From a virus, in the IMG/VR virus record IMGVR_UViG_3300045988_143938: DNA of 64,000 bases. The stretch is one strand, 5' to 3'. Made by a program: the position numbers and the translations under genes. The notes under the pieces were generated by a model. The model saw nothing but the letters and a program-made list of their open reading frames with translations. It was not told where the DNA came from and ran no database searches. Numbering within the stretch: position 1 is the first letter of the stretch; each line of letters begins with the position of its first letter. Shown one piece after another: positions 1-64,000 of this stretch.

Positions 1-1
1 C

Positions 2-295
2 GCTGGTAATTATGGTGCTGCGACCGCTGGTGATAGTGGTGCTGCGACCGCTGGTGATAGTGGTGCTGCGACATCAAGAGGTAGTTCATCAACTGGAAAT
101 AACGGTTTAGCGGTGGCGCGAGGAACAAATGTAAAGGTCAGAGGAGGTATGGGATCTATCTTGGTTATAGCAGAGGAGCAAGAAAGCTCGTACAATGTTT
201 CCGGTTGGAAAGCCGTTGTGGTTGACGGCAAGAATATCAAGGCTGATACTTGGTATAGATTAGTAGACGGCGAATTTGTTGAGGTGGAATATTAA
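2..295 (+). CDS. 8-residue-repeat protein, C-terminal fragment (5' end lies outside the window)
   Basis: The frame is open from the window edge to TAA at 293-295. Three 24-nt units encode AGNYGAAT/AGDSGAAT/AGDSGAAT, followed by a globular tail ...DGKNIKADTWYRLVDGEFVEVEY. The ORF track shows only the Met-started part 113..295. Confidence 0.6.
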   Translation, partial: AGNYGAATAGDSGAATAGDSGAATSRGSSSTGNNGLAVARGTNVKVRGGMGSILVIAEEQESSYNVSGWKAVVVDGKNIKADTWYRLVDGEFVEVEY

Positions 296-312
296 GCTTA
301 CAATAATATATT

Positions 313-492
313 ATGATTAAAAAACTATTACAGAAGTATCAAACGTACAGGGATAAAAAGTTCCTTGCACGCTTGGAGAGAGTGCTAAACAATAACGTGG
401 TGGGCGCAAACTTATTTATAGAAAAAAATGTGTTTTCACTCAGGGGATTTCACATGTATTTTCCTGAAAGGCTGTTTATTAGATCTCTTTGA
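313..492 (+). CDS. hypothetical small protein (59 aa)
   Basis: ATG lies 18 nt after the previous stop on the same strand. The ORF is below the 60-aa track cutoff and its 3' end overlaps a 54-aa minus-strand ORF (450..614), so only one of the two may be real. Confidence 0.25.
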   Translation: MIKKLLQKYQTYRDKKFLARLERVLNNNVVGANLFIEKNVFSLRGFHMYFPERLFIRSL

Positions 493-626
493 AAAATAAA
501 GTTCCCTGCATCTTGTTTTCCTCTGCATGGAATGTTAAGCTGTTTGCAGATTGAGATAGTTAGACCAATTACTTCTTCAGGGCAGTAGATTGATGTTTTT
601 ATAAACTCTTTCATAAGTTATAATTT

Positions 627-701
627 TTAGAATTTGACGAAACAAAAGTAACAACAAAAAGGAGCATATCCAACAGTTATAATGACAAGTTAGAATTTGA
701 C
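627..701. promoter_or_regulatory. two direct copies of TTAGAATTTGAC (627-638, 690-701) in a control region
   Basis: Exact 12-mers lie 63 bp apart in the 140-bp gap upstream of the rightward gene string that starts at 758. A 12-bp imperfect inverted repeat, AGGAGCATATCC 660-671 / GGATGTGCTCCT 718-729, brackets the second copy. Confidence 0.45.
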
Positions 702-757
702 ACTCAACCTTTCATTAGGATGTGCTCCTTTCAAAATTTGGGTAAAACAAGATAGAT

Positions 758-955
758 ATGAATAAGAAAGAAGTAATTAAAATGGCAGAGAAATATTCAG
801 GTAGAACTATTTCTCAAGTAGATTATATGGCAGGTTTCCAAGCTGCTTGCAATATTGTAAGAGAGAAACTTGAAACTTCCTATAACGAAGATTTTTGCGA
901 TGCGATGGAAGAACTTGCGCAGGTTGCATATATGGATTTATCAGATGATTATTAA
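758..955 (+). CDS. hypothetical protein (65 aa)
   Basis: First ORF of a tightly packed same-strand gene string. No motif recognised. Confidence 0.5.
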   Translation: MNKKEVIKMAEKYSGRTISQVDYMAGFQAACNIVREKLETSYNEDFCDAMEELAQVAYMDLSDDY

Positions 956-972
956 CGTATAACAATACGGAC

Positions 973-1221
973 ATGAGCAAAAAGATAATTAGAAAACGAT
1001 GGATTAACATATTTGGAACTTACAGCTTTGAAGAAGTTGTTGAGATGGCTAAGAAAATGAATATAGAACTTTTGGCAGCATTCAAGCCACCTCTTTGTGT
1101 TGATATACATTTTAAAGGTAAAGGATTAAAAAAAGATTTTGATGCTTTTGAAATGGATTTGAGAGAAAAAGGGCATAAGGTATTTAATAGATGTCCGAAA
1201 ACAGGATTTGAATTTGGATAA
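973..1221 (+). CDS. hypothetical protein (82 aa)
   Basis: Same-strand packed ORF. No motif recognised. Confidence 0.5.
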   Translation: MSKKIIRKRWINIFGTYSFEEVVEMAKKMNIELLAAFKPPLCVDIHFKGKGLKKDFDAFEMDLREKGHKVFNRCPKTGFEFG

Positions 1222-1245
1222 TAATTTATAAAGAAAGGAATATTT

Positions 1246-1449
1246 ATGAAAGCAAAAATAAAAATTGAAAAGGTGTCAAATGGATATATTATTTCAAATG
1301 AAGAAATAAATGTAAGGAGAATAGGTAAGGACGAAAAAGATGCAATGAGTCATTTATCAGAAGCGATAGAAGACCATCTTTTAAAAACGAAATCAAACAC
1401 CACGTTAGAGATTGATATAGACATTAGAGAGGCGAAGATCAATTCATGA
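1246..1449 (+). CDS. hypothetical protein (67 aa)
   Basis: Same-strand packed ORF preceded by AAGGAA. No motif recognised. Confidence 0.5.
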   Translation: MKAKIKIEKVSNGYIISNEEINVRRIGKDEKDAMSHLSEAIEDHLLKTKSNTTLEIDIDIREAKINS

Positions 1450-1468
1450 TAACTTATAAAATATAGAA

Positions 1469-1852
1469 ATGAAACAGACAGTAGAAGAAGCAGCATACGA
1501 TTATGCTGCCCAAAAAACGAAGTTCAGAAAAGACGTTCTGAAAGAAGTAGATGCTGATGATTACGTTTCCCGTCACTCTGATTGTATGGAAGATTTTCAG
1601 TGCGGTGTACAATGGCAGGCAAAGCAATCGCCTTGGATAAGTGTTAAGGAACGGTTGCCGGAAGAGTTAGAAAGTGTCTTAGTTTTGTCTAATTATGAGG
1701 GCAAATATCTTTACGAAGTAGCTTTTATAATGAATGGGAAATGGATATGCCATAACAATAAACCTGCCTATTGGACACCCATCCCCTCTTTCGATGAGAT
1801 ACTCGAAGCCAACAAGGATGTACTGGAACGGATTAAACAGAAAGGAGAATGA
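1469..1852 (+). CDS. DUF551-like phage protein
   Basis: The C-terminal half, WISVKERLPEELESVLVLSNYEG...WICHNNKPAYWTPIP, matches the W-x-x-V-x-x-x-LP...VLV pattern of phage DUF551 domains. Recognised by eye only. Confidence 0.55.
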   Translation: MKQTVEEAAYDYAAQKTKFRKDVLKEVDADDYVSRHSDCMEDFQCGVQWQAKQSPWISVKERLPEELESVLVLSNYEGKYLYEVAFIMNGKWICHNNKPAYWTPIPSFDEILEANKDVLERIKQKGE

Positions 1853-2091
1853 CTATGAATGATGAAGAAATACGGAATTTAATCAAGATTCAGTTGCGAC
1901 ATCTAAGTAAAGAACTGTTGATAGACGCTCTTACTGATATTTGTATGGCAAATCCTGCATTTAGAATGACAAACGTTTTGGGCAGTTTACAATGTTTCAA
2001 TATAAGAGACGTTATAGATGGGGTACAACGAATAAATATGAGTTTTGATCCATTAAAACGAATATCAGAGAAGGAGGTGAATCATGGATAG
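1849..2091 (+). CDS. hypothetical protein (80 aa)
   Basis: Overlaps the upstream stop by 4 nt (ATGA coupling). Confidence 0.5.
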   Translation: MTMNDEEIRNLIKIQLRHLSKELLIDALTDICMANPAFRMTNVLGSLQCFNIRDVIDGVQRINMSFDPLKRISEKEVNHG

Positions 2092-2290
2092 TGTACAGAC
2101 ACAAACCTTTTCCATTCAGGGAGATGGAGGTGGTGAAGCATATATTGATTTTTGTAATGGAAGCTTATGTGTTTCTGTTGTAGTAGAAGGCAAGCAGGCG
2201 GACTTTCATTTTGATGATATTACTTTGAATATGTTTGCTTATGCTTATAAATTGCATTGTGAAGAATGCAAAAAAAAGGAAGGAAAATAA
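2084..2290 (+). CDS. hypothetical protein (68 aa)
   Basis: Overlaps the upstream gene by 8 nt on the same strand. Confidence 0.5.
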   Translation: MDSVQTQTFSIQGDGGGEAYIDFCNGSLCVSVVVEGKQADFHFDDITLNMFAYAYKLHCEECKKKEGK

Positions 2291-2310
2291 ATAACGAAAG
2301 GAGAATAATT

Positions 2311-2523
2311 ATGGAAGTAAAGAACGCAATAATAATAGATGGGGTGCTGCATGAAGCAGAGAAAGTGTATAATGGGCATTCTGATTGCAGTGACTGCTCG
2401 TTGCGTTATGAATGCGATGAATTTGAGAGCCAATACGAAACGTTTCTGTGTATTGTAATGAAATGTTTTCGTTTCGTCAATCGTGGCAAAGTAACAGATA
2501 TTAAAATAGATAAGGAGGAATAA
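2311..2523 (+). CDS. hypothetical Cys-containing protein (70 aa)
   Basis: Internal ATG at 2311 follows AAAGGAGAATAATT. The ORF-track start at 2266 would overlap the previous gene. Confidence 0.5.
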   Translation: MEVKNAIIIDGVLHEAEKVYNGHSDCSDCSLRYECDEFESQYETFLCIVMKCFRFVNRGKVTDIKIDKEE

Positions 2524-2525
2524 CA

Positions 2526-2933
2526 ATGGGATTTACAACACCAGCGTTTATACGCAAAAATACACCGGAATTAAGAAAGAAGTTGGAAAAATTAGGATAC
2601 AACCATCCTACTGATGTAATTGAAGATGAAAGGTTTTGTATTGCTACATCACCAGTTAACTGCAATTATCATATTATTATTAAAGGGGCTTTTGATGCTA
2701 CAAATCCTTATCGCACATGGAATTGTGCTGGAAGAATTGATTGTGGAACCAATGAAGAGCTTTTCTTAGCTATTGCCGCACTAAGAGATGATACAGATAA
2801 GCTTCAATGGTTTATTTCACCTGAAGGAGTTTGGGTTTACAATAAAGACTGTGACAGTATATTAGAAGTATTTAAATTGCACAAGGCTACCGTAAACGAA
2901 TTGATTGGACATTTTAAAGAAGAGGAGGAATAG
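2526..2933 (+). CDS. hypothetical protein (135 aa)
   Basis: Packed ORF preceded by GGAGGAATAACA. Confidence 0.55.
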   Translation: MGFTTPAFIRKNTPELRKKLEKLGYNHPTDVIEDERFCIATSPVNCNYHIIIKGAFDATNPYRTWNCAGRIDCGTNEELFLAIAALRDDTDKLQWFISPEGVWVYNKDCDSILEVFKLHKATVNELIGHFKEEEE

Positions 2934-2935
2934 CC

Positions 2936-3310
2936 ATGACCGAAGAACTTGTAACATTGGAAACATCTAAACTGCTGAAAGAGAAAGGATTTAATATATA
3001 CTGTGAAAATATCATCAGAGAAGATAACGGCACAATTATGAAGACTGTATTTAGAACAAATAAAGACCTACCCAAATTGTGCTATTCCAGGCCTACGCAA
3101 GCATTGGCTGTTAGATGGTTAAGGGAAGTTAAAAACTTGCATATTGAAATATACCGAAGTGCAGTAGGGTACGGCTATGCTATAGTGAAAGCCGATAACG
3201 GCACATGGATGGAAGACGATGATTCCAAAGGACCTAACGATGGTGGGAATTGGGACGCATACGAGGAAGCACTGGAAGCCGGGATTTTTGAAGCATTAAA
3301 ACTTATATGA
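2936..3310 (+). CDS. hypothetical protein (124 aa)
   Basis: Packed ORF preceded by GAGGAGGAATAGCC. Confidence 0.55.
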   Translation: MTEELVTLETSKLLKEKGFNIYCENIIREDNGTIMKTVFRTNKDLPKLCYSRPTQALAVRWLREVKNLHIEIYRSAVGYGYAIVKADNGTWMEDDDSKGPNDGGNWDAYEEALEAGIFEALKLI

Positions 3311-3968
3311 TTATGAAGAAGATTTTATTCAATGATAAATACTGCTTAACCCAAGCCGTATTGGAAGGTCGGAAGACTACGACAAGGAGAATTGTGACAG
3401 ATAAGAAATTACACTATTGGAAATGTAGTTGTCCTGATATGGTAATAGTCAGAGTTCCTGAATCACAAAAACTAAAAACTGATGATGATAATACTTATTT
3501 TGGCATAAAGGACAAAATATCATCCGAATATTATTGTGATACTATTACCTCTCCGTACAAGGTTGGCGAAGTTGTTGCCATTGCGCAAAGCTATATGGCG
3601 ATTGTGGTAATATGCCTGATTACGAATTGGACGAAGATGGCTATCCTATAATGCCAAAGAGAAGCGGATTTTTTAATAAAATGTTTGTCCGCGCTGACCT
3701 CATGCCCCATCACATCCGTATTACCAACATCAAGATAGAACGGTTGCAAAACATTTCCGATGAAGATTGCTTTAAGGAAGGAATTTATAAAGGACAATGC
3801 GGAAGTGCAGATACACATTTTATGGATGTTTATTATTACAAAGGAGACATTCAACCTTATTGCACTCCTCGTGAAGCCTTTGCCGTCCTTATAGATAAAA
3901 TATCCGGCAAAGGAACATGGAGTTCCAACCCTTATGTTTTCGTTTACGAATTTGAATTAGTTGATTAA
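3307..3968 (+). pseudogene. ASCH-domain-like gene split into two frames (3307..3651 and 3612..3968)
   Basis: The N-terminal piece, KILFNDKYCLTQAVLEGRKTTTRRI, and the C-terminal piece, HHIRITNIKIERLQNISDEDCFKEGI, look like the two ends of one ASCH-type fold. The second frame is open from 3540, so the frames overlap at 3540-3651. No X_XXY_YYZ slippery heptamer is seen in the overlap. Confidence 0.5.
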
Positions 3969-3970
3969 CC

Positions 3971-4162
3971 ATGAATAGAAACGAATACCGGGAACGCTGT
4001 AAACATTACAGCCATTACAGCGGGCAGTGTTACAAAAAATCGTCCATATCAGGCATAGCAAACAATGTGCATGTGAATATGAAATGTGACGGTAAATGTC
4101 CTCGCATGAGGAATTACGACAAGAGAAACGGAATATTAATTGATAAAGAAAAGCAATCATGA
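3971..4162 (+). CDS. hypothetical Cys-rich protein (63 aa)
   Basis: Packed ORF. Confidence 0.45.
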   Translation: MNRNEYRERCKHYSHYSGQCYKKSSISGIANNVHVNMKCDGKCPRMRNYDKRNGILIDKEKQS

Positions 4163-4377
4163 AAAAATACTATTACTATACTTATCGATCCAAATTAGGT
4201 GGAATATGCTGCGATGTATGCTCGATTGAAGATGGTGATTTTGATTTAAATCGCATGATGCGTGATTTGTATAAAGATTACGGGTGCGTGTGTATAATAA
4301 CTTTTTGGAAAGAAATATCCAAAGAAGAACACGAAGGGTTAATGGAGTTCTGTGATAAAGTTAATAAGGAGGGATAG
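4159..4377 (+). CDS. hypothetical protein (72 aa)
   Basis: 4-nt overlap with the upstream gene. Confidence 0.5.
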   Translation: MKKYYYYTYRSKLGGICCDVCSIEDGDFDLNRMMRDLYKDYGCVCIITFWKEISKEEHEGLMEFCDKVNKEG

Positions 4378-4379
4378 TT

Positions 4380-4829
4380 ATGAAGCGTGAAATAAAATTC
4401 AGAGGGCAAGTATTAAACTCCGTAAAGGATAAAAAAGACAATGTTGTTACAGAGTGGAAATCTTGGGTATATGGGGATTTACTTCATCGCCCTAATGGTG
4501 TTTTGCACATCCTTACTTTAAACGAAGAAAAAGGATGTTATGAGAACAATATAATAGATCCAAAAACGGTAGGACAGTTTACCGGGATGCCTGACAAGGG
4601 CGGTAAAGAAATCTATGAAGGCGACATTGTTCTGTGGAGAAGAGATGGTAAGCTGTATCTTGTTAAGTTCTACGCAGGAATGTTCTATGCTTCCGTTGAA
4701 GAGCTTAATAAAGGAGTTTACGGAGGATTCCCGCTTCATGTTTTAACTGTAGACGAAGAAGATGGGTATAAGTGCGAGGTTTGCGGTAATATTTATGATA
4801 ATTCGGAGTTGTTGAAAGGAGGTAAGTAA
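4380..4829 (+). CDS. YopX-family phage protein
   Basis: MKREIKFRGQ...WVYGDLLH...IIDPKTVGQFTGMPDKGGKEIYEGDIV is the characteristic YopX (PF09643) pattern. Confidence 0.8.
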   Translation: MKREIKFRGQVLNSVKDKKDNVVTEWKSWVYGDLLHRPNGVLHILTLNEEKGCYENNIIDPKTVGQFTGMPDKGGKEIYEGDIVLWRRDGKLYLVKFYAGMFYASVEELNKGVYGGFPLHVLTVDEEDGYKCEVCGNIYDNSELLKGGK

Positions 4830-5194
4830 TGAAGCATATATTTTTTTTATTTGTAGGAATTTTGGCTTTATACGAAATCATGAAAGCCTTAAACTGTAAG
4901 AGGGTTTATTCTCGTACATACGAATATATACATTCTCCCAAAGAAGATAAGAATACATATTTTAAAAAGCACCCCATGCTTCTTTTAATGAGCGTTTTGG
5001 ATCTTTTTGAGTGGATGACATTAATGGCAGGACTAATGACAAGTCAATGGGTTTTATTTTTGGCGGTGATGGCTTTGTCTTTATCAAGATTCTACCGCCT
5101 CGGTAGTTGGGCCGTATGTATAGACTGTATTATTACTGTGGCTATTTACTTGTTTGCTATTATTAATACTTATCATTTACATATAGAATTATGA
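4829..5194 (+). CDS. hypothetical membrane protein (121 aa, about 4 TM)
   Basis: Hydrophobic segments run throughout the protein. The start overlaps the yopX-like stop. Confidence 0.55.
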   Translation: MKHIFFLFVGILALYEIMKALNCKRVYSRTYEYIHSPKEDKNTYFKKHPMLLLMSVLDLFEWMTLMAGLMTSQWVLFLAVMALSLSRFYRLGSWAVCIDCIITVAIYLFAIINTYHLHIEL

Positions 5195-5370
5195 GTAAAT
5201 TAAGAAGATATAAAAAGGTAGATACGAGTCTGTCTCATTTGTGCACTTTTGCACCAGTTAAAGATCCAGCAGTGGTAATAGGGTCTTATTACTGCAAAAA
5301 CATTTGTCCTCATTGCCGAGGGACGTTGAATATATTAGGAGTTAGATATGTAAGATGTGATAAACCATGA
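5191..5370 (+). CDS. hypothetical small Cys-containing protein (59 aa)
   Basis: ATGA overlap with the upstream stop. Contains YYCKNICPHCRG...RCD. Below the track cutoff; translated by hand. Confidence 0.4.
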   Translation: MSKLRRYKKVDTSLSHLCTFAPVKDPAVVIGSYYCKNICPHCRGTLNILGVRYVRCDKP

Positions 5371-5372
5371 GT

Positions 5373-5397
5373 AAAAAAAGGGATGCCTGTACATCCC
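5373..5397 (-). terminator. intrinsic terminator (minus-strand sense)
   Basis: GGGATG 5380-85 pairs with CATCCC 5392-97 around a 6-nt loop. On the minus strand the hairpin is followed by T7 (plus-strand A7 at 5373-79). Confidence 0.5.
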
Positions 5398-5409
5398 CTT
5401 AAAACAGCA

Positions 5410-5544
5410 TTACGCCACTTTCTTACTATCTACCAAGAAAGAAAAGTATTTGGAATGTTTTGGATATATCCGCTTACCGTTCCTTATGATATACCGACAG
5501 AAAATACGAGTTTTGCCGTTTTCATTTTGCGTTCTAACAGTCAT
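5410..5544 (-). CDS. small basic protein (44 aa), stand-alone antisense-oriented gene
   Basis: MTVRTQNENGKTRIFCRYIIRNGKRIYPKHSKYFSFLVDSKKVA is preceded by GGAAAGGAGGTGTATTAT. Candidate -7 box (reverse complement TAacTTTG) at 5629-5636; terminator at 5373-5397. Confidence 0.4.
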   Translation of the reverse strand: MTVRTQNENGKTRIFCRYIIRNGKRIYPKHSKYFSFLVDSKKVA

Positions 5545-5628
5545 ATAATACACCTCCTTTCCGTTTTGCCTACTAACCTGTATTAGCAGACTTCAAGCTG
5601 CACCCTGTCAAGTGCAACTAAAAAAGCC

Positions 5629-5636
5629 CAAAGTTA
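5629..5636 (-). promoter_or_regulatory. Bacteroides-type -7 box (TAacTTTG on the minus strand)
   Basis: Matches the TAnnTTTG consensus, about 85 nt upstream of the 5544 start. Confidence 0.35.
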
Positions 5637-5911
5637 CAGGACATTGGGCTTAAATGTCTTTTCTCAATGAGAACGGACAAGAAAGGTGACGAATGACAGT
5701 TCGTCGGATTGGAGGTATTATACTCCTGTTAAAACGCGGTACAAATATAGGTTTTAGCCTACAAGTAAGGAACTTTATTAACGATTTTAATAGTCAAATT
5801 AACACATGAGTAAACTCTACAAAGCAACCATTTTCGGCAAACCGTTCATGCTTGGATGGTTCAGTCATGCGGACAAATGGTATCATAAAATTGGAATAAT
5901 ATATTGAGACA

Positions 5912-6310
5912 ATGAGAGCAACCGAAAAGAAACTAAGAGACAGACACGCCCGTCTGCCTGAACAATACAAGAAGGTAGACACGACAGTCAACGGGGATGC
6001 GGAAAACCTAATAGAGGAGCGCAAACAGTTTGAAAAGAACTTGGTTCCTCTGCGCCTTAGCAATACTACCGTTATATACGTAACAAAAGATAAGCAAAAC
6101 GAAGCGTATGCAGCAGTGGCGCGTAAACGAATGGGAATAGCCGAACCGAGGAAAGTATTCGTTGATCCTCTCTCACAGGAGAACATTACAAAGATGTACA
6201 AGGAGGACGGCATATCTCCCCGTAGAATAGCCGAAATATTGAATGTAAGCGTCAGGACGGTGTATCTAAGATTAGCCAAATACGGGCTTACAAAAGTGAA
6301 ATGCAGATAA
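5912..6310 (+). CDS. HTH DNA-binding protein (132 aa)
   Basis: The C-terminal ISPRRIAEILNVSVRTVYLRLAKYGL is a classic helix-turn-helix. The overlapping minus ORF 5794..6279 has an implausible composition. Confidence 0.65.
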   Translation: MRATEKKLRDRHARLPEQYKKVDTTVNGDAENLIEERKQFEKNLVPLRLSNTTVIYVTKDKQNEAYAAVARKRMGIAEPRKVFVDPLSQENITKMYKEDGISPRRIAEILNVSVRTVYLRLAKYGLTKVKCR

Positions 6311-6325
6311 TTAAAACTTGTAATT

Positions 6326-6835
6326 ATGAAAGATATTAAAAGAAAATACAGTTTCTCTGATATAGAGTTTAAGCCTTACTTTACAGAGGAAGAGGTAAAT
6401 TTTATCAAAAAGATGAAATTGATGAAAGATGTTGATAAGTACATGCAGGGAGTGGTTGAGTTTGAGAATGGTTATGGCGTCAGTGTACTTTTAGGACAGC
6501 TGTTTTATTCAGACGGAAAAGACACATACGAGGTGGCCGTTACCTATGACGGCCATATAATCAACCGAGATAACGAGCAGTGGGTAGAATGCTTTTTGGA
6601 CCGCTATGAAGTTGAGAAGCTGATGAACAATGTTGCCGGGCTTAACCCTATTGTCGTTGATTCGTTCGACAAAGGCGATTACTTGGTGTATAATTTTGAT
6701 AAATATCATACATATATAGTCAGTCCGGGAAGAGAAAACATTAGATTGTTTGGTTCTTTTTACGAAAGAAGAAAAGCCACCTATGAAGAAAGAGAGAAGA
6801 TATTCGAGAGATTGAGAAAATCATTAATTGTTTAA
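6326..6835 (+). CDS. hypothetical protein (169 aa)
   Basis: Clean ORF 15 nt after the previous stop. Confidence 0.6.
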   Translation: MKDIKRKYSFSDIEFKPYFTEEEVNFIKKMKLMKDVDKYMQGVVEFENGYGVSVLLGQLFYSDGKDTYEVAVTYDGHIINRDNEQWVECFLDRYEVEKLMNNVAGLNPIVVDSFDKGDYLVYNFDKYHTYIVSPGRENIRLFGSFYERRKATYEEREKIFERLRKSLIV

Positions 6836-6844
6836 ACAAAAGCT

Positions 6845-7006
6845 ATGGAAGATAATACATTAGACCAAAATCTTTATACCACCGCAATGAAAGAAGCGCT
6901 AAAGGTGGAGTTCTTGGAAAGCAACGAAGAGATTAAACTATATGCCGCCTCGCTGTATAATGCGATGATATGGGGTAGAAATCATACGGTTAAAGTAAAA
7001 TATTAA
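6845..7006 (+). CDS. hypothetical small protein (53 aa)
   Basis: ATG lies 9 nt after the previous stop. Hand-translated as MEDNTLDQNLYTTAMKEALKVEFLESNEEIKLYAASLYNAMIWGRNHTVKVKY. Confidence 0.35.
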   Translation: MEDNTLDQNLYTTAMKEALKVEFLESNEEIKLYAASLYNAMIWGRNHTVKVKY

Positions 7007-7037
7007 GTTTTTTATTTGGCGTTATAGAAAAAGGGCG

Positions 7038-7045
7038 TATATTTG
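7038..7045 (+). promoter_or_regulatory. Bacteroides-type -7 box TAtaTTTG
   Basis: Exact TAnnTTTG match in an intergenic gap. Confidence 0.45.
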
Positions 7046-7078
7046 CAGCGTTCAACTTTTATCCAAAGGCAAGCGGAA

Positions 7079-7102
7079 GCCTGCCATATGCAGGCGTTTT
7101 TT
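7079..7102 (+). terminator. intrinsic terminator in the antirepressor leader
   Basis: GCCTGC 7079-84 pairs with GCAGGC 7090-95 around a 5-nt loop, followed by G + T6. Confidence 0.6.
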
Positions 7103-7281
7103 ATGCTTGCGAGTTTGACGCTACAATATAGTGGCTGCCACCCCCATAGGTATAGTTAATGCTATATCTGCCTTTGGATAGGTTGAACAATGGGACAGGG
7201 CAGCCTTTTTCTTTGCCCTTCCGAAAAGCCGGATATGGGCAGGCTACCAGCCCTATAATGCCAATAAAGTTCAATAAATCT

Positions 7282-8082
7282 ATGGCAGAAATTAACAATT
7301 TGGGAGAACTGCTCCCTATCAGTGAAAACAACGGGAAAAAAGCCGTTAACGCACGTTACTTACATTCTTTTCTTGAAAGTAAACAAGAATTTGCTAATTG
7401 GATAAAAGGGCGTATTAATAAATACGACTTTGTAGAAGGAAAAGATTTTGAAACGCTCTATTTTGACTATCAAGGTAACTTATTGAATATCAGACATGAT
7501 AATTTTATCAAGTCTGAAAATCAGCAAGTTAGCAAAATAGAATATGCACTATCTATCGGCATGGCAAAAGAGCTTTCAATGCTCGAGAATAATGAACGAG
7601 GCAAACAAGCCCGAAAATATTTTATAGCATGCGAGGAAAACAAGCGTGAACTTTCCCGTAAGGAACTTCTTTTAATGGCTCTTCAAGCGGAAGAAGACAA
7701 GGAACGTTTAGCTTTGGAGAATGAAAAACAGCAGAAACAGATAGAAAGACTTAAACCTAAAGCTGATTTTGCTGAAAAAGCTTTTGCTATGGAAGGTAAG
7801 GTAGACATAGGCCAAGCCGCCAAAATTCTTAATCTTGGATATGGTAGAAACACCCTTTTCAAGAAGCTAAGGGAAGTTGGCGTATTCTTTGCAAATCGTA
7901 ATGAACCTAAGCAGAAATACATTGATGCAGGCTACTTTGAAATGACAGAAAAGCCTATATCAAGAAAAAATCATCCTGGATTTATTGTAATGGTTGTGAC
8001 ATGTACTCAAAAGGGATTAGCATACATCAATCACCTGTTTGGCGGCAATCCCTCAGACGGGAAATTAGCAAGAATAAGATAA
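7282..8082 (+). CDS. phage antirepressor (AntA-like N-terminus plus KilAC-type C-terminus)
   Basis: N-terminus: KKAVNARYLHSFLESKQEFANWIKGRINKYDFVEGKDFE (AntA pattern). C-terminus: KPKADFAEKAFAMEGKVDIGQAAKILNLGYGRNTLFKKLREVGVFF...KQKYIDAGYFEM (KilAC pattern). The start is taken at the MAEINNLG Met; the ORF-track start is 7159. Confidence 0.8.
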   Translation: MAEINNLGELLPISENNGKKAVNARYLHSFLESKQEFANWIKGRINKYDFVEGKDFETLYFDYQGNLLNIRHDNFIKSENQQVSKIEYALSIGMAKELSMLENNERGKQARKYFIACEENKRELSRKELLLMALQAEEDKERLALENEKQQKQIERLKPKADFAEKAFAMEGKVDIGQAAKILNLGYGRNTLFKKLREVGVFFANRNEPKQKYIDAGYFEMTEKPISRKNHPGFIVMVVTCTQKGLAYINHLFGGNPSDGKLARIR

Positions 8083-8146
8083 ACTAATATTATTTTGGGT
8101 AGGCGTAATCAGTCTGCCCGCTTAAAACCTAAAACAAATATTCATC

Positions 8147-8380
8147 ATGGAAAGAAATACAATACCTGCTAAAAAGCAATATGACGTCAGCGCAATGGGC
8201 GAATTTTTTAGAGACATTATAGCTCCTGAAGAACTTAGAAAAGAACTTGTAGAACTGGCGTTTGATTATGCGCAATACGTAGATGAAGGAAGCACATATT
8301 TGTTCAAAAACAATATGAGTACCATATACATACTGTATAGGGCACTGGAGGATGTGAAAGAATTAGAGACACAGGGTTAA
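8147..8380 (+). CDS. hypothetical protein (77 aa)
   Basis: Clean ORF and the last plus-strand gene before the convergent block. Confidence 0.5.
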   Translation: MERNTIPAKKQYDVSAMGEFFRDIIAPEELRKELVELAFDYAQYVDEGSTYLFKNNMSTIYILYRALEDVKELETQG

Positions 8381-8472
8381 CAGCATAGCCAGTTTTACCG
8401 CAACAATAAGCGGTATAGCATTGCAAATAACATCCTCGGCTATCTTTAGAGCACGTTCCATTGCATCATAGC

Positions 8473-8517
8473 AAGCAGTCGGCAGAACATCCAGTGCGGT
8501 AAGTCTTCCGACTGCTT
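8473..8517. terminator. 10-bp inverted repeat between convergent genes
   Basis: AAGCAGTCGG 8473-82 pairs with CCGACTGCTT 8508-17 around a 25-nt loop. There is no clear U tract, so it is called only as a stem-loop or possible bidirectional terminator. Confidence 0.4.
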
Positions 8518-8536
8518 AATCAATATGTCTAATTGT

Positions 8537-9016
8537 TCATTCATAGCTATATTTTAGGCACATGTAAGACCATATTTTATTATCTCCCGGCATCCAGTCT
8601 TCATCGTCAAACCAAAAGGCATATGCCGCTTCGATAATATCCTCTCCGTCCAAAACCTTGCACAGATCGGCCCAAAAAGCATTAAAGGCTACGTATTTAT
8701 CCCAGCGTGTACATCCTGACGGGAAATTCTTGTTCTTGGTGGCTTCCTCTATCTGATCTACCGTCCAATATCCACCCTTGTGTTCGTTGCCTTCCTTGTC
8801 GGTGTACTCCATATCGGCAACATCGTGCATGGCAAACTCCTCGTTGTAATGGCATCCGCTCATGGCACCGTACAGCTTCCTTAACGCCAGCCAATACTTT
8901 TTAGGCTCTTTCTCTTTCATCGGCTCCAGCACATCCGAAAGGATGCGGGTGCTCTCTATCATTACAGCTTCACCCTTGCCTTTGCCGTACTTTTCTATCA
9001 ATTCATAAATAGTCAT
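8537..9016 (-). CDS. hypothetical protein (159 aa)
   Basis: Long clean ORF. The internal alternative-frame ORFs 8697..8894 and 8707..8904 are judged spurious. Confidence 0.65.
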   Translation of the reverse strand: MTIYELIEKYGKGKGEAVMIESTRILSDVLEPMKEKEPKKYWLALRKLYGAMSGCHYNEEFAMHDVADMEYTDKEGNEHKGGYWTVDQIEEATKNKNFPSGCTRWDKYVAFNAFWADLCKVLDGEDIIEAAYAFWFDDEDWMPGDNKIWSYMCLKYSYE

Positions 9017-9052
9017 AATCTTTTCCCTTTCTTTTAATTAGTAGTATGTTTC

Positions 9053-9322
9053 TTATCTGAATATCCTGCTTGCACCTCTTAGCAACACCTCAAAAATAGC
9101 GTCTCCGGTAAGGTTTGCTCCCACCTCCCGCCAAAAATTGGGCTTGCTTTGCTTTCTGATTATTTGAAGCAGCAAGTCCTGCTGGCGAAGGTGATGTTCG
9201 TTGTTCTTTTCAATGTCTTTTTGTAATAATAAAAGAGCCTTGACACCGTCATCCTTGCAGTTACCTATACACTCGTTGAGGTATTTGTCCATGCAATACT
9301 TCATAATCTTCTTGTTGCCCAT
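9053..9322 (-). CDS. hypothetical protein (89 aa)
   Basis: Same-strand cluster member. Confidence 0.5.
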   Translation of the reverse strand: MGNKKIMKYCMDKYLNECIGNCKDDGVKALLLLQKDIEKNNEHHLRQQDLLLQIIRKQSKPNFWREVGANLTGDAIFEVLLRGASRIFR

Positions 9323-9382
9323 ATTGTTATTTCTTTCCGCATGACGGGCATTTAACCGTCTTTACGGGCTTTGGTTTTACAA

Positions 9383-9694
9383 TCACAAATCTTCCCATAA
9401 CCGATCGTATTTTTTGTTTATATAAGCCAAAAGCAAATCAATCCATAGTGCGGCCAAAGCGCACAGAAAAGAAACAAGGATGCAACGAATAACCGGACCT
9501 CCGCATGCAATGCTGTAAGCCAGCGTGAGCCAAAAGCTGATACACTTGCTGCATTTCAGCTTCTCCGATAAGTGTCCTATCTTCTCCGGGTTTACCGGAA
9601 CAAGTCTTTTCAAAATGCCTGCTATGGCATTGAAAAGTCCCAAATAGATGAACAGGCATACGGAAACGGTTATTATCATTGCATCCCCAATCAT
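9383..9694 (-). CDS. hypothetical membrane protein (103 aa, about 3 TM, CxxC)
   Basis: Hydrophobic helices plus KLKCSKCISFW. Preferred over the overlapping 9438..9698 frame. Confidence 0.55.
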   Translation of the reverse strand: MIGDAMIITVSVCLFIYLGLFNAIAGILKRLVPVNPEKIGHLSEKLKCSKCISFWLTLAYSIACGGPVIRCILVSFLCALAALWIDLLLAYINKKYDRLWEDL

Positions 9695-9697
9695 ACA

Positions 9698-10246
9698 CTA
9701 CTTGTTTTTGGATGATTTGGTTTCGTTTGCTAAGCTTTCATCTTCACCAAGCAATGCAGCTACGGCAGGCGCAGGAGCAGGGCTTGTGACAGTCAGGCCG
9801 AACTCTATTTCCACCGCATTTGTTTTCGTGCAGCAGTCTTGTACGTTGGTAGGACTTACCAGCACATTAGGCGTAACGGTAAGCGTTGCCGATGTGGGTA
9901 CTGTGGTTGAATAGAACGGTACGGTAATTGAAGTGAACACTGTATCCGTCTGCGGGCATACGTCACAATTGTTGCATCCGCATACGTATGGCAGATAACT
10001 TACCGAACCTACCAATTGGATAGACAGCGAATAAAGGTTTCCGCCTAAAGAATCAATAGACTTTAAAACGGCCCTCATGGTCCCGCTCAAAGGATATTGG
10101 GCGGTGATACAGATGTTCCGGTTACGACACAGATAATGAATCAGGTCAATGTAATACATTATTGGGGATGGTGTCGTAGTCCCTGTGGCTACGGGGACAA
10201 GCTCCAATACGGAGGTTTGTCCCGATTTGTTTTTACAACAGCTCAT
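9698..10246 (-). CDS. hypothetical Cys-rich beta-rich protein (182 aa)
   Basis: Contains MSCCKNK..., YVCGCNNCDVCPQ and VQDCCTK, with a Thr/Val/Ser-rich body and an Ala/Pro tail. Confidence 0.6.
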   Translation of the reverse strand: MSCCKNKSGQTSVLELVPVATGTTTPSPIMYYIDLIHYLCRNRNICITAQYPLSGTMRAVLKSIDSLGGNLYSLSIQLVGSVSYLPYVCGCNNCDVCPQTDTVFTSITVPFYSTTVPTSATLTVTPNVLVSPTNVQDCCTKTNAVEIEFGLTVTSPAPAPAVAALLGEDESLANETKSSKNK

Positions 10247-10269
10247 AATGAATCGTTTTTTTATTAATA

Positions 10270-10476
10270 TTATTCAGCAACGGGTTCCTCTGCTGATTGA
10301 GGGTATTTCTTTGGAGCCGGAACCCGGCTCTTCATCTCTTTTACAGAATCAGGCGTTCCTACACCCAGCAGCACATCGAGTTTTGCTTCAATGTTTATCA
10401 GCCGTTGTTCCGTAGCTATCAGGAACTTATTGTTTGATACTGCTATCTCGTAAATGGCTTGTATGTATTCGTTCAT
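10270..10476 (-). CDS. hypothetical protein (68 aa)
   Basis: Same-strand cluster member. Confidence 0.5.
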   Translation of the reverse strand: MNEYIQAIYEIAVSNNKFLIATEQRLINIEAKLDVLLGVGTPDSVKEMKSRVPAPKKYPQSAEEPVAE

Positions 10477-10485
10477 ATTGTTTTG

Positions 10486-10686
10486 TTATTTAAAATATTT
10501 GATGATTTGATTTTTTACAAACAGGTTGTCTTTCCATTTAGGAACGCACTCTGTCAGCTTTTGTGCTGTTACCGCTCTTCCCTCGGCAGCATGTTCGTTT
10601 ACAAAATCCTGCAATGCCTTTGAGGCTGCATCCGCTTCTTCCTGCGTATCGGCATATACTTTAAAATTTATTTCAAATCCTTTCAT
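10486..10686 (-). CDS. hypothetical protein (66 aa)
   Basis: Same-strand cluster member. Confidence 0.5.
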   Translation of the reverse strand: MKGFEINFKVYADTQEEADAASKALQDFVNEHAAEGRAVTAQKLTECVPKWKDNLFVKNQIIKYFK

Positions 10687-10702
10687 AGTGCATTTGTTTT
10701 AA

Positions 10703-11119
10703 TTACAACGGAGGCAGAGGCGGTGATACTGGAGCGGCACCCGAAGGCGGCATTCCACCTCCTTTTTTCAGGCTTTTCAAGAACTCTATGCCTTGCATGA
10801 TATCGTTCTGATTTTCTTTCACCCAGCCGAATATCGTTCCGGCGGTATCCCTCACCTGTTGCATGGTTGTGGGAGGAACAACATCAAACGTAGGCAGTTC
10901 TTCCATGTCCTTAGCGAGAAAATCATACAGCTTCTCCGCTTCCTCTACGTTTCCTTTGGCTATCATCAGAGTTTGCATTTTCAGTGCAACCTTACTGGTA
11001 GGCTTTATCATTTTCAGCATTTCCATATTGTATTTTTTCTTTCTCCAAAACATAAGTAGCAATGTTTTTTTGTAAAAAGGGAAAGGCTTAGTGTGCCCTT
11101 CCCCGATACCGAAATGCAA
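10703..11119 (-). CDS. hypothetical protein with Pro-rich C-terminus (138 aa; alternative start 11026)
   Basis: The ORF abuts the upstream stop. The MEMLKMIKP... Met at 11026 is an equally plausible start. Confidence 0.5.
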   Translation of the reverse strand: MHFGIGEGHTKPFPFYKKTLLLMFWRKKKYNMEMLKMIKPTSKVALKMQTLMIAKGNVEEAEKLYDFLAKDMEELPTFDVVPPTTMQQVRDTAGTIFGWVKENQNDIMQGIEFLKSLKKGGGMPPSGAAPVSPPLPPL

Positions 11120-11596
11120 TTATCCGTTGCAAGGACATCCGCAAGGCTGCGGTGCGCTGTACAATGCTACGGGCTGCGGACACATCTGTGAGCGACCAGT
11201 CAAACGGTCAGCCACGATCTGTGCTTCTGCCTGTGCGTATGCGCTTGCTCCTGCTCCCGCCAAAGCGTTAGCCGTAGCGCCTGTCTGAACATTTACGTAG
11301 TCAATCATGCGAGGTTGCTGATTTACACGTTCTGCGCGTTCTGCAATAGCCAGTTGAGCCAGTCGGTCAATGTCTCTTTGATTAGCCTTGCTTCCCTGTG
11401 CGGCATAAACGCCACCGAAAATCCAAGCGCCGATACCAGTTAACAAGGCCGCACTACCGATAGTAATAGCTGCAATTGATGTTCCGCTGGGTCTCTTCGC
11501 TGTTTTTTCAGCCACCATGAAGTGTTCGTAGGAACTCATGTCGGTTCCATCGGACATGGCTTTCATTGCCATTAAATCTTCTGCTGTCATAGTCAT
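11120..11596 (-). CDS. hypothetical single-pass membrane protein with Cys-rich tail (158 aa)
   Basis: TM segment IAAITIGSAALLTGIGAWIFGGVY and C-terminus CPQPVALYSAPQPCGCPCNG. Confidence 0.6.
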   Translation of the reverse strand: MTMTAEDLMAMKAMSDGTDMSSYEHFMVAEKTAKRPSGTSIAAITIGSAALLTGIGAWIFGGVYAAQGSKANQRDIDRLAQLAIAERAERVNQQPRMIDYVNVQTGATANALAGAGASAYAQAEAQIVADRLTGRSQMCPQPVALYSAPQPCGCPCNG

Positions 11597-11654
11597 AAAA
11601 TATTTATTGTTTCAAGGCAGCCCGATGTAGGCTGCATGACAAAGGACGACAGAA

Positions 11655-11966
11655 TCAATGTGCTATTATAGAAGAAACGAGCGGGTTATGGGCAAGTTCG
11701 GAGCTAATTTCGTGCAGGCAGTTTTTTACGCTCCACTTGTTTATTTTTACATCGAAATGGTTTCGTATCCTGTTTACCGACTGACGGGGTATCTTAGTTT
11801 GACGGGATATTTCCTCGTCCGTTAAAAACTGCGATAGGAAGTACACCAAAAGATAGCGCGCGTCTACGCATTCTTCTTTTTTACTGTCTATCAGTTCCAA
11901 TTCTCCAACCCCTGTATGCCTGCATACCGTAGACATCATAATCTGATACAAATCTCCTGTTTTCAT
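11655..11966 (-). CDS. DnaA-C-terminal-like HTH protein (103 aa)
   Basis: SKKEECVDARYLLVYFLSQFLTDEEISRQTKIPRQSVNRIRNHF resembles the R-x-x-x-x-x-AR...Y...(HTH)...sV pattern of the DnaA domain IV fold. Recognised by eye only. Confidence 0.5.
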   Translation of the reverse strand: MKTGDLYQIMMSTVCRHTGVGELELIDSKKEECVDARYLLVYFLSQFLTDEEISRQTKIPRQSVNRIRNHFDVKINKWSVKNCLHEISSELAHNPLVSSIIAH

Positions 11967-12102
11967 ATTATTCTGCTTTAAAACATGTAATTATTAAAAA
12001 CAAAAATCACAACCCGGCGTTATTAAACTCGAAAGCCTCGTAACAACTCGGATTGTGATTGTTGTCTCTTGTGTTCGTTTCGCAGACAGAGGACAAGAGA
12101 TA

Positions 12103-12128
12103 GGGGCTTTCTTTCTACTCTAAGCCCC
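12103..12128 (-). terminator. stem-loop downstream of the spanin-like gene
   Basis: GGGGCTT 12103-09 pairs with AAGCCCC 12122-28. There is no U tract. Two further 8-bp stems (TCTCTTGT/ACAAGAGA and AATCACAA/TTGTGATT) lie in the same 190-bp gap. Confidence 0.35.
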
Positions 12129-12160
12129 GAAAGAGCGTCAGCTAAAGCCAACTTCTACAC

Positions 12161-12646
12161 TTATTTCTTTTTTATCCTTATGGCAAGCCAAATAACGGCC
12201 AATGCGACACATGCAATGTTTAGCATCATGCTCGCACCTCCGTAATTGATTTTAAACCGTTCCCACCATGATAGTTTCCTTTCCACAGGATAGGGCTTTG
12301 GCACTTCAATTCTTCTTATCTTTTCAATGAAGTAAGGTATCTTGACCGTCACCGTAGATTGGGGATAGATGCCTAATGAGTGGTTCAATATCCCCTTATT
12401 CCAAGACGCATAACTATAAGCATACGGGTTATGCAGGAATGACACAGTATCGCGGGTAGACACGCTGTCTTTATAAGGTATCAGCTTCTCCTGAAACGTT
12501 GTATCGTGGTAGACTATACTGTCAAGCACTTTGGTTTCAACAGGCACATAGACCGTCCTCGTTCGGCACGAAGCAAACACGAACACCAGCAGCATAGCCA
12601 GCAATCCAACAGACGCCCAAAACAATAGATTTCTTAGTTCTTTCAT
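12161..12646 (-). CDS. unimolecular spanin candidate (lipobox N-terminus plus C-terminal TM)
   Basis: N-terminus LLAMLLVFVFASC carries a lipobox-like F-A-S-C. C-terminal TM is MMLNIACVALAVIWLAIRIKKK. The Met at 12646 forms an ATGA overlap with the stop of the upstream LamG gene. Confidence 0.5.
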   Translation of the reverse strand: MKELRNLLFWASVGLLAMLLVFVFASCRTRTVYVPVETKVLDSIVYHDTTFQEKLIPYKDSVSTRDTVSFLHNPYAYSYASWNKGILNHSLGIYPQSTVTVKIPYFIEKIRRIEVPKPYPVERKLSWWERFKINYGGASMMLNIACVALAVIWLAIRIKKK

Positions 12647-14004
12647 AATTTTTCCCAGTTTTCTTTTAACCATGTTATTTCATCATCGGTAAGTGTACGA
12701 TTAAAGAGAAGAATATCGCCATGACAACCGACAAACTCTCCAGTAATCTGTCCTCCTATTGCTAATACTTCACCGTCAGATGAATCACCGAAAGAGATAG
12801 GATTTCCGTTATAAGATTGCTTTGTCTGATAAGTTATGCCACTTTTATTTCTTAAATCGTCAATTCCCGTTGCTTTTGAAAATGAAAAGGTTTCACTATT
12901 TAATGAAACATTGATTTTTTCAAAAGTAAATGCACAATTAGGCCAAATGTTCCCCTTATTAGCAAATACTCTATTCCCGTCATTCTCAAACCACGTCCTA
13001 TCAGCAATAATAGTATAATCACTCAAGATAGGAAGTCCATAAGCAACCCCATAAGAACTACCATTATAACATAACTGGTTGGGATAGTCGGGAATTTGGG
13101 TAACAGTAACTTTAGAGTCTTCTTTTAATGAGATAGAAATTTTTGATGCTACACCTGATGTCTCCGATTCCGACCCGGGGATTGTATATATTCCATCTTT
13201 AAATACATTAATTTCCTTTGACGTACCATTATCAATGTAGCCCAGCCTTAAATATTTGACTTTATCGCTGAAACCCTTAACTTGTACATTAATAGAGTTA
13301 GACTTGGTACCGTATAAGGTAATATTTTTAACACCAGCGGTAGTAAACACGACTTGCTCAGGAGAAACCTCATCTGAATTACTATTAGTCCATTCCGTAA
13401 AATCAGCATGATATAACCCTATCCCGCTATCCAGTTTCCCTTTAAACTTATAGAGAAACAAATCATGTCCATTGGCACTGAAATCTTTAGCTTTAGAGGT
13501 AGGAAGTTGGGTAATTTTGATATTGCATTCGCCGACAGCATTCGTCTTAAAACCAAAATAACGGGAATTATTCTTAAAGGTATATATGCCGTCTTTTTTA
13601 ATTTCCCCTTTTCTTCCTGTATTATCTGAAACAATCAGAAATAAATCATCAGATACTCCAGTGATATTAATAGTTAAATCAGAATAAGGTTCTTGTTTAT
13701 CTTCAATAATATTATAAAGTTCTTTACTTTCAGTAATAAGAATTGTATTTTGAGTAACAGTTACCGTACCCCTATTAGGAAACTTATCCCATGTAGTAAA
13801 GTCCTCTGCATAGCTTTCAATCACATCATATTCAGTCAGTCCTTGCTTGCGAGGAGAATACCAACAAACAATACTGTATTTGAGACCGGACGGCCATGCA
13901 AGCCTATTACCGGAACGATCAGCAGGCAGCCCGATAGCAGAAAGACCCAAAGAGGGCATCCTAAATTCAGGGATTCGGATAGGAGGAATATTGATTTGTT
14001 TCAT
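12643..14004 (-). CDS. LamG/concanavalin-like domain protein (453 aa), probable virion or fibre-associated
   Basis: The C-terminal GEFVGCHGDILLFNRTLTDDEITWLKENW is the typical end of a LamG-type jelly roll. Beta-rich body. Confidence 0.6.
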   Translation of the reverse strand: MKQINIPPIRIPEFRMPSLGLSAIGLPADRSGNRLAWPSGLKYSIVCWYSPRKQGLTEYDVIESYAEDFTTWDKFPNRGTVTVTQNTILITESKELYNIIEDKQEPYSDLTINITGVSDDLFLIVSDNTGRKGEIKKDGIYTFKNNSRYFGFKTNAVGECNIKITQLPTSKAKDFSANGHDLFLYKFKGKLDSGIGLYHADFTEWTNSNSDEVSPEQVVFTTAGVKNITLYGTKSNSINVQVKGFSDKVKYLRLGYIDNGTSKEINVFKDGIYTIPGSESETSGVASKISISLKEDSKVTVTQIPDYPNQLCYNGSSYGVAYGLPILSDYTIIADRTWFENDGNRVFANKGNIWPNCAFTFEKINVSLNSETFSFSKATGIDDLRNKSGITYQTKQSYNGNPISFGDSSDGEVLAIGGQITGEFVGCHGDILLFNRTLTDDEITWLKENWEKL

Positions 14005-14006
14005 TG

Positions 14007-14288
14007 TTACCCCTCCTTAACAACCTTAGCCTCCAACACTTCCGTAAACGATTCAACCGACACATTAACCCCTGCCGGGACATCTACATTGAAAATCAAG
14101 TTGGCACTACCGTTGTACGGGCCATAGCCGCCTACGTAGATTGCATCCATGCCGTCAATGTTGGCATAGATATTTAGCGAACCTGCTTCTTGTCTCTTCA
14201 CCTGTATGGTAACAGGCCCTTCGGATACGAAAGATGCTACGTACTTGTTTTCCTCGTTTTTACTGAATGATAAATCTGTTGCTGCCAT
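14007..14288 (-). CDS. hypothetical protein (93 aa)
   Basis: Packed between the endolysin and LamG genes. Confidence 0.5.
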   Translation of the reverse strand: MAATDLSFSKNEENKYVASFVSEGPVTIQVKRQEAGSLNIYANIDGMDAIYVGGYGPYNGSANLIFNVDVPAGVNVSVESFTEVLEAKVVKEG

Positions 14289-14326
14289 AATGCTTTTATT
14301 TAATTGTTAATAATTATCCTTTATAA

Positions 14327-14911
14327 TTACGATTCAAATCCCAAATATTTCATAATACCCCACACATGAAGCGAGACAATAGCCCTTTTACCTTCCTCGG
14401 ACAACAAGAACTCCACATCCTCCCTATTATCCTGGAACAGATTCTCAGTAAGAACAGCCGGACAATTCGTGTGCCTCAGTATGTAAAACTGTGATTCTTT
14501 GTCAGGATCACCATCTGCCATATCTTTGCGCATTTTCATTCCCGGCAAACAGTGTTCAGCACCCTCGTACAGACAAGTAGCCAATTTATCAGCCTTTGTT
14601 TTGCCAACACTGGTCCATGCTTCCCAACCGCGGGCAGACATCCAATCACTTCCATTACCGGCAGCATTGCAGTGAATAGAAACAAGTATAGCCTGTGTAG
14701 GCTTGTATTCATTCGCTCTCCGGCAACGTTCGGATAACGGCACATCTATTTCTTCTTTTACAATTCGTTCCGCATCAATTCCGTTCTTTCTAAGCTCCAT
14801 CATCAGACGTTCAGCTATCTCACGAGTATAAGCATACTCCCTCAACCGGCCGTCCGGAGAACGCTTGCCAGGAGTGTTACTGCCATGCCCGTTGTCAATC
14901 AAGACTTTCAT
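14327..14911 (-). CDS. N-acetylmuramoyl-L-alanine amidase (Amidase_3) endolysin
   Basis: MKVLIDNGHGSNTPGKRSP...ILVSIHCNAAGNG...LTENLFQDN shows the hallmark Amidase_3 motifs. 4-nt overlap with the holin gene. Confidence 0.9.
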   Translation of the reverse strand: MKVLIDNGHGSNTPGKRSPDGRLREYAYTREIAERLMMELRKNGIDAERIVKEEIDVPLSERCRRANEYKPTQAILVSIHCNAAGNGSDWMSARGWEAWTSVGKTKADKLATCLYEGAEHCLPGMKMRKDMADGDPDKESQFYILRHTNCPAVLTENLFQDNREDVEFLLSEEGKRAIVSLHVWGIMKYLGFES

Positions 14912-15375
14912 TTCTTTTCCTCCTTATCTTTCGTTATTATCTCACTAACATCTTCTTTATCAACATTAAAAACCTTTTTGCAGAATACGCCCAAAGCCTT
15001 TAATACATTAAAATCATACCCTTTAGGCTTTAATATGTTGCTTATAATAGAGCAAAACTCTATGAAGCACACAAAGAGACAGGAATATATATCAATGTTC
15101 CACTTGTCTCCGGAAGCAATGTTTATCATCACAACCATGCAGACAAAGGCAAAGTAAGTTACCATTTTACCCATAGTACGGCGTATGGCTCCGGAGAAAC
15201 GTACTTCCTCATTCATTAATAAACTCTTCCTAACTCCAAATGCCAAATCGCAGATAATAACTGAAAATGATACTATCAGCCAAGGTATCATGTGCTCCAA
15301 TGACTGCATAATAAAGCTGCTTGCTATCACCGCGAATCCACCCGGTATGCTTTGGGTAACAATGTTTTCTTTCAT
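14908..15375 (-). CDS. phage holin (holin_4-like, multi-TM)
   Basis: Three to four TM segments, ICDLAFGVRKSLLMNEEVRFSGAIRRTMGKMVTYF, and a charged C-terminal tail. Lies directly upstream of the amidase. Confidence 0.75.
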   Translation of the reverse strand: MKENIVTQSIPGGFAVIASSFIMQSLEHMIPWLIVSFSVIICDLAFGVRKSLLMNEEVRFSGAIRRTMGKMVTYFAFVCMVVMINIASGDKWNIDIYSCLFVCFIEFCSIISNILKPKGYDFNVLKALGVFCKKVFNVDKEDVSEIITKDKEEKK

Positions 15376-15483
15376 TTTATCGTTATGTTTAAATTTCTTC
15401 TTATCTTTGTATCATTCATAGTATCAGAACTAATTACTACTGCATCCCCGTTTGGCTCGTGAGAGTGGAACGGGGAGTTGTTG

Positions 15484-16188
15484 TTATTTGGAAGTCCAAC
15501 CTACTGAACCATGATAATAATTTAATGCGCCGTTCCATATAGCCTTTCCGCTTCGGTTGAAGTTCATTTCAACCGTAGTGTTTATATTACCTGTCTTTAT
15601 ATTGTATAGTATATCCTGAAAATAGAACCAAACATATTTAGAGCCATTAGCAGGAACGGATATACTTGTAACTCCACCCGATACACTTCCCGGCTCCTTT
15701 TCAAACATATATGTTGGATACTTATCTATATCTCCGTCATAGAATTGATATGCCCTGAAATCATTCCTCTTAAATGTTGCTGAGAAATTAGACGTATTTG
15801 TCAACTTAACTCTGATGAGAAGCTCACCCGTAGTATTACTCATCACCATGTTTCCTGAGAACTCGTCAGTACATTCGTTCGCTCTGTAATATTCATGACC
15901 GAATGAAGGACTGAAAGCAATATCATTACCCGGATTGTCAATACCGCCACCGCCTTCTTCTGCATTGGAAGAAACGTTTAGATACATTATTGCCGGATTA
16001 AAGTCACCCTGTTTAGGCAACGGTATGAAATAAAACTTCCCGCTATTGTAATAGTACATACATAGATATATGCGATATCTGTAAGCGGGCTGCATCTGAT
16101 CTAATCCGTCTATTCTAAAGGTTATGTAATCACTCTGCAAGTTTCCGTAAGAATCAAGTATTGTATCCGAACTTTCTGAATATTCCAA
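15484..16188 (-). CDS. hypothetical beta-rich protein (234 aa), tail-fibre region
   Basis: Clean ORF 10 nt downstream of the RBP paralog. Confidence 0.6.
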   Translation of the reverse strand: MEYSESSDTILDSYGNLQSDYITFRIDGLDQMQPAYRYRIYLCMYYYNSGKFYFIPLPKQGDFNPAIMYLNVSSNAEEGGGGIDNPGNDIAFSPSFGHEYYRANECTDEFSGNMVMSNTTGELLIRVKLTNTSNFSATFKRNDFRAYQFYDGDIDKYPTYMFEKEPGSVSGGVTSISVPANGSKYVWFYFQDILYNIKTGNINTTVEMNFNRSGKAIWNGALNYYHGSVGWTSK

Positions 16189-16198
16189 TATGTTATCA

Positions 16199-16741
16199 TT
16201 ATAATCGCACAGAACCCCCCTCGAAATAGCATTCTCTTAAATCAATTTTGCCTTCAATAAGGTCATAGGCTTGCAAGTTATAAGTGCTATCATCCGGGTC
16301 TAAATCAAAGTTGATATCTAAGAATGATTGCGATGTGTTGTTTATTTCCCAACCACTGGCAGGATATACTGCCTGTATCGGAGGAACGGCATCTGTGTAA
16401 TAATTCTTAAAATCAGAAAGTCTAAAAGGCTCATTCTCACCCCCTACGGGAAGCCTATATTTCCAGTCTCCATGCGCTGCTTGGATAATATATTCTTGCT
16501 CAAAGCTGGAGAAAGCGTACGTATCAATGGTTATGCCATGCCCGACACTTCTTCTGTCTGCGTCGGAAATGTCAAATAATGCTGGATATGCTACGGGTTT
16601 ATATCTTGAGAACTTATTCAAGTTTGCATCCGCGGTAAAGTAACTTGGCGCATAATTGATATTAACACTGCCTCCTGCATCACGCAGAACCGCACCTACT
16701 TCGGAGCTTAAATCGACATCGGTATTAGGTACAATAGCCAT
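16199..16741 (-). CDS. receptor-binding/fibre protein paralog (short)
   Basis: The start is set at MAIVPNTDVDLSSEVGAVLRDAGGSVNINYAPSYFTADANLNKFSRYKP, which parallels the N-terminus of 18473..19606. The ORF-track start 16864 adds 41 unmatched residues. Confidence 0.65.
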   Translation of the reverse strand: MAIVPNTDVDLSSEVGAVLRDAGGSVNINYAPSYFTADANLNKFSRYKPVAYPALFDISDADRRSVGHGITIDTYAFSSFEQEYIIQAAHGDWKYRLPVGGENEPFRLSDFKNYYTDAVPPIQAVYPASGWEINNTSQSFLDINFDLDPDDSTYNLQAYDLIEGKIDLRECYFEGGSVRL

Positions 16742-16888
16742 ATCATACCTCCTTCCGTATAATGGTGATACCACCAGTAACAGCAATAGACATATCACTG
16801 CCACCGTCAATCTCGTAGTCTCCATGTACGACCCTGTCCGCTTCATATAGGCTTTCATCTGCATAACAATTCCAATTAGTGGATATTA

Positions 16889-16897
16889 CCCCCCCCC
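16889..16897. repeat. C9/G9 homopolymer tract
   Basis: Nine consecutive C residues in the gap upstream of the 16741/16864 start. Confidence 0.9.
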
Positions 16898-16977
16898 AGC
16901 AAACTATTGATAATCAATAGATTACCAACTACCAACAAATCAACCTTTACCTTTTTCATGACACAACCCCTTTCTGA

Positions 16978-17442
16978 CTACTGAACCATTACTTCTTGGA
17001 TTGTGATTATATCATCTACCTTGAAGTCATTGCTGGAGATGAATTTACCGAAAGCATCTTCTGATAGTTTTTCATATTCCAATTCATGCTTCCTTTCCCT
17101 TTCTTCTTTCAGGCACTCTTCCACATTCTTGTTAAATTCGTAGAAGAACATGTTGACTTCCTTGCGTTCATCTTCTGTCAAAGTGGTTTTACCACCTTCC
17201 TCATTCCATTGCAGAGCTTTCTTCTGCATCTCCTCGAAGTTTTCCCCTTTTAACTTTTCCTGCACGTCTTTTTTTAAATCTTCAAAGTCGGCCGCAATAG
17301 GTTTGAACTTTCTTACCGCCTTAATCACAATGAACTTATCCTTATCTTCCATTTTGGTAAGTTTGCTATCATTAAGGAGCTTATATACTGACTTGACGGT
17401 GTCTGTTGTAATTTCATTTTTTGATTTTTTATTTTCGCTCAT
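16978..17442 (-). CDS. hypothetical acidic coiled-coil protein (154 aa)
   Basis: Clean ORF, rich in Lys and Glu. Confidence 0.6.
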   Translation of the reverse strand: MSENKKSKNEITTDTVKSVYKLLNDSKLTKMEDKDKFIVIKAVRKFKPIAADFEDLKKDVQEKLKGENFEEMQKKALQWNEEGGKTTLTEDERKEVNMFFYEFNKNVEECLKEERERKHELEYEKLSEDAFGKFISSNDFKVDDIITIQEVMVQ

Positions 17443-17469
17443 TTTATTATTCTTTTAATGTTTGTACAA

Positions 17470-17802
17470 TTACAATGAAACAGGCTGTGCAGTAGCTATC
17501 TTGGCTTTCGTGTCGGCAATAAAGGTATTGACGGCCGCAGTAATCTCGCATTGTTCCTGCTTGTCTCCCACGTTATGGTTGATGCTCAGGTTCTCGTTGC
17601 CGTAGCTGTTGAAAGTAGCCACCTGTGAGCCGTCTTTCTTCACTGTGCCTGAATTGATGTTACCTACAATGCCGTTGTTTATCTCGGCATCCGCTTCAAT
17701 GTCATAGACCTTAGATTCGTCTACGGAGTTATTTACTCTTACTGTTGCTCTCACTAACTTTTCATAAGCCACTTTTTCAGCAGCGGTTGTTGATGTACTC
17801 AT
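17470..17802 (-). CDS. hypothetical protein (110 aa)
   Basis: Clean ORF. Confidence 0.55.
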   Translation of the reverse strand: MSTSTTAAEKVAYEKLVRATVRVNNSVDESKVYDIEADAEINNGIVGNINSGTVKKDGSQVATFNSYGNENLSINHNVGDKQEQCEITAAVNTFIADTKAKIATAQPVSL

Positions 17803-17824
17803 AACTTTTGTTTTTATTGGTTTA

Positions 17825-18070
17825 TTATTCTACTATTTCAATCTCTTCAATCTGAAAGAAGTACGTGTAATATCCTTTGAACTCACAGTACCAGTATGCG
17901 CGCCTTTCCTGCATGGCACTATCGTAGTCAGTTCCTTTCTTGAAAGCTTCAATCATTCTTTCAAGAGCTTTGTCTGCGTCCTCTGATTTCAAGTAATATT
18001 CTCTGTCGTACAGTTCGTCAACACCGATGTCAGGTGCGTGGTATTTGCTTAAAACTAAGTATGCTTTCAT
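17825..18070 (-). CDS. hypothetical protein (81 aa)
   Basis: Clean ORF 1 nt from the upstream stop. Confidence 0.5.
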   Translation of the reverse strand: MKAYLVLSKYHAPDIGVDELYDREYYLKSEDADKALERMIEAFKKGTDYDSAMQERRAYWYCEFKGYYTYFFQIEEIEIVE

Positions 18071-18071
18071 G

Positions 18072-18461
18072 CTATTCGATTATTATCATATTGTCATTTG
18101 CATCTACTTGCATCGATGCGATTTTCATTTGGGAAAGGCCGATTATTCCCAGTATCTCTATCCCGGTCTCACGCTCTATGCTGTTTCTCACGCCTGATAT
18201 GTCGGTAATGAGGAACTGCGGAATATCTTTCCCGCCAAACCGCACAAGCGTATTGCAGTAATACACATCTTCCATTTCACCGCCAGCGCCAACAAGAGAG
18301 CCGGGGTATTTGCGTCCTCTCACGATGTCGAACTTCTTTACCTTGTCCTCGGCAATAAGCCCAACACTCGCACCTGTATCGATAAGGAAGAAGCCTTTCT
18401 TTCCGTTTACCTCGGCTTCAATGATAAGCCGCTTGTCTGATAATGATTTGAACTGTTTCAT
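18072..18461 (-). CDS. retropepsin-like (clan AA) aspartic protease
   Basis: GFFLIDTGASVGLI carries the D-T-G-A active-site motif. A later ILGIIGLSQM matches the typical ILG-x-D-x-L region. The 129-aa size fits single-lobe retropepsins. Confidence 0.7.
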   Translation of the reverse strand: MKQFKSLSDKRLIIEAEVNGKKGFFLIDTGASVGLIAEDKVKKFDIVRGRKYPGSLVGAGGEMEDVYYCNTLVRFGGKDIPQFLITDISGVRNSIERETGIEILGIIGLSQMKIASMQVDANDNMIIIE

Positions 18462-18472
18462 GGTCTATTACA

Positions 18473-19606
18473 TTAATAATTCTGTATATCTACTGTTTGA
18501 GATAGCGTTTGTCCATTGATTACGACAGTTACATTCACTTTCTTTGCTCCGTCAAAATTGGATATTTGAGAACCAAGATATGACTTACCGAAACTAAGGT
18601 AGGTATCGGCGTCAATGTACTCGTTGTAAGTAAATGTGTTTATAACAGATTCATACTGAGTATATATAGTAACCTTGATATCGGCCGATAATCTACTGTT
18701 GGTATTATTGTATATCTTGCAGTTTACAGATATTACCTTTGTTCCGGTGCTAATCTTAGTAGCGCTTAATTCTTTTAATTCTACTGGTGGCGCGTAATTC
18801 TTCAATGTAACCTCACCGTATGTGAATGTTAACGGCGTGAAGAAACCGGACGTAGGAGCCGCACTTGAACCTACATCCTTAACGCTCGAAACAAAGAGGA
18901 ATGATTTATATTTTCCAGCAGCATGGAGAACCCTATCAAATACGAATATAGCATTACCCGGATAATTGCCTATTGTTGGGTCATCAGCGACAGAAGCGTT
19001 ACCAGTAGCCATATAAAACTCTGTACTACCAATCTTTAGCAGTCCGAGACATAAATAGCTATTTCTCCAATCACCAACTACACTACCTCCCGAATTAATA
19101 TAATAGAGATCGGCTAATGTAAGGTTGTATTGCTGAGACGGTTGTACGTTAACAGGAACCGTTATTGAAAAGGCGGTTGTGCTGTCAGCCATCATTACAG
19201 AGTCATTATAAGGTAAGTATGGCTGTACAGCTTCGGTGTAATATCCCCTGAAATCTTCAAGTCTTAGGGGTTCCGAAGTGCCACCGACTGGAGGTATATA
19301 GGCAAAATAAGGAGTATCACAATTTCCAGCAAGAGGCGAGCCGTTACGAACATAATCAGCCATGTAGTTGACATTGTCCCAATACGGCACATTAGATAAT
19401 CCCCAGTTTCTTGAACTGCGCTCATTATCGGTTACGTTAAAGTTTTTCGGGTATTTGAACGGCTTATACTTCGCCCATTCTCTAATATTTGCATCCGCCG
19501 TAAAAAAGCTTGGCGCATAATTGATATTAACATTACCCCCTGCATCTCTCAGCACCGCACTGATGTTGTTTGACAGGTTAATATTGGTATCGGGTATTAT
19601 TGCCAT
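18473..19606 (-). CDS. receptor-binding/fibre protein (377 aa)
   Basis: Immediately downstream of the 1465-aa fibre. The N-terminal 130 aa or so are shared with 16199..16741, and the C-terminus is beta-rich and divergent. Confidence 0.65.
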   Translation of the reverse strand: MAIIPDTNINLSNNISAVLRDAGGNVNINYAPSFFTADANIREWAKYKPFKYPKNFNVTDNERSSRNWGLSNVPYWDNVNYMADYVRNGSPLAGNCDTPYFAYIPPVGGTSEPLRLEDFRGYYTEAVQPYLPYNDSVMMADSTTAFSITVPVNVQPSQQYNLTLADLYYINSGGSVVGDWRNSYLCLGLLKIGSTEFYMATGNASVADDPTIGNYPGNAIFVFDRVLHAAGKYKSFLFVSSVKDVGSSAAPTSGFFTPLTFTYGEVTLKNYAPPVELKELSATKISTGTKVISVNCKIYNNTNSRLSADIKVTIYTQYESVINTFTYNEYIDADTYLSFGKSYLGSQISNFDGAKKVNVTVVINGQTLSQTVDIQNY

Positions 19607-22600
19607 TATGCTGCCCTCCTTTCCAGTTCGATAATACGGTTCATCATTTCTTTATTGCTATCTTTCAGCTCCTTGTTCTCTCTTTCAAGAAACTCTATTC
19701 TCGTTTCGTGGTTATTGAAATCCTCTATCAAAAATCTTTGGAAATGCTTTGCCATAGACAGTACGCATGTAGTTGCAAGCACATCATAACTCATTGTGAA
19801 GAAGCCCTCATTGTCTGTGTCTGTCACCTGTGGAAGAAATGCGTTCCAATACTGGGCGCTCGTTCCTGCTCTGACCTTGTATTTTTCATCTGTCTTGAAA
19901 GTGTAATCGAAAAGGTCAGCGTTTGCCATTACGTCAAGAGGTACGATGATGCTGTTCAGGACGTTCTTCTTTCTTAAGTCGGAGTACATGGTTATTCCGC
20001 CATAGGTGAGAAGATTACCCGGGCAAATAGTATTGCCACTTCCATCCAGCAGAGTTAAAGTTCTTGTAATTGACGCAAACTTACCTGTGTATTGCCTTAC
20101 ATAGATAGGCTCTGTGCCGTCATCCGCTGTTGCAATCTCTACCCAGCCTTGATTTGACGGGCCACCGCACCTAATACGGAATAAATCATTATCTGCCATT
20201 TGCTGGTATAGCAAGTTACGCTCGCTGCCGCCTGAAAGAATTTCGAAGTAGATAGTTCCAGCTACTCCAACATCTCCGTTTACATAAAGCTTGTTACCTG
20301 ATGTCGATAAACTGCCTATGCCGACGTTGCCGCCACCAAAGCACATTGTTATACCTCTTGATGTATTATATTGGAGGTGTAATTCGCTGCCATAATTATT
20401 TATCTCACTATTTCTTTCGCTATCATTTCCGTTGTTATCTGTCTCAATGCAGATAGCGTTAAATTTAGCTCCTCCTGTTACATTGTTTGTACCGTCAAAA
20501 GGCTTGCTGAATATTGTGCGAGGAGTTTGCAGCTTAGTGGCGGACGCTACATTGTCTCCAAGTGTAGCGAGAGTCCCACTTGAGGTAGGTAGGTGTAATG
20601 TATTTTGATAATCTCCTTGCGACATTATTCTGCAAGAAAAGTCACTACTCACACCTTGCTCTTCATGGAAATCTATATACTTTCCTATTTCCAATACGCC
20701 GTCTCCTCCGATGTAACATATTGAATTCCATTGTCCTTGATTTAAATGTTTGCCGTCCAACAAATCCGCATCCAGCCCTGAACCTGAACCATCGTTGCCG
20801 GCATGCCAAACTTTATAATTATTAGACCCTAAAAGAATATTTACGTCTCCGCTTACCCAGTCTTGATTAATATCGGTTTTAGCTATTCTTAGGTTACCGT
20901 CTCCGTCTGTGAAGTTAATTCCAATTCTATTGGAATCTGCGTTATTAAAACTGATAGCAGACTTGGTTCTTGGAATAGATATAAGGTCAATGCCGGAATC
21001 TGCGTTAAATAACAGTTTTCCCGTCATCGTATCCCCTGCCTTGTTGACGTAGCGATTATCTGTATAATGAAGATAGTTAACTTCATCAAGAAGCATTCGC
21101 CAGCTTTTCTTATCATCACCCCATCCTGATCTAAATTGTATGCCATTAGGTCCATCATTAGGATCTGACGAAGAGTGAGTAGAATATAATTGGAATCTTG
21201 AAGATCCAGCTATAAAAGATGTTACTTGTCCATAACCATGTCTTTTAATAGTAACTCCGTCTGGAAAAGCATTCAAATAAGTAAATGTTCCAAGTTTTTG
21301 CCACATGAAATCATCACCATCGTCAGTTGTGTAACCAAAATATCGGAAAAATCTTCCATCAGCATCAGACTGTGTATACGCATCCGTAATCCCATATCCC
21401 CCCAGCGTAGTAGGATGAGAGGACAACTCACTGAACGAATAACTCGGCTTGTTCGGCTGCTTGGCCCAAGAATACACGTCACTTGCTGGCAATGTGGTTG
21501 GGTAATTAGGTAATGTAATAAGCTTTGTGGTTTCATCAGGAGAATAGGTTGTTCCGTTAAGGATAATCCCGTCTACCGAACCACCGCCAACACCGCCTAT
21601 TACGCTTAATACACCACCCTCTTTGGATAATGTAGTATTGTCAATCGGAAGCGCATCAAGAATGGTAGATGCCGTATGACTGCCTTGTGCAAACATGGTA
21701 AGACTACCTGTCAAAATCAAATCACCGTCTAACTCAACCACTCCGTCAGAATGCTTCTTCACAAGTATATCACCGATATTCAAGCCATTTATAAACGACT
21801 TGATACCTGTAATGTCCTGTGCACCTGATTTGGTTACGTAATCGGCTAATAGCCCGGATATGTCGTTTTTGGTGTAGGCGTCTGTGATGCCATAGCCTGC
21901 AATAGTAGTAGGCTTGTTCTGTATCTCACTGAAATCATAGGCCGGTTTGGTGGCACCTATCCATGAGGGTTTGTCCGAAACATTCTCCCAATTGGTAGGG
22001 AACACTGACGGTTTACCGCCAATTTCATCCCATGAGTAAGAGGGCTTTGTACTACCTATCCAGCTGGGTTTTCCTGATATGTTGCCCCATTCAAGCGAAG
22101 TCGGATAATTAGGCAAGGTGATTATTCCGTCCTCATTAGGAGTGTAGGTATTACCATTAACCACTATACCGTTAGCAGTACCCTTTCCACCTGTTGCGAC
22201 AAGCTTTCCGTCAACCCATTGGATTGTCACACCGTCTATTGGGAGACCTTCGTAGATTGAAGGGACTTGAACGTCTGCGCCTGAGTACATGGTTACTCCG
22301 TAGGCGGTAATCAACGGTTTGGTTAAGAACAAGTATTCCTTTCCGTTGTCGTCAACCCTCTCTTCAAGGTTTCTGTCCCAAACTACTTTGTCGAGCTTCT
22401 TTCTATATTGTTTGCTTAGTTCGCTTTGTGATGAAAACTTATTATTTACAGATGTTTCAATCTCACTAATCTGTCCTTGTATTCTTTCAAGGGTGCTTGC
22501 GCTTGGCTCATTATTAAGAGTTACTTCAAATGTCGGTATCAACCCTTCTCCCTCTTTTATAGAGAGAGACTGTATTATCACGTTCTCATGGTCTATCCCC

Positions 22601-24003
22601 ATTTCGGGATCATTCACAGTAAGCCGCTTACCTTCCATTATTTCATTATAGAAGTTAGCGTTTCTTGCCATGAAAATTTCGTCGACGCCTATATTGTAAG
22701 AGTAGTTTGTGATGCTGTATTTGGCAAGATACTCTTTAGCCCTTTCCAATAACCTGTTTTCGGCAGCACGAATATATTCTTGTGGCATAAGTATGTTCAG
22801 AAGAACAAACTTGTCCCCGGCTTTCATGTTCCAGTCCTTGTTAGGAACTGTGAAATTATCTGTATCCGCTTCTTCGAGGGTGTTTCTTCCGAGCGTAAGG
22901 GTGTAGCTGCCATCCGAAGCCTTGACTATTTTGGCAATAGCGAAGGCATACCCTTGCAATGCACCGCTCTTCATGGAAAGCTGCGCTTCTGGCATATAGC
23001 TTTCGTTTAAGTCAAATCCCAAGTCATAAAGCTGTACCGTAAAAGTGGGTTGCGTTTCACTTGTTATTGCGTCAACACTCTTTATCTCGTCAATAGCCTG
23101 TCCAGCAGAGTTCTTCATCCCCGTAATAGAGGGATAAATATCGTCATAGGTTATCACGCCTTCGCGAATCCCGTATTTGGCGATAGCCTCGTTTGACGCC
23201 AGCACAAAGTCGGTAACTCCGTCAGTCTTAAAACTTGGCAGCATAAGACGAAGAGGAGATAAGGCGTAGTTGGCGGGGAGAATACTGTCAGTCCATTCAG
23301 GCTTTTTCGGATAACTGTAATCAAGGTTTCTTGTGCCACCATAGGCTCGTAACTTAGTTACAATCCCTGTGTCCGCATCAGATATTCGTTCAATCTCATA
23401 TAACCCCTTACCTTTGCCGTATTCAAAAACATTATTCACTACCGGTTCCGCACCGCCAATGGTAACGCTTCTTCCTTTTACGAAATAATTCAGCTTGTAT
23501 TCTGTGTTTACAAGAGAAAGAGCGCTCCAGCAGTTTTGGTTACTCATGGAGATGTTCTTTTCCTCGCTGTCTACGCCATCTGCAAGGGTTATGCTCCATA
23601 CACCTTTCCCGTACATGGCGTCCAAGCATGCCTGTATTCTTTCTGCAAGATATTTGACCGTTCCTGTAAACTCAACAACCAAAGGAGTAGGGTAGACTAT
23701 TCCGTTGTCGCTGGGAACAATATTACGCATCATGCACCTTTCAAGTTCGTATTTCAGAGAAACGAAATTAAGGTCATAACTGTATTGATGCTTTGATATT
23801 TTCTTTACCGTAGGAAGAAGCTCCAGTTCAAACCGTTCTCCTCTATAATCTATGTAATCAAATACGTCAAAGTTTATTTTGGCATCAGATATAAAAGTTG
23901 ATGTGCACGCGCGTTCCGCCATGAAAACCCCGGTGTACTCCAGCTTATCCAGTACACATCTGACTGTTTGTCCGTCCTTGCTATATACCGTAAACCGTCC
24001 CAT
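19606..24003 (-). CDS. tail-associated/tail fibre protein (1465 aa) with C-terminal S74-like intramolecular chaperone
   Basis: Lies downstream of the Dit-like gene. Carries fibre repeats KPSYSWDEIGGKPS / KPAYDFSEIQNKPTTIAGYGITDAYT / KPSYSFSELSSHPTTLGGYGITDAYT. The C-terminal MYSDLRKKNV (S-D-x-R-x-K) plus a coiled-coil end is typical of peptidase S74 chaperone domains (about 19609-19983). Confidence 0.8.
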   Translation of the reverse strand: MGRFTVYSKDGQTVRCVLDKLEYTGVFMAERACTSTFISDAKINFDVFDYIDYRGERFELELLPTVKKISKHQYSYDLNFVSLKYELERCMMRNIVPSDNGIVYPTPLVVEFTGTVKYLAERIQACLDAMYGKGVWSITLADGVDSEEKNISMSNQNCWSALSLVNTEYKLNYFVKGRSVTIGGAEPVVNNVFEYGKGKGLYEIERISDADTGIVTKLRAYGGTRNLDYSYPKKPEWTDSILPANYALSPLRLMLPSFKTDGVTDFVLASNEAIAKYGIREGVITYDDIYPSITGMKNSAGQAIDEIKSVDAITSETQPTFTVQLYDLGFDLNESYMPEAQLSMKSGALQGYAFAIAKIVKASDGSYTLTLGRNTLEEADTDNFTVPNKDWNMKAGDKFVLLNILMPQEYIRAAENRLLERAKEYLAKYSITNYSYNIGVDEIFMARNANFYNEIMEGKRLTVNDPEMGIDHENVIIQSLSIKEGEGLIPTFEVTLNNEPSASTLERIQGQISEIETSVNNKFSSQSELSKQYRKKLDKVVWDRNLEERVDDNGKEYLFLTKPLITAYGVTMYSGADVQVPSIYEGLPIDGVTIQWVDGKLVATGGKGTANGIVVNGNTYTPNEDGIITLPNYPTSLEWGNISGKPSWIGSTKPSYSWDEIGGKPSVFPTNWENVSDKPSWIGATKPAYDFSEIQNKPTTIAGYGITDAYTKNDISGLLADYVTKSGAQDITGIKSFINGLNIGDILVKKHSDGVVELDGDLILTGSLTMFAQGSHTASTILDALPIDNTTLSKEGGVLSVIGGVGGGSVDGIILNGTTYSPDETTKLITLPNYPTTLPASDVYSWAKQPNKPSYSFSELSSHPTTLGGYGITDAYTQSDADGRFFRYFGYTTDDGDDFMWQKLGTFTYLNAFPDGVTIKRHGYGQVTSFIAGSSRFQLYSTHSSSDPNDGPNGIQFRSGWGDDKKSWRMLLDEVNYLHYTDNRYVNKAGDTMTGKLLFNADSGIDLISIPRTKSAISFNNADSNRIGINFTDGDGNLRIAKTDINQDWVSGDVNILLGSNNYKVWHAGNDGSGSGLDADLLDGKHLNQGQWNSICYIGGDGVLEIGKYIDFHEEQGVSSDFSCRIMSQGDYQNTLHLPTSSGTLATLGDNVASATKLQTPRTIFSKPFDGTNNVTGGAKFNAICIETDNNGNDSERNSEINNYGSELHLQYNTSRGITMCFGGGNVGIGSLSTSGNKLYVNGDVGVAGTIYFEILSGGSERNLLYQQMADNDLFRIRCGGPSNQGWVEIATADDGTEPIYVRQYTGKFASITRTLTLLDGSGNTICPGNLLTYGGITMYSDLRKKNVLNSIIVPLDVMANADLFDYTFKTDEKYKVRAGTSAQYWNAFLPQVTDTDNEGFFTMSYDVLATTCVLSMAKHFQRFLIEDFNNHETRIEFLERENKELKDSNKEMMNRIIELERRAA

Positions 24004-24473
24004 TAGATCGAAAGTGTTATTTGGGTTTGAGGGTCAGTAACCCGGAATGTAACACTGAACGTCAACACATCTCCCTCGTCAGTCTTGCGAACGAAAAGAT
24101 CCGGTTCTACGGATTTGTAGTAGACACCCTGCCTGCCTATCTTGGTGTAGGTGTCGTAAACCTTAAGCTCTGCACCGGAATTGTCTTTGCCGGAAAGGTA
24201 ATCCAAAAAGCCAATCACCTTTTCATTGGCTGTATCCATTTCTCCCTTGTATGCAAATTCCACGTCAAGTTCATAGGCTTGCATGTAAAGTCTATCAGGG
24301 ATAAATGTATCCTCTCCGTCCTCGTCTTTCCAGTCTCTCTTCGGCAATTCTTTAGTTTCTCCGTAAACAGCAAACGGAAAGTCCTTGCACACAACTCCCC
24401 ATTGGGACTTTGTATCAATAACAGGACTTCCCGGCTTACTCTTTTGAAAATAGATACTGTAAAGCTTTGCCAT
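24003..24473 (-). CDS. distal-tail (Dit)-like protein (156 aa)
   Basis: Positional call: directly upstream of the large fibre gene, overlapping it. The family was not verified. Confidence 0.45.
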   Translation of the reverse strand: MAKLYSIYFQKSKPGSPVIDTKSQWGVVCKDFPFAVYGETKELPKRDWKDEDGEDTFIPDRLYMQAYELDVEFAYKGEMDTANEKVIGFLDYLSGKDNSGAELKVYDTYTKIGRQGVYYKSVEPDLFVRKTDEGDVLTFSVTFRVTDPQTQITLSI

Positions 24474-24494
24474 GTGTTATCTTGAGTTTGTGTT

Positions 24495-24545
24495 GTAAAA
24501 AAACAAAAAGAGCCAACTAACGGGAATACCGTTAATCAGCTCTTT
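24495..24545 (-). terminator. leader terminator A (conserved with 40142..40185)
   Basis: On the minus strand, CAAGCCAAAGAGC...GGCTCTTTTTGTTTTTTT. The outer stem is 24507-13/24539-45 and the inner stem is TAACGG/CCGTTA. It lies between the -7 box at 24565-72 and the ATG at 24473. Confidence 0.6.
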
Positions 24546-24564
24546 GGCTTGTTCAATGTTGATG

Positions 24565-24572
24565 CAAATATA
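24565..24572 (-). promoter_or_regulatory. -7 box TATATTTG (minus strand)
   Basis: Exact TAnnTTTG match, flanked by the palindrome TAGAATATATTCTA at 24573-86. Confidence 0.5.
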
Positions 24573-24619
24573 TAGAATATATTCTAAATAATCAATACAA
24601 AAACATAGAAAATAGATGA
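24573..24619. promoter_or_regulatory. motif locus 1: palindrome TAGAATATATTCTA plus TAGAAAATAGATGA
   Basis: 24573-86 is a perfect 14-bp palindrome. 24606-19 is one copy of the recurring 14-mer. Confidence 0.6.
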
Positions 24620-24673
24620 TTTTTATTGCTTCTGCTTATGATTAATAGCCAATACTATCCGGCCATATAAATT

Positions 24674-24847
24674 TCATTTGCCCGGAGTAACTATTTTCAT
24701 GTATGGATTTATCATGCGTTTCCCTTTCAGCGTCTTTTCAAGCTCATCTATTCTTTCGTGTGCCATCTGTAAATCTTCGGACAGGCGCAATAATTGTCTC
24801 GCAAGGGAAACATTCTCTTTCTGCAATTCGTATATTTTTTCTTCCAT
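24674..24847 (-). CDS. small coiled-coil protein (57 aa)
   Basis: Hand-translated as MEEKIYELQKENVSLARQLLRLSEDLQMAHERIDELEKTLKGKRMINPYMKIVTPGK. Preferred over the plus-strand ORF 24678..24872. Confidence 0.45.
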   Translation of the reverse strand: MEEKIYELQKENVSLARQLLRLSEDLQMAHERIDELEKTLKGKRMINPYMKIVTPGK

Positions 24848-24936
24848 GATGAAATATTTGTTTAGATATTAATAATAGGGGTATAGTTATAGCTATCGGG
24901 CATTTGAACCGACTGCTAATTTATTAAATAGTACGA

Positions 24937-25254
24937 TTAGTATTTCCTCATGCAGCTTACGAATAAGGCTATAATAGATATAATAATACCTATGACGGAA
25001 AGTATTAAATTCCAATTAACAGGATTATGCAAGTTTGGATTAACGGCAAGGTAATGCTTTCCCTCTTCGGTGAGTTTGACGCTCCACACTTGACCGCCAA
25101 CCAAATAAGAAGCCTTTACTAACCCTTTTCTTTCAATGGAGCGAACGGATGCGGCAAATACATGCTTCGGATATGTAACAGGACATTCTCCGCCAAATTC
25201 CGAAACGATCCTAAATGCTTGCTTTTCCTCCTTTGTAAGTCTTATTCGCTCCAT
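24937..25254 (-). CDS. hypothetical protein with C-terminal TM anchor (105 aa)
   Basis: The N-terminal part may be winged-helix-like. The C-terminal WNLILSVIGIIISIIALFVSCM is hydrophobic. Confidence 0.55.
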   Translation of the reverse strand: MERIRLTKEEKQAFRIVSEFGGECPVTYPKHVFAASVRSIERKGLVKASYLVGGQVWSVKLTEEGKHYLAVNPNLHNPVNWNLILSVIGIIISIIALFVSCMRKY

Positions 25255-25314
25255 AACCTACTCGTTTTCTGCAAATTTACTAAATACTACGCAAATATGT
25301 GTTGTTGTGCTATA

Positions 25315-26136
25315 CTATTTTATAGGCGAAATCTTTCTGTCAGAAGGTTTCCCACCGAACAACTGATTGATATAAGCAAGTCCTTTGGGCTTACAAAGTA
25401 CCTTTTGATATAATATGTCGGGGTGGCTGTCTCTGTGTATAGGCGGTAACAGCGTCATTTCAAAATACCCGGCGTCAATGTACTTTTGTTTCGGTTCGTT
25501 CCTGTCTTTAAAGAATACGCCCACTTCCTTTAGCTTTTTAAAAAGGGTGTTTCTCCCGAAACCGAGGTTGAGAATCTTTGCGGCTTGGCCTATGTCTACT
25601 TTGCCCTCTGCTTTGAAAGCGGCTTCGGCAAAGTCGGCTTTGGGTTTTAGTTTGGCGTTCTTCTCTTCAAGCTGCTTCTTTTCTTGTTCTAATCTCGCCT
25701 TTTCCTCACGCTCATTTTTTAACTGTGTGGCAAGGCTGATAACAAGATCGGGGTTGTTTATCATCTGCTCCAAAGTTGGCTGCGTGGCGGTCATGCCGTA
25801 TTGGAGAAGCTCTTTGATGCGGTCATTGCACCATAAATAAAAGTCAGGAGAAAGCCATTGAGCGAAGATTAATGCCAAATCCTCATGTAACCATGTACCT
25901 TGATTGTTACCTCCTTGATTTACAGTAACTAAACCCGTTGCGGGAATTCCCGTTTTGGCTGATAATGAGCTAATTAACTCATTTGTCTGTTTTGTTGACA
26001 AAAAGTCATTACAGCGTTTTCCAAACGGTTTGGCCATTTCGGTGGCGTTCACCATTACACTATCGCCTTTCTGAAAGGTAATAGGACTTCCATTGTATTG
26101 GAAGATTTGATTTTCATTCAAGTGTCGCATAAACAA
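25315..26136 (-). CDS. antirepressor-type protein (KilA-N plus KilAC)
   Basis: N-terminus: ITFQKGDSVMVNATEMAKPFGKR...GTWLHEDLALIFAQWLSPDFYLWCNDRIKEL (KilA-N pattern). C-terminus: KPKADFAEAAFKAEGKVDIGQAAKILNLGFGRNTLFKKLKEVGVFF (KilAC pattern). Confidence 0.8.
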   Translation of the reverse strand: MFMRHLNENQIFQYNGSPITFQKGDSVMVNATEMAKPFGKRCNDFLSTKQTNELISSLSAKTGIPATGLVTVNQGGNNQGTWLHEDLALIFAQWLSPDFYLWCNDRIKELLQYGMTATQPTLEQMINNPDLVISLATQLKNEREEKARLEQEKKQLEEKNAKLKPKADFAEAAFKAEGKVDIGQAAKILNLGFGRNTLFKKLKEVGVFFKDRNEPKQKYIDAGYFEMTLLPPIHRDSHPDILYQKVLCKPKGLAYINQLFGGKPSDRKISPIK

Positions 26137-26166
26137 TGAAAATTAAAAGTTAATAATATAAGAAGA

Positions 26167-26242
26167 AAGCAGAGGCTTTCTCCAAGTTGCGACACTTCCA
26201 TATTGGCTTTGGGGCGAAATATGTACGGAGAAACCTCTGCTT
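26167..26242. other. long inverted repeat in the antirepressor leader
   Basis: AAGCAGAGGCTTTCTCC 26167-83 pairs with GGAGAAACCTCTGCTT 26227-42 (16 of 17 positions paired). A second pair, GCGACACT (about 26189-96) / AGTGTCGC (about 26305-12), lies nearby. Confidence 0.5.
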
Positions 26243-26376
26243 ATATTTTGGGCAGTAGTTCAATATAGGGCATAAAAAATCCCCAATCCAAATATGTATA
26301 TAAAAGTGTCGCACTGCAAAGATAGATATAATCTTTGAAATAGCAATGGTAGCCAAATATATTTTCAATAATTAGC

Positions 26377-26384
26377 TACCTTTG
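26377..26384 (+). promoter_or_regulatory. -7 box TAccTTTG
   Basis: TAnnTTTG match 27 nt upstream of the ATG at 26411. Confidence 0.4.
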
Positions 26385-26410
26385 CTGCGACAATTAAAAT
26401 TTATCTATAT

Positions 26411-26710
26411 ATGAAAGATGTATTTGATAGTTTCTCTATTGGAGATTTTGTATTCCAATCAGAGAATATGACCTATTCAGAATTTCTTGCTTTTTGCAAA
26501 TCTGTGTTAGACGAAATTGAAAAACTCAACTTATCAGATAACGGATTCTACAAAGAGAAGAAGAACTCTATTGTAAAACTTTACAGATTTGCAAAATCAG
26601 CAGAAGCGTACGTTCGCACAAACGGAGCTACCGCAGGCGGTAATTCAGAGACTGATCTTGTTTATTTGAAAGCAATCCTCGACGGGATAAAAAAACGTCA
26701 CAATCTCTAA
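26411..26710 (+). CDS. hypothetical protein (99 aa)
   Basis: Clean ORF with its own -7 box. The 3' end overlaps the convergent gene by 83 nt. Confidence 0.55.
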   Translation: MKDVFDSFSIGDFVFQSENMTYSEFLAFCKSVLDEIEKLNLSDNGFYKEKKNSIVKLYRFAKSAEAYVRTNGATAGGNSETDLVYLKAILDGIKKRHNL

Positions 26711-26924
26711 TGGGTTGCACAAAATCCTTTAGGCTGGCGTTCATCTTCTTAATGGCTGCCAGTCTTTTGTCTATTTCTTCTTCTTGCTCTAATCCGTTAT
26801 CTGCTCTCCACAGCTCTAAATCCGCAACTTCTGCTATAAGCATTTCAAGCTGAACAATAAACTCGTTACAATTCCTGTGTAATTGCAATTCCTTTCGTTC
26901 TCTTTTACTTATCTCATCTTTCAT
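26628..26924 (-). CDS. hypothetical coiled-coil protein (98 aa)
   Basis: The ATG at 26924 lies about 30 nt downstream of the minus-strand -7 box at 26956-63. Confidence 0.5.
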   Translation of the reverse strand: MKDEISKRERKELQLHRNCNEFIVQLEMLIAEVADLELWRADNGLEQEEEIDKRLAAIKKMNASLKDFVQPIRDCDVFLSRRGLLSNKQDQSLNYRLR

Positions 26925-26936
26925 AATTATTTCATG

Positions 26937-26977
26937 TATTTTCTATATTTTTGTGCAAATATATAGAAAATAGGTGA
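26937..26977. promoter_or_regulatory. motif locus 2: TATTTTCTATAT / ATATAGAAAATA inverted pair bracketing a -7 box, extended to TAGAAAATAGGTGA
   Basis: 26937-48 and 26961-72 form a perfect 12-bp inverted repeat. The 14-mer is at 26964-77. CAAATATA at 26956-63 is the minus-strand -7 box. Confidence 0.65.
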
Positions 26978-27082
26978 TTTTCTCAAGCGATGCGGATAAT
27001 AAAAGGGTGGATGTGTTTTATAACATACAATAGTTGTTACAATAAATCATAAATAAAATAATATTTATCAATATAAAGTTGT

Positions 27083-27090
27083 TAACTTTG
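27083..27090 (+). promoter_or_regulatory. -7 box TAacTTTG
   Basis: TAnnTTTG match 32 nt upstream of the lipoprotein ATG. Confidence 0.45.
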
Positions 27091-27121
27091 CCGCACATTA
27101 ATTAACAAAAACAAATGCTTT

Positions 27122-27505
27122 ATGAGAAAGATTTTATTTTTACTGGCAATGTTGCCAATGTTAATGTTTAGTGCATGTTCGGATGATGACGACGAAGTTA
27201 AGATTACCTCTGAGCAAGTTACAGGAAAATGGAATGTTACTTGGGTGCAAGAGGGAAGCGCAAGTTCTGATATATCCAAAGGGAATATATATATGGAACT
27301 AAGAAGCGATGGGTCTTACAAGACTGTAATATTCGGAGATTACTACATTGGAAAATGGAAACTTGAAGGGAGTACCGTTGTTGGAACTACAATAGACCCT
27401 ATTACCGAACGTTATACATTTACGTCATTTGACGGTAAGAATGCGGAAATAGACTACTCTAATAGCGAAGGTGATAAAATGAAGTTCAGAGCTACAAAAG
27501 AGTAA
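27122..27505 (+). CDS. lipocalin-like lipoprotein (moron)
   Basis: Signal peptide with lipobox MLMFSAC, an acidic linker SDDDDE, and GKWNVTW...GKWKLEG motifs typical of Bacteroides lipocalin-like domains. Confidence 0.75.
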   Translation: MRKILFLLAMLPMLMFSACSDDDDEVKITSEQVTGKWNVTWVQEGSASSDISKGNIYMELRSDGSYKTVIFGDYYIGKWKLEGSTVVGTTIDPITERYTFTSFDGKNAEIDYSNSEGDKMKFRATKE

Positions 27506-27545
27506 TACACAACTTTAAGGCTTAATATATTAGTACATCATCAGG

Positions 27546-27577
27546 TCAAGCGGAGGAAACTCCGCTTGATTTGTTTG
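27546..27577 (+). terminator. intrinsic terminator
   Basis: TCAAGCGGAG, a GAAA loop, CTCCGCTTGA, then TTTGTTTG. Confidence 0.75.
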
Positions 27578-27708
27578 TGAGAGAAAGTTATTCTGTATTA
27601 ATAAGTAATCTATTAAAAACTAAACATTTAGATTGGTGCCACTTCGTTGTATGCTATTAAACATGTATAAAAAAATAAGTGATTTATTGCAATATAAACT
27701 TTAGTCGC

Positions 27709-27809
27709 TATATTTGCATCATAATTACGCTCATGGCTACGCATACCCGAAAGCAGCTTCTTGCCGCTTATCCTTAAATAATGGGTATGCCGACCCCTGG
27801 GCATTTTTT
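27709..27809 (+). ncRNA. candidate about 90-nt small RNA (promoter-to-terminator unit)
   Basis: -7 box TAtaTTTG at 27709-16. 8-bp stem GCATACCC 27741-48 / GGGTATGC 27783-90. Terminal ATGCC/GGCAT hairpin plus T6 at 27804-09. Only 10-14-codon ORFs lie inside. Confidence 0.35.
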
Positions 27810-27942
27810 ATAAATAACCATAATGAAAAAAGACAACAACTTCTCACCTGTAAGGGTTGCCGTATTGGTAGATAGCGGTTTTTATAATTTTGATTAGGTA
27901 TTTCCAATCGAAATTTTCTCTGCTTTTCTTGCCTTACATATT

Positions 27943-28022
27943 TTCGTTCTATCTTTCTAAAATTACTATTGTTAAAAAACTGATTTATTGGTTATTTATT
28001 TGCTTGTTCGTTCTATCTTTCT
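27943..28022. repeat. direct repeat TTCGTTCTATCTTTCT x2 (27943-58, 28007-22)
   Basis: Exact 16-mers 64 bp apart. The second abuts the -7 box TAtaTTTG at 28023-30. Confidence 0.7.
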
Positions 28023-28049
28023 TATATTTGCATATCAAATAGCGCTATA

Positions 28050-28298
28050 ATGAGTAATTGGAGCGAAAAACAAGAAGCGAAGAAAGAGGGCAAGGAAAAG
28101 GATAAGGTAAGGCGTGAAAAACTTGCAGGATTCTTTTTTAATTTGGCGCAAGTTTCTTTCACTGTATTATCTTTGGGATTGGCAATAACCCTTGTGAAAG
28201 AAGAACTTTATGATAACATTTTATTAATTGTTCTTGTTTCTATGGGAATTATACTTACGGTATTATTTGCAAAAATAGGTAATAACATTTTAAGATAA
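28050..28298 (+). CDS. hypothetical 2-TM membrane protein (82 aa)
   Basis: Lys/Glu-rich N-terminus followed by two hydrophobic helices. -7 box 20 nt upstream. Confidence 0.55.
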   Translation: MSNWSEKQEAKKEGKEKDKVRREKLAGFFFNLAQVSFTVLSLGLAITLVKEELYDNILLIVLVSMGIILTVLFAKIGNNILR

Positions 28299-28303
28299 AT
28301 ATT

Positions 28304-28405
28304 ATGGTTGCATTATATGGGTTTGGGCTTATAACAGTAATAACTGTTGCCTTTTGGATTTATACAGAAACTCCCTCCGGTAAAAAGTGGATAAAAGGGC
28401 TGTGA
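28304..28405 (+). CDS. mini TM protein 1 (33 aa)
   Basis: MVALYGFGLITVITVAFWIYTETPSGKKWIKGL. First of three tandem paralogs ending in GKKW[IL]. Confidence 0.45.
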   Translation: MVALYGFGLITVITVAFWIYTETPSGKKWIKGL

Positions 28406-28409
28406 TAAT

Positions 28410-28514
28410 ATGGATGGATTGACAATATTATTTATATTTACGAGTATAATAGGGGGAGGTTTTGCACTTTGGCTTAAAACCAAGTCAGGCAAGAAGTGGT
28501 TAAGAGAACTGTAA
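28410..28514 (+). CDS. mini TM protein 2 (34 aa)
   Basis: MDGLTILFIFTSIIGGGFALWLKTKSGKKWLREL. Confidence 0.45.
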   Translation: MDGLTILFIFTSIIGGGFALWLKTKSGKKWLREL

Positions 28515-28516
28515 TT

Positions 28517-28621
28517 ATGGAAGGTTTGTTAATCGTTTTGGGAGGTTCTGGAGCTTTAGCCTTTTTATTTGCTCTTTGGCTGAATACTCGAAAAGGCAAG
28601 AAGTGGCTTGCAAGCTTATAA
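28517..28621 (+). CDS. mini TM protein 3 (34 aa)
   Basis: MEGLLIVLGGSGALAFLFALWLNTRKGKKWLASL. Confidence 0.45.
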   Translation: MEGLLIVLGGSGALAFLFALWLNTRKGKKWLASL

Positions 28622-28648
28622 ATTGACTATTATTTAGATAAAACAATA

Positions 28649-28676
28649 AAGCCAGACACTACATCTGGCTTTTTCT
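28649..28676. terminator. bidirectional terminator at the right edge of the island
   Basis: AAGCCAGA 28649-56 pairs with TCTGGCTT 28664-71 around a 7-nt loop. T-rich runs follow on both strands. Confidence 0.6.
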
Positions 28677-29165
28677 TTGCAATACATCTCCCTCGGTTTC
28701 TACTACACAGTCCTCTCCATGAATATATACATATACAGAGGCTATTCCTCTTTGAATTACGTTTACCTTTGCCCGGTCATACACATTAATGAATATCTTG
28801 CAATACTGAGAACAGTCAATAGTCACTTCGCTATCATGACGGACATACAAATCACATATAGAGAAACCGTCAAATAGGAGAGTACCTTTACAGCTTCCGT
28901 TCAGTACGGATGTGTGGCTCATATTTCGCTTTTGTATATCTTCGTCAACAAATATGTTGTTTCTGTGAAGAATATCCTTATCGAAGTTTTCCTTTATGAA
29001 ATTATTGGTAGGATACCCTTTGTCTATACAGAAATCAATCCCATGCAAATACTTGTCAATTAACGCTTGTTGATCGGGAGAACCCCATTGTTCCGTCCAT
29101 TCCGTACATAATCCCAGTGATACTGCTTGGTTGAGTAATGTTCTGCTTAAAGCCTTGTCGTTCAT
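28659..29165 (-). CDS. hypothetical protein (168 aa) related in architecture to the 56481..57497 repeat protein
   Basis: The N-terminal A-x4-C...LIDKYL...ENFDKDIL parallels ANAC...LLKAI...ENFTEEEL of the repeat protein. The C-terminus has a degenerate alternating V/I pattern. Directly downstream of the tape measure gene. Confidence 0.6.
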   Translation of the reverse strand: MNDKALSRTLLNQAVSLGLCTEWTEQWGSPDQQALIDKYLHGIDFCIDKGYPTNNFIKENFDKDILHRNNIFVDEDIQKRNMSHTSVLNGSCKGTLLFDGFSICDLYVRHDSEVTIDCSQYCKIFINVYDRAKVNVIQRGIASVYVYIHGEDCVVETEGDVLQRKSQM

Positions 29166-29169
29166 AATT

Positions 29170-32100
29170 TTATATATTAATCTTTCGTTTCCCTTTGTCT
29201 ATAACCATACCCACTAATCCCATAAACTCCTTTAACACAGCCAAGTTGGCTTCTGTGTTTTGAGCACTTCTTAGCGTATTGTTAGCTATCGCTCTTAATT
29301 GCGTTAGTTGCTGTTCTGCGAGAATATTGTACTTTGGGAAAATTTCATTTCCTAATTTTTCAAGAAGAGCACGTTTTACACTTACATCCTGTCGGATGCT
29401 ATTCAGGTATGAACCTAAAAGGTTTGCCGTATCTTCTGTTACACCTTGTATTCCTTTTGTTAATCCGGAAGTGGAAGATTCCCCGGTAGCCGTAAGCGCT
29501 CCTCCGGTAGCTTTATCAAAGGTTTCAAGGAAAGATTGTGAGGCATCTATCATGGCTTTCCCCTCATTGTCGAAAAAGTCTTTTATAGCCCCTGCTGCAA
29601 CAGCGCCATTATCTTGAATATCCGTAAACTCCTTAAACAGGCCTTTTTCTCCGAAAAGTTTATCCTGTAACTTTTCAAACATGGGCTGTATTACCAAGTT
29701 CTTTAATATGTTGTTGGCAACACTTCGCATGATGTTGTTCACTACGTTGTCAAAAGCCTGCGCTGCATCTTCTCCGTTGGCAAAGGCTTCCGTTAACGCA
29801 TCACTTATCTGACTTGCCCAATCCTGAAAATCTATTCCGTACAAATCTTTGGTAAGGTCTTCCACGAAATAGGCGATTTGCTCGTTCAGTTCCGCAAGCT
29901 GGTTCTTATAGTCTTGTATCTTTCCTGCATCAGATTTCTTTTTCCCTTCTTCGTTTCTTAATTGGCCCTCTATCTCTGCACGTTGAGAAACAAGTCCCAC
30001 GTATTGGGCCTGATATTGTTTAAGGACGCTGTTATCAAGTTCCTTTCCTACGCCAACCTTTTCCAATGCTTCCAGCGCTTCCTTGTCTACACCTATTTTA
30101 AAGTTTAATCCCATAAAACGCTGCATCCCGGCAGGAAGGCTCTCCATTGATTTTATCCGTTTTTTTAATTCTTCCACATAGTCCAAACCCTCGTCTTTTA
30201 ATACTCGGAATTGCATTTTATAGCTTTCGGTAAGCGAACTCCCGGCGCGTTTAACTTGTTCTTCCAACTGTTCATATAGCAATATGGCACGCTCTATACT
30301 TTCGTCTCCACCAAGCGATCTGTCTATGGATTTTCCTAATTGATCGTAGGCGGACTTTAATTCCTCAACTCTTTGTTTGCTACGCTGGATACTTCTTTCA
30401 AGTCTTTTGTCATGTAGTTGCGCAATGCTTCCGATAAAACCGGTTATCCCACCGACTATACCGGCGGCTCCTTGCATTATAGCCATAGGATTTCCACTGG
30501 TAATTCCGGCAAAAAGGGTTCCTCCGCTTTGAGCAATGTTTAATAGTCCTCCTCCAACACTTTGAATTGTACTTAACGCGTCGGCCATACTGTCATTTCC
30601 CAAAGTATCGAACATAGAACTTAGATTACCTAATGTTCCAATGAGTAGATCAGACATTTCTATGATCTCCCCAAGTCCTATGCGTACCTTGTCAGATGAG
30701 CCAGTTTGCTTGTCTTGTGCATCAGTAACATTTTTTTCGGCATCCGCTAAAGTCTTTAGTTTAGGTACTAATTTATCAACAACCTTAGTCCGATAAGATA
30801 AACCACTATCCGTTCTTTTTGTTTCAGTATGGCTCGTGTCTGAAACGCCAGTAATCACCTTGCCCCCGTTTTGGATAAACGCAAGTTCTTGTTGAGCTTT
30901 TTTCAACTCTTTGGTAGCTTCTACGTACTCCTTTATTCCATTTGATAACGTCTTAAAAGGATTTCTGCTCTCGCTCTCATCGCGCAGCTTCTTTAATACA
31001 TTGATAAGCTCTTTGAACTCGTTGACTTTTAGGCTTTGCCCGGTAGTGTTTTTAAAATCCTCTAAATTTTTAATTAACCTATCAAGCGTTGCGGAAGACA
31101 ATCGGTCAAGATCATCGAAGGTTTTTGCCCAATCTTCTGAACTTTTGAATTGCTCAAATTTGATTGATGCGACATCTTCGCCCGCTTTCTCTTTCCTTTG
31201 TGTTATAAGTCTATCGGTAGCTTCTTCTCCAAACTTCTTTCTTCGACTTTCAATATCCGCTAAATCTTTTTGAAGATTGCGTTCAATGTCTTCTATCTTT
31301 TGGGAATAGTCCTTATAATCTTCTATCATGCCTAAAAGATTATCAAGGCTTTCCGACCGCATTTTCTTGCCCTCCTCGCTTATTGCTTGATACAGCTTTA
31401 AAACGGCTCCTTCTCCGAATTGCTTCTTTACATCATCCTCTTTCATGGCAAGGACATCAGTAATGGAAAACTTGCTTCCTGTCTTTTTTAGGGCATCTCC
31501 AAGCTGATTGCGGAAATCTTCAACAATGCTTTCAAATGATATGTTTTCACCGAAAGCAATGTTCATGGAAAGCGCTTTGTTTCCGGTCGCTTCAAATAGC
31601 TTTTTATACAAGTCCCATTTCTCTCCGGCTTGAGAGACATATTTCTCTATTTCCTTTAAGGCGTTATCGGCTTCTTTTTTTGCGTTTTCAATCTGCTCTT
31701 TGTCTATCTTAACGCCAAGAGAAACATATAAATCTTTTTGCTTCTCCTTGCTTTGATCCAGCTGGTTTTGGATATACTTGTACGCCTTACTCGGATCGCT
31801 CAAGTCTAAATTTACCCCCTTGCTATCAAATACTGGTGCAAATTCGGGTATATTCTTTACTCTTTGGGCGGCCGATTCTTCCCCCTCTATTTTCCTCCAT
31901 TTCTCGTAGCTGGATATAGCTTTTTCTATGAGGTCGGCACGATTCTTCCATTGCTCGGCAATAGGGTCTTTGGCTGTATCTGTTGACTTTTCTCTTCCGC
32001 CTAACGTTTCGTATATTTTCCTTGTCGTATCAAGTTCTTTGTTATAGGACGCTAATTGTTTTTCTGAAAATTTATTATCCGGATTAAGGCTGTCTATTTT

Positions 32101-34131
32101 CTTTTTTAAATCACTTATATTAGTAGACAACCTGCTCATGTATTCTTCATACGATTCACTCTCTTTAGGCTTTATGACATTCAAATCTCCAGCGAGCAAG
32201 TTTGCTTCCTTTTCCCAATCAGTCAATGGTTTACTTATATCTATTTGGCTCATCGAATGATAAGACTGTCTGGCTGTATCTATAATGTTAGCCAAGTCTA
32301 AACTTTGCTTTTCAAGTTCCAACAGTCTGTTTCTTGCTTTAGTAATATCCTCCGGTTTATATTTGGCAAAGGATAGTTCTCTTCCTGTCTCGTCAAACCT
32401 TCTATATCCACCCTCTCTGATAATCCCGGCAAGCCTTTCTCTTTCAACATCTACGCTCTGCTTTTGTATTTGCGCATTTGCCATGGTGCCGATAAATTGT
32501 TTTTTGTACAATTCCTTTTGCTCTTGAGAAAGTTTTCGCATCTTCTCAACAGAAAGGGATATTGCTACTCCGTATTTGTCTGTTTGGGCTACTGCATCCT
32601 TGAAGGTGTTAGATAAGTTCTTGGTTATACGTCCTAATTCCCTGCTTTCTTCTGCGCTTTTGTTGGCTTTTTGGCTAAGGGTTTCGTATCGGTCTATAAG
32701 TCCGTCAACGGCCTTGTTCCCCTTCATCTTATCGTTCGTATCGGAAATAGTCTTATTTAAATCTGTAATAACTTCTGTTGTAGTTTTGACTTCCTCTCGA
32801 AACATAACCAATGCTCCTACTACGGTTCCGATAAGAGTTATAATCCAAATTATTGGATTCTTTTTCATTGCAGCGTTTAACGCATTTTGCACAACCAGTA
32901 ATCCCTTAGTTGCGACATTTGTCAACATAACAGCAGTTCTATACGAACCATATACAAACGCCAACATGCCAAGTATATCGGCAACGGTTTCCCAATGTTT
33001 CATCAGCTTGGTAAGTATTTCCAAACTATCAGAAAGGACGCCGCTATTACCCTCTGCAATGTCTGCCATCATTACATCCCAAGCATCTTGCAAGTTGCTC
33101 CATTTACCCGCAAGACTTTCTGCGAGAGCTTCCTGCATGTTGTAGAATTTCCCGCCTTCATTGGTTAACTCCCAAAGAACATCTTTCACCATGCCAAAGC
33201 TGACTTCTTTTCGGCTGATCTTATCGAATACGTCTCCAGCACTGACAACTTTATTTTCAAGAACGGTAAACCGTTTCGCCAGCTCATCAACTAACGGAAT
33301 GCCTGCTTCTGTGAACTGTCTAAGCTCTTGCCCGCGAAGAAACGCGGCACTACGAACTTGTCCGTATGCCAATATGATACGTCCCATATCAACACCGACA
33401 CCCGCGGAAATATCAGCAAGCCGCTTAGTCGTATCGTAAAGCTCTTCGTAGGGGATACTATATGCAGAAAGCTGTTTTGCGTATGACGCTAATTCCTTAA
33501 ACTGGAACGGGGAAGCCACCGCTAACTCCTTGATGCGGTTGAATATCGTTTCAGCTTTCATGCTATCCCCGATAATAGAGGTCAGTGCGATGCGTTGTTT
33601 TTGGAACTCCCCACCAATGGTATATAATCCCCTAACAAAACGCTCTACTGTATATATGGAATACACGTTGGCGATTTGATTTCTTAACTCTCCGGCTATT
33701 CGAGACTGGGAAGACATGGTTGTATTTGCCCGCTTCATAGCGGAATTATGCGTATCTGCGGCTTTTGCTGCTTGTAAACGGACGTTTCTAAGCTGCTCAA
33801 GGGCTTTTTGAGAGTTGGCGTAAGCGTCGGCACGCATTATTTGAGAAACACCCCTCATGGCTCTTAATTCGCTTGTATTCACACCTTGCCCTTTAAAGGT
33901 TTCTGTAAGCTTCTTGATACTCTCACTATCCACCTCAAGCTTCACCTTGTACGTCTTGTTTTTCAGCAAGGAATCTACTTTATCCTCAATCTCTTTTACA
34001 TCAACCTTCAATCCTACTTTCGCGCTGACGGTTGCGTGCATGTTGACGAGCTTTTTTTTGATAGCTTCGTATTCTTGTGGTGTATAGTCTTTCAGGTGAA
34101 TCCCAAAATTCAAATTTCCGAGGTCTGCCAT
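29170..34131 (-). CDS. tail tape measure protein (1653 aa)
   Basis: Size, position after the chaperone pair, long coiled-coil stretches, and Gly-rich hydrophobic segments (for example GIVGGITGFIGSIAQL). Confidence 0.9.
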   Translation of the reverse strand: MADLGNLNFGIHLKDYTPQEYEAIKKKLVNMHATVSAKVGLKVDVKEIEDKVDSLLKNKTYKVKLEVDSESIKKLTETFKGQGVNTSELRAMRGVSQIMRADAYANSQKALEQLRNVRLQAAKAADTHNSAMKRANTTMSSQSRIAGELRNQIANVYSIYTVERFVRGLYTIGGEFQKQRIALTSIIGDSMKAETIFNRIKELAVASPFQFKELASYAKQLSAYSIPYEELYDTTKRLADISAGVGVDMGRIILAYGQVRSAAFLRGQELRQFTEAGIPLVDELAKRFTVLENKVVSAGDVFDKISRKEVSFGMVKDVLWELTNEGGKFYNMQEALAESLAGKWSNLQDAWDVMMADIAEGNSGVLSDSLEILTKLMKHWETVADILGMLAFVYGSYRTAVMLTNVATKGLLVVQNALNAAMKKNPIIWIITLIGTVVGALVMFREEVKTTTEVITDLNKTISDTNDKMKGNKAVDGLIDRYETLSQKANKSAEESRELGRITKNLSNTFKDAVAQTDKYGVAISLSVEKMRKLSQEQKELYKKQFIGTMANAQIQKQSVDVERERLAGIIREGGYRRFDETGRELSFAKYKPEDITKARNRLLELEKQSLDLANIIDTARQSYHSMSQIDISKPLTDWEKEANLLAGDLNVIKPKESESYEEYMSRLSTNISDLKKKIDSLNPDNKFSEKQLASYNKELDTTRKIYETLGGREKSTDTAKDPIAEQWKNRADLIEKAISSYEKWRKIEGEESAAQRVKNIPEFAPVFDSKGVNLDLSDPSKAYKYIQNQLDQSKEKQKDLYVSLGVKIDKEQIENAKKEADNALKEIEKYVSQAGEKWDLYKKLFEATGNKALSMNIAFGENISFESIVEDFRNQLGDALKKTGSKFSITDVLAMKEDDVKKQFGEGAVLKLYQAISEEGKKMRSESLDNLLGMIEDYKDYSQKIEDIERNLQKDLADIESRRKKFGEEATDRLITQRKEKAGEDVASIKFEQFKSSEDWAKTFDDLDRLSSATLDRLIKNLEDFKNTTGQSLKVNEFKELINVLKKLRDESESRNPFKTLSNGIKEYVEATKELKKAQQELAFIQNGGKVITGVSDTSHTETKRTDSGLSYRTKVVDKLVPKLKTLADAEKNVTDAQDKQTGSSDKVRIGLGEIIEMSDLLIGTLGNLSSMFDTLGNDSMADALSTIQSVGGGLLNIAQSGGTLFAGITSGNPMAIMQGAAGIVGGITGFIGSIAQLHDKRLERSIQRSKQRVEELKSAYDQLGKSIDRSLGGDESIERAILLYEQLEEQVKRAGSSLTESYKMQFRVLKDEGLDYVEELKKRIKSMESLPAGMQRFMGLNFKIGVDKEALEALEKVGVGKELDNSVLKQYQAQYVGLVSQRAEIEGQLRNEEGKKKSDAGKIQDYKNQLAELNEQIAYFVEDLTKDLYGIDFQDWASQISDALTEAFANGEDAAQAFDNVVNNIMRSVANNILKNLVIQPMFEKLQDKLFGEKGLFKEFTDIQDNGAVAAGAIKDFFDNEGKAMIDASQSFLETFDKATGGALTATGESSTSGLTKGIQGVTEDTANLLGSYLNSIRQDVSVKRALLEKLGNEIFPKYNILAEQQLTQLRAIANNTLRSAQNTEANLAVLKEFMGLVGMVIDKGKRKINI

Positions 34132-34139
34132 GTCGATTG

Positions 34140-34951
34140 TTATTTTGTGTCCTTTTTAATAGCGTTAACGCCGTTTACTATAAAATCATTAAGAGATATC
34201 CTTTGTCCTTTAGCTTCCTGCTCTTTCCTTTTTGCCTCCCATTTTTTTGTCAGCTCTTTCATCTCTTTGGAAGTGTGCATTCCCTTGTCTACCTTATCGT
34301 CATTATTGTACACCACAATAGGAGCATCGCATATAAGAAGCTCATACAGAGCATTGGTAAGCACCCAGTCCATGTACCAGTTAGGGATATTCACCATTCC
34401 CCAAAAGAGAACGAGAGGGCGGGTTAATTCGGGATGTTTTTCTCCGTTTGCAAAGGCTGCTCCTGCCGAAGTTCTTGAAGGATACGATCTGCTTCCTTTC
34501 TCGTCATCGTCATCACTGTGTCCTTCATTCCTGTCAAGAACATGGTAATGTTCAAGTATTGAAGTCTCTGAAATTCCACTTTTTTTTTACCAAGAGCGAC
34601 GACACTTGTCAGTTCTTGGTCTGTATATTTCTTCCACAGCATGCGCCAATGTATCCAATGGAAAAGCCTTATTTTCCACCAGTTATTCAGGATTATAAGA
34701 GACGCACATCGGGCTGTCACCTCATCGTCTTGTTTACATGATATAAAGGTGTGTGTCAGCTTTCTTATCGTTCCCCGGTGAAGCCACTTTATTCCAATCT
34801 CCTTTTCGCGAAGAGATACATAGTCTGTGCTGTTTTCAAGCACTTCATCAAGTCTTTCCTGTTCTACCGAAGTAGGTTGAGTTATCGTTTTGTCGTTCAT
34901 AATGTTTTGAGGTGTAAAAAGAAAAGGCGGCGGCATAAAGCTCACCGCCAT
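34140..34951 (-). CDS. GT-like chaperone fusion via -1 frameshift at the A9 tract
   Basis: The -1 frame is closed by TAA at 34587-89 (inside the A run) and then stays open from 34586 to the stop at 34140. It is exactly the -1 frame of the G ORF. Confidence 0.5.
34424..34951 (-). CDS. tail assembly chaperone (G-like)
   Basis: Lies between the tail tube and tape measure genes. Contains the A9 tract at 34580-88. Alternative start at 34900 (MNDKTI). Confidence 0.6.
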   Translation of the reverse strand: MAVSFMPPPFLFTPQNIMNDKTITQPTSVEQERLDEVLENSTDYVSLREKEIGIKWLHRGTIRKLTHTFISCKQDDEVTARCASLIILNNWWKIRLFHWIHWRMLWKKYTDQELTSVVALGKKKVEFQRLQYLNITMFLTGMKDTVMTMTRKEADRILQELRQEQPLQTEKNIPN

Positions 34952-34956
34952 TAATA

Positions 34957-35780
34957 TTAGGTACCAGTACCAGCCTGTGTAACTTCTACTGCTGCTGCTT
35001 TGCTTGCGGTAGAAATGTTCACAATGGCAGTTCTTGCAGATGCTCCATTATTTGCATCAACCTTGACCGTTACCACTTTGCCGCTTACGGAAGTCTTGCA
35101 CCATGTTTCTGTTGATGAAGCAGATACTGGGCTTTCTTCTGTTGTAGCTGTAATGGTCTTCCCTGTATTATCAGCGCTGCTGACGAAAGACAGGGAAGTA
35201 GGAGCTACGGTCAGGAGGCTTTTTTTGTTAAGAACGCGATATTGTCGTCAGAAGCAGCAGTGGACGCTGCACCGTCTTCAATTTCAATCGTTCCACTAAG
35301 CGCAAATGCAAACGGAGTGGTGGATGCGTTCTCGAACAACGGGCGTGCGTAGATAGCCATTTTCTTAACCAATATACATTTCTCTCCGTCTTCGCTCAAC
35401 AACGCAAAACCTGCATTAATCTTCTTACTGTTCAGAGTTACGGAGATTCCGGAATACTCTTGTCCGTTTACGGAAGCAGTTGCTACCTTGTTGGCTTCTC
35501 CGAGGAAGAAACTAACCAAATCCTCGCTTATACTCGGTACGGTAGCCGCAAATGTAATGTCACCTGCCGTACTTGTTACAGCCCAGTCCGCTTGAAGCCC
35601 ATGTACCTTTGTACGGTTCAACGTGGGTTCTGCTTGGGACAGGTTCAGGGAATCCACAGTAACGGGCAAGTCAAAGTCCGGCTCCACTGTTGCAAAGTCG
35701 GCAATACCACCCTTTACCAGCATGATAGAAGAAAGACCGCTAAACACTTCTTTCAACTCTTGTTTTGATTTCATTGCCAT
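34957..35780 (-). CDS. tail tube-BACON/Ig-like fusion via -1 frameshift at A_AAA_AAA_G
   Basis: The 0 frame ends ...ACA AAA AAA GCC TCC TGA (A7 at 35220-26). The -1 frame continues for 87 codons, SLLTVAPTSLSFVSSADNTGKTITATTEESPVSASSTETWCKTSVSGKVVTVKVDANNGASARTAIVNISTASKAAAVEVTQAGTGT, to TAA at 34957-59. Confidence 0.6.
35211..35780 (-). CDS. major tail (tube) protein (189 aa)
   Basis: Positional call: last gene before the chaperones and tape measure. Typical size. Confidence 0.7.
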   Translation of the reverse strand: MAMKSKQELKEVFSGLSSIMLVKGGIADFATVEPDFDLPVTVDSLNLSQAEPTLNRTKVHGLQADWAVTSTAGDITFAATVPSISEDLVSFFLGEANKVATASVNGQEYSGISVTLNSKKINAGFALLSEDGEKCILVKKMAIYARPLFENASTTPFAFALSGTIEIEDGAASTAASDDNIAFLTKKAS

Positions 35781-35810
35781 AATAAAAAGTTTTAATCGTT
35801 TATTTTATGT

Positions 35811-36215
35811 TTATTTTATCACAAGGTCAGCCCTTATCAATGTAGCGCTGAACCCTAATCCGTCATTACCTTTCAGTGTCAGCTTTGGGTTAGAGACGGT
35901 GATGACACTGTCACTAATCGGGAACAAGGAAAGGACTTTCCCAACAAGGGCGTCCATTACATTTAAATCTTCAACGCCGCTTTTCTTTAATCTCACGTAG
36001 ACCTCTACGGTGCAGTATGTTTGTACGTTTCCGAAACCGCATCCGTAAGTCGAGGAAGTCAATTGTCCCGGTAGTGATACTACTATGAAATTATCCATTT
36101 GCTTAGGAACGGCAGCGGGTCGGTCATTGGTAAACACGTTATCACTAACCGCAGCTGCTGCATTAAACAATGATTTAAGCGCGTCTTTGTATTTAAAATC
36201 CTGCTCGTATCCCAT
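35811..36215 (-). CDS. head-tail completion/tail terminator-like protein (134 aa)
   Basis: Positional call only. Confidence 0.5.
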   Translation of the reverse strand: MGYEQDFKYKDALKSLFNAAAAVSDNVFTNDRPAAVPKQMDNFIVVSLPGQLTSSTYGCGFGNVQTYCTVEVYVRLKKSGVEDLNVMDALVGKVLSLFPISDSVITVSNPKLTLKGNDGLGFSATLIRADLVIK

Positions 36216-36218
36216 AAC

Positions 36219-36758
36219 TTACATCGGTTTAAATGTCATCTTAGCTATGCTCTCTGCGTAATCGTATGTGTCGGAAAGCACATTCAGTCCTTTCTTGGAT
36301 TCCAAATAGTTGGAATATTCAGTACCTGTGCACATTACCAACCCTATTACATCACGAGGAGACCTATAATTCTTGAGGAAATTTACAGATGTGGTTAATC
36401 CGTATTCTCCGTTAGTATCAATCAGATTGTACTTTTTTATAGGTATAAGCCTTCCGTTTTCATAGCTTCTTACCATTATCACTCCAAGTCCGTCTCCTCT
36501 GCTCAATTTAGGGCGGGTAGCGTTCTTTAATCCTTGTGTGACAACAGCGGTTATTATTCGGGAAAGCCCGCCTCTATAATAAATTCCGACAGCCAATGAA
36601 GTCAACGTATTTCCGGTTACATTATGATATTGCGCTGATACTACTCCGTCATGCAGGAGCTTAATGGCGATCTCCGTTATCCTATCCAACATATAGTTGT
36701 CAATAACAGAATTAATCTTCTTCTTCGCGTCCTCCAAGACTTTAGCATTATCTTCCAT
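36219..36758 (-). CDS. head-tail connector region protein (179 aa)
   Basis: Positional call only. Confidence 0.5.
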   Translation of the reverse strand: MEDNAKVLEDAKKKINSVIDNYMLDRITEIAIKLLHDGVVSAQYHNVTGNTLTSLAVGIYYRGGLSRIITAVVTQGLKNATRPKLSRGDGLGVIMVRSYENGRLIPIKKYNLIDTNGEYGLTTSVNFLKNYRSPRDVIGLVMCTGTEYSNYLESKKGLNVLSDTYDYAESIAKMTFKPM

Positions 36759-36761
36759 ACC

Positions 36762-37094
36762 TTAATTTTTAGCCAGATTGAAATATAACGTTGTTCCCAT
36801 TTCCGTAGGATAGCAATCAGTTACAACACACGCTTCAAAGGTTCCGCCGTAGTCGGTAACGTCAACAAGGTCTCCCGCGATAATACCCTTCACAAGTCCG
36901 GGAATATCTATGGCGTAATCGCTTTTTATAACGTTGCTTTTCGTAAATGTTCTCAAAGAGGAGCTTCCATACTTGTTGCATTCTCCCTCATACAGAACTG
37001 TTTCCGATCCGTCTTCAAACGAGGTTTCCCCCGAAATACGATACACCTTGCATGTATGCGGAAAACGTGGATTGTTTACTTTCATAGAGGCCAC
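36762..37094 (-). CDS. head-tail connector region protein (110 aa)
   Basis: Positional call only. Confidence 0.5.
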   Translation of the reverse strand: MASMKVNNPRFPHTCKVYRISGETSFEDGSETVLYEGECNKYGSSSLRTFTKSNVIKSDYAIDIPGLVKGIIAGDLVDVTDYGGTFEACVVTDCYPTEMGTTLYFNLAKN

Positions 37095-37483
37095 CTTTTG
37101 TTCATGTTCATACCCAAGTTGACAATCTTAATAGACGATTTCTTAACATTCTCTCCATACAAAGCATATATGTCATTAGCCATTTGCCGTAAATTGCGCT
37201 TGTCATAAGCGGAACTCTCTGTACCGCCTTCTTTATGTTTCCAAACGCCATTGGCATCCTCTACACTTCCCGTTACACTCGGAGTGCTCGCGCACCACAT
37301 ATAAAGATCTGCCCGGCATAAGTCCTTGAGACGCTTTTCGATTGTAGTTACATCAGAACCGGAGGTGATGCTTCTGTCAATCAATATCGTATTGATTGCG
37401 TTGTCTGTAACCTCGAAGCCGACACAGCCACGAAGATATTCTTCAATGGTTGTGCCGGTAGTTGTATTTAGAGAATCTTTCAT
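37082..37483 (-). CDS. head-tail connector region protein (133 aa)
   Basis: Positional call: directly after the capsid gene. Confidence 0.5.
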   Translation of the reverse strand: MKDSLNTTTGTTIEEYLRGCVGFEVTDNAINTILIDRSITSGSDVTTIEKRLKDLCRADLYMWCASTPSVTGSVEDANGVWKHKEGGTESSAYDKRNLRQMANDIYALYGENVKKSSIKIVNLGMNMNKRWPL

Positions 37484-37485
37484 GG

Positions 37486-38697
37486 TTATTTACCCTTTAT
37501 GTTCAAGTAGTAGAACCAACGAACCTTGTTAGGAACAACCAATCCGGTAACTTCCGATTTGATAGTCTGCGTCATGGTTTCGTCGTTGAATACTTGGCGA
37601 ATCAGAGTGCGGCCGCCGTCATACAATGCTGTACGTGCACCCGGAGTTTCCATGAAGATAGGACGTCCGCATTGCACGTCTCCCAAATCTTCGTTCGGGA
37701 CATACGCCATAACTCCTTCCTCGAAGTTCTGCAAGGTCTTGTAGTTGATTTTCTGCGTATCCTTGTCGTAGCTTTCTACTACGGAGATAGAATCAATTAC
37801 TCTGATTTTGGCACCGATACGAGCTTCGATAAACGCCTTGATTGCTTCGTCAGGAACAAGATTTGCAAAAGCAAGCTGCATGTCTTTGTCGGAAATGTCC
37901 GGACGGTTGGCGACTGTGTACATCTGACGGAAATACGGCAGATTGATGATGTCGTCCCATGTGGTCTTGCTTACTTCCCAGTGCCCCTGTGGTGCAAAGT
38001 CTTTCTGTCGGCTGTCTCGGTTGACGTCACGCATTACCTTGATAGGATCAATTGTAGTACCTACGGCTGCTTTTTGTGTGACAACTCCGGTTGCATCAAC
38101 CTTATTGTACCAATGAGAATCTTTAATGTTCTTCTTGGGAACGCCAAAGTCTATTGACAAAGAGATGCCAAGAGGATTATTAGCCGCATCAATAATCAGG
38201 TTTCCTTTTTTGGATACGACTTGGTTTCTCTGATAAAGGAACGTGTTATAGTTACCTCCAAGCAAGCTGTCTACTCCATTAAACAGAAGTTCCATGATTG
38301 TAGCCTCTATTTCCGGTGTAGAACTGCCGATAGCATCCATCAGCATCATCTTTTCACGCAAGATTTTACGGCTTAACGTAATCTCGTGCTTGAAAGTAGG
38401 CAGTCCGCCCATTTGCAATGAAAGGCCGTCAGTTGACTTGGTAGCACCGTCACTGTCAATATCTACGTAGGTAGCCAGCGTGTACGGGCGAATTGTTGCC
38501 TCAATCTGTTCGTAAGTAGGATTCAGAGGAATGTTAGGATTTAACGGGAAACCCATTTGGGCAAAAGTCTGTTCTGCGTTATACTTATCCGCAAACATGT
38601 CGTTAATCCATGCCTCCAACGGTTTGTTGCCGGTATATCCCATAGCAGCAAGCCCTCTTCCTACAATATCGTAAAATTCTTTGTTTCTTGTGTACAT
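37486..38697 (-). CDS. major capsid protein (403 aa)
   Basis: Size and position after the scaffold and decoration-like genes. The family was not verified. The overlapping plus-strand ORFs are judged spurious. Confidence 0.65.
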   Translation of the reverse strand: MYTRNKEFYDIVGRGLAAMGYTGNKPLEAWINDMFADKYNAEQTFAQMGFPLNPNIPLNPTYEQIEATIRPYTLATYVDIDSDGATKSTDGLSLQMGGLPTFKHEITLSRKILREKMMLMDAIGSSTPEIEATIMELLFNGVDSLLGGNYNTFLYQRNQVVSKKGNLIIDAANNPLGISLSIDFGVPKKNIKDSHWYNKVDATGVVTQKAAVGTTIDPIKVMRDVNRDSRQKDFAPQGHWEVSKTTWDDIINLPYFRQMYTVANRPDISDKDMQLAFANLVPDEAIKAFIEARIGAKIRVIDSISVVESYDKDTQKINYKTLQNFEEGVMAYVPNEDLGDVQCGRPIFMETPGARTALYDGGRTLIRQVFNDETMTQTIKSEVTGLVVPNKVRWFYYLNIKGK

Positions 38698-38711
38698 ATT
38701 ATCCCCCTTTC

Positions 38712-39431
38712 TTATTCATTGGATTCGCGCACAAACTCAATCATAGGTAATTGTGCTTCTACTGATTTAGGAATACCGCCACCCGCTACGCGGTCCGCGT
38801 ATATTCTGCCTGCTCTTACTACGGCACATGTTGCAGAAATGCAACCTTCGGGGATGCAGACATCCTCAAATACAAGGCCGTTTACGTCACTTAAGTTTCC
38901 GCTTGAAGTTGCACCTTGCTTGGTAAGTTCCATTGTCCCTGTTACTCCGGTGCTTCCGGGGATAAACATGTAGGCCGGAACCATTGCAGCTGTCTTTTGC
39001 GTGAATGTCAGCACTGCGCCACTTCTTTTCACATCCCACTCTGTGAAAGTGGCCTTGCCGCCTTCAATCTTTGTAGCGACCAGTTCGGGGGTTGTTTCCG
39101 AAGCGCTTGTTACTGCGATTGAGTAGCTTTTGCTCCCCAATACAAAGGATAAATCTCCGTTGGCGGTAGCCTTGTTGGTGATAGTCAGCGTTACTACCGC
39201 TTTTACACCTGTCACTCCCTCCGCAGTAATCACCTCTACCTGTTTGCCGGGGCCGTTGAACTTAACCATTGTGCCAGCATGTATAATATCGCCAGGGTTT
39301 AATCCCATTCCGGCAACATCAATCATACCGCCTCCTTGATACAGTTCTCGAACTCTCGACCATACAGGAAAATTACCGCCAAATTCCGACCGGAATTGAC
39401 CGATAGTGTTGAATGTTCCTAATTGTCTCAT
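38712..39431 (-). CDS. head decoration-like protein with inserted beta domain (239 aa)
   Basis: PGDIIHAGTMVKFNG... and ...NGLVFEDVCIPEGCISATCAVVRAGRIYADRV resemble the gpD-type decoration fold pattern. The middle roughly 90 aa look like an extra beta domain. Recognised by eye only. Confidence 0.45.
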   Translation of the reverse strand: MRQLGTFNTIGQFRSEFGGNFPVWSRVRELYQGGGMIDVAGMGLNPGDIIHAGTMVKFNGPGKQVEVITAEGVTGVKAVVTLTITNKATANGDLSFVLGSKSYSIAVTSASETTPELVATKIEGGKATFTEWDVKRSGAVLTFTQKTAAMVPAYMFIPGSTGVTGTMELTKQGATSSGNLSDVNGLVFEDVCIPEGCISATCAVVRAGRIYADRVAGGGIPKSVEAQLPMIEFVRESNE

Positions 39432-39455
39432 CTTTTTTGTCTGTTTTAAAATGTG

Positions 39456-40118
39456 TTATTTGGTTTTCGGGAGCTTGCCTCTTGATTTCATTAACTCCTT
39501 AAAGGCTTCTCTTCGGCTTTTTGCCTGCTCTTCTCCGGTTTCCGCAAACTGATTGATACTTGGGGATGCTCCGTCTCCGAAAATCGCCTTGTATCTTTTC
39601 TCGTAGTTGCGTTTAGCACAGTTTACAATGTCCTCCACTTTCATTCCGTCTGTAATTTCCACATCGGAAATGGCAATGCCGAGGATCTCATCGTTGCAGA
39701 TGTTTTTACCACCATTCTCGATTTGAGATTTCAACTGGCTTTTGGATTCGGCCTTTAACTCGTTGATTGACGCGGCTCTTTTCTCCGCTTCTTTTTCCCC
39801 CTTTAGCTGCAAAAGCTCTTCTTCCATTTTTTTCAATTTGGCGGCAAGCGTTCCCTCGTTTGGTTCGTCTTTTGCATCGTCCGGGATTGGTTGAGGTTTG
39901 TAGTTTTTCTTGAAATCCTCAACTTGTGTTGCTACATCATGATTGTACTGTCCCTGTAACCCTTGCAGAAATCCGGTAGCCTTGTTGAAGTAAGTATCGT
40001 CAGGTTCACTTCCTTCCTCTAACGGGTTAAGGTCTATGTACTTCATTAATGTCTGTGACGAAAGGCTGGTTTGTCCAAGTCTTGTCGTTAATTCGGATAA
40101 GATTTGTTCTTTCTCCAT
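39456..40118 (-). CDS. capsid scaffolding protein (220 aa)
   Basis: Acidic and coiled-coil rich, immediately upstream of the decoration and capsid genes. Confidence 0.6.
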   Translation of the reverse strand: MEKEQILSELTTRLGQTSLSSQTLMKYIDLNPLEEGSEPDDTYFNKATGFLQGLQGQYNHDVATQVEDFKKNYKPQPIPDDAKDEPNEGTLAAKLKKMEEELLQLKGEKEAEKRAASINELKAESKSQLKSQIENGGKNICNDEILGIAISDVEITDGMKVEDIVNCAKRNYEKRYKAIFGDGASPSINQFAETGEEQAKSRREAFKELMKSRGKLPKTK

Positions 40119-40141
40119 CGTGTTTTATTTAGTTGTGTTAT

Positions 40142-40185
40142 AAAAAAAAGAGCCTATCAACGCTTTGTGCGTCAATAAGCTCTTT
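40142..40185 (-). terminator. leader terminator B (conserved with 24495..24545)
   Basis: On the minus strand, CAAGCCAAAGAGCTTATTGACG...CGTTGATAGGCTCTTTTTTTT. The outer stem is 40147-53/40179-85 and T8 corresponds to plus-strand A8 at 40142-49. Confidence 0.65.
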
Positions 40186-40208
40186 GGCTTGCATATCTAA
40201 TATTACTA

Positions 40209-40388
40209 TTATTCCTTCGTCAGTCTAACTCTCATAAATTTACGGCATCTCCTGCATATAATCCTAATGGAAGAACTTCCGCAAACTTCCTCAACGTCCA
40301 TTATTTTCTGTTTACACACCGGACATATTGCAAAGTTTCCTTTTCTATCAGGTAACTCTTCATCGAGTTGGACGTCAATTTTTATCAT
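40209..40388 (-). CDS. Com-like zinc-ribbon protein (59 aa), first ORF of the leftward late unit
   Basis: Hand-translated as MIKIDVQLDEELPDRKGNFAICPVCKQKIMDVEEVCGSSSIRIICRRCRKFMRVRLTKE. CPVC...CRRC has zinc-ribbon spacing like the Mu Com family. Below the track cutoff. Confidence 0.5.
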   Translation of the reverse strand: MIKIDVQLDEELPDRKGNFAICPVCKQKIMDVEEVCGSSSIRIICRRCRKFMRVRLTKE

Positions 40389-40407
40389 ATCACATGATTT
40401 AATAATG

Positions 40408-40415
40408 CAAATATA
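40408..40415 (-). promoter_or_regulatory. -7 box TATATTTG (minus strand)
   Basis: Exact match abutting the 14-mer at 40416-29. Confidence 0.5.
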
Positions 40416-40482
40416 TCACCTATTTTCTATAAAAACAACATTATAGACATATTTTTATGGGTAAAATTTAGAAAATAGATGA
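40416..40482. promoter_or_regulatory. motif locus 3: TCACCTATTTTCTA (40416-29) and GGGTAAAATTTAGAAAATAGATGA (40459-82), inverted pair in the divergent late promoter region
   Basis: Each copy lies next to a -7 box, at 40408-15 (minus) and 40490-97 (plus). Confidence 0.65.
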
Positions 40483-40489
40483 AAAATCG

Positions 40490-40497
40490 TATATTTG
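40490..40497 (+). promoter_or_regulatory. -7 box TATATTTG
   Basis: Exact match 7 nt after the 14-mer and 78 nt before the terL ATG. Confidence 0.5.
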
Positions 40498-40527
40498 CAC
40501 TATATATTACTCATAGAGCTGTGAATC

Positions 40528-40574
40528 AAGCCGGAGTATGCAAAATCATATTGCATGCGACGGCTTATTTTTTT
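40528..40574 (+). terminator. leader terminator C immediately before the terL start codon
   Basis: AAGCCG 40528-33 pairs with CGGCTT 40561-66, with an inner ATGCA/TGCAT stem, then A + T7 (40568-74). The ATG is at 40575. Confidence 0.55.
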
Positions 40575-43265
40575 ATGGAATACGACGGAATTGTACATAC
40601 AAAAAATGGAGAGGGCGTATTTACTTATGCGCACATGGAAAAGCTGCGTGAATATGGAAATCCGCTTAATATAATCGCCCAAAAAGGATGTCAAGAAAAG
40701 TTCCTTGCGTCTCCGGCAGATATTACTATATTTGGAGGAAACCGTGGTGGCGGAAAGGCGCTGATATTCAATGAATTAGTGTGTACTCCGTTCGGATTTA
40801 GAAAAATCCAAGACATTAAAGCCGGCGACATAATCACTGGCCTTGACGGAGGAATGCAAAGGGTTGTTTACAACTCCTATCAGGGATTTAAAGAGTGTGT
40901 AAGACTTAAATTCGTTGACGGCTCTTATGCTGACTGCTGCATAGATCACTTATGGAATATCAAGCAATCTAACCATTGTTCAAAGAAAAGGGCTTTATAT
41001 AACCTCCCCTTAGAGGATGAATGGCGGGTGTGGACTACTCAAATGATTATAGACCACATGGAAAAGCAGAAGGGGAAGAAGCAGCCGCGCCATTTATCTG
41101 TTCCGTTGTGCAAGCCAGTTCGATTCACCAAAGGGAAATACTTCAAGCCTAAATTCAGTCCGTATCTGATTGGTGCGCTCATCGGGGACGGATGTATTGC
41201 CGATAGTGTAATCAGTAAAAACTGCTGTTATTTATTTAATCCTGACGAGGAAGTCATTGGCGAGTTCAAGAAATCAGTAGGGTATTCTTCTTGCGAGTTT
41301 GAGAAAGGCTGCTACCGCATGCGCATCAACGACAAAGAGCTTATCGCAGAGATTCAGAAATTGAATATAACAGGGCGTGCGGCAGATAAACACGTTCCTG
41401 ACATGTATTTATATGGGTCGCTGGAGGAAAGATGGGCGCTTGTTCAGGGCTTAATGGATACCGACGGAACTATTGATGAAAGAGGGCACCTGTCTTATAC
41501 TACAATAAGCAAACAGCTTGCGGAAGATGTAAAATTCCTTATCAACAGTTTGGGAGGATTGGCGACGATTGGCAGAGGCACCGCGGGGTATAGAAATAGC
41601 AATGGAAAATTTATCCAATGTAATGACGCATACACTCTTTATATAAGAATCCCGGATGCCGAAAGGATGTTTCGCGTAAAAAGGAAAAAGGAAAGATGCA
41701 AACCTTATAATGGCGGAATAAGCATCAATGCGAGAAGAATTATAGGCTACGATATGATAGGGAAGAAGGAGTGTTGCTGTATTGCAGTAACCAATCCGGA
41801 TAGTTTGTTTCTGACAAGGGATTTTATTGTCACCCATAATTCTTGGGCCTTGCTAATGGAGGTCTTGAAAGATATAAATAACCCGAATTTTGCTTCTGTA
41901 ATCCTGAGAAACGAAAAAGAGGACTTGAGTAATATAGTAAACAAGTCTTATGAACTTTTCTCTCAATACGGAAAGTACAACCGCTCTATCTCGGACATGA
42001 CTTGGAACTTCTATAACGGAGGTTTTTTAAAGTTTTCCTATTATGCGGATTCTTACGAAGACTTCGTAAAGCGTTTTCAGGGAAAAGAGTTTGCCTTTAT
42101 CGGTATAGACGAAATCACTCACTCTGATTACCTGAAGTTCAAATACCTTATTACCAACAACCGTAATGCCTACGGTATAAGAAACCGTTTTTATGGCACA
42201 TGTAACCCTGACCCGGATAGCTGGGTACGTAAATTCATAGACTGGTGGATTGATGAAAACGGTAACCCTATTCCGGAGCGAGACGGGGTAATACGCTATT
42301 GCTTCATGGATGGCGACCGACCGGAAGATATTTACTGGGGGGATTCCGTAGACGAAGTTTATAACCAATGCAGGCATATCATAGATCCGTTGCTTACGCC
42401 GGGTCTTATCAGTAAGGGTTACGACAAGTCGGCATTCGTGAAGACAGTCACATTCATAAAGGGAAAGCTTGAAGAGAACGTTGCTCTTATATCTTCCGAC
42501 CCTAATTATTTAGCCAACCTGGCCCAGCAGGACGAAGAATCTCGCGCAAGGGACTTGGAAGGGAACTGGAACTTTAAAGCTGCCGGGGATGATATTATCA
42601 AGATGGAACACATGGAGCGCTTCTTTAAAAATACCGCCCAATACGGAGACGAGAAGCGTAGGGTATCATGCGATATTGCATACGAGGGAGGAGACAACCT
42701 TGTCTTGTGGCTGTGGATCGGGAACCATATCGAAGATGTATATGTGAGTAGGGATAATTCCAAGCGGACGGAAGAGTGTGTTGCCCATAAACTTAGAGAG
42801 TGGGGCGTGCTGGAAAAGGATTTTGTTTTTGACTTAAACGGCCCCGGCCAGGATTTTAAAGGGAAATTCCCCGATGCGGTCAGGTTTAATAATATGGCTG
42901 CTCCAATACCCGCGACAAAAGCGGATGAGAAATCAATCAAGTATGTGTACTCCTCTTTAAAATCACAGTGTGCGGATATTCTTGTAAAAAAGATAAAGAA
43001 CGAGGAGATATCCATAAATCCCGATTTGTTATCGCGCAAATTCTCCGGTAACGGATATTCCGGAGTAACCCTTTATAATATTCTTATGAAAGAGAGAAAG
43101 GCTATTCGGGACGCGGAAACAGACAAAGGGTTTGCCTTGATTAAAAAGGAAACTATGAAAAAATACGTCGGGCACTCTCCTGACTTTATAGAAGCGATGA
43201 TTTACAGACAAATTTTTGATATAAAAAAACATAACACAAAACCAAAAGGATTATGGAGATTATAA
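40575..43265 (+). CDS. terL: terminase large subunit, intein-containing precursor
   Basis: Walker A GGNRGGGK|...|S is interrupted. Walker B is FAFIGIDEITH. GTCNPD is present, followed by a nuclease-half-sized C-terminus. The start is set at MEYDG because the track start 40479 overlaps the promoter motif. Confidence 0.9.
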   Translation: MEYDGIVHTKNGEGVFTYAHMEKLREYGNPLNIIAQKGCQEKFLASPADITIFGGNRGGGKALIFNELVCTPFGFRKIQDIKAGDIITGLDGGMQRVVYNSYQGFKECVRLKFVDGSYADCCIDHLWNIKQSNHCSKKRALYNLPLEDEWRVWTTQMIIDHMEKQKGKKQPRHLSVPLCKPVRFTKGKYFKPKFSPYLIGALIGDGCIADSVISKNCCYLFNPDEEVIGEFKKSVGYSSCEFEKGCYRMRINDKELIAEIQKLNITGRAADKHVPDMYLYGSLEERWALVQGLMDTDGTIDERGHLSYTTISKQLAEDVKFLINSLGGLATIGRGTAGYRNSNGKFIQCNDAYTLYIRIPDAERMFRVKRKKERCKPYNGGISINARRIIGYDMIGKKECCCIAVTNPDSLFLTRDFIVTHNSWALLMEVLKDINNPNFASVILRNEKEDLSNIVNKSYELFSQYGKYNRSISDMTWNFYNGGFLKFSYYADSYEDFVKRFQGKEFAFIGIDEITHSDYLKFKYLITNNRNAYGIRNRFYGTCNPDPDSWVRKFIDWWIDENGNPIPERDGVIRYCFMDGDRPEDIYWGDSVDEVYNQCRHIIDPLLTPGLISKGYDKSAFVKTVTFIKGKLEENVALISSDPNYLANLAQQDEESRARDLEGNWNFKAAGDDIIKMEHMERFFKNTAQYGDEKRRVSCDIAYEGGDNLVLWLWIGNHIEDVYVSRDNSKRTEECVAHKLREWGVLEKDFVFDLNGPGQDFKGKFPDAVRFNNMAAPIPATKADEKSIKYVYSSLKSQCADILVKKIKNEEISINPDLLSRKFSGNGYSGVTLYNILMKERKAIRDAETDKGFALIKKETMKKYVGHSPDFIEAMIYRQIFDIKKHNTKPKGLWRL
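40758..41840 (+). mobile_element. intein (361 aa) with LAGLIDADG homing-endonuclease domain, class-3-like
   Basis: Block A: ALIFNELVCTPFGFRKIQDI. Block B: GSYADCCIDHLW. LAGLIDADG motifs: LIGALIGDGCI and LVQGLMDTDGTI. Block F: ECCCIAV. Block G: FIVTHN, followed by Ser +1. Confidence 0.8.
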
Positions 43266-44788
43266 ACACACGCCAGATTATGGTACGTCGTCCGTTCCGG
43301 AGGATATTGCCAAATGGCTATAAAGCCGCTGCTGGGGTTATTTCAGGAAACACCCTCATCAATGAACCGTCTGATAATCCTACGTATCAGATAATAACTC
43401 AAATGGACTTCATGCGTGAGTTTGAGCCTTCGGGACATGCGATTAATGACCCGCTGGTATATCCTGACAGGTTAAGGCAGGACCCGGAGACGAAGCAATG
43501 GTTCAGGGAGTATGTTATCAGATGCGCTTTTGCTTTTCAAAGAATAATAACGGTCAAGCATCTTGTCCACCTTTGCGGGAATGATATTCAGTTTGAAATG
43601 GAAGGCGATACCGAGAATGAGAAAGTGAAAGATACCTTCTTTAAATTTAGAACGGGATGGGCCGTAAAAGACATGGAAATCGCATGGTACGAGGCCGCTA
43701 AGTCTGTAAAGATAACCGGAGATACGGCATTTGTGGGATACCTTAGAAAAGGAAAATTCTATTGGAAAGTCCTTTCTTTTGAAAAAGGTGATGTATTGTA
43801 TCCTCATTTTGATAATGTTACAGGAGAGCTATCCTTGTTTGCCCGTTCTTATTCCAATTACGACAGCAGCGGGAATATTGTGACCGACTGGCTGGAGGTG
43901 TGGGATGAAAAGTATCTCCGTCGCTTTAAAAAAGGAGGAAAGGGATACAGCAAAATCAAACAAGTAATAAAAAACTTATTTGGATTGGACGGTTATGAAC
44001 TCGTCTCTCAGCAAGAGCATGGGTTTACGTTTATTCCTGTGGCTTACCATAGATGCGATGCCGGAGCTTGTTGGTCTCCCTCGCAAGACAGTATAGAGCA
44101 ATACGAACTCGCTTTCTCCCAGCTATCTCAAAACAATACAGCCTATGCGTTCCCGATTATGTATTTCAAGGGAGAAAATATAAATATAGATGGAGGTGTT
44201 GACGGAACTGTAAAATGTATCACAATGGGGCCGGACGATGAAGCCGGATACCTTAATAAACAGGATGTATCTACGGCTTTCGAAAAGCAGCTCGATACTC
44301 TTTACAAGCTGATATATGAACAGTCGTTTGCTGTAATTCCTCCGGAGGTAAGAAGCGGCGATCTTCCGGGTGTGGCTATAAAGCTGCTTTATTCACCGGC
44401 GTTTGAGAATGCGATGAAGGATGCGCAAGAATATAACCGCCTCGTGGACGACATGGTGAAGATTTTCACCTATGGATACGGAGTGGAAACGGAAAATCTT
44501 ATAGACCTGCAAAACTTGAGTGTATATGCTTGGATAAAACCCTATATCCATTTGAATGAATCGGAGCTTGTGCAGAATCTTGCCACTTGTGTGCAAAACG
44601 GATTTTTATCACGTCAAACCGCAAATGAGCAGATTCAAATGTATAGCAATCCCCGCGACTGGGACAGGATAATGAGAGAGAAAAAGGAAGAGCAGCAGGC
44701 TGATATCCTTTATCAACTCAAAACCACGCAACCTACTCCCGAAGAAGAGGAACCCGAACACAACCCGGCTGGAGATGATAAGCAATGA
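43253..44788 (+). CDS. portal protein (511 aa)
   Basis: Size, position directly after terL (13-nt overlap), and an acidic C-terminus. Confidence 0.75.
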   Translation: MEIINTRQIMVRRPFRRILPNGYKAAAGVISGNTLINEPSDNPTYQIITQMDFMREFEPSGHAINDPLVYPDRLRQDPETKQWFREYVIRCAFAFQRIITVKHLVHLCGNDIQFEMEGDTENEKVKDTFFKFRTGWAVKDMEIAWYEAAKSVKITGDTAFVGYLRKGKFYWKVLSFEKGDVLYPHFDNVTGELSLFARSYSNYDSSGNIVTDWLEVWDEKYLRRFKKGGKGYSKIKQVIKNLFGLDGYELVSQQEHGFTFIPVAYHRCDAGACWSPSQDSIEQYELAFSQLSQNNTAYAFPIMYFKGENINIDGGVDGTVKCITMGPDDEAGYLNKQDVSTAFEKQLDTLYKLIYEQSFAVIPPEVRSGDLPGVAIKLLYSPAFENAMKDAQEYNRLVDDMVKIFTYGYGVETENLIDLQNLSVYAWIKPYIHLNESELVQNLATCVQNGFLSRQTANEQIQMYSNPRDWDRIMREKKEEQQADILYQLKTTQPTPEEEEPEHNPAGDDKQ

Positions 44789-45567
44789 AACAGCCCACGC
44801 AACAACAGATACAGGAAGCCAAAGATTTTATAAGGCAGCGGCTAAAGGCTGAATTATCCATGCAGAAGCATTTGGATAATCTTCTCTTGCAAGCCGCAAA
44901 CGAGATTGTGGATATATCTTTGAAGTATAAGATAAAACCGTCCATGTTCCGCTTTTCCGCAAATGAAAAACTCGAAAGGGAGGTAGGTGTTGTTATCGGA
45001 AAGTTGCGAGAGATGATTTACGACTATACCGAAACACTTTCCGTTTATGACAGGAAAGAAGAAAGGGAGGCTATCATTGCTTTTATAAATAGGGAAGATC
45101 ATGGAAAGACGCTTTCGGAGCGTATTGATATTTATTGCAACCGCTTTAAGTATGAGATAGAGGCTGCTGTCGCCGCCGGGCTTATTGCCGGGATAAGCCG
45201 AAACAAAATAAAGGACAGCATAAGGGAGAACCTTAAATCTCCGTATGATAGCTCCTATTTCAAAAAGGCCGTAGAATCCGGGGTATCCGCAGCAACCCGC
45301 ATTAATACAAATGGAATAAGTTATGGAGTAGGGAAGTCCAACTCTTCCTATAACTCACTGAATACCCTTACCCGGTATGCTATCGGGTCCGCATGGATGT
45401 GGTTTAATGGAGTTCATAAACAAAAAGAAGGAGCTATCGGTTTTTATTCATATAGAGGGAGCGGCTACCCATGCTCTTATTGTGATAGTATGGTCGGGTA
45501 TCATCCTATATCCGACTATCAGAGCCAGTGGCATATAAGGTGCTGTTGTTATTTTGTATTTGTATAA
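44785..45567 (+). CDS. head morphogenesis (SPP1 gp7 / Mu F-like) protein (260 aa)
   Basis: Positional call, with a 4-nt overlap with the portal gene. Cys/His-rich C-terminus. The family was not verified. Confidence 0.5.
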   Translation: MKQPTQQQIQEAKDFIRQRLKAELSMQKHLDNLLLQAANEIVDISLKYKIKPSMFRFSANEKLEREVGVVIGKLREMIYDYTETLSVYDRKEEREAIIAFINREDHGKTLSERIDIYCNRFKYEIEAAVAAGLIAGISRNKIKDSIRENLKSPYDSSYFKKAVESGVSAATRINTNGISYGVGKSNSSYNSLNTLTRYAIGSAWMWFNGVHKQKEGAIGFYSYRGSGYPCSYCDSMVGYHPISDYQSQWHIRCCCYFVFV

Positions 45568-45584
45568 TTAAAAGTTACAATAAT

Positions 45585-46142
45585 ATGTTGAGAGGTAAAG
45601 AGGAAAAAATCACATTCAGCAAAGGACTTGGGACCGAATGTAGGAAACTGGGAATCAGCGCAAAAGAAAAGGCTTTTGCAGACCTTTTAGCGCTGGGATG
45701 GAAAGATAAAGACGCTTATCTCATCTCCGGCCTTTATAACCCTGTGTATAATTTAGAGATGAATAAGAAGAATATGAATGCCCTCCTTTCCCAGGATAAG
45801 GACTTCATGGATTATCTTACCTTTATAAACAAGCGTGTAAATCGTAGACAGAAAGAGAGCGAGAAAGAGGAAGAGTTTTTGGTTGAAGGTGTTAGTGATG
45901 AAGATATTGCTTCTGAGCTTTCAAAGGAAAACCAGCTTCGTAAGCTTATCGCCGCCCGTAAAAAGTACGATGGCAAAGAGGGCTGCAAGGAATGGATAGA
46001 CCTCACCAAAATGATTGCAGACATCACGCAGATTAAGAAAGACGAGATAAAAGAAGAAGATACTACCACTCATTTTTATCTTCCAATTTCATGCAATAAT
46101 TGCTCCTTGTACCTTGCCGCTAAAAAGAAAGCCGGGAAATGA
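45585..46142 (+). CDS. hypothetical protein (possible small terminase; weak)
   Basis: ISAKEKAFADLLALGWKDKDAYLISG loosely resembles the HTH of small terminases. The start is at the ATG at 45585. Confidence 0.45.
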   Translation: MLRGKEEKITFSKGLGTECRKLGISAKEKAFADLLALGWKDKDAYLISGLYNPVYNLEMNKKNMNALLSQDKDFMDYLTFINKRVNRRQKESEKEEEFLVEGVSDEDIASELSKENQLRKLIAARKKYDGKEGCKEWIDLTKMIADITQIKKDEIKEEDTTTHFYLPISCNNCSLYLAAKKKAGK

Positions 46143-46178
46143 CACCCGGCTACTTCTTCCTTATACATAGGTTTGTGT

Positions 46179-46568
46179 TCAGTTTTTGTCTTTATCAGAC
46201 GCTTCCTCCATCTCCTTTTTCATCTCATACATCTGCCTTTCCTCCTCAATAATCTTGGCGTCCTCCTCGTCAGAAATCGGCTTGGCGTCCGCGCGGTCAA
46301 GGGCATCCCAGACTGCCTTTAGCACATCCACCTGCAACTTCGCGTCAATACAATTCCCTACATACTGGGTATTACGCAGCATTAGCATAGGCAGATTATC
46401 AACCCTGTCTTCTATCGGAACGCTATCCAATAGTACAAACATTATGCTTCCCGCGCTGTACTCAATGGAGAAATCACCGCATACCGTTGATGCCTTGATA
46501 AAAGGAATGCCGTCTTTCTTATACTTGAGAATAGTTATATTCCCGACTTGTGTCTTTCCGAAATCCAT
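46179..46568 (-). CDS. hypothetical protein with acidic tail (129 aa)
   Basis: Clean ORF downstream of the primase-helicase gene. Confidence 0.55.
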   Translation of the reverse strand: MDFGKTQVGNITILKYKKDGIPFIKASTVCGDFSIEYSAGSIMFVLLDSVPIEDRVDNLPMLMLRNTQYVGNCIDAKLQVDVLKAVWDALDRADAKPISDEEDAKIIEEERQMYEMKKEMEEASDKDKN

Positions 46569-46600
46569 AATCTTTTTGTGTTATATTTATTATTGCAAAT

Positions 46601-48208
46601 CTATTCTTCAACAAAATCATCACTCAGGAAATCATCATCCGAATATTCCCAGCCCTCAAACAGGTTCGTTTTCGCTTCTTCGGCAATGTTGGGTACATGT
46701 CTCATAAAATTGTTCGCGATGTCCTCGTTCCCACACCACAGATTATAAGAGTTGTTGTATCCCTTTTCCCTCACGTATCCGAGAGAAAGCATGTCGATAC
46801 CCAGCTTTCTTTGCGACATAGGGACGATCCCGTTCTTCTTGCAGAATCGTTCATAGTTCTTGTATATCTCCGATGATGTGAAATTGATAACGCCGCTTCC
46901 TTCAAATTCTTCGGGCTGGCACTCCTTGTATTTGAGGTATTCCGATATACTTCCGTCCACAAGCTTTCCGTCCCGTCCTATGACCGTAGAGCGTATCCTC
47001 TCCAGCTTCATATCTATCTTTCCTCCGAGATTCTCCGGCATCCTCCAGTTGTTTTTCTTTAGCTCGCAAAGACCTTTGACTATCCAAGCCATTATGCCGG
47101 CATGTTCCGATTTGAGCCTTTCCGCGAGCATGGTATCCCTTTTCTCTACGGGGATAGTCTTGTCGAAATTAAGTACGAGCGCCCGTCTCTGCATACTCTC
47201 ATCATCCGGGTCCTCCCGGTTAAGAAAGTCCTTTGGCTGCCAACGGTAGTTAGAGTTACACAGCATGATAGGCGGTCTTTGCATCATCGTTATATTGCCG
47301 CCTATTCCCCGGCAGGCAATAGGTTCCCCGCTGGAGATAGCCTTTATGATGCTCATATCCTTAAAATCCCCTCGGTTACTCTCCGTACAGTACATAAGCC
47401 TCTTCCCGGACATGGAATACGCAGCACGAAGCTGTTCATCACCTCTGCTGGCAAACTGGCTCATCTTGATATTAAGTATCTCGTCCTCTCCGAACATATC
47501 CTTAAGCACCCGGTAGATAACACTCTTCCCGTTTGCTCCCGTACCTTGCAATATCAGGAAATACTCAAAGCTTATATTACGTCTGTTGACAAGACAGGCT
47601 CCAAGAAACATCTGTAATATTCTCCGCTTGTGCTTCTCAGGAAGAACACCGTCCATATCATCCGTAGGCATCCAGTTCTCTCCGAGGAAACTTCTCCATA
47701 TAGGACAGTTGAATATCTCCTTGCGGTCATACTTGAACGGATACATCTTCACACAATCAAAGCGGGGAGAGTGGGGATAGGTCTTTAACCGGTTCATGTC
47801 AACGACACAGTTAGTGAAGCACATAATACTAAGGTCGGGACGAAGCTCATGGTCCCGGATAACATTGATTATACGGTTCATATAGGCATACATGGCCTTA
47901 TTGGTACGGTCACGAGCTGCAACACCCATCTTCTCAAGCCACCTGTCTACGGCATCATACAGGACATTGTAATCCATGAACTCATATATCTTACCCGTAA
48001 AAACATACAAGGAGCTATAATGAGAGGTGTTATCCCTCGTCAAAACACCATAACCCTCCCTGAATAACTCCTCAAGGCGTCTGCCGTATCTGTCTGTGCG
48101 CTCAGGATTGCTTGTAACCAAAGATATATCCCTGAACGTAGCCGCATATTCATCGCAATGTTCGGATAATAATCCAAGTACGTAATCCTTTAAATCCTTC
48201 CTATCCAT
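46601..48208 (-). CDS. P4/D5-family primase-helicase (SF3 NTPase)
   Basis: Walker A LILQGTGANGKSV, LMYCTES (Walker B-like), and size and context next to origin-like DNA. Confidence 0.8.
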   Translation of the reverse strand: MDRKDLKDYVLGLLSEHCDEYAATFRDISLVTSNPERTDRYGRRLEELFREGYGVLTRDNTSHYSSLYVFTGKIYEFMDYNVLYDAVDRWLEKMGVAARDRTNKAMYAYMNRIINVIRDHELRPDLSIMCFTNCVVDMNRLKTYPHSPRFDCVKMYPFKYDRKEIFNCPIWRSFLGENWMPTDDMDGVLPEKHKRRILQMFLGACLVNRRNISFEYFLILQGTGANGKSVIYRVLKDMFGEDEILNIKMSQFASRGDEQLRAAYSMSGKRLMYCTESNRGDFKDMSIIKAISSGEPIACRGIGGNITMMQRPPIMLCNSNYRWQPKDFLNREDPDDESMQRRALVLNFDKTIPVEKRDTMLAERLKSEHAGIMAWIVKGLCELKKNNWRMPENLGGKIDMKLERIRSTVIGRDGKLVDGSISEYLKYKECQPEEFEGSGVINFTSSEIYKNYERFCKKNGIVPMSQRKLGIDMLSLGYVREKGYNNSYNLWCGNEDIANNFMRHVPNIAEEAKTNLFEGWEYSDDDFLSDDFVEE

Positions 48209-48348
48209 ATTTATTATATAACGTTTTTATAAGCATACCATAAAGAACATAACGGAACTGGGATTAGGTCTCATTCTTAAAAATAACATCTTCTCTTCTC
48301 TCTTTTGAGGGTTAAAAATATATATATATGTTCTTTATCATCATTATG

Positions 48349-48356
48349 CAAATATA
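48349..48356 (-). promoter_or_regulatory. -7 box TATATTTG (minus strand) for the primase-helicase gene
   Basis: Exact TAnnTTTG match about 140 nt upstream of the ATG at 48208. Confidence 0.45.
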
Positions 48357-48381
48357 CAACTACTTGATAATAAAACAAGTA

Positions 48382-48422
48382 ATTTTCTAAAAAAATAGGG
48401 GTAAAATTTAGAAAATAGGTGA
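48382..48422. promoter_or_regulatory. motif locus 4: ATTTTCTA (48382-89) and GGGTAAAATTTAGAAAATAGGTGA (48399-422)
   Basis: The 24-mer matches 40459-82 at 23 of 24 positions. Confidence 0.65.
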
Positions 48423-49127
48423 TTTTTTAGAGAATAACGGGAGTTATTGAAAAAATACGGCTTTTTTGGAGGGTAAAACATCCTTACAAATGCGGGAAAT
48501 TGGACAAAAAATGGGGGAAAATAAAAATTTTTAGGGGTGGTGATTACATCCGATATTCTTACATATAATAGGGGTGGGGTGGGGTGCTTTCTACGTGGTT
48601 GTGTATGGTGTATTATTGATTATAAATGTGTTATAGTTTATATTATTGCTATAATATAAAGTTGTAATATCATTACAAAAGAGGATAATTTTCCGAATAT
48701 CACGAAAGCTCCAAAATAAACGTAATTCATTGATTGTCAACCAAATACCCCAATCTCCTTAACCTGCAACTACAACATAACCGTATAATCACCTATTAAC
48801 CAGTCAATTACCCATACATAATTAATCCTATTATACCCCTGTATTCCTATTATAAATAATATCTATAAATTAATTATCTGCAATAGATAAAATCTATTAT
48901 GAGGCTATGCTTGTTGATCCAGTTATTATATACTTATACGTTCGTATGCTATAATGTTCCTATATACCCTATTATTTAGTATTATATATTTACATTGGTA
49001 TGCATGTGTTGTTACGCTTATATATCATTGTAAATCAATGTATTATGATTATATATTTTATGCTGTAAAACATGCTTATTTTATTGAAATATTTTGCTAT
49101 TTTCTTTGCTGTTTCAAATATAATTCG

Positions 49128-49135
49128 TATATTTG
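49128..49135 (+). promoter_or_regulatory. -7 box TATATTTG
   Basis: Exact match at the start of the rightward gene string. Confidence 0.45.
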
Positions 49136-49374
49136 TAATGTAAGAAAGAGGTAAACATAAGGCCTTTAATCTTACAAGCGTTGTTTATATGATGAGATAT
49201 AAAAGAACCTGCTAACACAGGGAATGCTAACAGGTTCAAAGAAGGGAATAACTTAGATAAGTACCCAACAGGAAAGGCAAAGGTACTTATCTTGGTTTAA
49301 ACTTCCAAATTATCCGCTTATAAAATTTAGACGCTGTAATAAAGTTGAATTATAAACATTTAAATATTACAGTT

Positions 49375-49770
49375 ATGAAGACATTAGAAAGTATCTTTTC
49401 AGAGATTAAAGAAGCTGGTGTAATCACTAAACAGCAATTACAGTTATTAAAGAACCGTTCTAACAGAGAACAGAAAGACGTTATCAACTACGATTGGATT
49501 GAAAGTATCGGAGACGGTTACGGTATTCCCTTGACAGAGGAGCAAGGCGAACAGGGCTTGAAGTGGTTAAAGAAGTTCATCAAGAAGAACGGAGAAAGTA
49601 ACGTTTTTGGATATAGAGAGCTTGAAATAATTGGTAGTGCTTCTCCTTGTGATTTTGTTTTTAAAGGTTTTTATGATGCCGGTAACGGTTGGTTTAGAAA
49701 CTTCCTGCCTATCTACCAGCTTAACGGAATGGAATATATTCCCATGAAAGAACCTTATATCATAGGATAA
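49375..49770 (+). CDS. hypothetical protein (131 aa)
   Basis: ATG at 49375. The track start 49345 is a TTG. Confidence 0.6.
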   Translation: MKTLESIFSEIKEAGVITKQQLQLLKNRSNREQKDVINYDWIESIGDGYGIPLTEEQGEQGLKWLKKFIKKNGESNVFGYRELEIIGSASPCDFVFKGFYDAGNGWFRNFLPIYQLNGMEYIPMKEPYIIG

Positions 49771-49771
49771 T

Positions 49772-49873
49772 ATGTTCTGCGTTATGTTGCTATTGTTCGG
49801 TGCTGTGTTGTTCATCAGCGGCACCGATATTACAGAGATAAGAAAATACAAGGATCAATCAGATAAATTTTAA
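49772..49873 (+). CDS. mini TM protein (33 aa)
   Basis: MFCVMLLLFGAVLFISGTDITEIRKYKDQSDKF fills the gap between flanking genes. Confidence 0.3.
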   Translation: MFCVMLLLFGAVLFISGTDITEIRKYKDQSDKF

Positions 49874-49877
49874 GGTT

Positions 49878-50117
49878 ATGAAAAAGTTAATATATACACT
49901 GTTACTTATTTTGACAAGCGCCGTTTGTTTCTCCAATGGGAATAATATACATACTATCTACTCGTTTGCCAAGACACAAAGCGATACTATTTTCATGGTA
50001 AGCGTGAAGGGTGATAAGGTGACTAAGATTAACGGGTATAAAAACCCGGATCACCTCTCTAAATTAAATAAAGCTTTAGACGAAAATAGTAATAAGGTTT
50101 TGAGGCTTTCAAAGTAA
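49878..50117 (+). CDS. secreted small protein (79 aa)
   Basis: N-terminal signal-like sequence MKKLIYTLLLILTSAVCFS. Confidence 0.55.
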   Translation: MKKLIYTLLLILTSAVCFSNGNNIHTIYSFAKTQSDTIFMVSVKGDKVTKINGYKNPDHLSKLNKALDENSNKVLRLSK

Positions 50118-50140
50118 TAACAAATAAAATATATACAATT

Positions 50141-50344
50141 ATGAGAACAAAAACACAGCTTTCAGATTTTAACTTCCAGTTTTCCGGATACGGGCATTAT
50201 AGAGTATCTTATACAAGTCCGGCAACCGGCAAGCAATGGAGTACGGTAATCAGTGACATGACATTGATAGACGCTACCAAGAATGCGGACGAGCCGAAAC
50301 GGAAAGATTTGGAAGCGTTGAAACGGTTATGTAAGAATAATTAA
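50141..50344 (+). CDS. hypothetical protein (67 aa)
   Basis: Packed ORF. Confidence 0.5.
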   Translation: MRTKTQLSDFNFQFSGYGHYRVSYTSPATGKQWSTVISDMTLIDATKNADEPKRKDLEALKRLCKNN

Positions 50345-50357
50345 AAGATATACGATT

Positions 50358-50654
50358 ATGGCAAAGACATTAAAGCAGTTAAGCGATCAGCAAGAGAGAT
50401 TTAATAAGCTGTGGAAATATGCAAGTAATAGCACAAAACGGCTTGCAAAAAGGGTTTGGATAGTGAGATATCAAGAAGTTCATAAAACTTGTGATTGCGG
50501 GCAATATTCGAATAATATGCCCGGCGGCTTCCTCCCTGATTACGCAGTACATTACGCTGCTAAGATTAACGGAGGGAAAGCAACGGAATATTACGACGGC
50601 TTTAAGCTTGATAAAATTGCATCCGACATATTTAATAGGGTGGCAATGTTTTAA
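50358..50654 (+). CDS. hypothetical protein (98 aa)
   Basis: Packed ORF. Confidence 0.55.
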   Translation: MAKTLKQLSDQQERFNKLWKYASNSTKRLAKRVWIVRYQEVHKTCDCGQYSNNMPGGFLPDYAVHYAAKINGGKATEYYDGFKLDKIASDIFNRVAMF

Positions 50655-50682
50655 TTGATTTTCAACTTTAAAACAAAAGGAT

Positions 50683-50877
50683 ATGAAAAAAAACTATTTC
50701 ATACAGATAAACGAGGAAGTGCGCAGTATAATGCTTCAACCATGCAGCGCTTTTGAGGCTATAAGATTGTTGAATTTTTACAGGGATGGGATAAGCTTAC
50801 TAAAAGATACACAACAAGTTACAAGCATTGAACTGTATAAGATTGGCGAATCATTGCCAAAACGAACTTTAATATAA
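50683..50877 (+). CDS. hypothetical protein (64 aa)
   Basis: Packed ORF. Confidence 0.5.
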   Translation: MKKNYFIQINEEVRSIMLQPCSAFEAIRLLNFYRDGISLLKDTQQVTSIELYKIGESLPKRTLI

Positions 50878-50890
50878 GGAGGAATAAACT

Positions 50891-51031
50891 ATGTATTTAG
50901 GCTTTATACTTTGGGCGATAATTTTAGTTGTGATCGTGTGGAATACTAACCCGGCACTAGTTATTATATCCGTAGTGATAGGGGTTGTGTTTGCGATTGC
51001 AAAAACAACAGATAATAAACCAAAAGAATGA
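50891..51031 (+). CDS. mini 2-TM protein (46 aa)
   Basis: MYLGFILWAIILVVIVWNTNPALVIISVVIGVVFAIAKTTDNKPKE. GGAGGAATAAACT lies upstream. Confidence 0.4.
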   Translation: MYLGFILWAIILVVIVWNTNPALVIISVVIGVVFAIAKTTDNKPKE

Positions 51032-51032
51032 C

Positions 51033-51875
51033 ATGGAAACATTGAAGGACGTTTTTTTGAAAAAATACCCGCAATACGGAAAGGTGCTGCGGGTATATGA
51101 AGAGGTTAACGAAACGGAGTGCACCTTCGAGAGTATTACAAAACCAAGGTTGTACAACTTCGTTCAGGCTCTTAATGACAGGCTGGCAACAAACAGTGCT
51201 AAAACCTATTGCGCTATGTTTAAATCGGTTCTTAACCTGTACAGCGATATGTATTCTTTCCCGAAAGGCTTTGAAGCTATATTAACCCTGAAGAAGGACG
51301 CAACGCAAAGTACATGGTTAACGGATGAAGAAATTAAAAAACTACTCTCATACGATCCGGCTAATGATACAGAACGGACAGTGAAAAACTGTTTTCTTCT
51401 CGGTTGTCTGACAGGTGCAAGACATTCGGACTACGTATGTTTTACAGAGGACAATATAATAGACGGACGACTGGTCTATATTTCCCAAAAAACAAAAACG
51501 AAAGCGGAGATTCCAGCGGCTCCGGCTGTGTTACGGATATTAGAGGAAAACAAAAAGTACAACCTTAGCCAGCGGAAACTGTCTGATGTGACATTTAATG
51601 ATACGATAAGAAGTATATGCCGGAAGTGTGGAATAAACCAACGAATAAAACTGTATCAGGCGGGCGAATATGCAACAGGGGAAAAGTGGGAGTTTATTTC
51701 CTCGCATTCAGCGCGGAAGTCTTGCGCAACCAACTTATATTTAAGGGGAGCGGATCTGTATTCTATCAGCCGGATGTTAGGACACTCCAGTGTAACCATG
51801 ACGGAAACGTATATTTGTTGCGGGCTGCGTGAATTGTCAGATAAGATAATAGGATATTTCAACGGGTTTAAATAA
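51033..51875 (+). CDS. tyrosine recombinase (short, 280 aa)
   Basis: The catalytic set is visible: GARHSD (Arg), SHSARKSCAT (His-x-x-Arg) and LGHSSVTMTETY (His...Tyr). Confidence 0.8.
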   Translation: METLKDVFLKKYPQYGKVLRVYEEVNETECTFESITKPRLYNFVQALNDRLATNSAKTYCAMFKSVLNLYSDMYSFPKGFEAILTLKKDATQSTWLTDEEIKKLLSYDPANDTERTVKNCFLLGCLTGARHSDYVCFTEDNIIDGRLVYISQKTKTKAEIPAAPAVLRILEENKKYNLSQRKLSDVTFNDTIRSICRKCGINQRIKLYQAGEYATGEKWEFISSHSARKSCATNLYLRGADLYSISRMLGHSSVTMTETYICCGLRELSDKIIGYFNGFK

Positions 51876-51955
51876 TATGCTTTAAAACATACTGTATAAG
51901 ATGAATTAAAGAGAGATAAACGGTATTTTTGCAAACAATTTTAAAAAAAAAGGTT

Positions 51956-52156
51956 ATGAAAACTTACGATGTACACTTCAACGACGCTAACGACTCTAAT
52001 AGCAAAGGTTTTAATGAATCATTTGAGTATTGCAAAAATTATATAGAAACCTATAACGGCACCAATGAATCATATTTCGAGGACTACAAGGGAGGAATCG
52101 TATCGATCGTGTGTAATGAAACCGGAGAAGAGGTTTATTCGGAGGATATAAGATAG
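51956..52156 (+). CDS. hypothetical acidic protein (66 aa)
   Basis: ATG at 51956. Confidence 0.5.
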   Translation: MKTYDVHFNDANDSNSKGFNESFEYCKNYIETYNGTNESYFEDYKGGIVSIVCNETGEEVYSEDIR

Positions 52157-52157
52157 A

Positions 52158-52400
52158 ATGGAGCAAGAAAGTAGATACGCATACGACGAGGAAAGCGTAA
52201 AACATATTGTGCACTGGGCTTTAACGGCCCAGCTGCCTACTCAAATAGAGTTGAGCGAATCGGAGAGTATATTTGATGTTAAGAAGTACATACAGGCGAA
52301 CATAAACGACATAAACCAACATTTTCCGGACCCATTTTACAATCCGGCAATTGATAGACTGTACAGGTTGAAGGAATTTATGGATAACTCGCAATCCTGA
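52158..52400 (+). CDS. hypothetical protein (80 aa)
   Basis: Starts 2 nt after the upstream stop. Confidence 0.5.
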   Translation: MEQESRYAYDEESVKHIVHWALTAQLPTQIELSESESIFDVKKYIQANINDINQHFPDPFYNPAIDRLYRLKEFMDNSQS

Positions 52401-52417
52401 AACGAACATATACACAC

Positions 52418-52465
52418 AGCCCGGCGAACGATTTTGCATCTTTATAAGACCTCTTCCGCCGGGCT
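52418..52465. terminator. 9-bp inverted repeat between convergent genes
   Basis: AGCCCGGCG 52418-26 pairs with CGCCGGGCT 52457-65. Confidence 0.5.
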
Positions 52466-52471
52466 ATTGAA

Positions 52472-53605
52472 TTACAATTTACTGTCCATCTTTTCAAATT
52501 CTTCTTGTACGGACTTGTTTAGCACTTTGGCGTAGATCTGTGTAGTTTTTATATCCGTATGTCCCATCATTTTTGCAAGGTTTTCAATCGAAACTCCCAT
52601 ATTCAATGCCATAACCGCAAAACTATGCCGGGCCATGTGCGAATGTAGGTTTTGTTTTATCCTCGCGAGCTCCTGAACGACTTTCAGTCTTAAATTATAC
52701 TGATAGTTGCTTATTACGGGCAGTTTGAAATCGTATTTTTGCAGAATTTCCATTGCGGGCTTAAGAAGCATCAGGAAATACTCTTCTTCCGTTTTTACTC
52801 TTACGTCTCTTATAAAGAATTTGTTCCCTTTCTTGATTACACCGCTAAAATCAAAGTTGAACAAATCTGCATAAGACAAACCCGTAAAACATTGGAATAC
52901 GAACAAGTCTCTAACCCGTTCAATGCTCTCGGATGCCGTTTTTAAGCCTTGTATTTGCTTTATCTGTTCTAAGGTGAGGTATTTTATACCTTCGCTCTTT
53001 CCGCGCTCAAATTTGAGCTTATTATACGGGTTGTCTTTCAGCAAATCATATTTGATGGCTTCGTTTATATATCTTTTCAGGCGCTTATGATAACCATGTA
53101 TTGTCGTCTGCTTGTTGTACTTCCCATGAAGGAAATTGTCATAGTGCATTATGTTAGCCGTAGTAACGTCCGTAAAGTAAACGATCCGACCGAACTCTTT
53201 CAGGGATGTTATTAAGGAGGCATGCGTATTTAACGTTCCTTGCCTGAGGTCGGTTCTTTCGCCCACTCTCCGTTTTATAAAATCTATAAAGCTTTCTTTT
53301 GTTTGGGAATACTTTAAAAAGTGTTCCAGCTTATCAAAACTGAAAGGTTCTTTGTTTTTTACCAACCCGTTTATGAACTCGTTGATGTTCCGCATTTGCG
53401 TATCAAGCCTTTCGTTGAGGTCTAAAGATTGAACGGTATTCTTAACCTTTGTTTTTTCGCTCCATTGGTCGGAATACAACCGAACGCCTGTACTTAACCA
53501 TTTTCTTTTCCGTTCAAACAAAATTTCTATTTGAACGGTTCCTTTCGTTGTCTTGCTTGCCGTATGTTTACGGTCAAAAACAAACCTTAATACTGGATAC
53601 TTCAT
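52472..53605 (-). CDS. int: site-specific integrase (Bacteroides-type tyrosine recombinase, 377 aa)
   Basis: The N-terminal MKYPVLRFVFDRKHTASKTTKGTVQIEILF arm-binding style is typical of Bacteroidetes integrases. C-terminus: HMARHSFAVMALNMGVSIENLAKMMGHTDIKTTQIYAKV. Confidence 0.9.
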   Translation of the reverse strand: MKYPVLRFVFDRKHTASKTTKGTVQIEILFERKRKWLSTGVRLYSDQWSEKTKVKNTVQSLDLNERLDTQMRNINEFINGLVKNKEPFSFDKLEHFLKYSQTKESFIDFIKRRVGERTDLRQGTLNTHASLITSLKEFGRIVYFTDVTTANIMHYDNFLHGKYNKQTTIHGYHKRLKRYINEAIKYDLLKDNPYNKLKFERGKSEGIKYLTLEQIKQIQGLKTASESIERVRDLFVFQCFTGLSYADLFNFDFSGVIKKGNKFFIRDVRVKTEEEYFLMLLKPAMEILQKYDFKLPVISNYQYNLRLKVVQELARIKQNLHSHMARHSFAVMALNMGVSIENLAKMMGHTDIKTTQIYAKVLNKSVQEEFEKMDSKL

Positions 53606-53619
53606 AATTTAAAAGATTT

Positions 53620-53697
53620 GGTATCACACAAGGGTATCACATTTGTATCACATTTCGTGAAATAGAATGAAATAGAATGAACTAAAATGAAACAACA
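53620..53697. repeat. clustered direct repeats next to int: (G)GTATCACA x3, then four 10-bp TGAA-phased units
   Basis: GTATCACA occurs at 53621, 53634 and 53645. The units TGAAATAGAA, TGAAATAGAA, TGAACTAAAA and TGAAACAACA span 53658-97. Confidence 0.8.
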
Positions 53698-53722
53698 TTA
53701 GCGGTGTGTTTGTTCTCCTAAA

Positions 53723-53932
53723 TCATTGATTATTACGTAAAACGCTGATAATAAACAAAAAGGGACTACGTTTTTGTAATCCCTTGCTGTGATCCGCAAG
53801 AAATGTGCAAACTTTAGTATCTTTAAATAATTTATACGACAAAGGGTCTATTTCATTTTTGTCAATATAATCTCCATTTATCATTCTTTTTAAGAGAATT
53901 TCCGTATTACTGTATTTTTCATAGTTTTCCAT
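53723..53932 (-). CDS. hypothetical protein (69 aa)
   Basis: The start is set at MENYEKY. The longer track ORF extends into AT-rich promoter-like DNA. Confidence 0.35.
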   Translation of the reverse strand: MENYEKYSNTEILLKRMINGDYIDKNEIDPLSYKLFKDTKVCTFLADHSKGLQKRSPFLFIISVLRNNQ

Positions 53933-54116
53933 ACTCTTAAAATTCAAATAGTTACATAAAATATGTTTTATAACATATAGAATAGTGTGCAAATAATACA
54001 AAATATATACTATCTTTGCATTGTTGTTAGAACGATAGAACGACAGCAACAATACATAAAAAACAGAAGCAGCTATAAAAACCGCTTATTAGTATTTGTT
54101 GATGGCAAAAATAACA

Positions 54117-54157
54117 ATTTTCTAAATAAAATCAAATAAAACATAGAAAATAGGTGA
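54117..54157. promoter_or_regulatory. motif locus 5: ATTTTCTA (54117-24) and TAGAAAATAGGTGA (54144-57)
   Basis: Inverted pair 10 nt upstream of the ATG at 54168. Confidence 0.6.
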
Positions 54158-54167
54158 AATAAATAGT

Positions 54168-54374
54168 ATGAAAGTAACGAGAGAAGAAATTTTAAAGATT
54201 AAGCCGGGAAGTTCACTTACAGTGTATATGCCCGATTATAGAGCTTGTGATTCAGTAAGAGCCACCGCGTATAGAACCGCATTAGCAGACCCGAGACCGG
54301 ACGTAGAGAGATATAGGGTATCTATTGATACTAAAAAATGGAAAGTAACAATTACAGCAATAAAAAGATCATGA
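54168..54374 (+). CDS. hypothetical protein (68 aa)
   Basis: Clean ORF with an ATGA overlap with the excisionase-like gene. Confidence 0.55.
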   Translation: MKVTREEILKIKPGSSLTVYMPDYRACDSVRATAYRTALADPRPDVERYRVSIDTKKWKVTITAIKRS

Positions 54375-54619
54375 ACCGCACAGAAGCAAGAATAGTAGCA
54401 GAAGAACTGTATAAGCTTATGCGCAAAGACGTGAAAAGGCTTGTGGAGGAGACAATAATTGAATGTTCCGATGAATGGATTGGAGTAGGAGAGGCTGCAA
54501 ATATTCTTGGATGCTCTGTTGGTACCTTGTATAACAATATAGACAGTATCCCACATACTAAAAACGGGAGATTGCTCCGATTTAGAAAAGCGTCATTGAT
54601 TAAATATTTAGAAAGATGA
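54371..54619 (+). CDS. xis: excisionase-family HTH protein
   Basis: WIGVGEAANILGCSVGTLYNNIDSIPHTKNGRLLRFRKASLIKYL is the HTH_17/excisionase pattern. Located near int. Confidence 0.7.
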   Translation: MNRTEARIVAEELYKLMRKDVKRLVEETIIECSDEWIGVGEAANILGCSVGTLYNNIDSIPHTKNGRLLRFRKASLIKYLER

Positions 54620-54852
54620 GAAGCTTCAATTTGAATAAAATCACAAGTCTTGGACTGCGAATAGCATTGATTATGGTTGTTATGGCAGGATGTGTATATG
54701 GTGGCCGCGTAGAGTATAATGATGATGTATTATCCGGTATAAGCTCTGAAAAATACGACTTTATCAGCAGCAGGATAAGCGATAATTCAAGATCGGCAGT
54801 CGTAAATGAATACATGAAAAACAAACGGTACTACGACAGTATTGAATTTTAA
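54616..54852 (+). CDS. small lipoprotein candidate (78 aa)
   Basis: LRIALIMVVMAGC is a lipobox-like signal. Confidence 0.5.
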   Translation: MRSFNLNKITSLGLRIALIMVVMAGCVYGGRVEYNDDVLSGISSEKYDFISSRISDNSRSAVVNEYMKNKRYYDSIEF

Positions 54853-54878
54853 AAACCGCGTTGTGTGAATAACGCTCC

Positions 54879-54991
54879 TTCCTCTTAGCTCAACGGTTAG
54901 AGCATCGCTAAGGTTATTTGTTCGTAAGGGTTTAGCGTTTCCGGTCTGTTCCGGTTAGCGATTGTTGCACGTTCGATTCGTGCAGAGGAAG
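54879..54991 (+). ncRNA. tRNA-like element with expanded anticodon arm
   Basis: Acceptor stem: TTCCTCT 54879-85 / AGAGGAA 54984-90. D arm: GCTC-AACGGTTA-GAGC. T arm: GCACG-TTCGATT-CGTGC. 5-nt variable loop. In place of a 17-nt anticodon stem-loop there is an 8-bp helix, ATCGCTAA 54904-11 / TTAGCGAT 54955-62, enclosing 43 nt. Confidence 0.5.
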
Positions 54992-54999
54992 CAAGATAC

Positions 55000-55372
55000 A
55001 CCGTTCTTTGACGTATTGAATGTGAAACAAAGTTTGAATATCTGATATTCGGATTTGTTTCAATATAACTAAGGATTACGTATAGCGGAAACGCCGAAAC
55101 TACGTATAGGCTTGGTTATCGTGATTGTTTCTCGCACCGAAATGTCCTACGGTAGAGAAGTATGCGGTTTGGGCGCCCGTATCGCGAGAAACAACAGGTC
55201 ATAAAGACAATATAAGCGTCCGATACAGTCTTAAATCGGTATAAAGTATGCGGTGGTAATGAAAGGCGGCCGTACACGCTTATTATATATATTCTCGTGG
55301 CTCACCATAAGGCGAGTGGTAAGGCTTAACATCGGAACGCTCACGAGAACAATTACTAATCACTAATTTAAA
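55000..55372 (+). ncRNA. ORF-free, hairpin-dense region (candidate structured RNA)
   Basis: No ORF of 60 aa or more in any frame. Nested stems read by eye, with approximate positions: TGAAACAAA/TTTGTTTCA with inner GAATATC/GATATTC (about 55021-63); TTGTTTCTCGC/GCGAGAAACAA (11 bp, about 55125-95); AAGCGT/ACGCTT; TTCTCGTG/CACGAGAA (about 55292-350). Confidence 0.4.
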
Positions 55373-55384
55373 ATCAAAATTATT

Positions 55385-55777
55385 ATGAAGAATTATTTTA
55401 TAGCAGCTATTATCGGGGTTGTTGTGTTAGTGGGAATTTTTGCAGTTATTCCTTATTATAATGTATGGCAACAAGAAATGTCCGGTAAGGCGGAATTTGC
55501 AAAAGCAGAGCAGAACCGCAAGATAAAAATTGAAGAAGCGAAAGCTAATCTTGAGGCTGAAAAATTAAACGCTCAAGCAGAAATAGAGCGAGCCAAAGGA
55601 GCCGCGGAAGCAATAAAGATAGAGAACGGAAGCATTACTCCTGCTTATATTCAATATCTATGGGTAAGGCAGCAAAGTAACTTAAATGATAAAACTGTCA
55701 TCTATATTCCGACAGAAACTAATCTTCCAATTTTAGAAGCATCCAGACAATATGGAAAATCGACAAGTAGTATTTGA
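55385..55777 (+). CDS. N-terminally anchored coiled-coil membrane protein, SPFH-C-like (130 aa)
   Basis: TM segment IAAIIGVVVLVGIFAVI, then AEFAKAEQNRKIKIEEAKANLEAEKLNAQAEIERAKGAAEAIKIENGSITPAYIQYLW, which resembles the C-terminal repeats of band-7/prohibitin proteins. Recognised by eye only. Confidence 0.55.
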   Translation: MKNYFIAAIIGVVVLVGIFAVIPYYNVWQQEMSGKAEFAKAEQNRKIKIEEAKANLEAEKLNAQAEIERAKGAAEAIKIENGSITPAYIQYLWVRQQSNLNDKTVIYIPTETNLPILEASRQYGKSTSSI

Positions 55778-56141
55778 CGGAAAGGACATTACTTTTTGTG
55801 CCGATAACGTTCCTGTTGTAAACGGAAATCCGCCGGAAGAGATAGTAATTAGTGGAGATTATACTATTGACGCGTTTTCTTTGGTTGAACTGGTTGCTGC
55901 TATTAATAAAAATGCATGCGGCATGGTAGTATCAACTCCTATTGTTTTTCATTGTGAGGCATATGGAACATCCTGTATTCGAATATTTTCAAGAGAAAAA
56001 CTACCGGAAGAGATTGAAGATGCGCTTAATGTACCGAAAAGGATGTTGAACGCTTTAGAAAAAGACGTACAACAATTAAAAGAAAAAATAGAAGCACATA
56101 ATAACCTTGTGTGGTATAAGCGCATAAGAAAGATAGTATAG
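55752..56141 (+). CDS. hypothetical protein (129 aa)
   Basis: Overlaps the upstream gene by 26 nt. Confidence 0.55.
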   Translation: MENRQVVFDGKDITFCADNVPVVNGNPPEEIVISGDYTIDAFSLVELVAAINKNACGMVVSTPIVFHCEAYGTSCIRIFSREKLPEEIEDALNVPKRMLNALEKDVQQLKEKIEAHNNLVWYKRIRKIV

Positions 56142-56185
56142 GATATCTTATCAGTAGATAATATATAACTAAATCAAAATCGAAC

Positions 56186-56407
56186 ATGAAATACTGCAAA
56201 AACCAATACGGAATACCAATAAAAAAGTGGTGCGTCACATGCCAGTTTTATGATAGCTGCAAACAAAAAGCTAATAATATGGGCTTGAAAGATAACTGTT
56301 GGGTTATGAAAGATGCTTATCAGAAAGCCGGGAAAGGTGACGGAAGATTACGTAAGCTGGTGATTGAAGATACTTTAGCAGGGAAAACTTTTAAATTCTC
56401 TGATTAA
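56186..56407 (+). CDS. hypothetical Cys-containing protein (73 aa)
   Basis: Clean ORF. Confidence 0.5.
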   Translation: MKYCKNQYGIPIKKWCVTCQFYDSCKQKANNMGLKDNCWVMKDAYQKAGKGDGRLRKLVIEDTLAGKTFKFSD

Positions 56408-56480
56408 ATATTTGTTTAGGTTGCCGGGCGGTCTGAGAAGATAGTCCGGTTTTTAGTTGGAAATCATCAATAACAATTAT

Positions 56481-57497
56481 ATGAAAACATTTGAAGAATT
56501 AAAAGAAGAACTATTGAACCGGGCAAAAAACGCAAATGCCTGCCAAAACGGTTACAAAATGGGACTTGATGCTAAAAATAAGGCTGATCTATTAAAAGCC
56601 ATCACCGCTAACTGGTTTTGGGTATTAATAGATGCAAGGATAGTTGATGCAATATATCTCGAAGAAAATTTTACTGAGGAAGAACTTTCGGAAGCTGGTA
56701 TCTATACACGAAAATGCCATGAGGTAAGAGCTGTGTCTTTTGCCTGCGGCAGTGCAACGGTGAAAGCCTGCGGCAGTGCAACGGTGAAAGCCTGCGACAG
56801 TGCAACGGTGAGAGCCTGCGGCAGTGCAACGGTGGAAGCCTGCGACAGTGCAACGGTGAGAGCCTGCGGCAGTGCAACGGTGGAAGCCTACGACAGTGCA
56901 ACGGTGAGAGCCTACGGCAGTGCAACGGTGGAAGCCTACGGCAGTGCAACGGTGAGAGCCTACGGCAGTGCAACGGTGGAAGCCTACGGCAGTGCAACGG
57001 TGGAAGCCTACGACAGTGCAACGGTGAGAGCCTACGGCAGTGCAACGGTGGAAGCCTACGGCAGTGCAACGGTGGAAGCCTACGGCAGTGCAACGGTGAA
57101 AGCCTGCGACAGTGCAACGGTGAGAGCCTGCGGCAGTGCAACGGTGGAAGCCTACGACAGTGCAACGGTGGAAGCCTACGGCAGTGCAACGGTGGAAGCC
57201 TACGGCAGTGCAACGGTGAAAGCCTGCGACAGTGCAACGGTGAGAGCCTACGGCAGTGCAACGGTGGAAGCCTACGACAGTGCAACGGTGAGAGCCTACG
57301 GCAGTGCAACGGTGAAAGCCTGCGACAGTGCAACGGTGAGAGCCTACGGCAGTGCAACGGTGAGAGCCTGCGACGAATCCTATGTAGAAGACTGTACGGG
57401 TAATATTAGACCGAGATATGATTACGCAATAGTCAAAGATTACCATAACCATAAGATATATATCAGAAAAGGAAAATTTGAGATAATAGAGGTTTGA
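56481..57497 (+). CDS. tandem octapeptide-repeat protein (338 aa)
   Basis: A roughly 90-aa N-terminal domain, 26 exact-length [GD]SATV[KRE]A[CY] units, one degenerate unit (DESYVEDC), and a roughly 40-aa tail. ATG at 56481 (the track start 56457 is a TTG). Confidence 0.75.
   Translation: MKTFEELKEELLNRAKNANACQNGYKMGLDAKNKADLLKAITANWFWVLIDARIVDAIYLEENFTEEELSEAGIYTRKCHEVRAVSFACGSATVKACGSATVKACDSATVRACGSATVEACDSATVRACGSATVEAYDSATVRAYGSATVEAYGSATVRAYGSATVEAYGSATVEAYDSATVRAYGSATVEAYGSATVEAYGSATVKACDSATVRACGSATVEAYDSATVEAYGSATVEAYGSATVKACDSATVRAYGSATVEAYDSATVRAYGSATVKACDSATVRAYGSATVRACDESYVEDCTGNIRPRYDYAIVKDYHNHKIYIRKGKFEIIEV
56748..57371 (+). repeat. 26 x 24-bp perfect-phase tandem repeat (coding)
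   Basis: The unit is GRCAGTGCAACGGTGRRAGCCTRC. All copies are identical except for four purine (A/G) positions. Confidence 0.95.
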
Positions 57498-57608
57498 CCT
57501 ATTTCAACCGCAATAAGGTAGTGCTATTACTGTACTAAAAGCCGCGAGATAAACGAAGTGCGCACCGTTTTGATTTAACCTTGTACAGGCGGTTCAAAAG
57601 AAGAAATA

Positions 57609-57845
57609 ATGGAAAATGAGCTTGAAGAATTATATAAGGAACTGAACAAAGTTAAGTCCTCCCCATTAGCGTATCTTCCTGAATACGGATATTCTTCAAA
57701 GGAGGAAATTATTCAGCTTATAGAGGAAGATATAGAGGAATTGCGCACAGAAATAGAACGCAGTCAATACGATTACACACCTGATGAGCTTGAAGAAGAA
57801 AGAATGAGCCTTTGTGTTAGTCAGGGGTTATCAAGATATTGTTAA
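57609..57845 (+). CDS. hypothetical acidic protein (78 aa)
   Basis: Clean ORF. Confidence 0.5.
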   Translation: MENELEELYKELNKVKSSPLAYLPEYGYSSKEEIIQLIEEDIEELRTEIERSQYDYTPDELEEERMSLCVSQGLSRYC

Positions 57846-57864
57846 ACTAATAAATATAGAAATA

Positions 57865-58719
57865 ATGGGTTTAGAAAATTATGAAGTGCTTCCAGTAGAA
57901 GCACAAGATGTTCAAATCGTACAGGTAGATGCAGTTGAACGCGCAAACGTAGATAGTCAAGTTGCAACAGCAAAACAATATCCAAGAAGTATCAAAAGGT
58001 GCGTTGACAATTCTATTGCTATGGCAACAATGGACGCAGAAACGGCTCAAAGTTGCGGGTATGCGTTGCCTCGCGGTGGAAAGCCTATTACCGGGCCGTC
58101 CGTTCACCTTGCAAAGATTATTGTTTCCAATTGGGGAAATATGAGAACAGAAGCTAAGGTAGTTCAAATCACCGACAAGCAAATAATCAGTAGAGGCACC
58201 TGCTGGGATTTGGAAGCTAACGTAGCCTCTGCCTTTGAGGTGAGAAGAAGCATTGTAGGTAAAAACGGAAATAGATTCAGCGATGATATGATTACCGTTA
58301 CCGGAAATGCAGCAAATAGCATTGCATACAGAAATGCGGTGTTTGCCGTTGTTCCTAAAGCGGTGGTTGAAAAGGTATATAAAGCCGCACAAAAATTTAT
58401 CACCGGCGATCTATCCGATGAAGAAAAAATAATAAAAAGAAGAAAAGGTGCAATAGACTTCTTGTTTGATGAATACGGTATTACAGAGGAGGAAACAATT
58501 AAGTTGTGCGGCAAACAAACAATCAATCAGATTAAAGCGAATGAAATAGCGCTGCTTCTTGGAATTGTTCAGTCTCTGAAAGACGGAGATACTACCGTTG
58601 ATGAACTTATGAAGCCAATCAGAGGAAGCAAGGAAGCAAAAAAAGAGGCTATGAGAAAGGCAATGGAACCGGTAGTTGATAAAACAACAGGTGAAATCTT
58701 TAACCAGCCAGCGCAATGA
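57865..58719 (+). CDS. putative single-strand annealing recombinase (SSAP)
   Basis: Immediately upstream of, and overlapping, a YqaJ-type exonuclease gene, which is the classic SSAP-exonuclease pairing. The family (RecT, Redbeta or other) was not resolved by eye. Confidence 0.5.
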   Translation: MGLENYEVLPVEAQDVQIVQVDAVERANVDSQVATAKQYPRSIKRCVDNSIAMATMDAETAQSCGYALPRGGKPITGPSVHLAKIIVSNWGNMRTEAKVVQITDKQIISRGTCWDLEANVASAFEVRRSIVGKNGNRFSDDMITVTGNAANSIAYRNAVFAVVPKAVVEKVYKAAQKFITGDLSDEEKIIKRRKGAIDFLFDEYGITEEETIKLCGKQTINQIKANEIALLLGIVQSLKDGDTTVDELMKPIRGSKEAKKEAMRKAMEPVVDKTTGEIFNQPAQ

Positions 58720-59384
58720 TAGAACAAAATTCAAGTGAATGGTTGAAGTCTCGAATTGGTTTTTTTACGGGAAGTCGCATTGGAGACCTTATGACAAGCG
58801 GGAAAAAAGGGGAACTGTTTGGAAAGACAGCCCTTTCCTATATATATGAAGTGTGCGCAGAGAGAAATCTACTCCCTAAGTATATTGAAGACGATTACTA
58901 CTTCGAGATATACCAGCAGCAAGTAAGCTTCAGTAATAAATATACTGATTGGGGACATGAGGTCGAGGACTTTGCAGCAGAACGTTACCAACTTGTCACA
59001 GGTTGCGAACTTGAAGAGTGTGAAAGCATACAGCATCCTACAATACCTTACTTTTCCGCTTCTCCTGACCGGATAGCAATTAAGGATGTCTTAAGAAGGG
59101 TGGTAGAGATAAAATGCCCAACTCCTAAAAAGTTCATGGAGTATATGAATGAGGTTAAGGATAACGATACGCTTAAATCAGTAAATCCTCTATACTTCTA
59201 CCAAACACAAGCGGAGATGTCCTGTACGGCTTTGGACAAAGCCGATTTTGTCGTTTTCTGCCCGTTCTTGAAACATAACATTCACATTGTAGAGATAACG
59301 AGGGATGAAGCTGTAATATCCGAATTCGAGAAGCGGATAACTGCTGCAAATGAAATTATTAATCAAATACTTAACAAAAAATGA
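58716..59384 (+). CDS. YqaJ-like viral recombinase exonuclease (PD-(D/E)XK)
   Basis: QNSSEWLKSRIGFFTGSRIGDLM, SASPDRI and VVEIKCP match the YqaJ/lambda-exonuclease motifs. Confidence 0.8.
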   Translation: MIEQNSSEWLKSRIGFFTGSRIGDLMTSGKKGELFGKTALSYIYEVCAERNLLPKYIEDDYYFEIYQQQVSFSNKYTDWGHEVEDFAAERYQLVTGCELEECESIQHPTIPYFSASPDRIAIKDVLRRVVEIKCPTPKKFMEYMNEVKDNDTLKSVNPLYFYQTQAEMSCTALDKADFVVFCPFLKHNIHIVEITRDEAVISEFEKRITAANEIINQILNKK

Positions 59385-59761
59385 ATTTAACCGGAAGCAT
59401 AGATTTGCTAAAGCTTGAAAAGACAGGCATAGCAACAATTAAAAACAAAAAGTGTGTTATTATTCCCATTGAGGAAAATGACTTGTATGTAAGCATGGAC
59501 GAAAATCTGAAAGCGAAGTCCGTATATCTTGGCCTTAATGTTAATGAACGAAGAGAACCGAGCCAGTTTGGGAAGACGCATTATTGCAAGCAGTCTTTAT
59601 CAAGGCAATACAGGGACGCGAACAAGACGGAGGCAGAGGCCAAATCAAAGGTTTATCTTGGAGACTTCAAGCCTTATGAGTTTGAGGGTTCAAGCAATGC
59701 GGCTGCTACGGTGGAAGCGCCTGTTGAGCAGGTTGGTGACGATTCAGATTTGCCGTTTTAG
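59381..59761 (+). CDS. putative ssDNA-binding protein with SSB-type acidic C-terminal tip
   Basis: Ends ...EQVGDDSDLPF (compare bacterial SSB ...DDDIPF). Lies in the recombination module. The body is not an obvious canonical OB-fold SSB. Confidence 0.45.
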   Translation: MNLTGSIDLLKLEKTGIATIKNKKCVIIPIEENDLYVSMDENLKAKSVYLGLNVNERREPSQFGKTHYCKQSLSRQYRDANKTEAEAKSKVYLGDFKPYEFEGSSNAAATVEAPVEQVGDDSDLPF

Positions 59762-59808
59762 TTTCTAAATATATGAAAACAAATAGCTATTTAAAAAGCG
59801 GTTAATAA

Positions 59809-59868
59809 ATAACAAATATGTTATAAAGCACTATTGAACTCCATTGCTTATTATAACAAATATGTTAT
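59809..59868. promoter_or_regulatory. two copies of the palindrome ATAACAAATATGTTAT (59809-24, 59853-68) upstream of hicA
   Basis: Exact 16-bp palindromes 44 bp apart. The second overlaps the -7 box TAtcTTTG at 59866-73. Confidence 0.65.
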
Positions 59869-59901
59869 CTTTGTGCCGTAAACAAATGGTCTTTGATTAT
59901 C

Positions 59902-60087
59902 ATGAAAGTATCAGAGTTCTTGAAAAAGGCTGCGAAGATAGGATGCCAGTTTGTTAGTCATGGGAAAGAACACGATGTTTGGTACAGTCCAAAAACTGGA
60001 AAGTATTTTCGTGTCGGCCGGCATGGCTCTCAAGAGATAAAAGGCGGAACCCTTAACAGCATGATGAAAGATGCGGGTCTTAAGTGA
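59902..60087 (+). CDS. hicA: HicA-family toxin (61 aa)
   Basis: FLKKAAKIGCQFVSHGKEHDVWYSPKTGKYFRVGRHGSQEIKGGTLNSMMKDAGL matches the HicA pattern (G-x-H...H...I-x-x-G-T-L...AGL). Confidence 0.8.
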   Translation: MKVSEFLKKAAKIGCQFVSHGKEHDVWYSPKTGKYFRVGRHGSQEIKGGTLNSMMKDAGLK

Positions 60088-60133
60088 CCCGCACATTTGT
60101 TTGCCCTAAACAAATATTCATTCTATTGCAATT

Positions 60134-60538
60134 ATGAAAGTAACAGCGGTAATTGAAATGTGGGACGACAAGACAATCAGTGTATATGTCCCCGAATTTG
60201 ACGGTTTCAGCTTGAGCGGTCAAGGAAAAAGTGTAGATGAAGCAAAATGTGCGCTACATGAATGTGTCGAAGATTATGTTACCATGTTTAAAGAACAAGG
60301 CAAAGACGTTCCTAAATCATTGGTTGATATAAACTTTGAATACAAGTATGATATAGCGTCTTTTTTTGAGAATTTCAAGTTTATAAGCGTATCTACCTTT
60401 GCCAAGTATGCGGGTATTAATCCATCGCTAATGCGGCAATATAAACAAAGAATAGCTTTTGCTTCTGAAAGTCAAAAGAATAAGATCGAAAGTGCTATAC
60501 ATAAAGCTGGTAAAGAACTGGCAGCCGTAAGGCTTTGA
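60134..60538 (+). CDS. hicB: HicB-family antitoxin (134 aa)
   Basis: The N-terminal VIEMWDDKTISVYVPEFDGFSLSGQGKSVDEAKCALHECVEDYV is HicB-like. A DNA-binding-type C-terminal extension follows. Confidence 0.75.
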   Translation: MKVTAVIEMWDDKTISVYVPEFDGFSLSGQGKSVDEAKCALHECVEDYVTMFKEQGKDVPKSLVDINFEYKYDIASFFENFKFISVSTFAKYAGINPSLMRQYKQRIAFASESQKNKIESAIHKAGKELAAVRL

Positions 60539-60576
60539 TATATCATTTGTTTACATCTCCTCTTTTGAGGAACTAA

Positions 60577-60607
60577 GGCGGTGGAATTAATTTTCACCGC
60601 TTTTTTA
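60577..60607 (+). terminator. intrinsic terminator after hicB
   Basis: GGCGGTG 60577-83 pairs with CACCGC 60595-600, followed by T6. Confidence 0.7.
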
Positions 60608-60640
60608 TTGATTTTCCTTTGGCATTTTGATTTGAGTTAG

Positions 60641-60648
60641 TATCTTTG
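60641..60648 (+). promoter_or_regulatory. -7 box TAtcTTTG
   Basis: Exact TAnnTTTG match about 190 nt upstream of the ATG at 60839. Confidence 0.45.
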
Positions 60649-60838
60649 CGGTGAACACGCCAAGTTCATGTATTAGACATAATTTGTAGTAGCTATTTTT
60701 TGTGGCTGCGCATTGCGTTTATATTGCAAAGATATAGAGGCTATCACTCACATGGGTTACTACGATTATGTAATAACTTGGACTTGGCGGTTCGTGAGGC
60801 GATAGCCTTTCTTATTTTAATAACTCAAATTTCATAAC

Positions 60839-61459
60839 ATGCCAAGTCCAATGAAATTGAGCAGCAATCGAAGTATAGTAAATTGTGGACTCACGTCTGC
60901 ACACGACACGTGCACCCTTTCATTATCTTCTTCAACCGAAGAAATCAAACGTTATTTTAAAGCCATTTTGGAACTTTCAAAACTGGATGTTCCCTACCCA
61001 GTAAACCTTGATAGTTGCTGGATGCTGTGCTATTCTGCAAAAGAAAAAGCAGTGCGAGCTTTAAAGGAAAATTTTATAGAAAGTGTTGATTATCAATTTT
61101 TAGCCCAAAATGGCGAAAACTCAAAATGCGGCAGACCATCAATAGAATACCACCTCTCCGTCTCATGCTTAGAATACTTCATCGCCCGCAAGGTTCGCCC
61201 TGTCTTCGATGTGTACCGCGAAGTCTTTCACAAGGTGAACGAGATTGCCCCGAATATTGCCAAGTCAAGCGCAGCCGACAAGCGGAAAATAGCCCGTCTC
61301 GAAGCGGAAATCGAAAGGCTCGAAGAACAACTCAAATGGGCAAGGTGGAGCGAACGCAGGGAAATAGAACTAAAATGCTCATGCTTCCACTACCTTGTCA
61401 AGACGAAGCAGTACGACAAGTGGGATGAATACAGACGGACCGGAATAATAAAACCATAA
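60839..61459 (+). CDS. AntA-domain antirepressor-like protein (206 aa)
   Basis: YPVNLDSCWMLCYSAKEKAVRALKENFIESVDYQFLAQNGENSKCGRPSIEYHLSVSCLEYFIARK matches the AntA/AntB pattern. A coiled-coil C-terminus follows. Confidence 0.65.
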   Translation: MPSPMKLSSNRSIVNCGLTSAHDTCTLSLSSSTEEIKRYFKAILELSKLDVPYPVNLDSCWMLCYSAKEKAVRALKENFIESVDYQFLAQNGENSKCGRPSIEYHLSVSCLEYFIARKVRPVFDVYREVFHKVNEIAPNIAKSSAADKRKIARLEAEIERLEEQLKWARWSERREIELKCSCFHYLVKTKQYDKWDEYRRTGIIKP

Positions 61460-61463
61460 CGCC

Positions 61464-61547
61464 ATGATTGAAATACTTATCGTGCTTGGTAGCCTATATG
61501 CGGGCTACCTCACTTTCCGCAAAAAGGGAGAGAAACTTTTCTATTGA
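61464..61547 (+). CDS. mini TM protein (27 aa)
   Basis: MIEILIVLGSLYAGYLTFRKKGEKLFY has the same design (TM plus basic K-K-G tail) as the 28304-28621 trio. Confidence 0.3.
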   Translation: MIEILIVLGSLYAGYLTFRKKGEKLFY

Positions 61548-61571
61548 GTAAAATCTAAGAAATTAAATATT

Positions 61572-62405
61572 ATGAACACTTCAATTATTAAATTCGATTA
61601 CAACGGAAATCAAATTCCTTTTGAAAAAGGAGATGATGTAATGGTAAACCTTACAGCTATGGCAAAAGCCTATCCTGATAAGAATTTATCCACAATTGTT
61701 AACTCGCAGGAAATCAGTGATTATTGCGCATCACTTTCCAAACTAAAAAATTTTAGTTTGGCTGATTTACTGATAGTTAAGAGAGGCGGAGATAATCCTG
61801 GTACTTGGGCTCACCGTCTTGTCGCTATTCGTGTTGCACAAAAACTAAATTCCGATTTAGCGGTGTGGGTGGATATGAGAGTAGATGAGCTTCTTAAATA
61901 CGGTATGACCGCCACGCAGCCAACTTTGGAGCAGATGATAAACAACCCCGATCTTGTTATCAGCCTTGCCACGCAGTTAAAGAGCGAACGCGAGGAGAAA
62001 CAAAGGATAGAGACGGAGAACTTGTATCTAAAAGAACAGAACGAAGCTCAACGCCCAGCTGTAATATTTACAGAAAGCGTAAAGGTAAGTAGTACGAACA
62101 TACTTATTGAAGACCTCGCAAAACTCATTACTCAGAACGGATATAAAATCGGAGAAATCAGATTGTACAATTGGTTTGTGGATAATGGGTATTTGGTACG
62201 GCACAAGAGATGGAGCAATTCAAGAAGGAAATACGAGAACTATTACACCCCAACACAGAGGGCTGCGGAAATGAAGCTGTTTTGGGTATCAGAAAGGGTT
62301 ATTTCAAATCCGGGTCAACCACAGTTTACAAGATTTACATGTTATGTAACCGGAGAGGGACAGGTATATTTCATTAATAAATTCAATAAATTAAAAGTTG
62401 CATAA
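61572..62405 (+). CDS. antirepressor-type protein (KilA-N plus ANT-like C-terminus)
   Basis: IPFEKGDDVMVNLTAMAKAY...GTWAHRLVAIRVAQKLNSDLAVWVDMRVDEL is the KilA-N pattern. The linker YGMTATQPTLEQMINNPDLVISLATQLK is identical to that of 25315..26136. Confidence 0.8.
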   Translation: MNTSIIKFDYNGNQIPFEKGDDVMVNLTAMAKAYPDKNLSTIVNSQEISDYCASLSKLKNFSLADLLIVKRGGDNPGTWAHRLVAIRVAQKLNSDLAVWVDMRVDELLKYGMTATQPTLEQMINNPDLVISLATQLKSEREEKQRIETENLYLKEQNEAQRPAVIFTESVKVSSTNILIEDLAKLITQNGYKIGEIRLYNWFVDNGYLVRHKRWSNSRRKYENYYTPTQRAAEMKLFWVSERVISNPGQPQFTRFTCYVTGEGQVYFINKFNKLKVA

Positions 62406-62406
62406 A

Positions 62407-62787
62407 ATGAAAACAGATGTAAGAACAGTGTACCATTGCGAACACTGCAATAAAATATCACTCAACAAAGGGGCTATGACATTACATGAGGATAAATGTA
62501 AGAGAAACCCCGTTAATAGGGCTTATTGCATAGGATGCAAGCATCTCATAGTAGAGGATATAGAATATAGCGATAAGATTAGTGAATGCGATTCTGATGA
62601 GTTTACTCCAGGTGTAAGGCCTCGCCGCAAATTTATATGCGATATGGACAACAAGGTAATGTATCATCCAAAAGTCAGAACGTTCAGTAAGGAGAAAAGA
62701 GATATGATACTTAGCATATCTCAAAAGCCTATGCCTAATCAGATTGAAGGTTGCAAGGACTTTGAGGAAAGGGACATTCCATTTTGA
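62407..62787 (+). CDS. Cys-rich zinc-finger-like protein (126 aa)
   Basis: YHCEHCNK...HEDKCKRN...YCIGCKH. ATG at 62407. Confidence 0.55.
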   Translation: MKTDVRTVYHCEHCNKISLNKGAMTLHEDKCKRNPVNRAYCIGCKHLIVEDIEYSDKISECDSDEFTPGVRPRRKFICDMDNKVMYHPKVRTFSKEKRDMILSISQKPMPNQIEGCKDFEERDIPF

Positions 62788-62820
62788 TTATGAAACTATT
62801 ATTATTAAAATACAAGTATT

Positions 62821-63231
62821 ATGCTGTACGAATTTAAGCTTAAAGTAAACAAGGTTAACGAGAAAGGCGATGAAAAAGAAGTCACCGAGCAATTCATCAC
62901 TGATGTAGATTTGTTCTGTCAGGCAGAACAGAAAGGCCTTGAAATGTACGCTTCTAACAATATGGAGTGTGACGTTTTCGCAATCAGCCGTAGCAAGATA
63001 CGTGAGATTGTCAATGAGAAGCAGGATGATGAGTTCTTTTACAAGATAACCCTTGTTGAAGTTTTTGTTGACGACAACGGGAAAGAAAAAGAGAATAAAT
63101 ATTACGTTCTCATAGCGGCAAAGAATATGGATGATGCCAACAAAAAGGCGGCGGAATACATGAAGCAGGGACTTCAAGATATGAAGCTGGACGCTATTGC
63201 CAAAACAAAGATTTTGGACTTAGTAAAATAA
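62821..63231 (+). CDS. hypothetical protein (136 aa)
   Basis: Clean ORF. The antisense ORF 62788..63177 is judged spurious. Confidence 0.6.
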   Translation: MLYEFKLKVNKVNEKGDEKEVTEQFITDVDLFCQAEQKGLEMYASNNMECDVFAISRSKIREIVNEKQDDEFFYKITLVEVFVDDNGKEKENKYYVLIAAKNMDDANKKAAEYMKQGLQDMKLDAIAKTKILDLVK

Positions 63232-63369
63232 ACCAAAAGCCCTCTACTGATGTAGAAGTTCTGTGAAAGGTTCAGGTTAAGATTTAATCAGCTAACAAAT
63301 TAACTATCCCGGTGTGGTTTGACCGCCTATCCGGGAACAAGGGCCTGTGAAGATTGGGCAGGTGAATAT

Positions 63370-63513
63370 GGAGAAGTGGTGTAATTGGTAGGCACGCCGT
63401 GGGTAGCGCGGTGAGTGTAATAGAAATAGGAAGTTGGTGCTTTTCCACCTTAGCAGTCATGCTATAGTAACAAGCCGAATAAACTCGTCCCGGTTCGAGC
63501 CCGGGCTTCTCCT
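63370..63513 (+). ncRNA. second tRNA-like element (acceptor/D/T arms, about 90-nt non-canonical middle)
   Basis: Acceptor stem: GGAGAAG 63370-76 / CTTCTCC 63506-12. D arm: GTGT-AATTGGTAG-GCAC. T arm: CCCGG-TTCGAGC-CCGGG. No canonical anticodon stem-loop follows the D arm. It lies at the 3' end of a 297-nt ORF-free gap. Confidence 0.45.
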
Positions 63514-63528
63514 CTAAATATATTTACC

Positions 63529-63693
63529 ATGAGACTTACATTAACTAAAACCGAAATTGCAATTGTTCAGAAACTTGTGATAGACCGAAAGCGTGACATT
63601 CATAATGCAGGAGGTGACAGCAAGCAGTATGAGATGCTAAGTAAGCTAAATAAAAAGATTGCAAGGCAGGCAAAGAAATTTTATAAAACATGA
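63529..63693 (+). CDS. hypothetical small protein (54 aa)
   Basis: Hand-translated as MRLTLTKTEIAIVQKLVIDRKRDIHNAGGDSKQYEMLSKLNKKIARQAKKFYKT. ATGA overlap with the next gene. Confidence 0.4.
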   Translation: MRLTLTKTEIAIVQKLVIDRKRDIHNAGGDSKQYEMLSKLNKKIARQAKKFYKT

Positions 63694-63875
63694 AACCCTA
63701 CGTAATTACCTCTATGGCTCTCATTACACACAGCGGAAAAAAGTTACCGCTTACAGTAATAGAGAGCCACATCCTAACAAAACCTTTGGAAACAATCAAG
63801 GATAAGCTGCTTGATGCTTTCTCTACGATGAAAGACAAGCCGGTGAATGTTGAATTGAAAATAAAATATGTATGA
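63690..63875 (+). CDS. hypothetical protein (61 aa)
   Basis: Coupled overlaps at both ends. Confidence 0.5.
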   Translation: MKPYVITSMALITHSGKKLPLTVIESHILTKPLETIKDKLLDAFSTMKDKPVNVELKIKYV

Positions 63876-64000
63876 AAAATGTAGAAAGTAAAATACAAAT
63901 AGCTTGTGTTAATTGGTTTCGTTACCAATATCCCAAATACAAAAAACTCCTATTTTCTGTTCCTAATGGTGGCGCAAGAAATTCAATCACTGGAGCAATC
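63872..64000 (+). CDS. VRR-NUC-type nuclease, N-terminal fragment (runs off the window)
   Basis: MKNVESKIQIACVNWFRYQYPKYKKLLFSVPNGGARNSITGAI matches the E-S-x-I-Q...PNGG-x-R start of VRR-NUC domains. Confidence 0.6.
   Translation, partial: MKNVESKIQIACVNWFRYQYPKYKKLLFSVPNGGARNSITGAI

Follow-up and report, generated by a model that had tools for sequence, protein, structure and literature searches.

Several described phage systems resemble the locus reported here. The moron concept reportedly comes from Hendrix and co-workers and their work on lambdoid phages. HK97 gp15 is a small superinfection-exclusion membrane protein whose gene lies beside the tape measure gene, while the immI/sieA region of P22 places sieA, mnt, arc and ant between the ejection-protein genes and the tailspike gene 9. 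Domain-shuffled phage regulators, in which Bro-N, KilA-N or Rha domains are joined to ANT, are said to have been described by Iyer, Koonin and Aravind in 2002. Control of late genes by a promoter-proximal terminator is known from lambda Q and PR'-tR'.

The window analyzed here (the 64,000-nt IMG/VR virus record IMGVR_UViG_3300045988_143938) carries a mixed-strand, low-GC island of 4,185 bp (24474-28658) between the tape measure and post-tape-measure genes and the next tail operon. We consider it quite probable that this island represents one local version of a plasticity hotspot found throughout a lineage of LoVEphage-like temperate Bacteroidales siphophages of the gut. The hotspot is located at the joint of the tape measure/post-tape-measure and baseplate/fibre tail sub-modules. 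The initial annotation had described a mixed-strand island of ~4.2 kb that splits the tail genes, and this is borne out. On the upstream side, the tape measure gene (29170-34131, minus strand; phrog_9959, E 2e-110) adjoins, in all relatives and outgroups, a 168-aa post-tape-measure gene (28659-29165, minus; phrog_10156, E 1e-33) that serves as the conserved upstream anchor. The conserved downstream anchor is a 156-aa gene (24003-24473, minus), the first of a tail operon that continues with a 1465-aa tail/fibre gene (19606-24003, minus); its homologues adjoin the island in all relatives. While its place at the head of the tail operon agrees with the earlier label "Dit-like", the name rests on position, as searches of Pfam, PHROG and PDB sequences gave no match and comparison with Dit of the outgroup phages gave no similarity. 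The GC content of the island is 35.6%, versus 40.9% and 42.7% in the flanks. It carries a lipocalin-like lipoprotein (lipo127), the gene pair p99/cc98, a DUF6722 protein (tm82) with three mini-proteins, a KilA-N/ANT gene (KilA), a winged-helix TM protein (tm105) and cc57. Of these, p99 was missing from the first reading's gene list. None of the window's own island genes matched a known defence family.

The comparison set consists of 72 LoVEphage-like relatives with both flanks, and counts of island content are given over 73 islands; most of these relatives come as metagenomic contigs from a single IMG/VR study (3300045988) and are therefore not independently sampled. The island is found at the same junction in 72/72 relatives: in the GenBank phages LoVEphage, BI-TP1 and PV4-TP1, and in each of the 69 IMG/VR relatives that have both anchors, with lengths of 2,275-9,637 bp. 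PV4-TP1 has an IS256 at the island site. Eight prophages in Bacteroides/Phocaeicola assemblies also carry the island, three in cultured strains (B. oleiciplenus, B. intestinalis and B. acidifaciens) and five in MAGs. Two more distant phages, Bacteroides phage Versailles and Porphyromonas phage005b, share the tape measure/post-tape-measure pair but have no island, and Dit and Tal come directly after the pair. Even near-identical phages (flanks 96-100% identical in aa) differ in cargo, as L009 and L012 do, and the window itself joins an L012-type left and middle part to an L009-type right end. Cassette edges are conserved among relatives and the interiors are different. The synteny check that had been proposed supports the accessory-island reading, with variable island content at a junction where outgroup tail genes are contiguous. 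The accessory nature of the genes is likewise upheld: they are variable, some are missing from near-identical relatives, and other phages have homologues of tm105, and of tm82 with its mini-peptides, away from tail genes.

Such synteny contradicts a single recent moron insertion peculiar to the window phage, which we regard as extremely unlikely. The lower GC of the island and the contiguous tail genes of the outgroups would suit such an event; however, the island sits at the same junction in every in-group relative, with flanking genes down to 49% aa identity, and the islands have edge modules and a conserved restart leader in common. Of the earlier proposal that an insertion split the tail operon, the accessory island stands and the single insertion that it implied does not. 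As the comparison of genomes indicates, the hotspot is old, lineage-wide and for exchange.

Between the late units lie autonomous cassettes, every one of them with a TAnnTTTG box of the Bacteroides type and, as a rule, a terminator. Promoter boxes and hairpins are, throughout, predictions at the level of sequence. The island has 14 TAnnTTTG boxes (3.35 per kb), compared with 0.52 per kb in the late operon at 28659-40118; composition-matched shuffles give 5.1 +/- 2.2, and 14 is reached in 0/500. In the correct orientation, boxes are found 18-32 nt upstream of tm105, p99, cc98, lipo127 and tm82, and 92-187 nt upstream of the Dit-like gene, KilA and a remnant of an NYN gene. The statement in the initial annotation that each gene has its own box does not apply to cc57 and the mini ORFs, which have none. 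The upstream late unit ends, as first proposed, at a bidirectional intrinsic terminator (28648-28672, both strands) with a hairpin and T-runs on both strands (z -3.2 and -3.9), predicted to stop transcription of the tape measure/post-tape-measure unit as well as that of the convergent tm82-mini operon. About 40 relatives conserve the block 28511-28658.

The downstream tail operon bears a second copy of the late-operon leader, composed of a box, an operator-like 15-mer and a conserved hairpin with a U-run. Its restart signal (24497-24619, minus) contains the 15-mer at 24605-24619, the box at 24565-24572 and a 17-bp hairpin with a U-run at 24507-24545 (dG -25.5, z -5.9), in agreement with the suggestion that the Dit-like operon restarts from its own promoter and leader terminator. 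The other hairpin copy precedes the head/tail operon outside the island (40145-40184, minus; dG -23.1, z -6.0), and the two have in common the flanks CAAGCC... and ...ACAACACAA. The window has exactly two occurrences of the leader pattern AAGAGC..GCTCTTTTT, versus 0.01 expected, and they precede the Dit and head operons. The Dit leader hairpin is conserved in all relatives, with five covarying pairs. Its outer arms are invariant and could instead represent a DNA site. In Dulem virus 40 the junction is occupied by an integrase and an att site and the Dit operon lies ~35 kb away, which argues that the downstream tail operon is an autonomous unit. We propose that read-through of the leader hairpin common to both would activate the Dit/fibre operon together with the head operon, in an antitermination-like manner. 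A scan of 10 early-region ORFs in the window found no Q-like or NusG-like factor; it revealed a sigma-70 region-4-like HTH protein at 5912-6310.

The 15-mer (ATAGAAAATAGRTGA) has seven copies in the window, versus 0.67 expected, and is also found at the head/terminase promoters. Since this operator-like 15-mer of the cc98 and lipoprotein promoters is seen at early and late phage promoters as well, these two cassettes may be controlled by the phage, perhaps by repression in lysogens, and not constitutive. Between them lies a 22-nt inverted repeat, also operator-like (26932-26977), with two divergent TAnnTTTG boxes inside (26946-26953, plus; 26956-26963, minus). This block is the best-conserved cassette boundary, present in 45-53 of the 72 relatives. 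To one side of it, p99 (99 aa; 26411-26710, plus; box 26377-26384) and cc98 (26628-26924, minus; box 26956-26963) form a convergent pair overlapping at the 3' ends (26411-26924). The two genes always co-occur, the pair being present in seven islands, and a divergent relative (L043) keeps both at the protein level (43% and 60%). A search for their function in Pfam, PHROG and PADLOC gave no match.

On the other side is the lipoprotein cassette (27083-27573, plus), with a box at 27083-27090, the 127-aa gene lipo127 (27122-27505) and a terminator hairpin at ~27542-27573 (z -4.7). The signal peptide, lipobox and acidic motif read ...FSAC-SDDDDE, and Cys19, Ser20, Asp22 and Asp23 vary little or not at all among homologues, which carry PF13648. 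The AF2 model is a beta-barrel (pLDDT 86.5) and its best PDB match is the lipocalin BACOVA_00364. The lipocalin-like lipoprotein with its own terminator, as first described, is thus confirmed; by its predicted export motif it is surface-targeted, and by its model lipocalin-like in fold. Only five relatives have its mature part, compared with 45-53 that have the promoter and signal peptide. Further along, 27709-27812 had been taken for a candidate sRNA, for which the Rfam search gave no match. We reject this assignment: the segment is the promoter (box 27709-27716) and 5' leader (hairpin with U-run, 27787-27812) of a truncated NYN-domain gene (whole unit 27709-27897, plus). Homology to the full 230-aa NYN gene of relatives (NYN Pfam E 4e-9; phrog_5783, E 1.5e-83) continues from the leader into a remnant of 24 codons (27823-27897; translation MKKDNNFSPVRVAVLVDSGFYNFD*) and ends at 27886, ~21 codons in. 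As read from its sequence, the remnant shows decay of cargo.

The 2-TM protein of the first reading, tm82 (82 aa; 28050-28298, plus; box 28023-28030; phrog_23063, E 2e-27), belongs to the DUF6722 family, as its homologues carry PF20482/DUF6722. It is the first gene of an operon with three tandem genes for 33/34-aa single-TM mini-proteins (28304-28405, 28410-28514 and 28517-28621, plus). The mini-proteins have the C-terminal motif W-L-x-T-x-x-G-K-K-W-L-x-x-L and occur as 14 fixed-length variants in 58/73 islands, with one to three copies each. PHROG gave no match, and a profile search retrieved 153 cluster representatives at E<=1e-3, mostly of exactly 34 aa, so the three mini TM ORFs belong to a genuine family. 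In other mobile elements, tm82 homologues always have 34-aa ORFs downstream, and in unrelated phages the module adjoins integrases. As the products are small membrane proteins whose ends are charged, and 54-58 of 73 islands conserve them, these might also be phage lysis genes (holin/antiholin-like) rather than accessory genes expressed from the prophage, but we judge this very unlikely. Members of the LoVEphage species lack them, BS-TP3 has a separate annotated holin/endolysin pair while its module adjoins the integrase, Versailles-like prophages hold the module between the integrase and a cI-like repressor, it is also found at the edge of a non-phage-like element, and there is no endolysin beside it in the window.

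Across the relatives, 62/73 islands have at least one lipoprotein or secreted ORF, and these ORFs, of 15 families, are antisense to the tail genes in 107/107 cases. The cargo cassettes antisense to the tail genes have their own promoter boxes and terminators. Defence- or TA-like genes occur in 26/73 islands and include PD-Lambda-1 (E 1e-155), a GajB-like helicase (E 6e-71), PDC-M04A, NYN, M78+DUF4411 and GNAT. DUF3800, Big_2, BACON, BspA-LRR and OMP-barrel domains are also seen. Judged by family, the lipoproteins, PD-Lambda-1, GajB-like helicase and NYN would be typical exclusion/conversion material. These data bear on the possibility that the site is mainly a neutral recombination joint for the host-range module (Dit/Tal/fibres), its genes being passengers that hitch-hike or decay and are not under selection for any function. 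Mosaic flanks speak for it (post-tape-measure, Dit and Tal N-terminus at 86%, 69% and 89% in L024, and at 86%, 77% and 47% in L026), as do a Dit-like gene dissimilar to the outgroup Dit, the NYN remnant and the IS256 of PV4-TP1. Nevertheless, cargo ORFs are intact with predicted promoters and terminators, the lipoprotein export motifs are invariant, validated defence families recur in relatives, the strand bias is strict, and mini-protein length and motif are kept over the 153 clusters. We hold this explanation to be unlikely.

The remaining block has the same orientation as the tail genes and lies immediately upstream of the Dit promoter. The KilA gene (25315-26130, minus; box 26317-26324; 187-nt leader with a hairpin at 26162-26183) has KilA-N (E 1e-21) and ANT (KilAC; E 3e-19) domains, both above Pfam thresholds, as expected of the antirepressor-type gene first recognized there. 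The TM-anchored small protein is tm105 (105 aa; 24937-25254, minus; promoter-like box 25272-25279), which AF2 models (H-H-E-E-H plus a TM helix, pLDDT 79) as a winged helix at the N terminus with a TM anchor at the C terminus; its best folds are MarR-family (E ~1e-2), and its homologues in other phages lie at the end of early operons. The 57-aa coiled-coil-like cc57 (24674-24847, minus), with only weak coiled-coil matches in Pfam, is probably co-transcribed with tm105. The three genes occur in 70/73, 60/73 and 45/73 islands, respectively. Because they are semi-conserved and run in the direction of the late genes, some of the "island" may be core, and KilA/ANT-tm105-cc57 may be a semi-core regulatory set rather than cargo. 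An extension of this argument, which likens the region to P22 immI, makes much of the island phage core regulation: a secondary immunity/late-control region transcribed toward the Dit operon, with the 15-mer palindrome as operator and the antisense genes as the sole true morons. The occurrence of the 15-mer at head/terminase and early promoters and two further ANT-domain paralogues in the window are in its favor. Yet a near-identical relative (L021) has none of the three genes and one or two are missing from others, the KilA-N half is exchanged among near-identical phages, tm105 homologues sit in early operons elsewhere, and no Arc/Mnt-like small repressor was found with Pfam or PHROG. We regard this extended form as possible, although it is not the explanation that we would expect to hold.

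For the plasticity hotspot, we infer that cassettes would be exchanged by homologous recombination at conserved edges. These are the operator palindrome and its divergent promoters, the segment coding for the lipoprotein signal peptide, the terminators, the C-terminal motif that recurs in the mini-protein genes and, lastly, the KilA/ANT linker. At this linker, ~40 relatives conserve the ANT half but only 7-10 the KilA-N half, with the breakpoint at 25684 in the inter-domain linker, and relatives have other N-/C-terminal combinations at this position. From their predicted promoters, the antisense cassettes would be transcribed in the prophage by host RNA polymerase, and their products may work in the cell envelope or counter incoming phages; their likely roles are in lysogenic conversion and in superinfection exclusion.

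As in the hotspots described in 2022 (PMC9122126), conserved core genes surround a slot whose content varies among close relatives, and known defence systems occupy it (here PD-Lambda-1, GajB-like helicase and DUF3800, in relatives). Unlike the P2 sites of that study, the LoVEphage-like slot is inside the tail-gene cluster, its cargo is mostly Bacteroidales surface lipoproteins and small membrane proteins, and its cassette edges are shared regulatory DNA that includes a signal-peptide coding segment; the window's copy has no recognized defence gene, and the hotspot is known here from sequence alone. Like lambdoid morons, the island has extra genes with their own promoters and terminators and deviant base composition in the late/tail region. 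While those are single genes, it is a multi-cassette, mixed-strand zone of 2-10 kb with Bacteroides TAnnTTTG promoters, and it physically breaks the late operon, which then starts again. The restart recalls lambda PR'-tR' in its strong hairpin and U-run between promoter and late operon, predicted here before both late operons and conserved with covariation. The island has in common with P22 immI/sieA an ANT-domain antirepressor and exclusion-type membrane proteins between DNA-delivery/tail and receptor-binding genes, and predicted transcription that continues toward the downstream tail gene; in contrast to P22, Arc/Mnt-type repressors and SieA sequence homology were not found in the island, and the N-terminal domain of the antirepressor is shuffled among relatives. 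The KilA-N plus ANT gene itself follows the pattern of the Bro-N/KilA-N/Rha plus ANT regulators, and by-eye reading of the genes at this position in relatives suggests Bro-N-, Rha- or KilA-N-like N-termini and at least three ANT-type C-termini. Unlike the general shuffling of such regulators, it takes place here between near-identical phages, at a fixed locus and with its breakpoint in the linker.

The island at 24474-28658, read in the initial annotation as an accessory moron island, is a real feature, and that reading is right in substance. Throughout the lineage this site, a mosaic joint of the tail module, serves as a hotspot at which autonomous accessory cassettes are exchanged, and a duplicated late leader would restore expression of the tail genes across it. 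The window is most of the genome of a Bacteroidales temperate siphophage. It encodes the large terminase, the portal and the major capsid protein, together with two tyrosine integrases (52472-53605 and 50985-51875) on opposite strands about 600 bp apart, and no tRNA or tmRNA was found in it. On the minus strand, the tape measure protein (29170-34131; phrog_9959, E 2e-110) and the 168-aa post-tape-measure protein (28659-29165; phrog_10156) lie on one side of the island, and the 156-aa gene (24003-24473, -) and a 1465-aa tail/fibre protein (19606-24003, -) on the other. The 156-aa gene had been called Dit-like. This label is positional only, as the protein has no similarity to the Dit proteins of the outgroups by BLASTP; PDB sequence searches with the 156-aa and 168-aa flanking proteins were uninformative. 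Among GenBank phages, LoVEphage (MW660583), Bacteroides phage BI-TP1 and Phocaeicola phage PV4-TP1 come closest in protein sequence, with about 49-52% identity for the pair of genes flanking the island. Relatives in IMG/VR are far closer, with identities up to 98%, and the window's own sub-lineage (relatives at 96-98%) was not found among species-representative genomes. Elsewhere in the genome, the large terminase ORF (40479-43265) is 928 aa long, with a LAGLIDADG_3 domain (residues about 320-373) preceding Terminase_6N, which suggests an intein or a homing-endonuclease insertion. A promoter box at 40490 lies downstream of its annotated ATG, so translation may really start beyond that ATG. The non-coding DNA at 48.2-49.3 kb is very AT-rich and repeat-like.

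The island measures 4,185 bp and has the deviant base composition of a moron, with a GC content of 35.6% versus 40.9% and 42.7% in the flanks. As first described, it splits the tail units and carries genes on both strands, and the three hairpins named at that time are all present. The bidirectional terminator (28648-28672) closes it at the post-tape-measure side, a second terminator (about 27542-27573, +) follows the lipoprotein gene, and the third hairpin (24507-24545) precedes the 156-aa gene. The plus strand encodes p99 (26411-26710), the 127-aa lipoprotein lipo127 (27122-27505), the 82-aa protein tm82 with two TM helices (28050-28298; DUF6722-like, phrog_23063), and three tandem TM peptides of 33/34 aa, the minis (28304-28621). 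On the minus strand lie cc98 (26628-26924), which is convergent with p99 so that their 3' ends overlap, the KilA gene (25315-26130), tm105 (24937-25254; 105 aa, with a predicted MarR-like winged helix and a C-terminal TM helix) and the 57-aa coiled-coil-like cc57 (24674-24847). Neither p99 nor cc98 matches a Pfam or PHROG family. The assignment of an antirepressor gene stands, with KilA-N at 77.3 bits (cutoff 23.8) and ANT (PF03374) at 69.8 bits (cutoff 25.3), both above the Pfam gathering scores. Two further ANT-domain paralogues are encoded in the window, at 7159-8082 and 61572-62405 (AntA+ANT; KilA-N+ANT). A 190-nt stretch that spans the start and leader of the KilA gene (26122-26313) contains three copies of TGCGACAC, in both orientations, and a near-copy lies at 26386; over the whole window its count, 4 versus 1.05 expected, is only marginally above chance.

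The synteny comparison with relatives that had been proposed as a check finds the island in all 72 relatives and in eight prophages, and contiguous tail genes in the outgroups. In LoVEphage, BI-TP1 and PV4-TP1 the same anchor pair, the post-tape-measure and 156-aa genes, is separated by 3.3-4.2 kb, and these stretches hold KilA/Rha-type regulators and variable genes, including a DUF4065 pair in BI-TP1 and IS256 in PV4-TP1. Eighty IMG/VR loci were retrieved with the post-tape-measure protein, and both anchors are present in 69. Across these and the three GenBank relatives the island ranges from 2,275 to 9,637 bp; in another three contigs no anchor lies within 10 kb, and islands there may be larger. 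A search of genome contigs gave nothing with a single-sequence query, and a profile query found prophages with islands of 2.5-4.6 kb in three cultured strains (B. oleiciplenus YIT 12058, B. intestinalis AF14-32 and B. acidifaciens DSM 15896) and five MAGs. The flanks are conserved and the content is variable (72 relatives, 8 prophages, 2.3-9.6 kb), as in prophage antiviral hotspots.

The outgroups provide insight into how the site arose. In Bacteroides phage Versailles (35% identity) and Porphyromonas phage005b (30%) the genes for the tape measure, post-tape-measure, distal tail and Tal proteins abut with no gap. Homology to these outgroups (L098 7506-8690 and L099 7529-8761, our handles for their loci) stops exactly at the post-tape-measure gene, and the downstream baseplate genes are unrelated in sequence; the island therefore marks a mosaic join of tail sub-modules. 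Dulem virus 40 (48%) has an integrase and a tRNA-like att region after the post-tape-measure gene (locus L101, PP511379.1, 8492-11281), and the 156-aa/tail operon stands about 35 kb off, behind replication genes (locus L102, 6001-6468), so that the tail module is physically split there. The small ORFs that follow its post-tape-measure gene are not homologues of tm82 or the minis. Comparison of these junctions indicates, therefore, that a module boundary opened in the LoVEphage-like lineage and that the downstream tail operon forms a self-contained unit.

The mosaic nature of the island is seen best when the window's copy is compared by BLASTN with the 72 others. Seven blocks are widely shared: the restart promoter and leader (24474-24624, 68 relatives), tm105 (24879-25300, about 58), the ANT half of the KilA gene (25312-25684, about 40), a palindrome with divergent promoters and the lipoprotein signal peptide (26925-27192, 45-53), the lipoprotein terminator (27536-27576, 17), the promoter and N-terminus of tm82 (27969-28147, about 48), and the last mini gene with the terminator (28511-28658, about 40). 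Between them lie rarely shared segments, namely the KilA-N half (25684-26130, 7-10 relatives), p99/cc98 (26374-26924, 5) and the mature lipoprotein (27192-27535, 5). As in a moron, parts of the island are thus absent or replaced in close relatives, with 25684-26925 and 27192-27535 found in only 5-10 of the 72, and relatives whose flanking tail proteins are 96-100% identical to those of the window carry other cargo. Three loci (L012, L016 and L020) are 100% identical to 24474-28499 but have two minis; a fourth (L009) is 100% identical to 27918-28658, has three minis and differs in the middle. The two-mini form is a deletion between the repeated codons for the C-terminal motif in mini2 and mini3, 107 bp apart. 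The breakpoint in KilA, at 25684 (about residue 149), is located in the linker that joins the KilA-N and ANT domains, and by eye, rather than by Pfam scan, the KilA-type proteins of the relatives combine Bro-N-, Rha- and KilA-N-like N-termini with at least three ANT-type C-termini. Domain shuffling has long been known for this protein class. Homologous recombination at the conserved blocks, which are regulatory or code for motifs, would exchange the cassettes. The KilA, tm105 and cc57 genes, in the same orientation as the tail genes, are found in 70, 60 and 45 of the 73 islands (window plus relatives), respectively; the block is dispensable in one relative (L021), whose island is without it, and homologues of tm105 are the last genes of early operons in another phage group. 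In the window, the cargo proper consists of lipo127, p99/cc98 and tm82 with the minis.

At the level of sequence the cassettes have their own promoters and terminators, a further feature of morons. The TAnnTTTG motif, the Bacteroides -7 box, occurs at 14 sites in the island, or 3.35 per kb versus 0.52 per kb in the 11.5-kb late operon; composition-matched shuffles of the island gave 5.1 +/- 2.2 sites, and 14 was reached in none of 500. The boxes attributed to the island genes were recovered in the correct orientation 18-32 nt 5' of five start codons, and others lie 92-187 nt 5' of three leader-bearing genes. Over the whole window the motif is not enriched (77 versus 68.8 expected), and only its local density and positions are informative. 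A sigma-70 promoter scan also gave no enrichment (22 versus 20.6 expected); that consensus is inapplicable to Bacteroides.

A predicted leader hairpin (24507-24545; 17 bp, dG -25.5 kcal/mol, z -5.9) with UUUUUGUUUUUUU after it precedes the tail operon downstream of the island, only 34 nt 5' of the first start codon, that of the 156-aa gene. A GC-containing hairpin with a U-run between promoter and ORF is the arrangement of an intrinsic terminator or attenuator-like leader, and this one would be a promoter-proximal terminator. Exactly two matches to AAGAGC-N-GCTCTTTTT exist in the 64 kb versus 0.01 expected, at 24505-24544 before the 156-aa gene and at 40145-40184 before the first gene of the head/tail operon, and the two copies share flanks, CAAGCC at the 5' side and ACAACACAA at the 3' side. 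The leader before the 156-aa gene is kept in all 19 distinct sequences of relatives, including LoVEphage, in which pairing of the inner stem is maintained despite a different sequence. The outer arms are invariant and could be a DNA site instead; compensatory changes are seen in 5 of the 16 pairs. With a hairpin before only the two late operons, the leader may be the target of late-gene antitermination in Bacteroides phages. The downstream tail operon would possess its own copy of the late control region and be switched on together with the head operon, probably by read-through of the promoter-proximal terminator. No antiterminator was recognized among ten ORFs scanned in the early region, which gave only a protein with a sigma-70 region-4-like HTH (5912-6310). 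In the head-operon leader, a 59-aa ORF with a CxxC...CxxC zinc ribbon (40210-40388, -) lies between the box at 40406-40415 and the hairpin; it has only weak PHROG hits and no family match otherwise.

A second element, the 15-mer ATAGAAAATAGRTGA, occurs seven times versus 0.67 expected and looks like the operator of a phage regulator. Single copies lie 5' of the promoter of the 156-aa gene (24605-24619) and in the early region (48408-48422 and 54143-54157), and inverted pairs lie at the divergent boxes of cc98 and the lipoprotein gene (26932/26963, 26932-26977) and at the head/terminase promoters (40416/40468, 40416-40482). With a copy at an island promoter, at least the cc98/lipoprotein cassette may be under the control of a phage regulator, and this is the main caveat to the proposal that the island is expressed independently.

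The stretch at 27720-27812, taken at first for a candidate sRNA, is the 5' leader of a NYN-domain gene. In four relatives (L004, L007, L024 and L025) the same 350 nt lead into an intact NYN gene of 230 aa (Pfam E 4e-9; phrog_5783, E 1.5e-83). The window retains the promoter, the leader and 24 codons (27709-27897, +); homology to the NYN gene ends at 27886, and the residual ORF translates as MKKDNNFSPVRVAVLVDSGFYNFD*. A scan of 24000-29200 against Rfam (E<=1) gave no match, so that the stretch is not accounted for by any known RNA family. The comparison with relatives reveals a gene leader and remnant rather than an independent conserved ncRNA.

The lipoprotein is better defined by its N-terminus than by its family. 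The sequence MRKILFLLAMLPMLMFSAC-SDDDDE combines a signal peptide and the lipobox cysteine with an acidic run directly after it, and among 21 homologues C19 and S20 never vary and D22 and D23 hardly do. Acidic motifs of the SDDDD type after the lipobox cysteine are the surface-export motif of Bacteroidota lipoproteins, and lipo127 has the sequence features of this export signal. Its motif predicts lipidation and a surface or OMV location, that is, a surface-exposed lipoprotein. The AF2 model is an all-beta barrel (pLDDT 86.5) whose best PDB match is the B. ovatus lipocalin BACOVA_00364 (TM 0.51, E 3e-3). In the earlier description as a lipocalin-like lipoprotein with its own terminator, the terminator and the lipobox are borne out; the barrel comes from the AF2 model, and PF13648 (Lipocalin_4) is precomputed on several homologues, with only sub-threshold Pfam hits for lipo127 itself.

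Surface lipoproteins recur throughout the lineage. At least one lipoprotein or secretion-signal ORF is present in 62 of the 73 islands; all 107 such ORFs, in 15 families, are antisense to the tail genes, and 64 have an acidic run after the cysteine. Annotated domains of the cargo include Big_2 repeats, BACON+Big_2, BACON+BspA-type LRR and an OMP beta-barrel. Defence- or TA-like genes are found in 26 of the 73 islands. These include PD-Lambda-1 in six loci (PADLOC E 1e-155, DUF4041+T5orf172), a GajB-like UvrD helicase (E 6e-71), DUF3800/PDC-M04A, NYN, an M78 peptidase with DUF4411, HTH+M78, GNAT and the DUF4065 pair; anti-phage activity of the cargo is predicted from families such as PD-Lambda-1. 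Known defence systems are thus a property of the relatives' islands and not of the window's copy, for which PADLOC (KilA, lipo127, tm82, tm105, p99, cc98, cc57 and one mini) gave nothing convincing, only a weak PDC-S22 hit for KilA. Nine islands (L039, L055-L057, L062, L063, L068, L070 and L073) carry a two-gene cargo, in which one product is a 273-aa protein that matches no family and the other a metallo-beta-lactamase-like protein of 329 aa, for which PADLOC gave weak LmuA/RTasMBL hits; the two are possibly an uncharacterised defence pair.

The tm82-mini operon is present in 54-58 of the 73 islands and is missing from the LoVEphage species itself. The window's tm82 has no Pfam hit and matches phrog_23063 strongly; the homologue P0135 scores 25.8 bits for DUF6722 (PF20482) against a cutoff of 27, and PF20482 is precomputed on many homologues. 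A profile built from the three minis retrieved 153 cluster representatives (E<=1e-3) among 1.84 billion proteins, so the family comprises at least 153 clusters at 50% identity. Nearly all representatives are exactly 34 aa long, with a variable hydrophobic helix and an invariant tail, W-L-x-T-x-x-G-K-K-W-L-x-x-L; neither Pfam nor PHROG has a family that covers them. Outside the lineage, DUF6722 with one to three fixed-length 34-aa peptide genes recurs (L085 5071-5426, L084 3178-3530, L086-L093), usually beside an integrase or repressor. In the unrelated phage BS-TP3 the gene for an 80-aa DUF6722 protein and, after it, one or two ORFs of 34 aa adjoin the integrase; Versailles-type prophages have the pair between the integrase and a cI-like repressor, and an element with a gene for a polyvalent protein of 5,418 aa has it at its edge. 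Judged from these contexts, the pair behaves like a membrane module that is mobile and associated with lysogeny. It is carried by several unrelated mobile elements of Bacteroidales, and it may be a previously undescribed two-component membrane system of such elements. Context and architecture suggest a role in exclusion, exerted at the inner membrane. The system could exclude superinfecting phages at the step of DNA entry, or serve some other form of competition between elements at the envelope, and diversification of the peptides (hypervariable helix, 1-3 copies per locus) could set its specificity. Taken jointly, the two-component membrane system and antitermination at the leader hairpin could be new biology, a proposition that we hold tentatively and consider rather doubtful.

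LoVEphage is found in about 8% of viromes and has been induced from B. thetaiotaomicron, P. dorei and P. vulgatus (PMC12629997); its original description stressed conserved synteny and left the variable slot unmentioned (PMC8525569). In the human gut, LoVEphage-like phages rank with the most prevalent of the temperate phages. A defined exchange site at which their prophages are loaded with surface lipoproteins, adhesin-like proteins (BACON/Big_2/LRR) and anti-phage systems would be a concrete route to strain-level differences in phage susceptibility and surface properties of gut Bacteroides. The junction is also a natural, tolerated insertion site for the engineering of LoVEphage-like phages, and the slot points to two testable matters, the DUF6722/34-aa peptide module and the shared late-operon leader.

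In position and content the island resembles the sieA/immI region of P22, and it contains a gene for an ANT-domain antirepressor. Unlike P22 immI it is without Arc/Mnt-type repressors, as no small RHH (Arc/Mnt) or other repressor family was found in p99, cc98, cc57 or tm105 with Pfam or PHROG, and its cargo consists mostly of Bacteroidales surface lipoproteins. In its conserved core flanks and variable content it is like the antiviral hotspots of P2 and P4 prophages (PMC9122126; Rousset et al. 2022), and like the classic morons.

Follow-up and report, generated by a model that had tools for sequence, protein, structure and literature searches.

What decides when the structural genes of a Bacteroides phage are transcribed, if the same promoter motif stands before structural and replication genes alike? 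The question is raised by a 64,000-nucleotide stretch of viral DNA, IMG/VR record IMGVR_UViG_3300045988_143938 (hereafter the window), which belongs to a LoVEphage/'Quimbyviridae'-type Bacteroides phage. The structural operons of this phage are middle-late; in RNA-seq of an induced LoVE prophage, the terminase, capsid, tape measure, portal and tRNAs fall into a middle-late class (bioRxiv 10.64898/2026.06.25.734096).

Three operons are concerned. A Dit-like protein gene (156 aa; 24003..24473, minus strand), followed by the gene for a 1465-aa fibre protein, opens the tail-tip/fibre/lysis operon. The scaffold/capsid/tail/tape-measure operon starts with a gene at 39456..40118 (minus strand) and extends down to 28659, while terL (896 aa, with an intein; 40575..43265, plus strand) is first in the terminase/portal operon. 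A hairpin element lies in the leader of each, and these elements are called A, B and C in the order of the operons given here. Upstream of every one of them is a Bacteroides-type -7 box (TAnnTTTG). Sequence reading and a motif search place that of A, TATATTTG, at 24565..24572 (minus strand), with the inverted-repeat motif TCATCTATTTTCTA upstream of it at 24606-24619, and this layout also occurs in relatives, LoVEphage and Dulem virus 40. The other two promoters share a divergent region (40390-40500) with two further copies of the inverted repeat (40416-40429 and 40469-40482, by motif search). The leftward promoter, P_L, has its -7 box at 40408..40415 (minus strand) and serves both a small Cys4 zinc-ribbon gene and B; the rightward one, with its -7 box at 40490..40497 (plus strand), lies ahead of C. 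An initial sequence-only reading of the locus had spoken of motif-bearing late promoters, but the motif is not specific to late genes: it also precedes the helicase-primase gene (48409), and this promoter, like another at 26964, has no leader hairpin.

How are the three elements built? On the minus strand, A begins with a single-stranded box, AAGCC (24546..24550), continued by AAA and then by the GAG that starts the stem. Its hairpin (24507..24545) has 17 bp, including four G-U pairs, and the loop UAUUC, and is followed by the U run UUGUUUUUUU (24497..24506) and a 23-nt A/C-rich leader up to the ATG at 24473. Element B, also on the minus strand, has the same AAGCC box (40186..40190), which begins 18 nt past the stop codon of the Cys4 gene, a 17-bp hairpin with the loop ACAAA (40147..40185), five unpaired U's (40142..40146; U8 if three paired U's are included) and again a 23-nt A/C-rich leader. 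Element C is read from the plus strand: an unpaired flank word, AGAGCT (40515..40520), is followed by a hairpin (40528..40566) with the base AAGCCG/CGGCUU and the inner stem GUAUGCAA/UUGCAUGC, and by an A+U7 run (40567..40574). The terL start codon at 40575 directly adjoins this run, which had been described as ending 1 nt short of it.

All three have the form of intrinsic terminators, a G+C-containing hairpin followed by U7-U10 on the transcribed strand. In context, the predicted folding energies are -25.5 kcal/mol for A (z -5.6), -23.1 for B (z -6.4) and -24.2 for C (z -5.2), and not one of 200 shuffled sequences folded as well in any of the three cases. Owing to the G-U pairs, the sense-strand RNA gains about 7 kcal/mol in stability over the antisense. 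Elements A and B were the best-ranked terminator-like sites, each in its own 20-kb scan; the total number of such sites was close to that of shuffled sequence in two scans and above it in 40001-60000 (26 against 15.8, sd 4.0). Fold, z-scores and U runs confirm that all three structural operons carry strong terminator-like hairpins in their leaders, downstream of the promoter. The further claim, that A and B resemble each other more than a stem requires, is borne out by an identity of 35/48 (our count) and by the exact CAAGCCAAAGAGCT shared by both, which has no other zero-mismatch copy within the window. A search of Rfam 15 gave no match at the gathering score in the whole window and none at E values up to 1 in 40100-40620.

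The early antirepressor leader had been assigned the same promoter-terminator design, but its hairpin (7079-7095) is weak, with 6 bp, -10.8 kcal/mol and a context z of -0.8; the conserved box is absent from it.

The position of the elements constrains what they may do. The gap between U run and ATG is 23 nt for A, 23 nt for B and 0 nt for C, so that no further promoter fits between hairpin and first structural gene. Since A, B and C lie downstream of their own promoters, they would act on the late transcripts themselves. The stem of A ends 33 nt and that of B 28 nt 5' of the ATG, too far away to fall within a ribosome footprint, and this speaks for an effect on transcription more than on translation. 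Hairpin C stops 8 nt short of the terL ATG.

Are the elements peculiar to this phage? They were compared among IMG/VR relatives, Bacteroidales prophages, LoVEphage and Dulem virus 40. Of 79 informative IMG/VR loci, 78 have the B-type box element; B itself has a covariance model score of 75.8 bits, and its U run varies from T7 to T10 among relatives. The A-type box element is kept in 52 of 60 such loci; the hairpin is missing in six relatives, and two others have the hairpin without the box, which indicates that the gate is dispensable in some lineages. The elements were further found in 14/14 Bacteroidales genome loci and in B. pyogenes and Paraprevotella prophages, and they keep their position in LoVEphage and Dulem virus 40, where the protein of the downstream gene is 52% and about 41% identical, respectively. 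In Dulem virus 40 the tail operon is split, and a third copy of the element, with its own promoter, lies before a tape-measure-like gene. By sequence comparison, then, the three elements are RNA features common to the whole family. Existing records contain start codons wrongly called inside the hairpins.

The pattern of conservation within the elements is uneven. The upper stems and loops of A and B are wholly different between lineages, always with 15-20 bp and -18 to -28 kcal/mol, and the covariation suggested as a check of the A/B element was seen as compensatory stem pairs, including GU to UA, GC to CG and CG to UA. A U run right after the stem is kept in every lineage. At the foot of the stem, all 20 distinct A/B-type copies carry the box AAG(N)CC-N2-4-GAG, running into the stem base, with CC unpaired and GAG beginning the stem. 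In C elements the two words appear in swapped order, as AGAGCY-N3-7-AAGCC, and the flank word is invariant as AGAGC(U/C) across ten lineages. The flank words are absent from ordinary operon-end terminators within the window. The invariant AAAGAG/CUCUUU base could in part reflect the ordinary A-tract/U-tract design of terminators.

Taken as a whole, we think it somewhat better than even that A, B and C are factor-dependent read-through terminators that gate the structural operons, with the Cys4 protein as the foremost candidate for that factor. Transcription from the phage promoters would halt at the hairpin and U run if no trans-acting factor is present. The factor would recognise the conserved single-stranded box that enters the base of the 5' arm, in its A/B and C forms; with the box occupied on the nascent RNA, the bottom base pairs would be kept open and RNA polymerase would continue into the operon. 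The late genes probably need a phage factor for this read-through, and the factor is possibly a Mu Com-like zinc-ribbon protein. Such a gate would have a built-in delay, in that the same promoter type would fire the replication and Cys4 genes at once and the structural genes would await the accumulation of Cys4.

Which protein could serve as the factor? The 59-aa Cys4 zinc-ribbon ORF (CPxCxQK...CRRCRK; 40209..40388, minus strand) is transcribed from P_L, upstream of terminator B, and can therefore be made ahead of any read-through. The gene lies between P_L and B in all relatives examined, and in tblastn searches its product is the only small non-structural protein common to the window, LoVEphage and Dulem virus 40. 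A 56-member profile of the family aligned with Mu Com at 60.6% probability and an E value of 8e-5 in hhalign, covering both CxxC knuckles; 40 of the 56 members match phrog_6417, which Mu Com matches at 2.8e-10, and the window's own protein matches it weakly (E 0.17). In Pfam and NCBIfam only generic zinc ribbons were hit, below threshold, and a fold search gave no significant match; the AlphaFold2 model has a mean pLDDT of 87. The protein appears to be remotely Com-like. An identity with the late activator Ogr/Delta of phage P2 was considered and rejected, as hhalign gave 5% probability against P2 Ogr with the first CxxC alone aligned. The Com-like ORF had been one of several candidates named for the factor, and it now stands out as the best of them.

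The RNA motif of Mu Com is CC(N)2-3GAG, and Com binds poorly when the motif lies in a duplex (PMC6483171). An exact CC-N2-3-GAG is found in 16 of the 20 distinct A/B elements, the other 4/20 having N4, and no consistent CC-N2-3-GAG was found in C-type elements. By our estimate, CC-N-GAG fixes 5 nt and would match by chance in a 13-nt conserved stretch with a probability of about 0.02-0.03. There are several likenesses to the Com/mom system: a Cys4 zinc ribbon of about 60 aa is encoded just upstream of its presumed RNA target on the same transcript, the Cys4 family is linked to Com through phrog_6417 and hhalign, and the motif stands by a hairpin, where Com binding opens an inhibitory structure, a context that A and B match and the C type does not. 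By contrast, Com activates translation of one gene only, melting a structure in which the start codon is held, whereas here terminators lie 28-33 nt before the start codons of two whole operons and a third lies at terL. The sequence relation is also remote, with the window protein below threshold, and there is no mom gene here. The specific proposal that a Com-like zinc-ribbon protein acts as a terminator-specific antiterminator, binding CC-N3-GAG on nascent RNA at the terminator foot and so timing the structural genes, is a tentative one. Under it, promoter, box, terminator and leader would together form a portable cassette, copied wherever a late operon splits.

How does this compare with known antitermination systems? 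The arrangement had been likened to lambda PR'-tR'/Q, and up to a point it resembles that system and its lambdoid counterparts Q82 and Q21: a strong intrinsic terminator stands between a late promoter and structural or lysis genes, expression of the late genes would depend on a phage factor, and short RNAs ending in the leader would be expected here too. The logic of Q does not carry over, however. Q is loaded at a DNA site in the promoter with a sigma-dependent pause and acts processively on one gated operon, whereas in this family the conserved sequence goes along with each terminator and three to four operons would be gated separately. At A-type sites the two boxes, -7 and conserved, are 14 to 33 nt apart, and between P_L and B lies the whole Cys4 gene with 0-8 tRNA genes; in LoVEphage, B lies past eight tRNA genes, some 900 nt from its promoter. 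These spacings do not fit a Q-type recognition tied to the promoter, and the factor would act at the terminator RNA with no promoter loading. No Q homologue was found among the ORFs scanned.

A terminator block by a protein is also seen with BglG/SacY/LicT-RAT, HutP and ANTAR, in which an RNA-binding protein, as proposed here, blocks a leader terminator from a site overlapping its 5' arm, each terminator having a site of its own. These proteins have unrelated folds, however, act by stabilising an alternative antiterminator hairpin or by binding to repeated triplets, and serve metabolite-responsive host catabolic operons; no alternative hairpin is evident here. UpxY, a NusG-like protein of the same host genus, Bacteroides, gives operon-specific read-through of long capsule-operon leaders. 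It differs in being a NusG paralogue whose gene opens the operon under its control; no NGN/KOW protein turned up in the window.

Could the leader terminators be real and the antiterminator a different one? It might be a processive factor of the Q, N or NusG/UpxY kind, a host factor, or an unannotated small ORF or HTH protein, with Cys4 doing something else, for example controlling terL translation or activating promoters. We regard this as unlikely. For most small ORFs in the window no family was assigned, one ORF (5912-6310) has a sigma-70 region-4-like HTH, and an ORF of LoVEphage is annotated as a TFIIS-like zinc protein; the closeness of hairpin C to the terL ATG (8 nt) would suit Com-style translational control. 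On the other hand, the reported lack of a recognisable Q or N holds and extends to NusG-like proteins (50 ORFs against Pfam, 10 against PHROGs), Cys4 is the sole regulator common to the three element-bearing lineages, and a box that keeps to the terminator wherever the promoter lies speaks against promoter-proximal loading.

Rather less likely still are constitutive, partly leaky terminators or insulators with no dedicated factor. These would fix an expression ratio, or end a short Cys4/tRNA unit, and shield lysis and structural genes from basal transcription in the lysogen. It fits this idea that B does end a short unit, the Cys4 gene and then 0-8 tRNA genes, that the window's stems have many G-U pairs and that hairpin A is missing in some relatives. 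However, structural genes must be expressed at a very high level, while efficient termination is predicted for 17-bp stems followed by U8-10; an insulator that stops upstream transcription should lie 5' of the promoter, yet the elements sit 3' of it; and the invariant unpaired 5' box would be left unexplained beside stems that have been wholly replaced.

A mainly post-transcriptional element with an incidental U run (one that binds a translational regulator, is processed by RNase or stabilises the mRNA, or yields short leader RNAs acting in trans) is improbable: Com is a translational activator in Mu (PMC6483171), C abuts a start codon, and each type has as its flank word the sequence at the 5'-arm base of the other, with whose 3' arm it could pair, but these complementary words are only 5-6 nt long, the U run directly 3' of the stem is kept in every lineage, and A and B are set 28-33 nt from the ATG by an A/C-rich leader that is conserved and unstructured.

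The LoVE induction preprint, the temperate-phage survey, the Com-RNA paper and the Quimbyviridae description make no mention of terminators or antitermination. In one survey, about 8% of gut viromes had LoVEphage, a higher share than for any other of its inducible prophages (PMC12629997). If read-through by the Cys4 protein is true, phage antitermination proteins would gain a new, Com-like class, and the Com fold a second, transcriptional role. It would provide a portable RNA element of about 55 nt with a 59-aa candidate partner protein, possibly a tight off/on switch for Bacteroides genetic tools. For the phages themselves, it would give a concrete model of late-gene timing in Bacteroides phages and would explain the timing of structural genes in the most prevalent family of temperate phages in the human gut.

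Each structural operon of the phage is headed by a strong hairpin and a U run, as the sequence-only reading had claimed, and the folds bear this out. Hairpin A (minus strand, stem 24545-24507, -25.5 kcal/mol, z -5.6, then UUGUUUUUUU) precedes the leftward tail-tip/fibre/lysis operon (24473 down to ~8537). Hairpin B (minus strand, stem 40185-40147, -23.1 kcal/mol, z -6.4, then U5, or U8 with paired U's) precedes the leftward scaffold/capsid/tail/tape-measure operon (40118 down to 28659), while hairpin C (plus strand, stem 40528-40566, -24.2 kcal/mol, z -5.2, then AU7) runs directly into the terL ATG at 40575, where the rightward terL/portal operon begins. For each hairpin 0/200 shuffles gave an equally good fold, and A and B are the top terminator-like sites in their respective scans. 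Since the U runs end only 23 nt (A), 23 nt (B), and 0 nt (C) from the start codon, the operons behind the hairpins have no promoter of their own. Through the 3-4 G-U pairs in each stem, the sense RNA gains ~7 kcal/mol in stability over the antisense, which points to RNA-level structures on the coding strand. The same design had also been ascribed to the early antirepressor leader, and this part of the claim fails: 7079-7095 forms merely a 6-bp stem (-10.8 kcal/mol, context z -0.8). A fourth candidate hairpin behind the 54144 motif promoter (54087-54067) was rejected as weak (-8.3 kcal/mol, z -1.4).

Are the promoters specific to the late genes? A Bacteroides -7 box, TATATTTG, lies upstream of each of A, B, and C. 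An inverted-repeat promoter motif, TCAYCTATTTTCTA, occurs at A (24606-24619), in the B/C divergent region (40416-40482), at 26932/26964 (26932-26977), at 48409 before the helicase-primase (48409-48422), and at 54144 (54144-54157). The leaders at 26932/26964, 48409, and 54144 contain no strong hairpin. Thus, the motif is not late-specific, and it is the hairpins that distinguish the three structural operons. The hairpins lie downstream of the promoters and would therefore act on late transcripts, not as insulators against upstream transcription. At five or more phage promoters, that of the helicase-primase among them, the repeat, TCAYCTATTTTCTA ... TAGAAAAT, overlaps the -33 region. LoVEphage and Dulem virus 40 promoters have a related inverted repeat (TTATTTTC-N-GAAAATAA). 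The repeat probably serves the lytic promoters in general, not just the late ones, as an operator or activator site.

The main result is how the elements are conserved. An element of the same type is found at the A position in 52 of 60 informative IMG/VR loci; two loci have a different hairpin and U run, and six have none. The B position carries the element at 78 of 79 informative loci. LoVEphage (downstream protein 52% identical) and Dulem virus 40 (41% identity) both contain A, B, and C. Dulem virus 40 has an extra, third A/B-type copy, behind its own promoter and before a 2045-aa protein matching the tape-measure ORF of the window, at the split point of its tail operon. B follows the same small gene in prophages of B. 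pyogenes, Paraprevotella clara, B. intestinalis, B. oleiciplenus, and B. acidifaciens, and in several metagenome-assembled Bacteroidales genomes. This A/B set comprises 24 distinct sequences and at least nine lineages. Among them the upper stem and loop are swapped wholesale, yet every sequence still folds with 15-20 pairs and an energy of -18 to -28 kcal/mol. When covariation of A/B was checked in related phages, clear double substitutions that keep the pairing were found, and in the clade of the window these are GU to UA, GC to CG, CG to UA, and AU to GC. The evidence for compensatory change consists of per-sequence folds and direct comparison; the formal pair count on alignment A4 is unreliable, the structure of model R1 being one column off register (65% of cells paired; 78% when slid by -1).

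Which parts of the element are held constant? The unpaired 5' box and the stem foot are invariant, reading AAG(N0-1)CC, 2-4 nt that are mostly A, and GAG in 20/20 distinct elements. C-type elements have the two box words in reversed order, with an unpaired AGAGC(U/C), 3-7 nt, and AAG(G)CC(GG) as the stem foot, and their U-rich run stops 0-5 nt 5' of the terL ATG. This C-type pattern is found in ten lineages; the relative L151 is without C. Within the window, a covariance model picks out the two A/B-type copies and no others, the control operon-end terminators (28672-28648 and 46130-46151) are without the flank words, and Rfam returns no family at the gathering threshold for the whole window and none at E up to 1 for 40100-40620. 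A cos or pac role for the box was rejected, as there are 2-3 copies per genome and every one is at an operon start. Some leaders have extra word copies upstream of the element: AGAGCC-UAAGC-AAGCC-ACAA-GAGCU before the tape-measure-like gene of Dulem virus 40 (L146:11300-11368), and AAGCC...AGAGCC-GAC-AAGGCC in the terL leader of L150. A sub-lineage (L154, L155, L166, and Dulem_B) has GGAGA 5' of the box. Together these hint at what may be multiple binding sites.

Do the hairpins act on transcription or on translation? The A/B stems end 33 nt (A) and 28 nt (B) from the start codon with a conserved, unstructured A/C-rich leader between, which argues for a transcriptional over a translational role. 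Hairpin C, ending 8 nt 5' of the terL ATG, may also restrain terL translation. The stretches from U run to ATG (24474-24496 in A, with ACAACACAAACUCAAGAUAACAC; 40119-40141 in B, with AUAACACAACUAAAUAAAACACG) are G-poor and A/C-rich, and this leader is retained even in hairpin-less relatives; it probably acts as a strong translation start region that needs no Shine-Dalgarno sequence. Among otherwise near-identical IMG/VR genomes (L001-L080), hairpin B is followed by T7, T8, T9, or T10, ~30 nt before the scaffold ATG (window 40142-40149); this difference in length could be real homopolymer variation tuning termination or assembly noise. In public annotations and gene calls, some start codons fall inside the elements (L142:21-701 in LoVEphage MW660583; L149:1215-2843): the scaffold CDS of LoVEphage is annotated from within hairpin B, and in the B. 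pyogenes prophage terL is called from a start within hairpin C. An upstream in-frame ATG of the window at 40479 would carry terL across its own promoter and terminator.

Nearly all of the window is a single temperate Bacteroides phage, of LoVEphage/'Quimbyviridae' type. Its IMG/VR relatives measure 65-72 kb; of the named phages, LoVEphage, BI-TP1, and PV4-TP1 are nearest, with Dulem virus 40 farther off, and megablast against phages gives short patches of match only. Early genes (1-8.4 kb) run rightward, the tail operon is interrupted a little upstream of A by 4 kb of inserted regulatory and moron genes, and the terL/portal operon is followed by the helicase-primase, two integrases, and recombination genes. 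The two tyrosine recombinase genes are convergent (50985-51875 and 52472-53605); both are matched in LoVEphage (48% and 56% identity), the former also in Dulem virus 40 (48%). TerL (40575-43265) contains a putative intein of ~353 aa (40782-41840) with LAGLIDADG-type motifs, inserted directly after the Walker A region (...GGNRGGGKALIFNELV/CTPFG...VTHN/S); an insert of similar kind in the L151 TerL matches Pfam LAGLIDADG_3 and Hom_end, and the LoVEphage and Dulem virus 40 proteins are without an intein. The insert separating the two tail operons also encodes a predicted lipoprotein of 127 aa (27122-27505), whose signal peptide ends in a lipobox Cys; its gene follows a divergent promoter that has the motif, and is likely a moron or superinfection-exclusion gene.

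Several regulatory genes are also present. Three are of antirepressor type: 7159-8082 (AntA/ANT), 25315-26136, and 61572-62405 (both KilA-N/ANT), the second lying inside the 4-kb insert just upstream of A. RNA-seq of an induced LoVE prophage (Bt_806, 0.5-4.25 h after mitomycin C) placed terminase, capsid, tape measure, portal, tRNAs, and endolysin in a middle-late class, and an antirepressor-type gene was suggested to activate middle-late transcription (bioRxiv 10.64898/2026.06.25.734096). Terminators are nowhere mentioned in that preprint, the temperate-phage survey, or the Quimbyviridae description. ORF 5912-6310 (132 aa) has a C-terminal HTH like sigma-70 region 4 (Sigma70_r4_2, HTH_23, E ~7e-6) and could be a phage transcription regulator or small terminase; tblastn found no conserved counterpart in LoVEphage or Dulem virus 40.

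Which protein could act on the late terminators? A candidate read-through factor is Cys4, a 59-aa zinc-ribbon ORF (40388-40209) that follows the leftward promoter and precedes B. Every relative examined keeps one order, namely terL (divergent), Cys4, 0-8 tRNA genes, B, and scaffold gene, and by tblastn Cys4 is the sole small non-structural protein common to the window, LoVEphage, and Dulem virus 40. There are eight such tRNA genes in LoVEphage (L143:17-858), two in Dulem virus 40 (L146 ~25790-25960), and at least one in L151; ARAGORN found 0 tRNA or tmRNA genes in the window. Because they are sited between the Cys4 gene and B, the tRNA genes are part of a short pre-terminator transcription unit. 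Translation-coupled attenuation at B was rejected, since the tRNA arrays of relatives part the Cys4 stop codon from B.

The Cys4 family (91 clusters, signature CPxCGQKL...CRRCKxYI) was recovered by profile search; tblastn and single-sequence search gave nothing or one match. AlphaFold2 gives a confident four-stranded zinc ribbon, for which Foldseek found no significant structural neighbour in PDB and BFVD, and the Pfam and NCBIfam matches are generic zinc ribbons, all sub-threshold. The family profile aligns with Mu Com over both knuckles at 60.6% probability; an Ogr-type activator was rejected, the probability against P2 Ogr being just 5%. The 'translational regulator' family phrog_6417 is matched by 40/56 Cys4 family members and by Mu Com (2.8e-10); the window's own Cys4 is below threshold (E 0.17). 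By SELEX and footprinting, the RNA site of Mu Com is 5'-CC(N)2-3GAG-3', bound well where a hairpin leaves it accessible and poorly inside a duplex (PMC6483171). The invariant letters of the A/B box coincide with the specified letters of this motif, the CC-GAG spacer being 2-3 nt in 16/20 elements and 4 nt in 4/20. In the A/B elements the CC is left unpaired, and it is with the GAG that the terminator stem's first pairs containing G-C are made. Among C-type elements no CC-N2-3-GAG recurs consistently. The chance of such a 5-nt motif within a 13-nt conserved stretch is ~0.02-0.03 by our own estimate, and the coincidence is suggestive, not proof.

The late leaders had been likened to lambda PR'-tR'/Q. 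The resemblance in logic stands; however, no Q-family protein is found among the 50 ORFs scanned against Pfam and the 10 scanned against PHROGs, the recognition element moves with the terminator and not with the promoter, and B can be ~900 nt and eight tRNA genes from its promoter. The proposed working is closer to that of the terminator-blocking RNA binders BglG/LicT and HutP, although a possibly Com-type zinc ribbon would be used instead. Mu Com itself acts on one translation-inhibition structure, whereas the phage protein, if it acts at all, would act on the terminators of whole operons. The factor could instead come from one of the many small ORFs that have no assignment, or possibly from the host; no cis antiterminator hairpin was seen in the leaders.

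Beside the observed anatomy (promoter, box, hairpin, U run, leader, and ATG), the conservation pattern, the strand specificity, and the Cys4 synteny, we infer transcript ends at the U runs, read-through, and binding of the box by Cys4. Without the factor, transcripts would end at the U runs: those stopping at A and C would be leaders of ~60 nt, and the one stopping at B would be a short Cys4 (+tRNA) transcript, from which Cys4 would accumulate. Cys4 would then bind the box as the RNA emerges, ahead of synthesis of the 3' arm, and its occupancy would keep the stem foot open so that polymerase reads through. The structural genes would thus switch on after a delay, despite having promoters of the replication-gene type.
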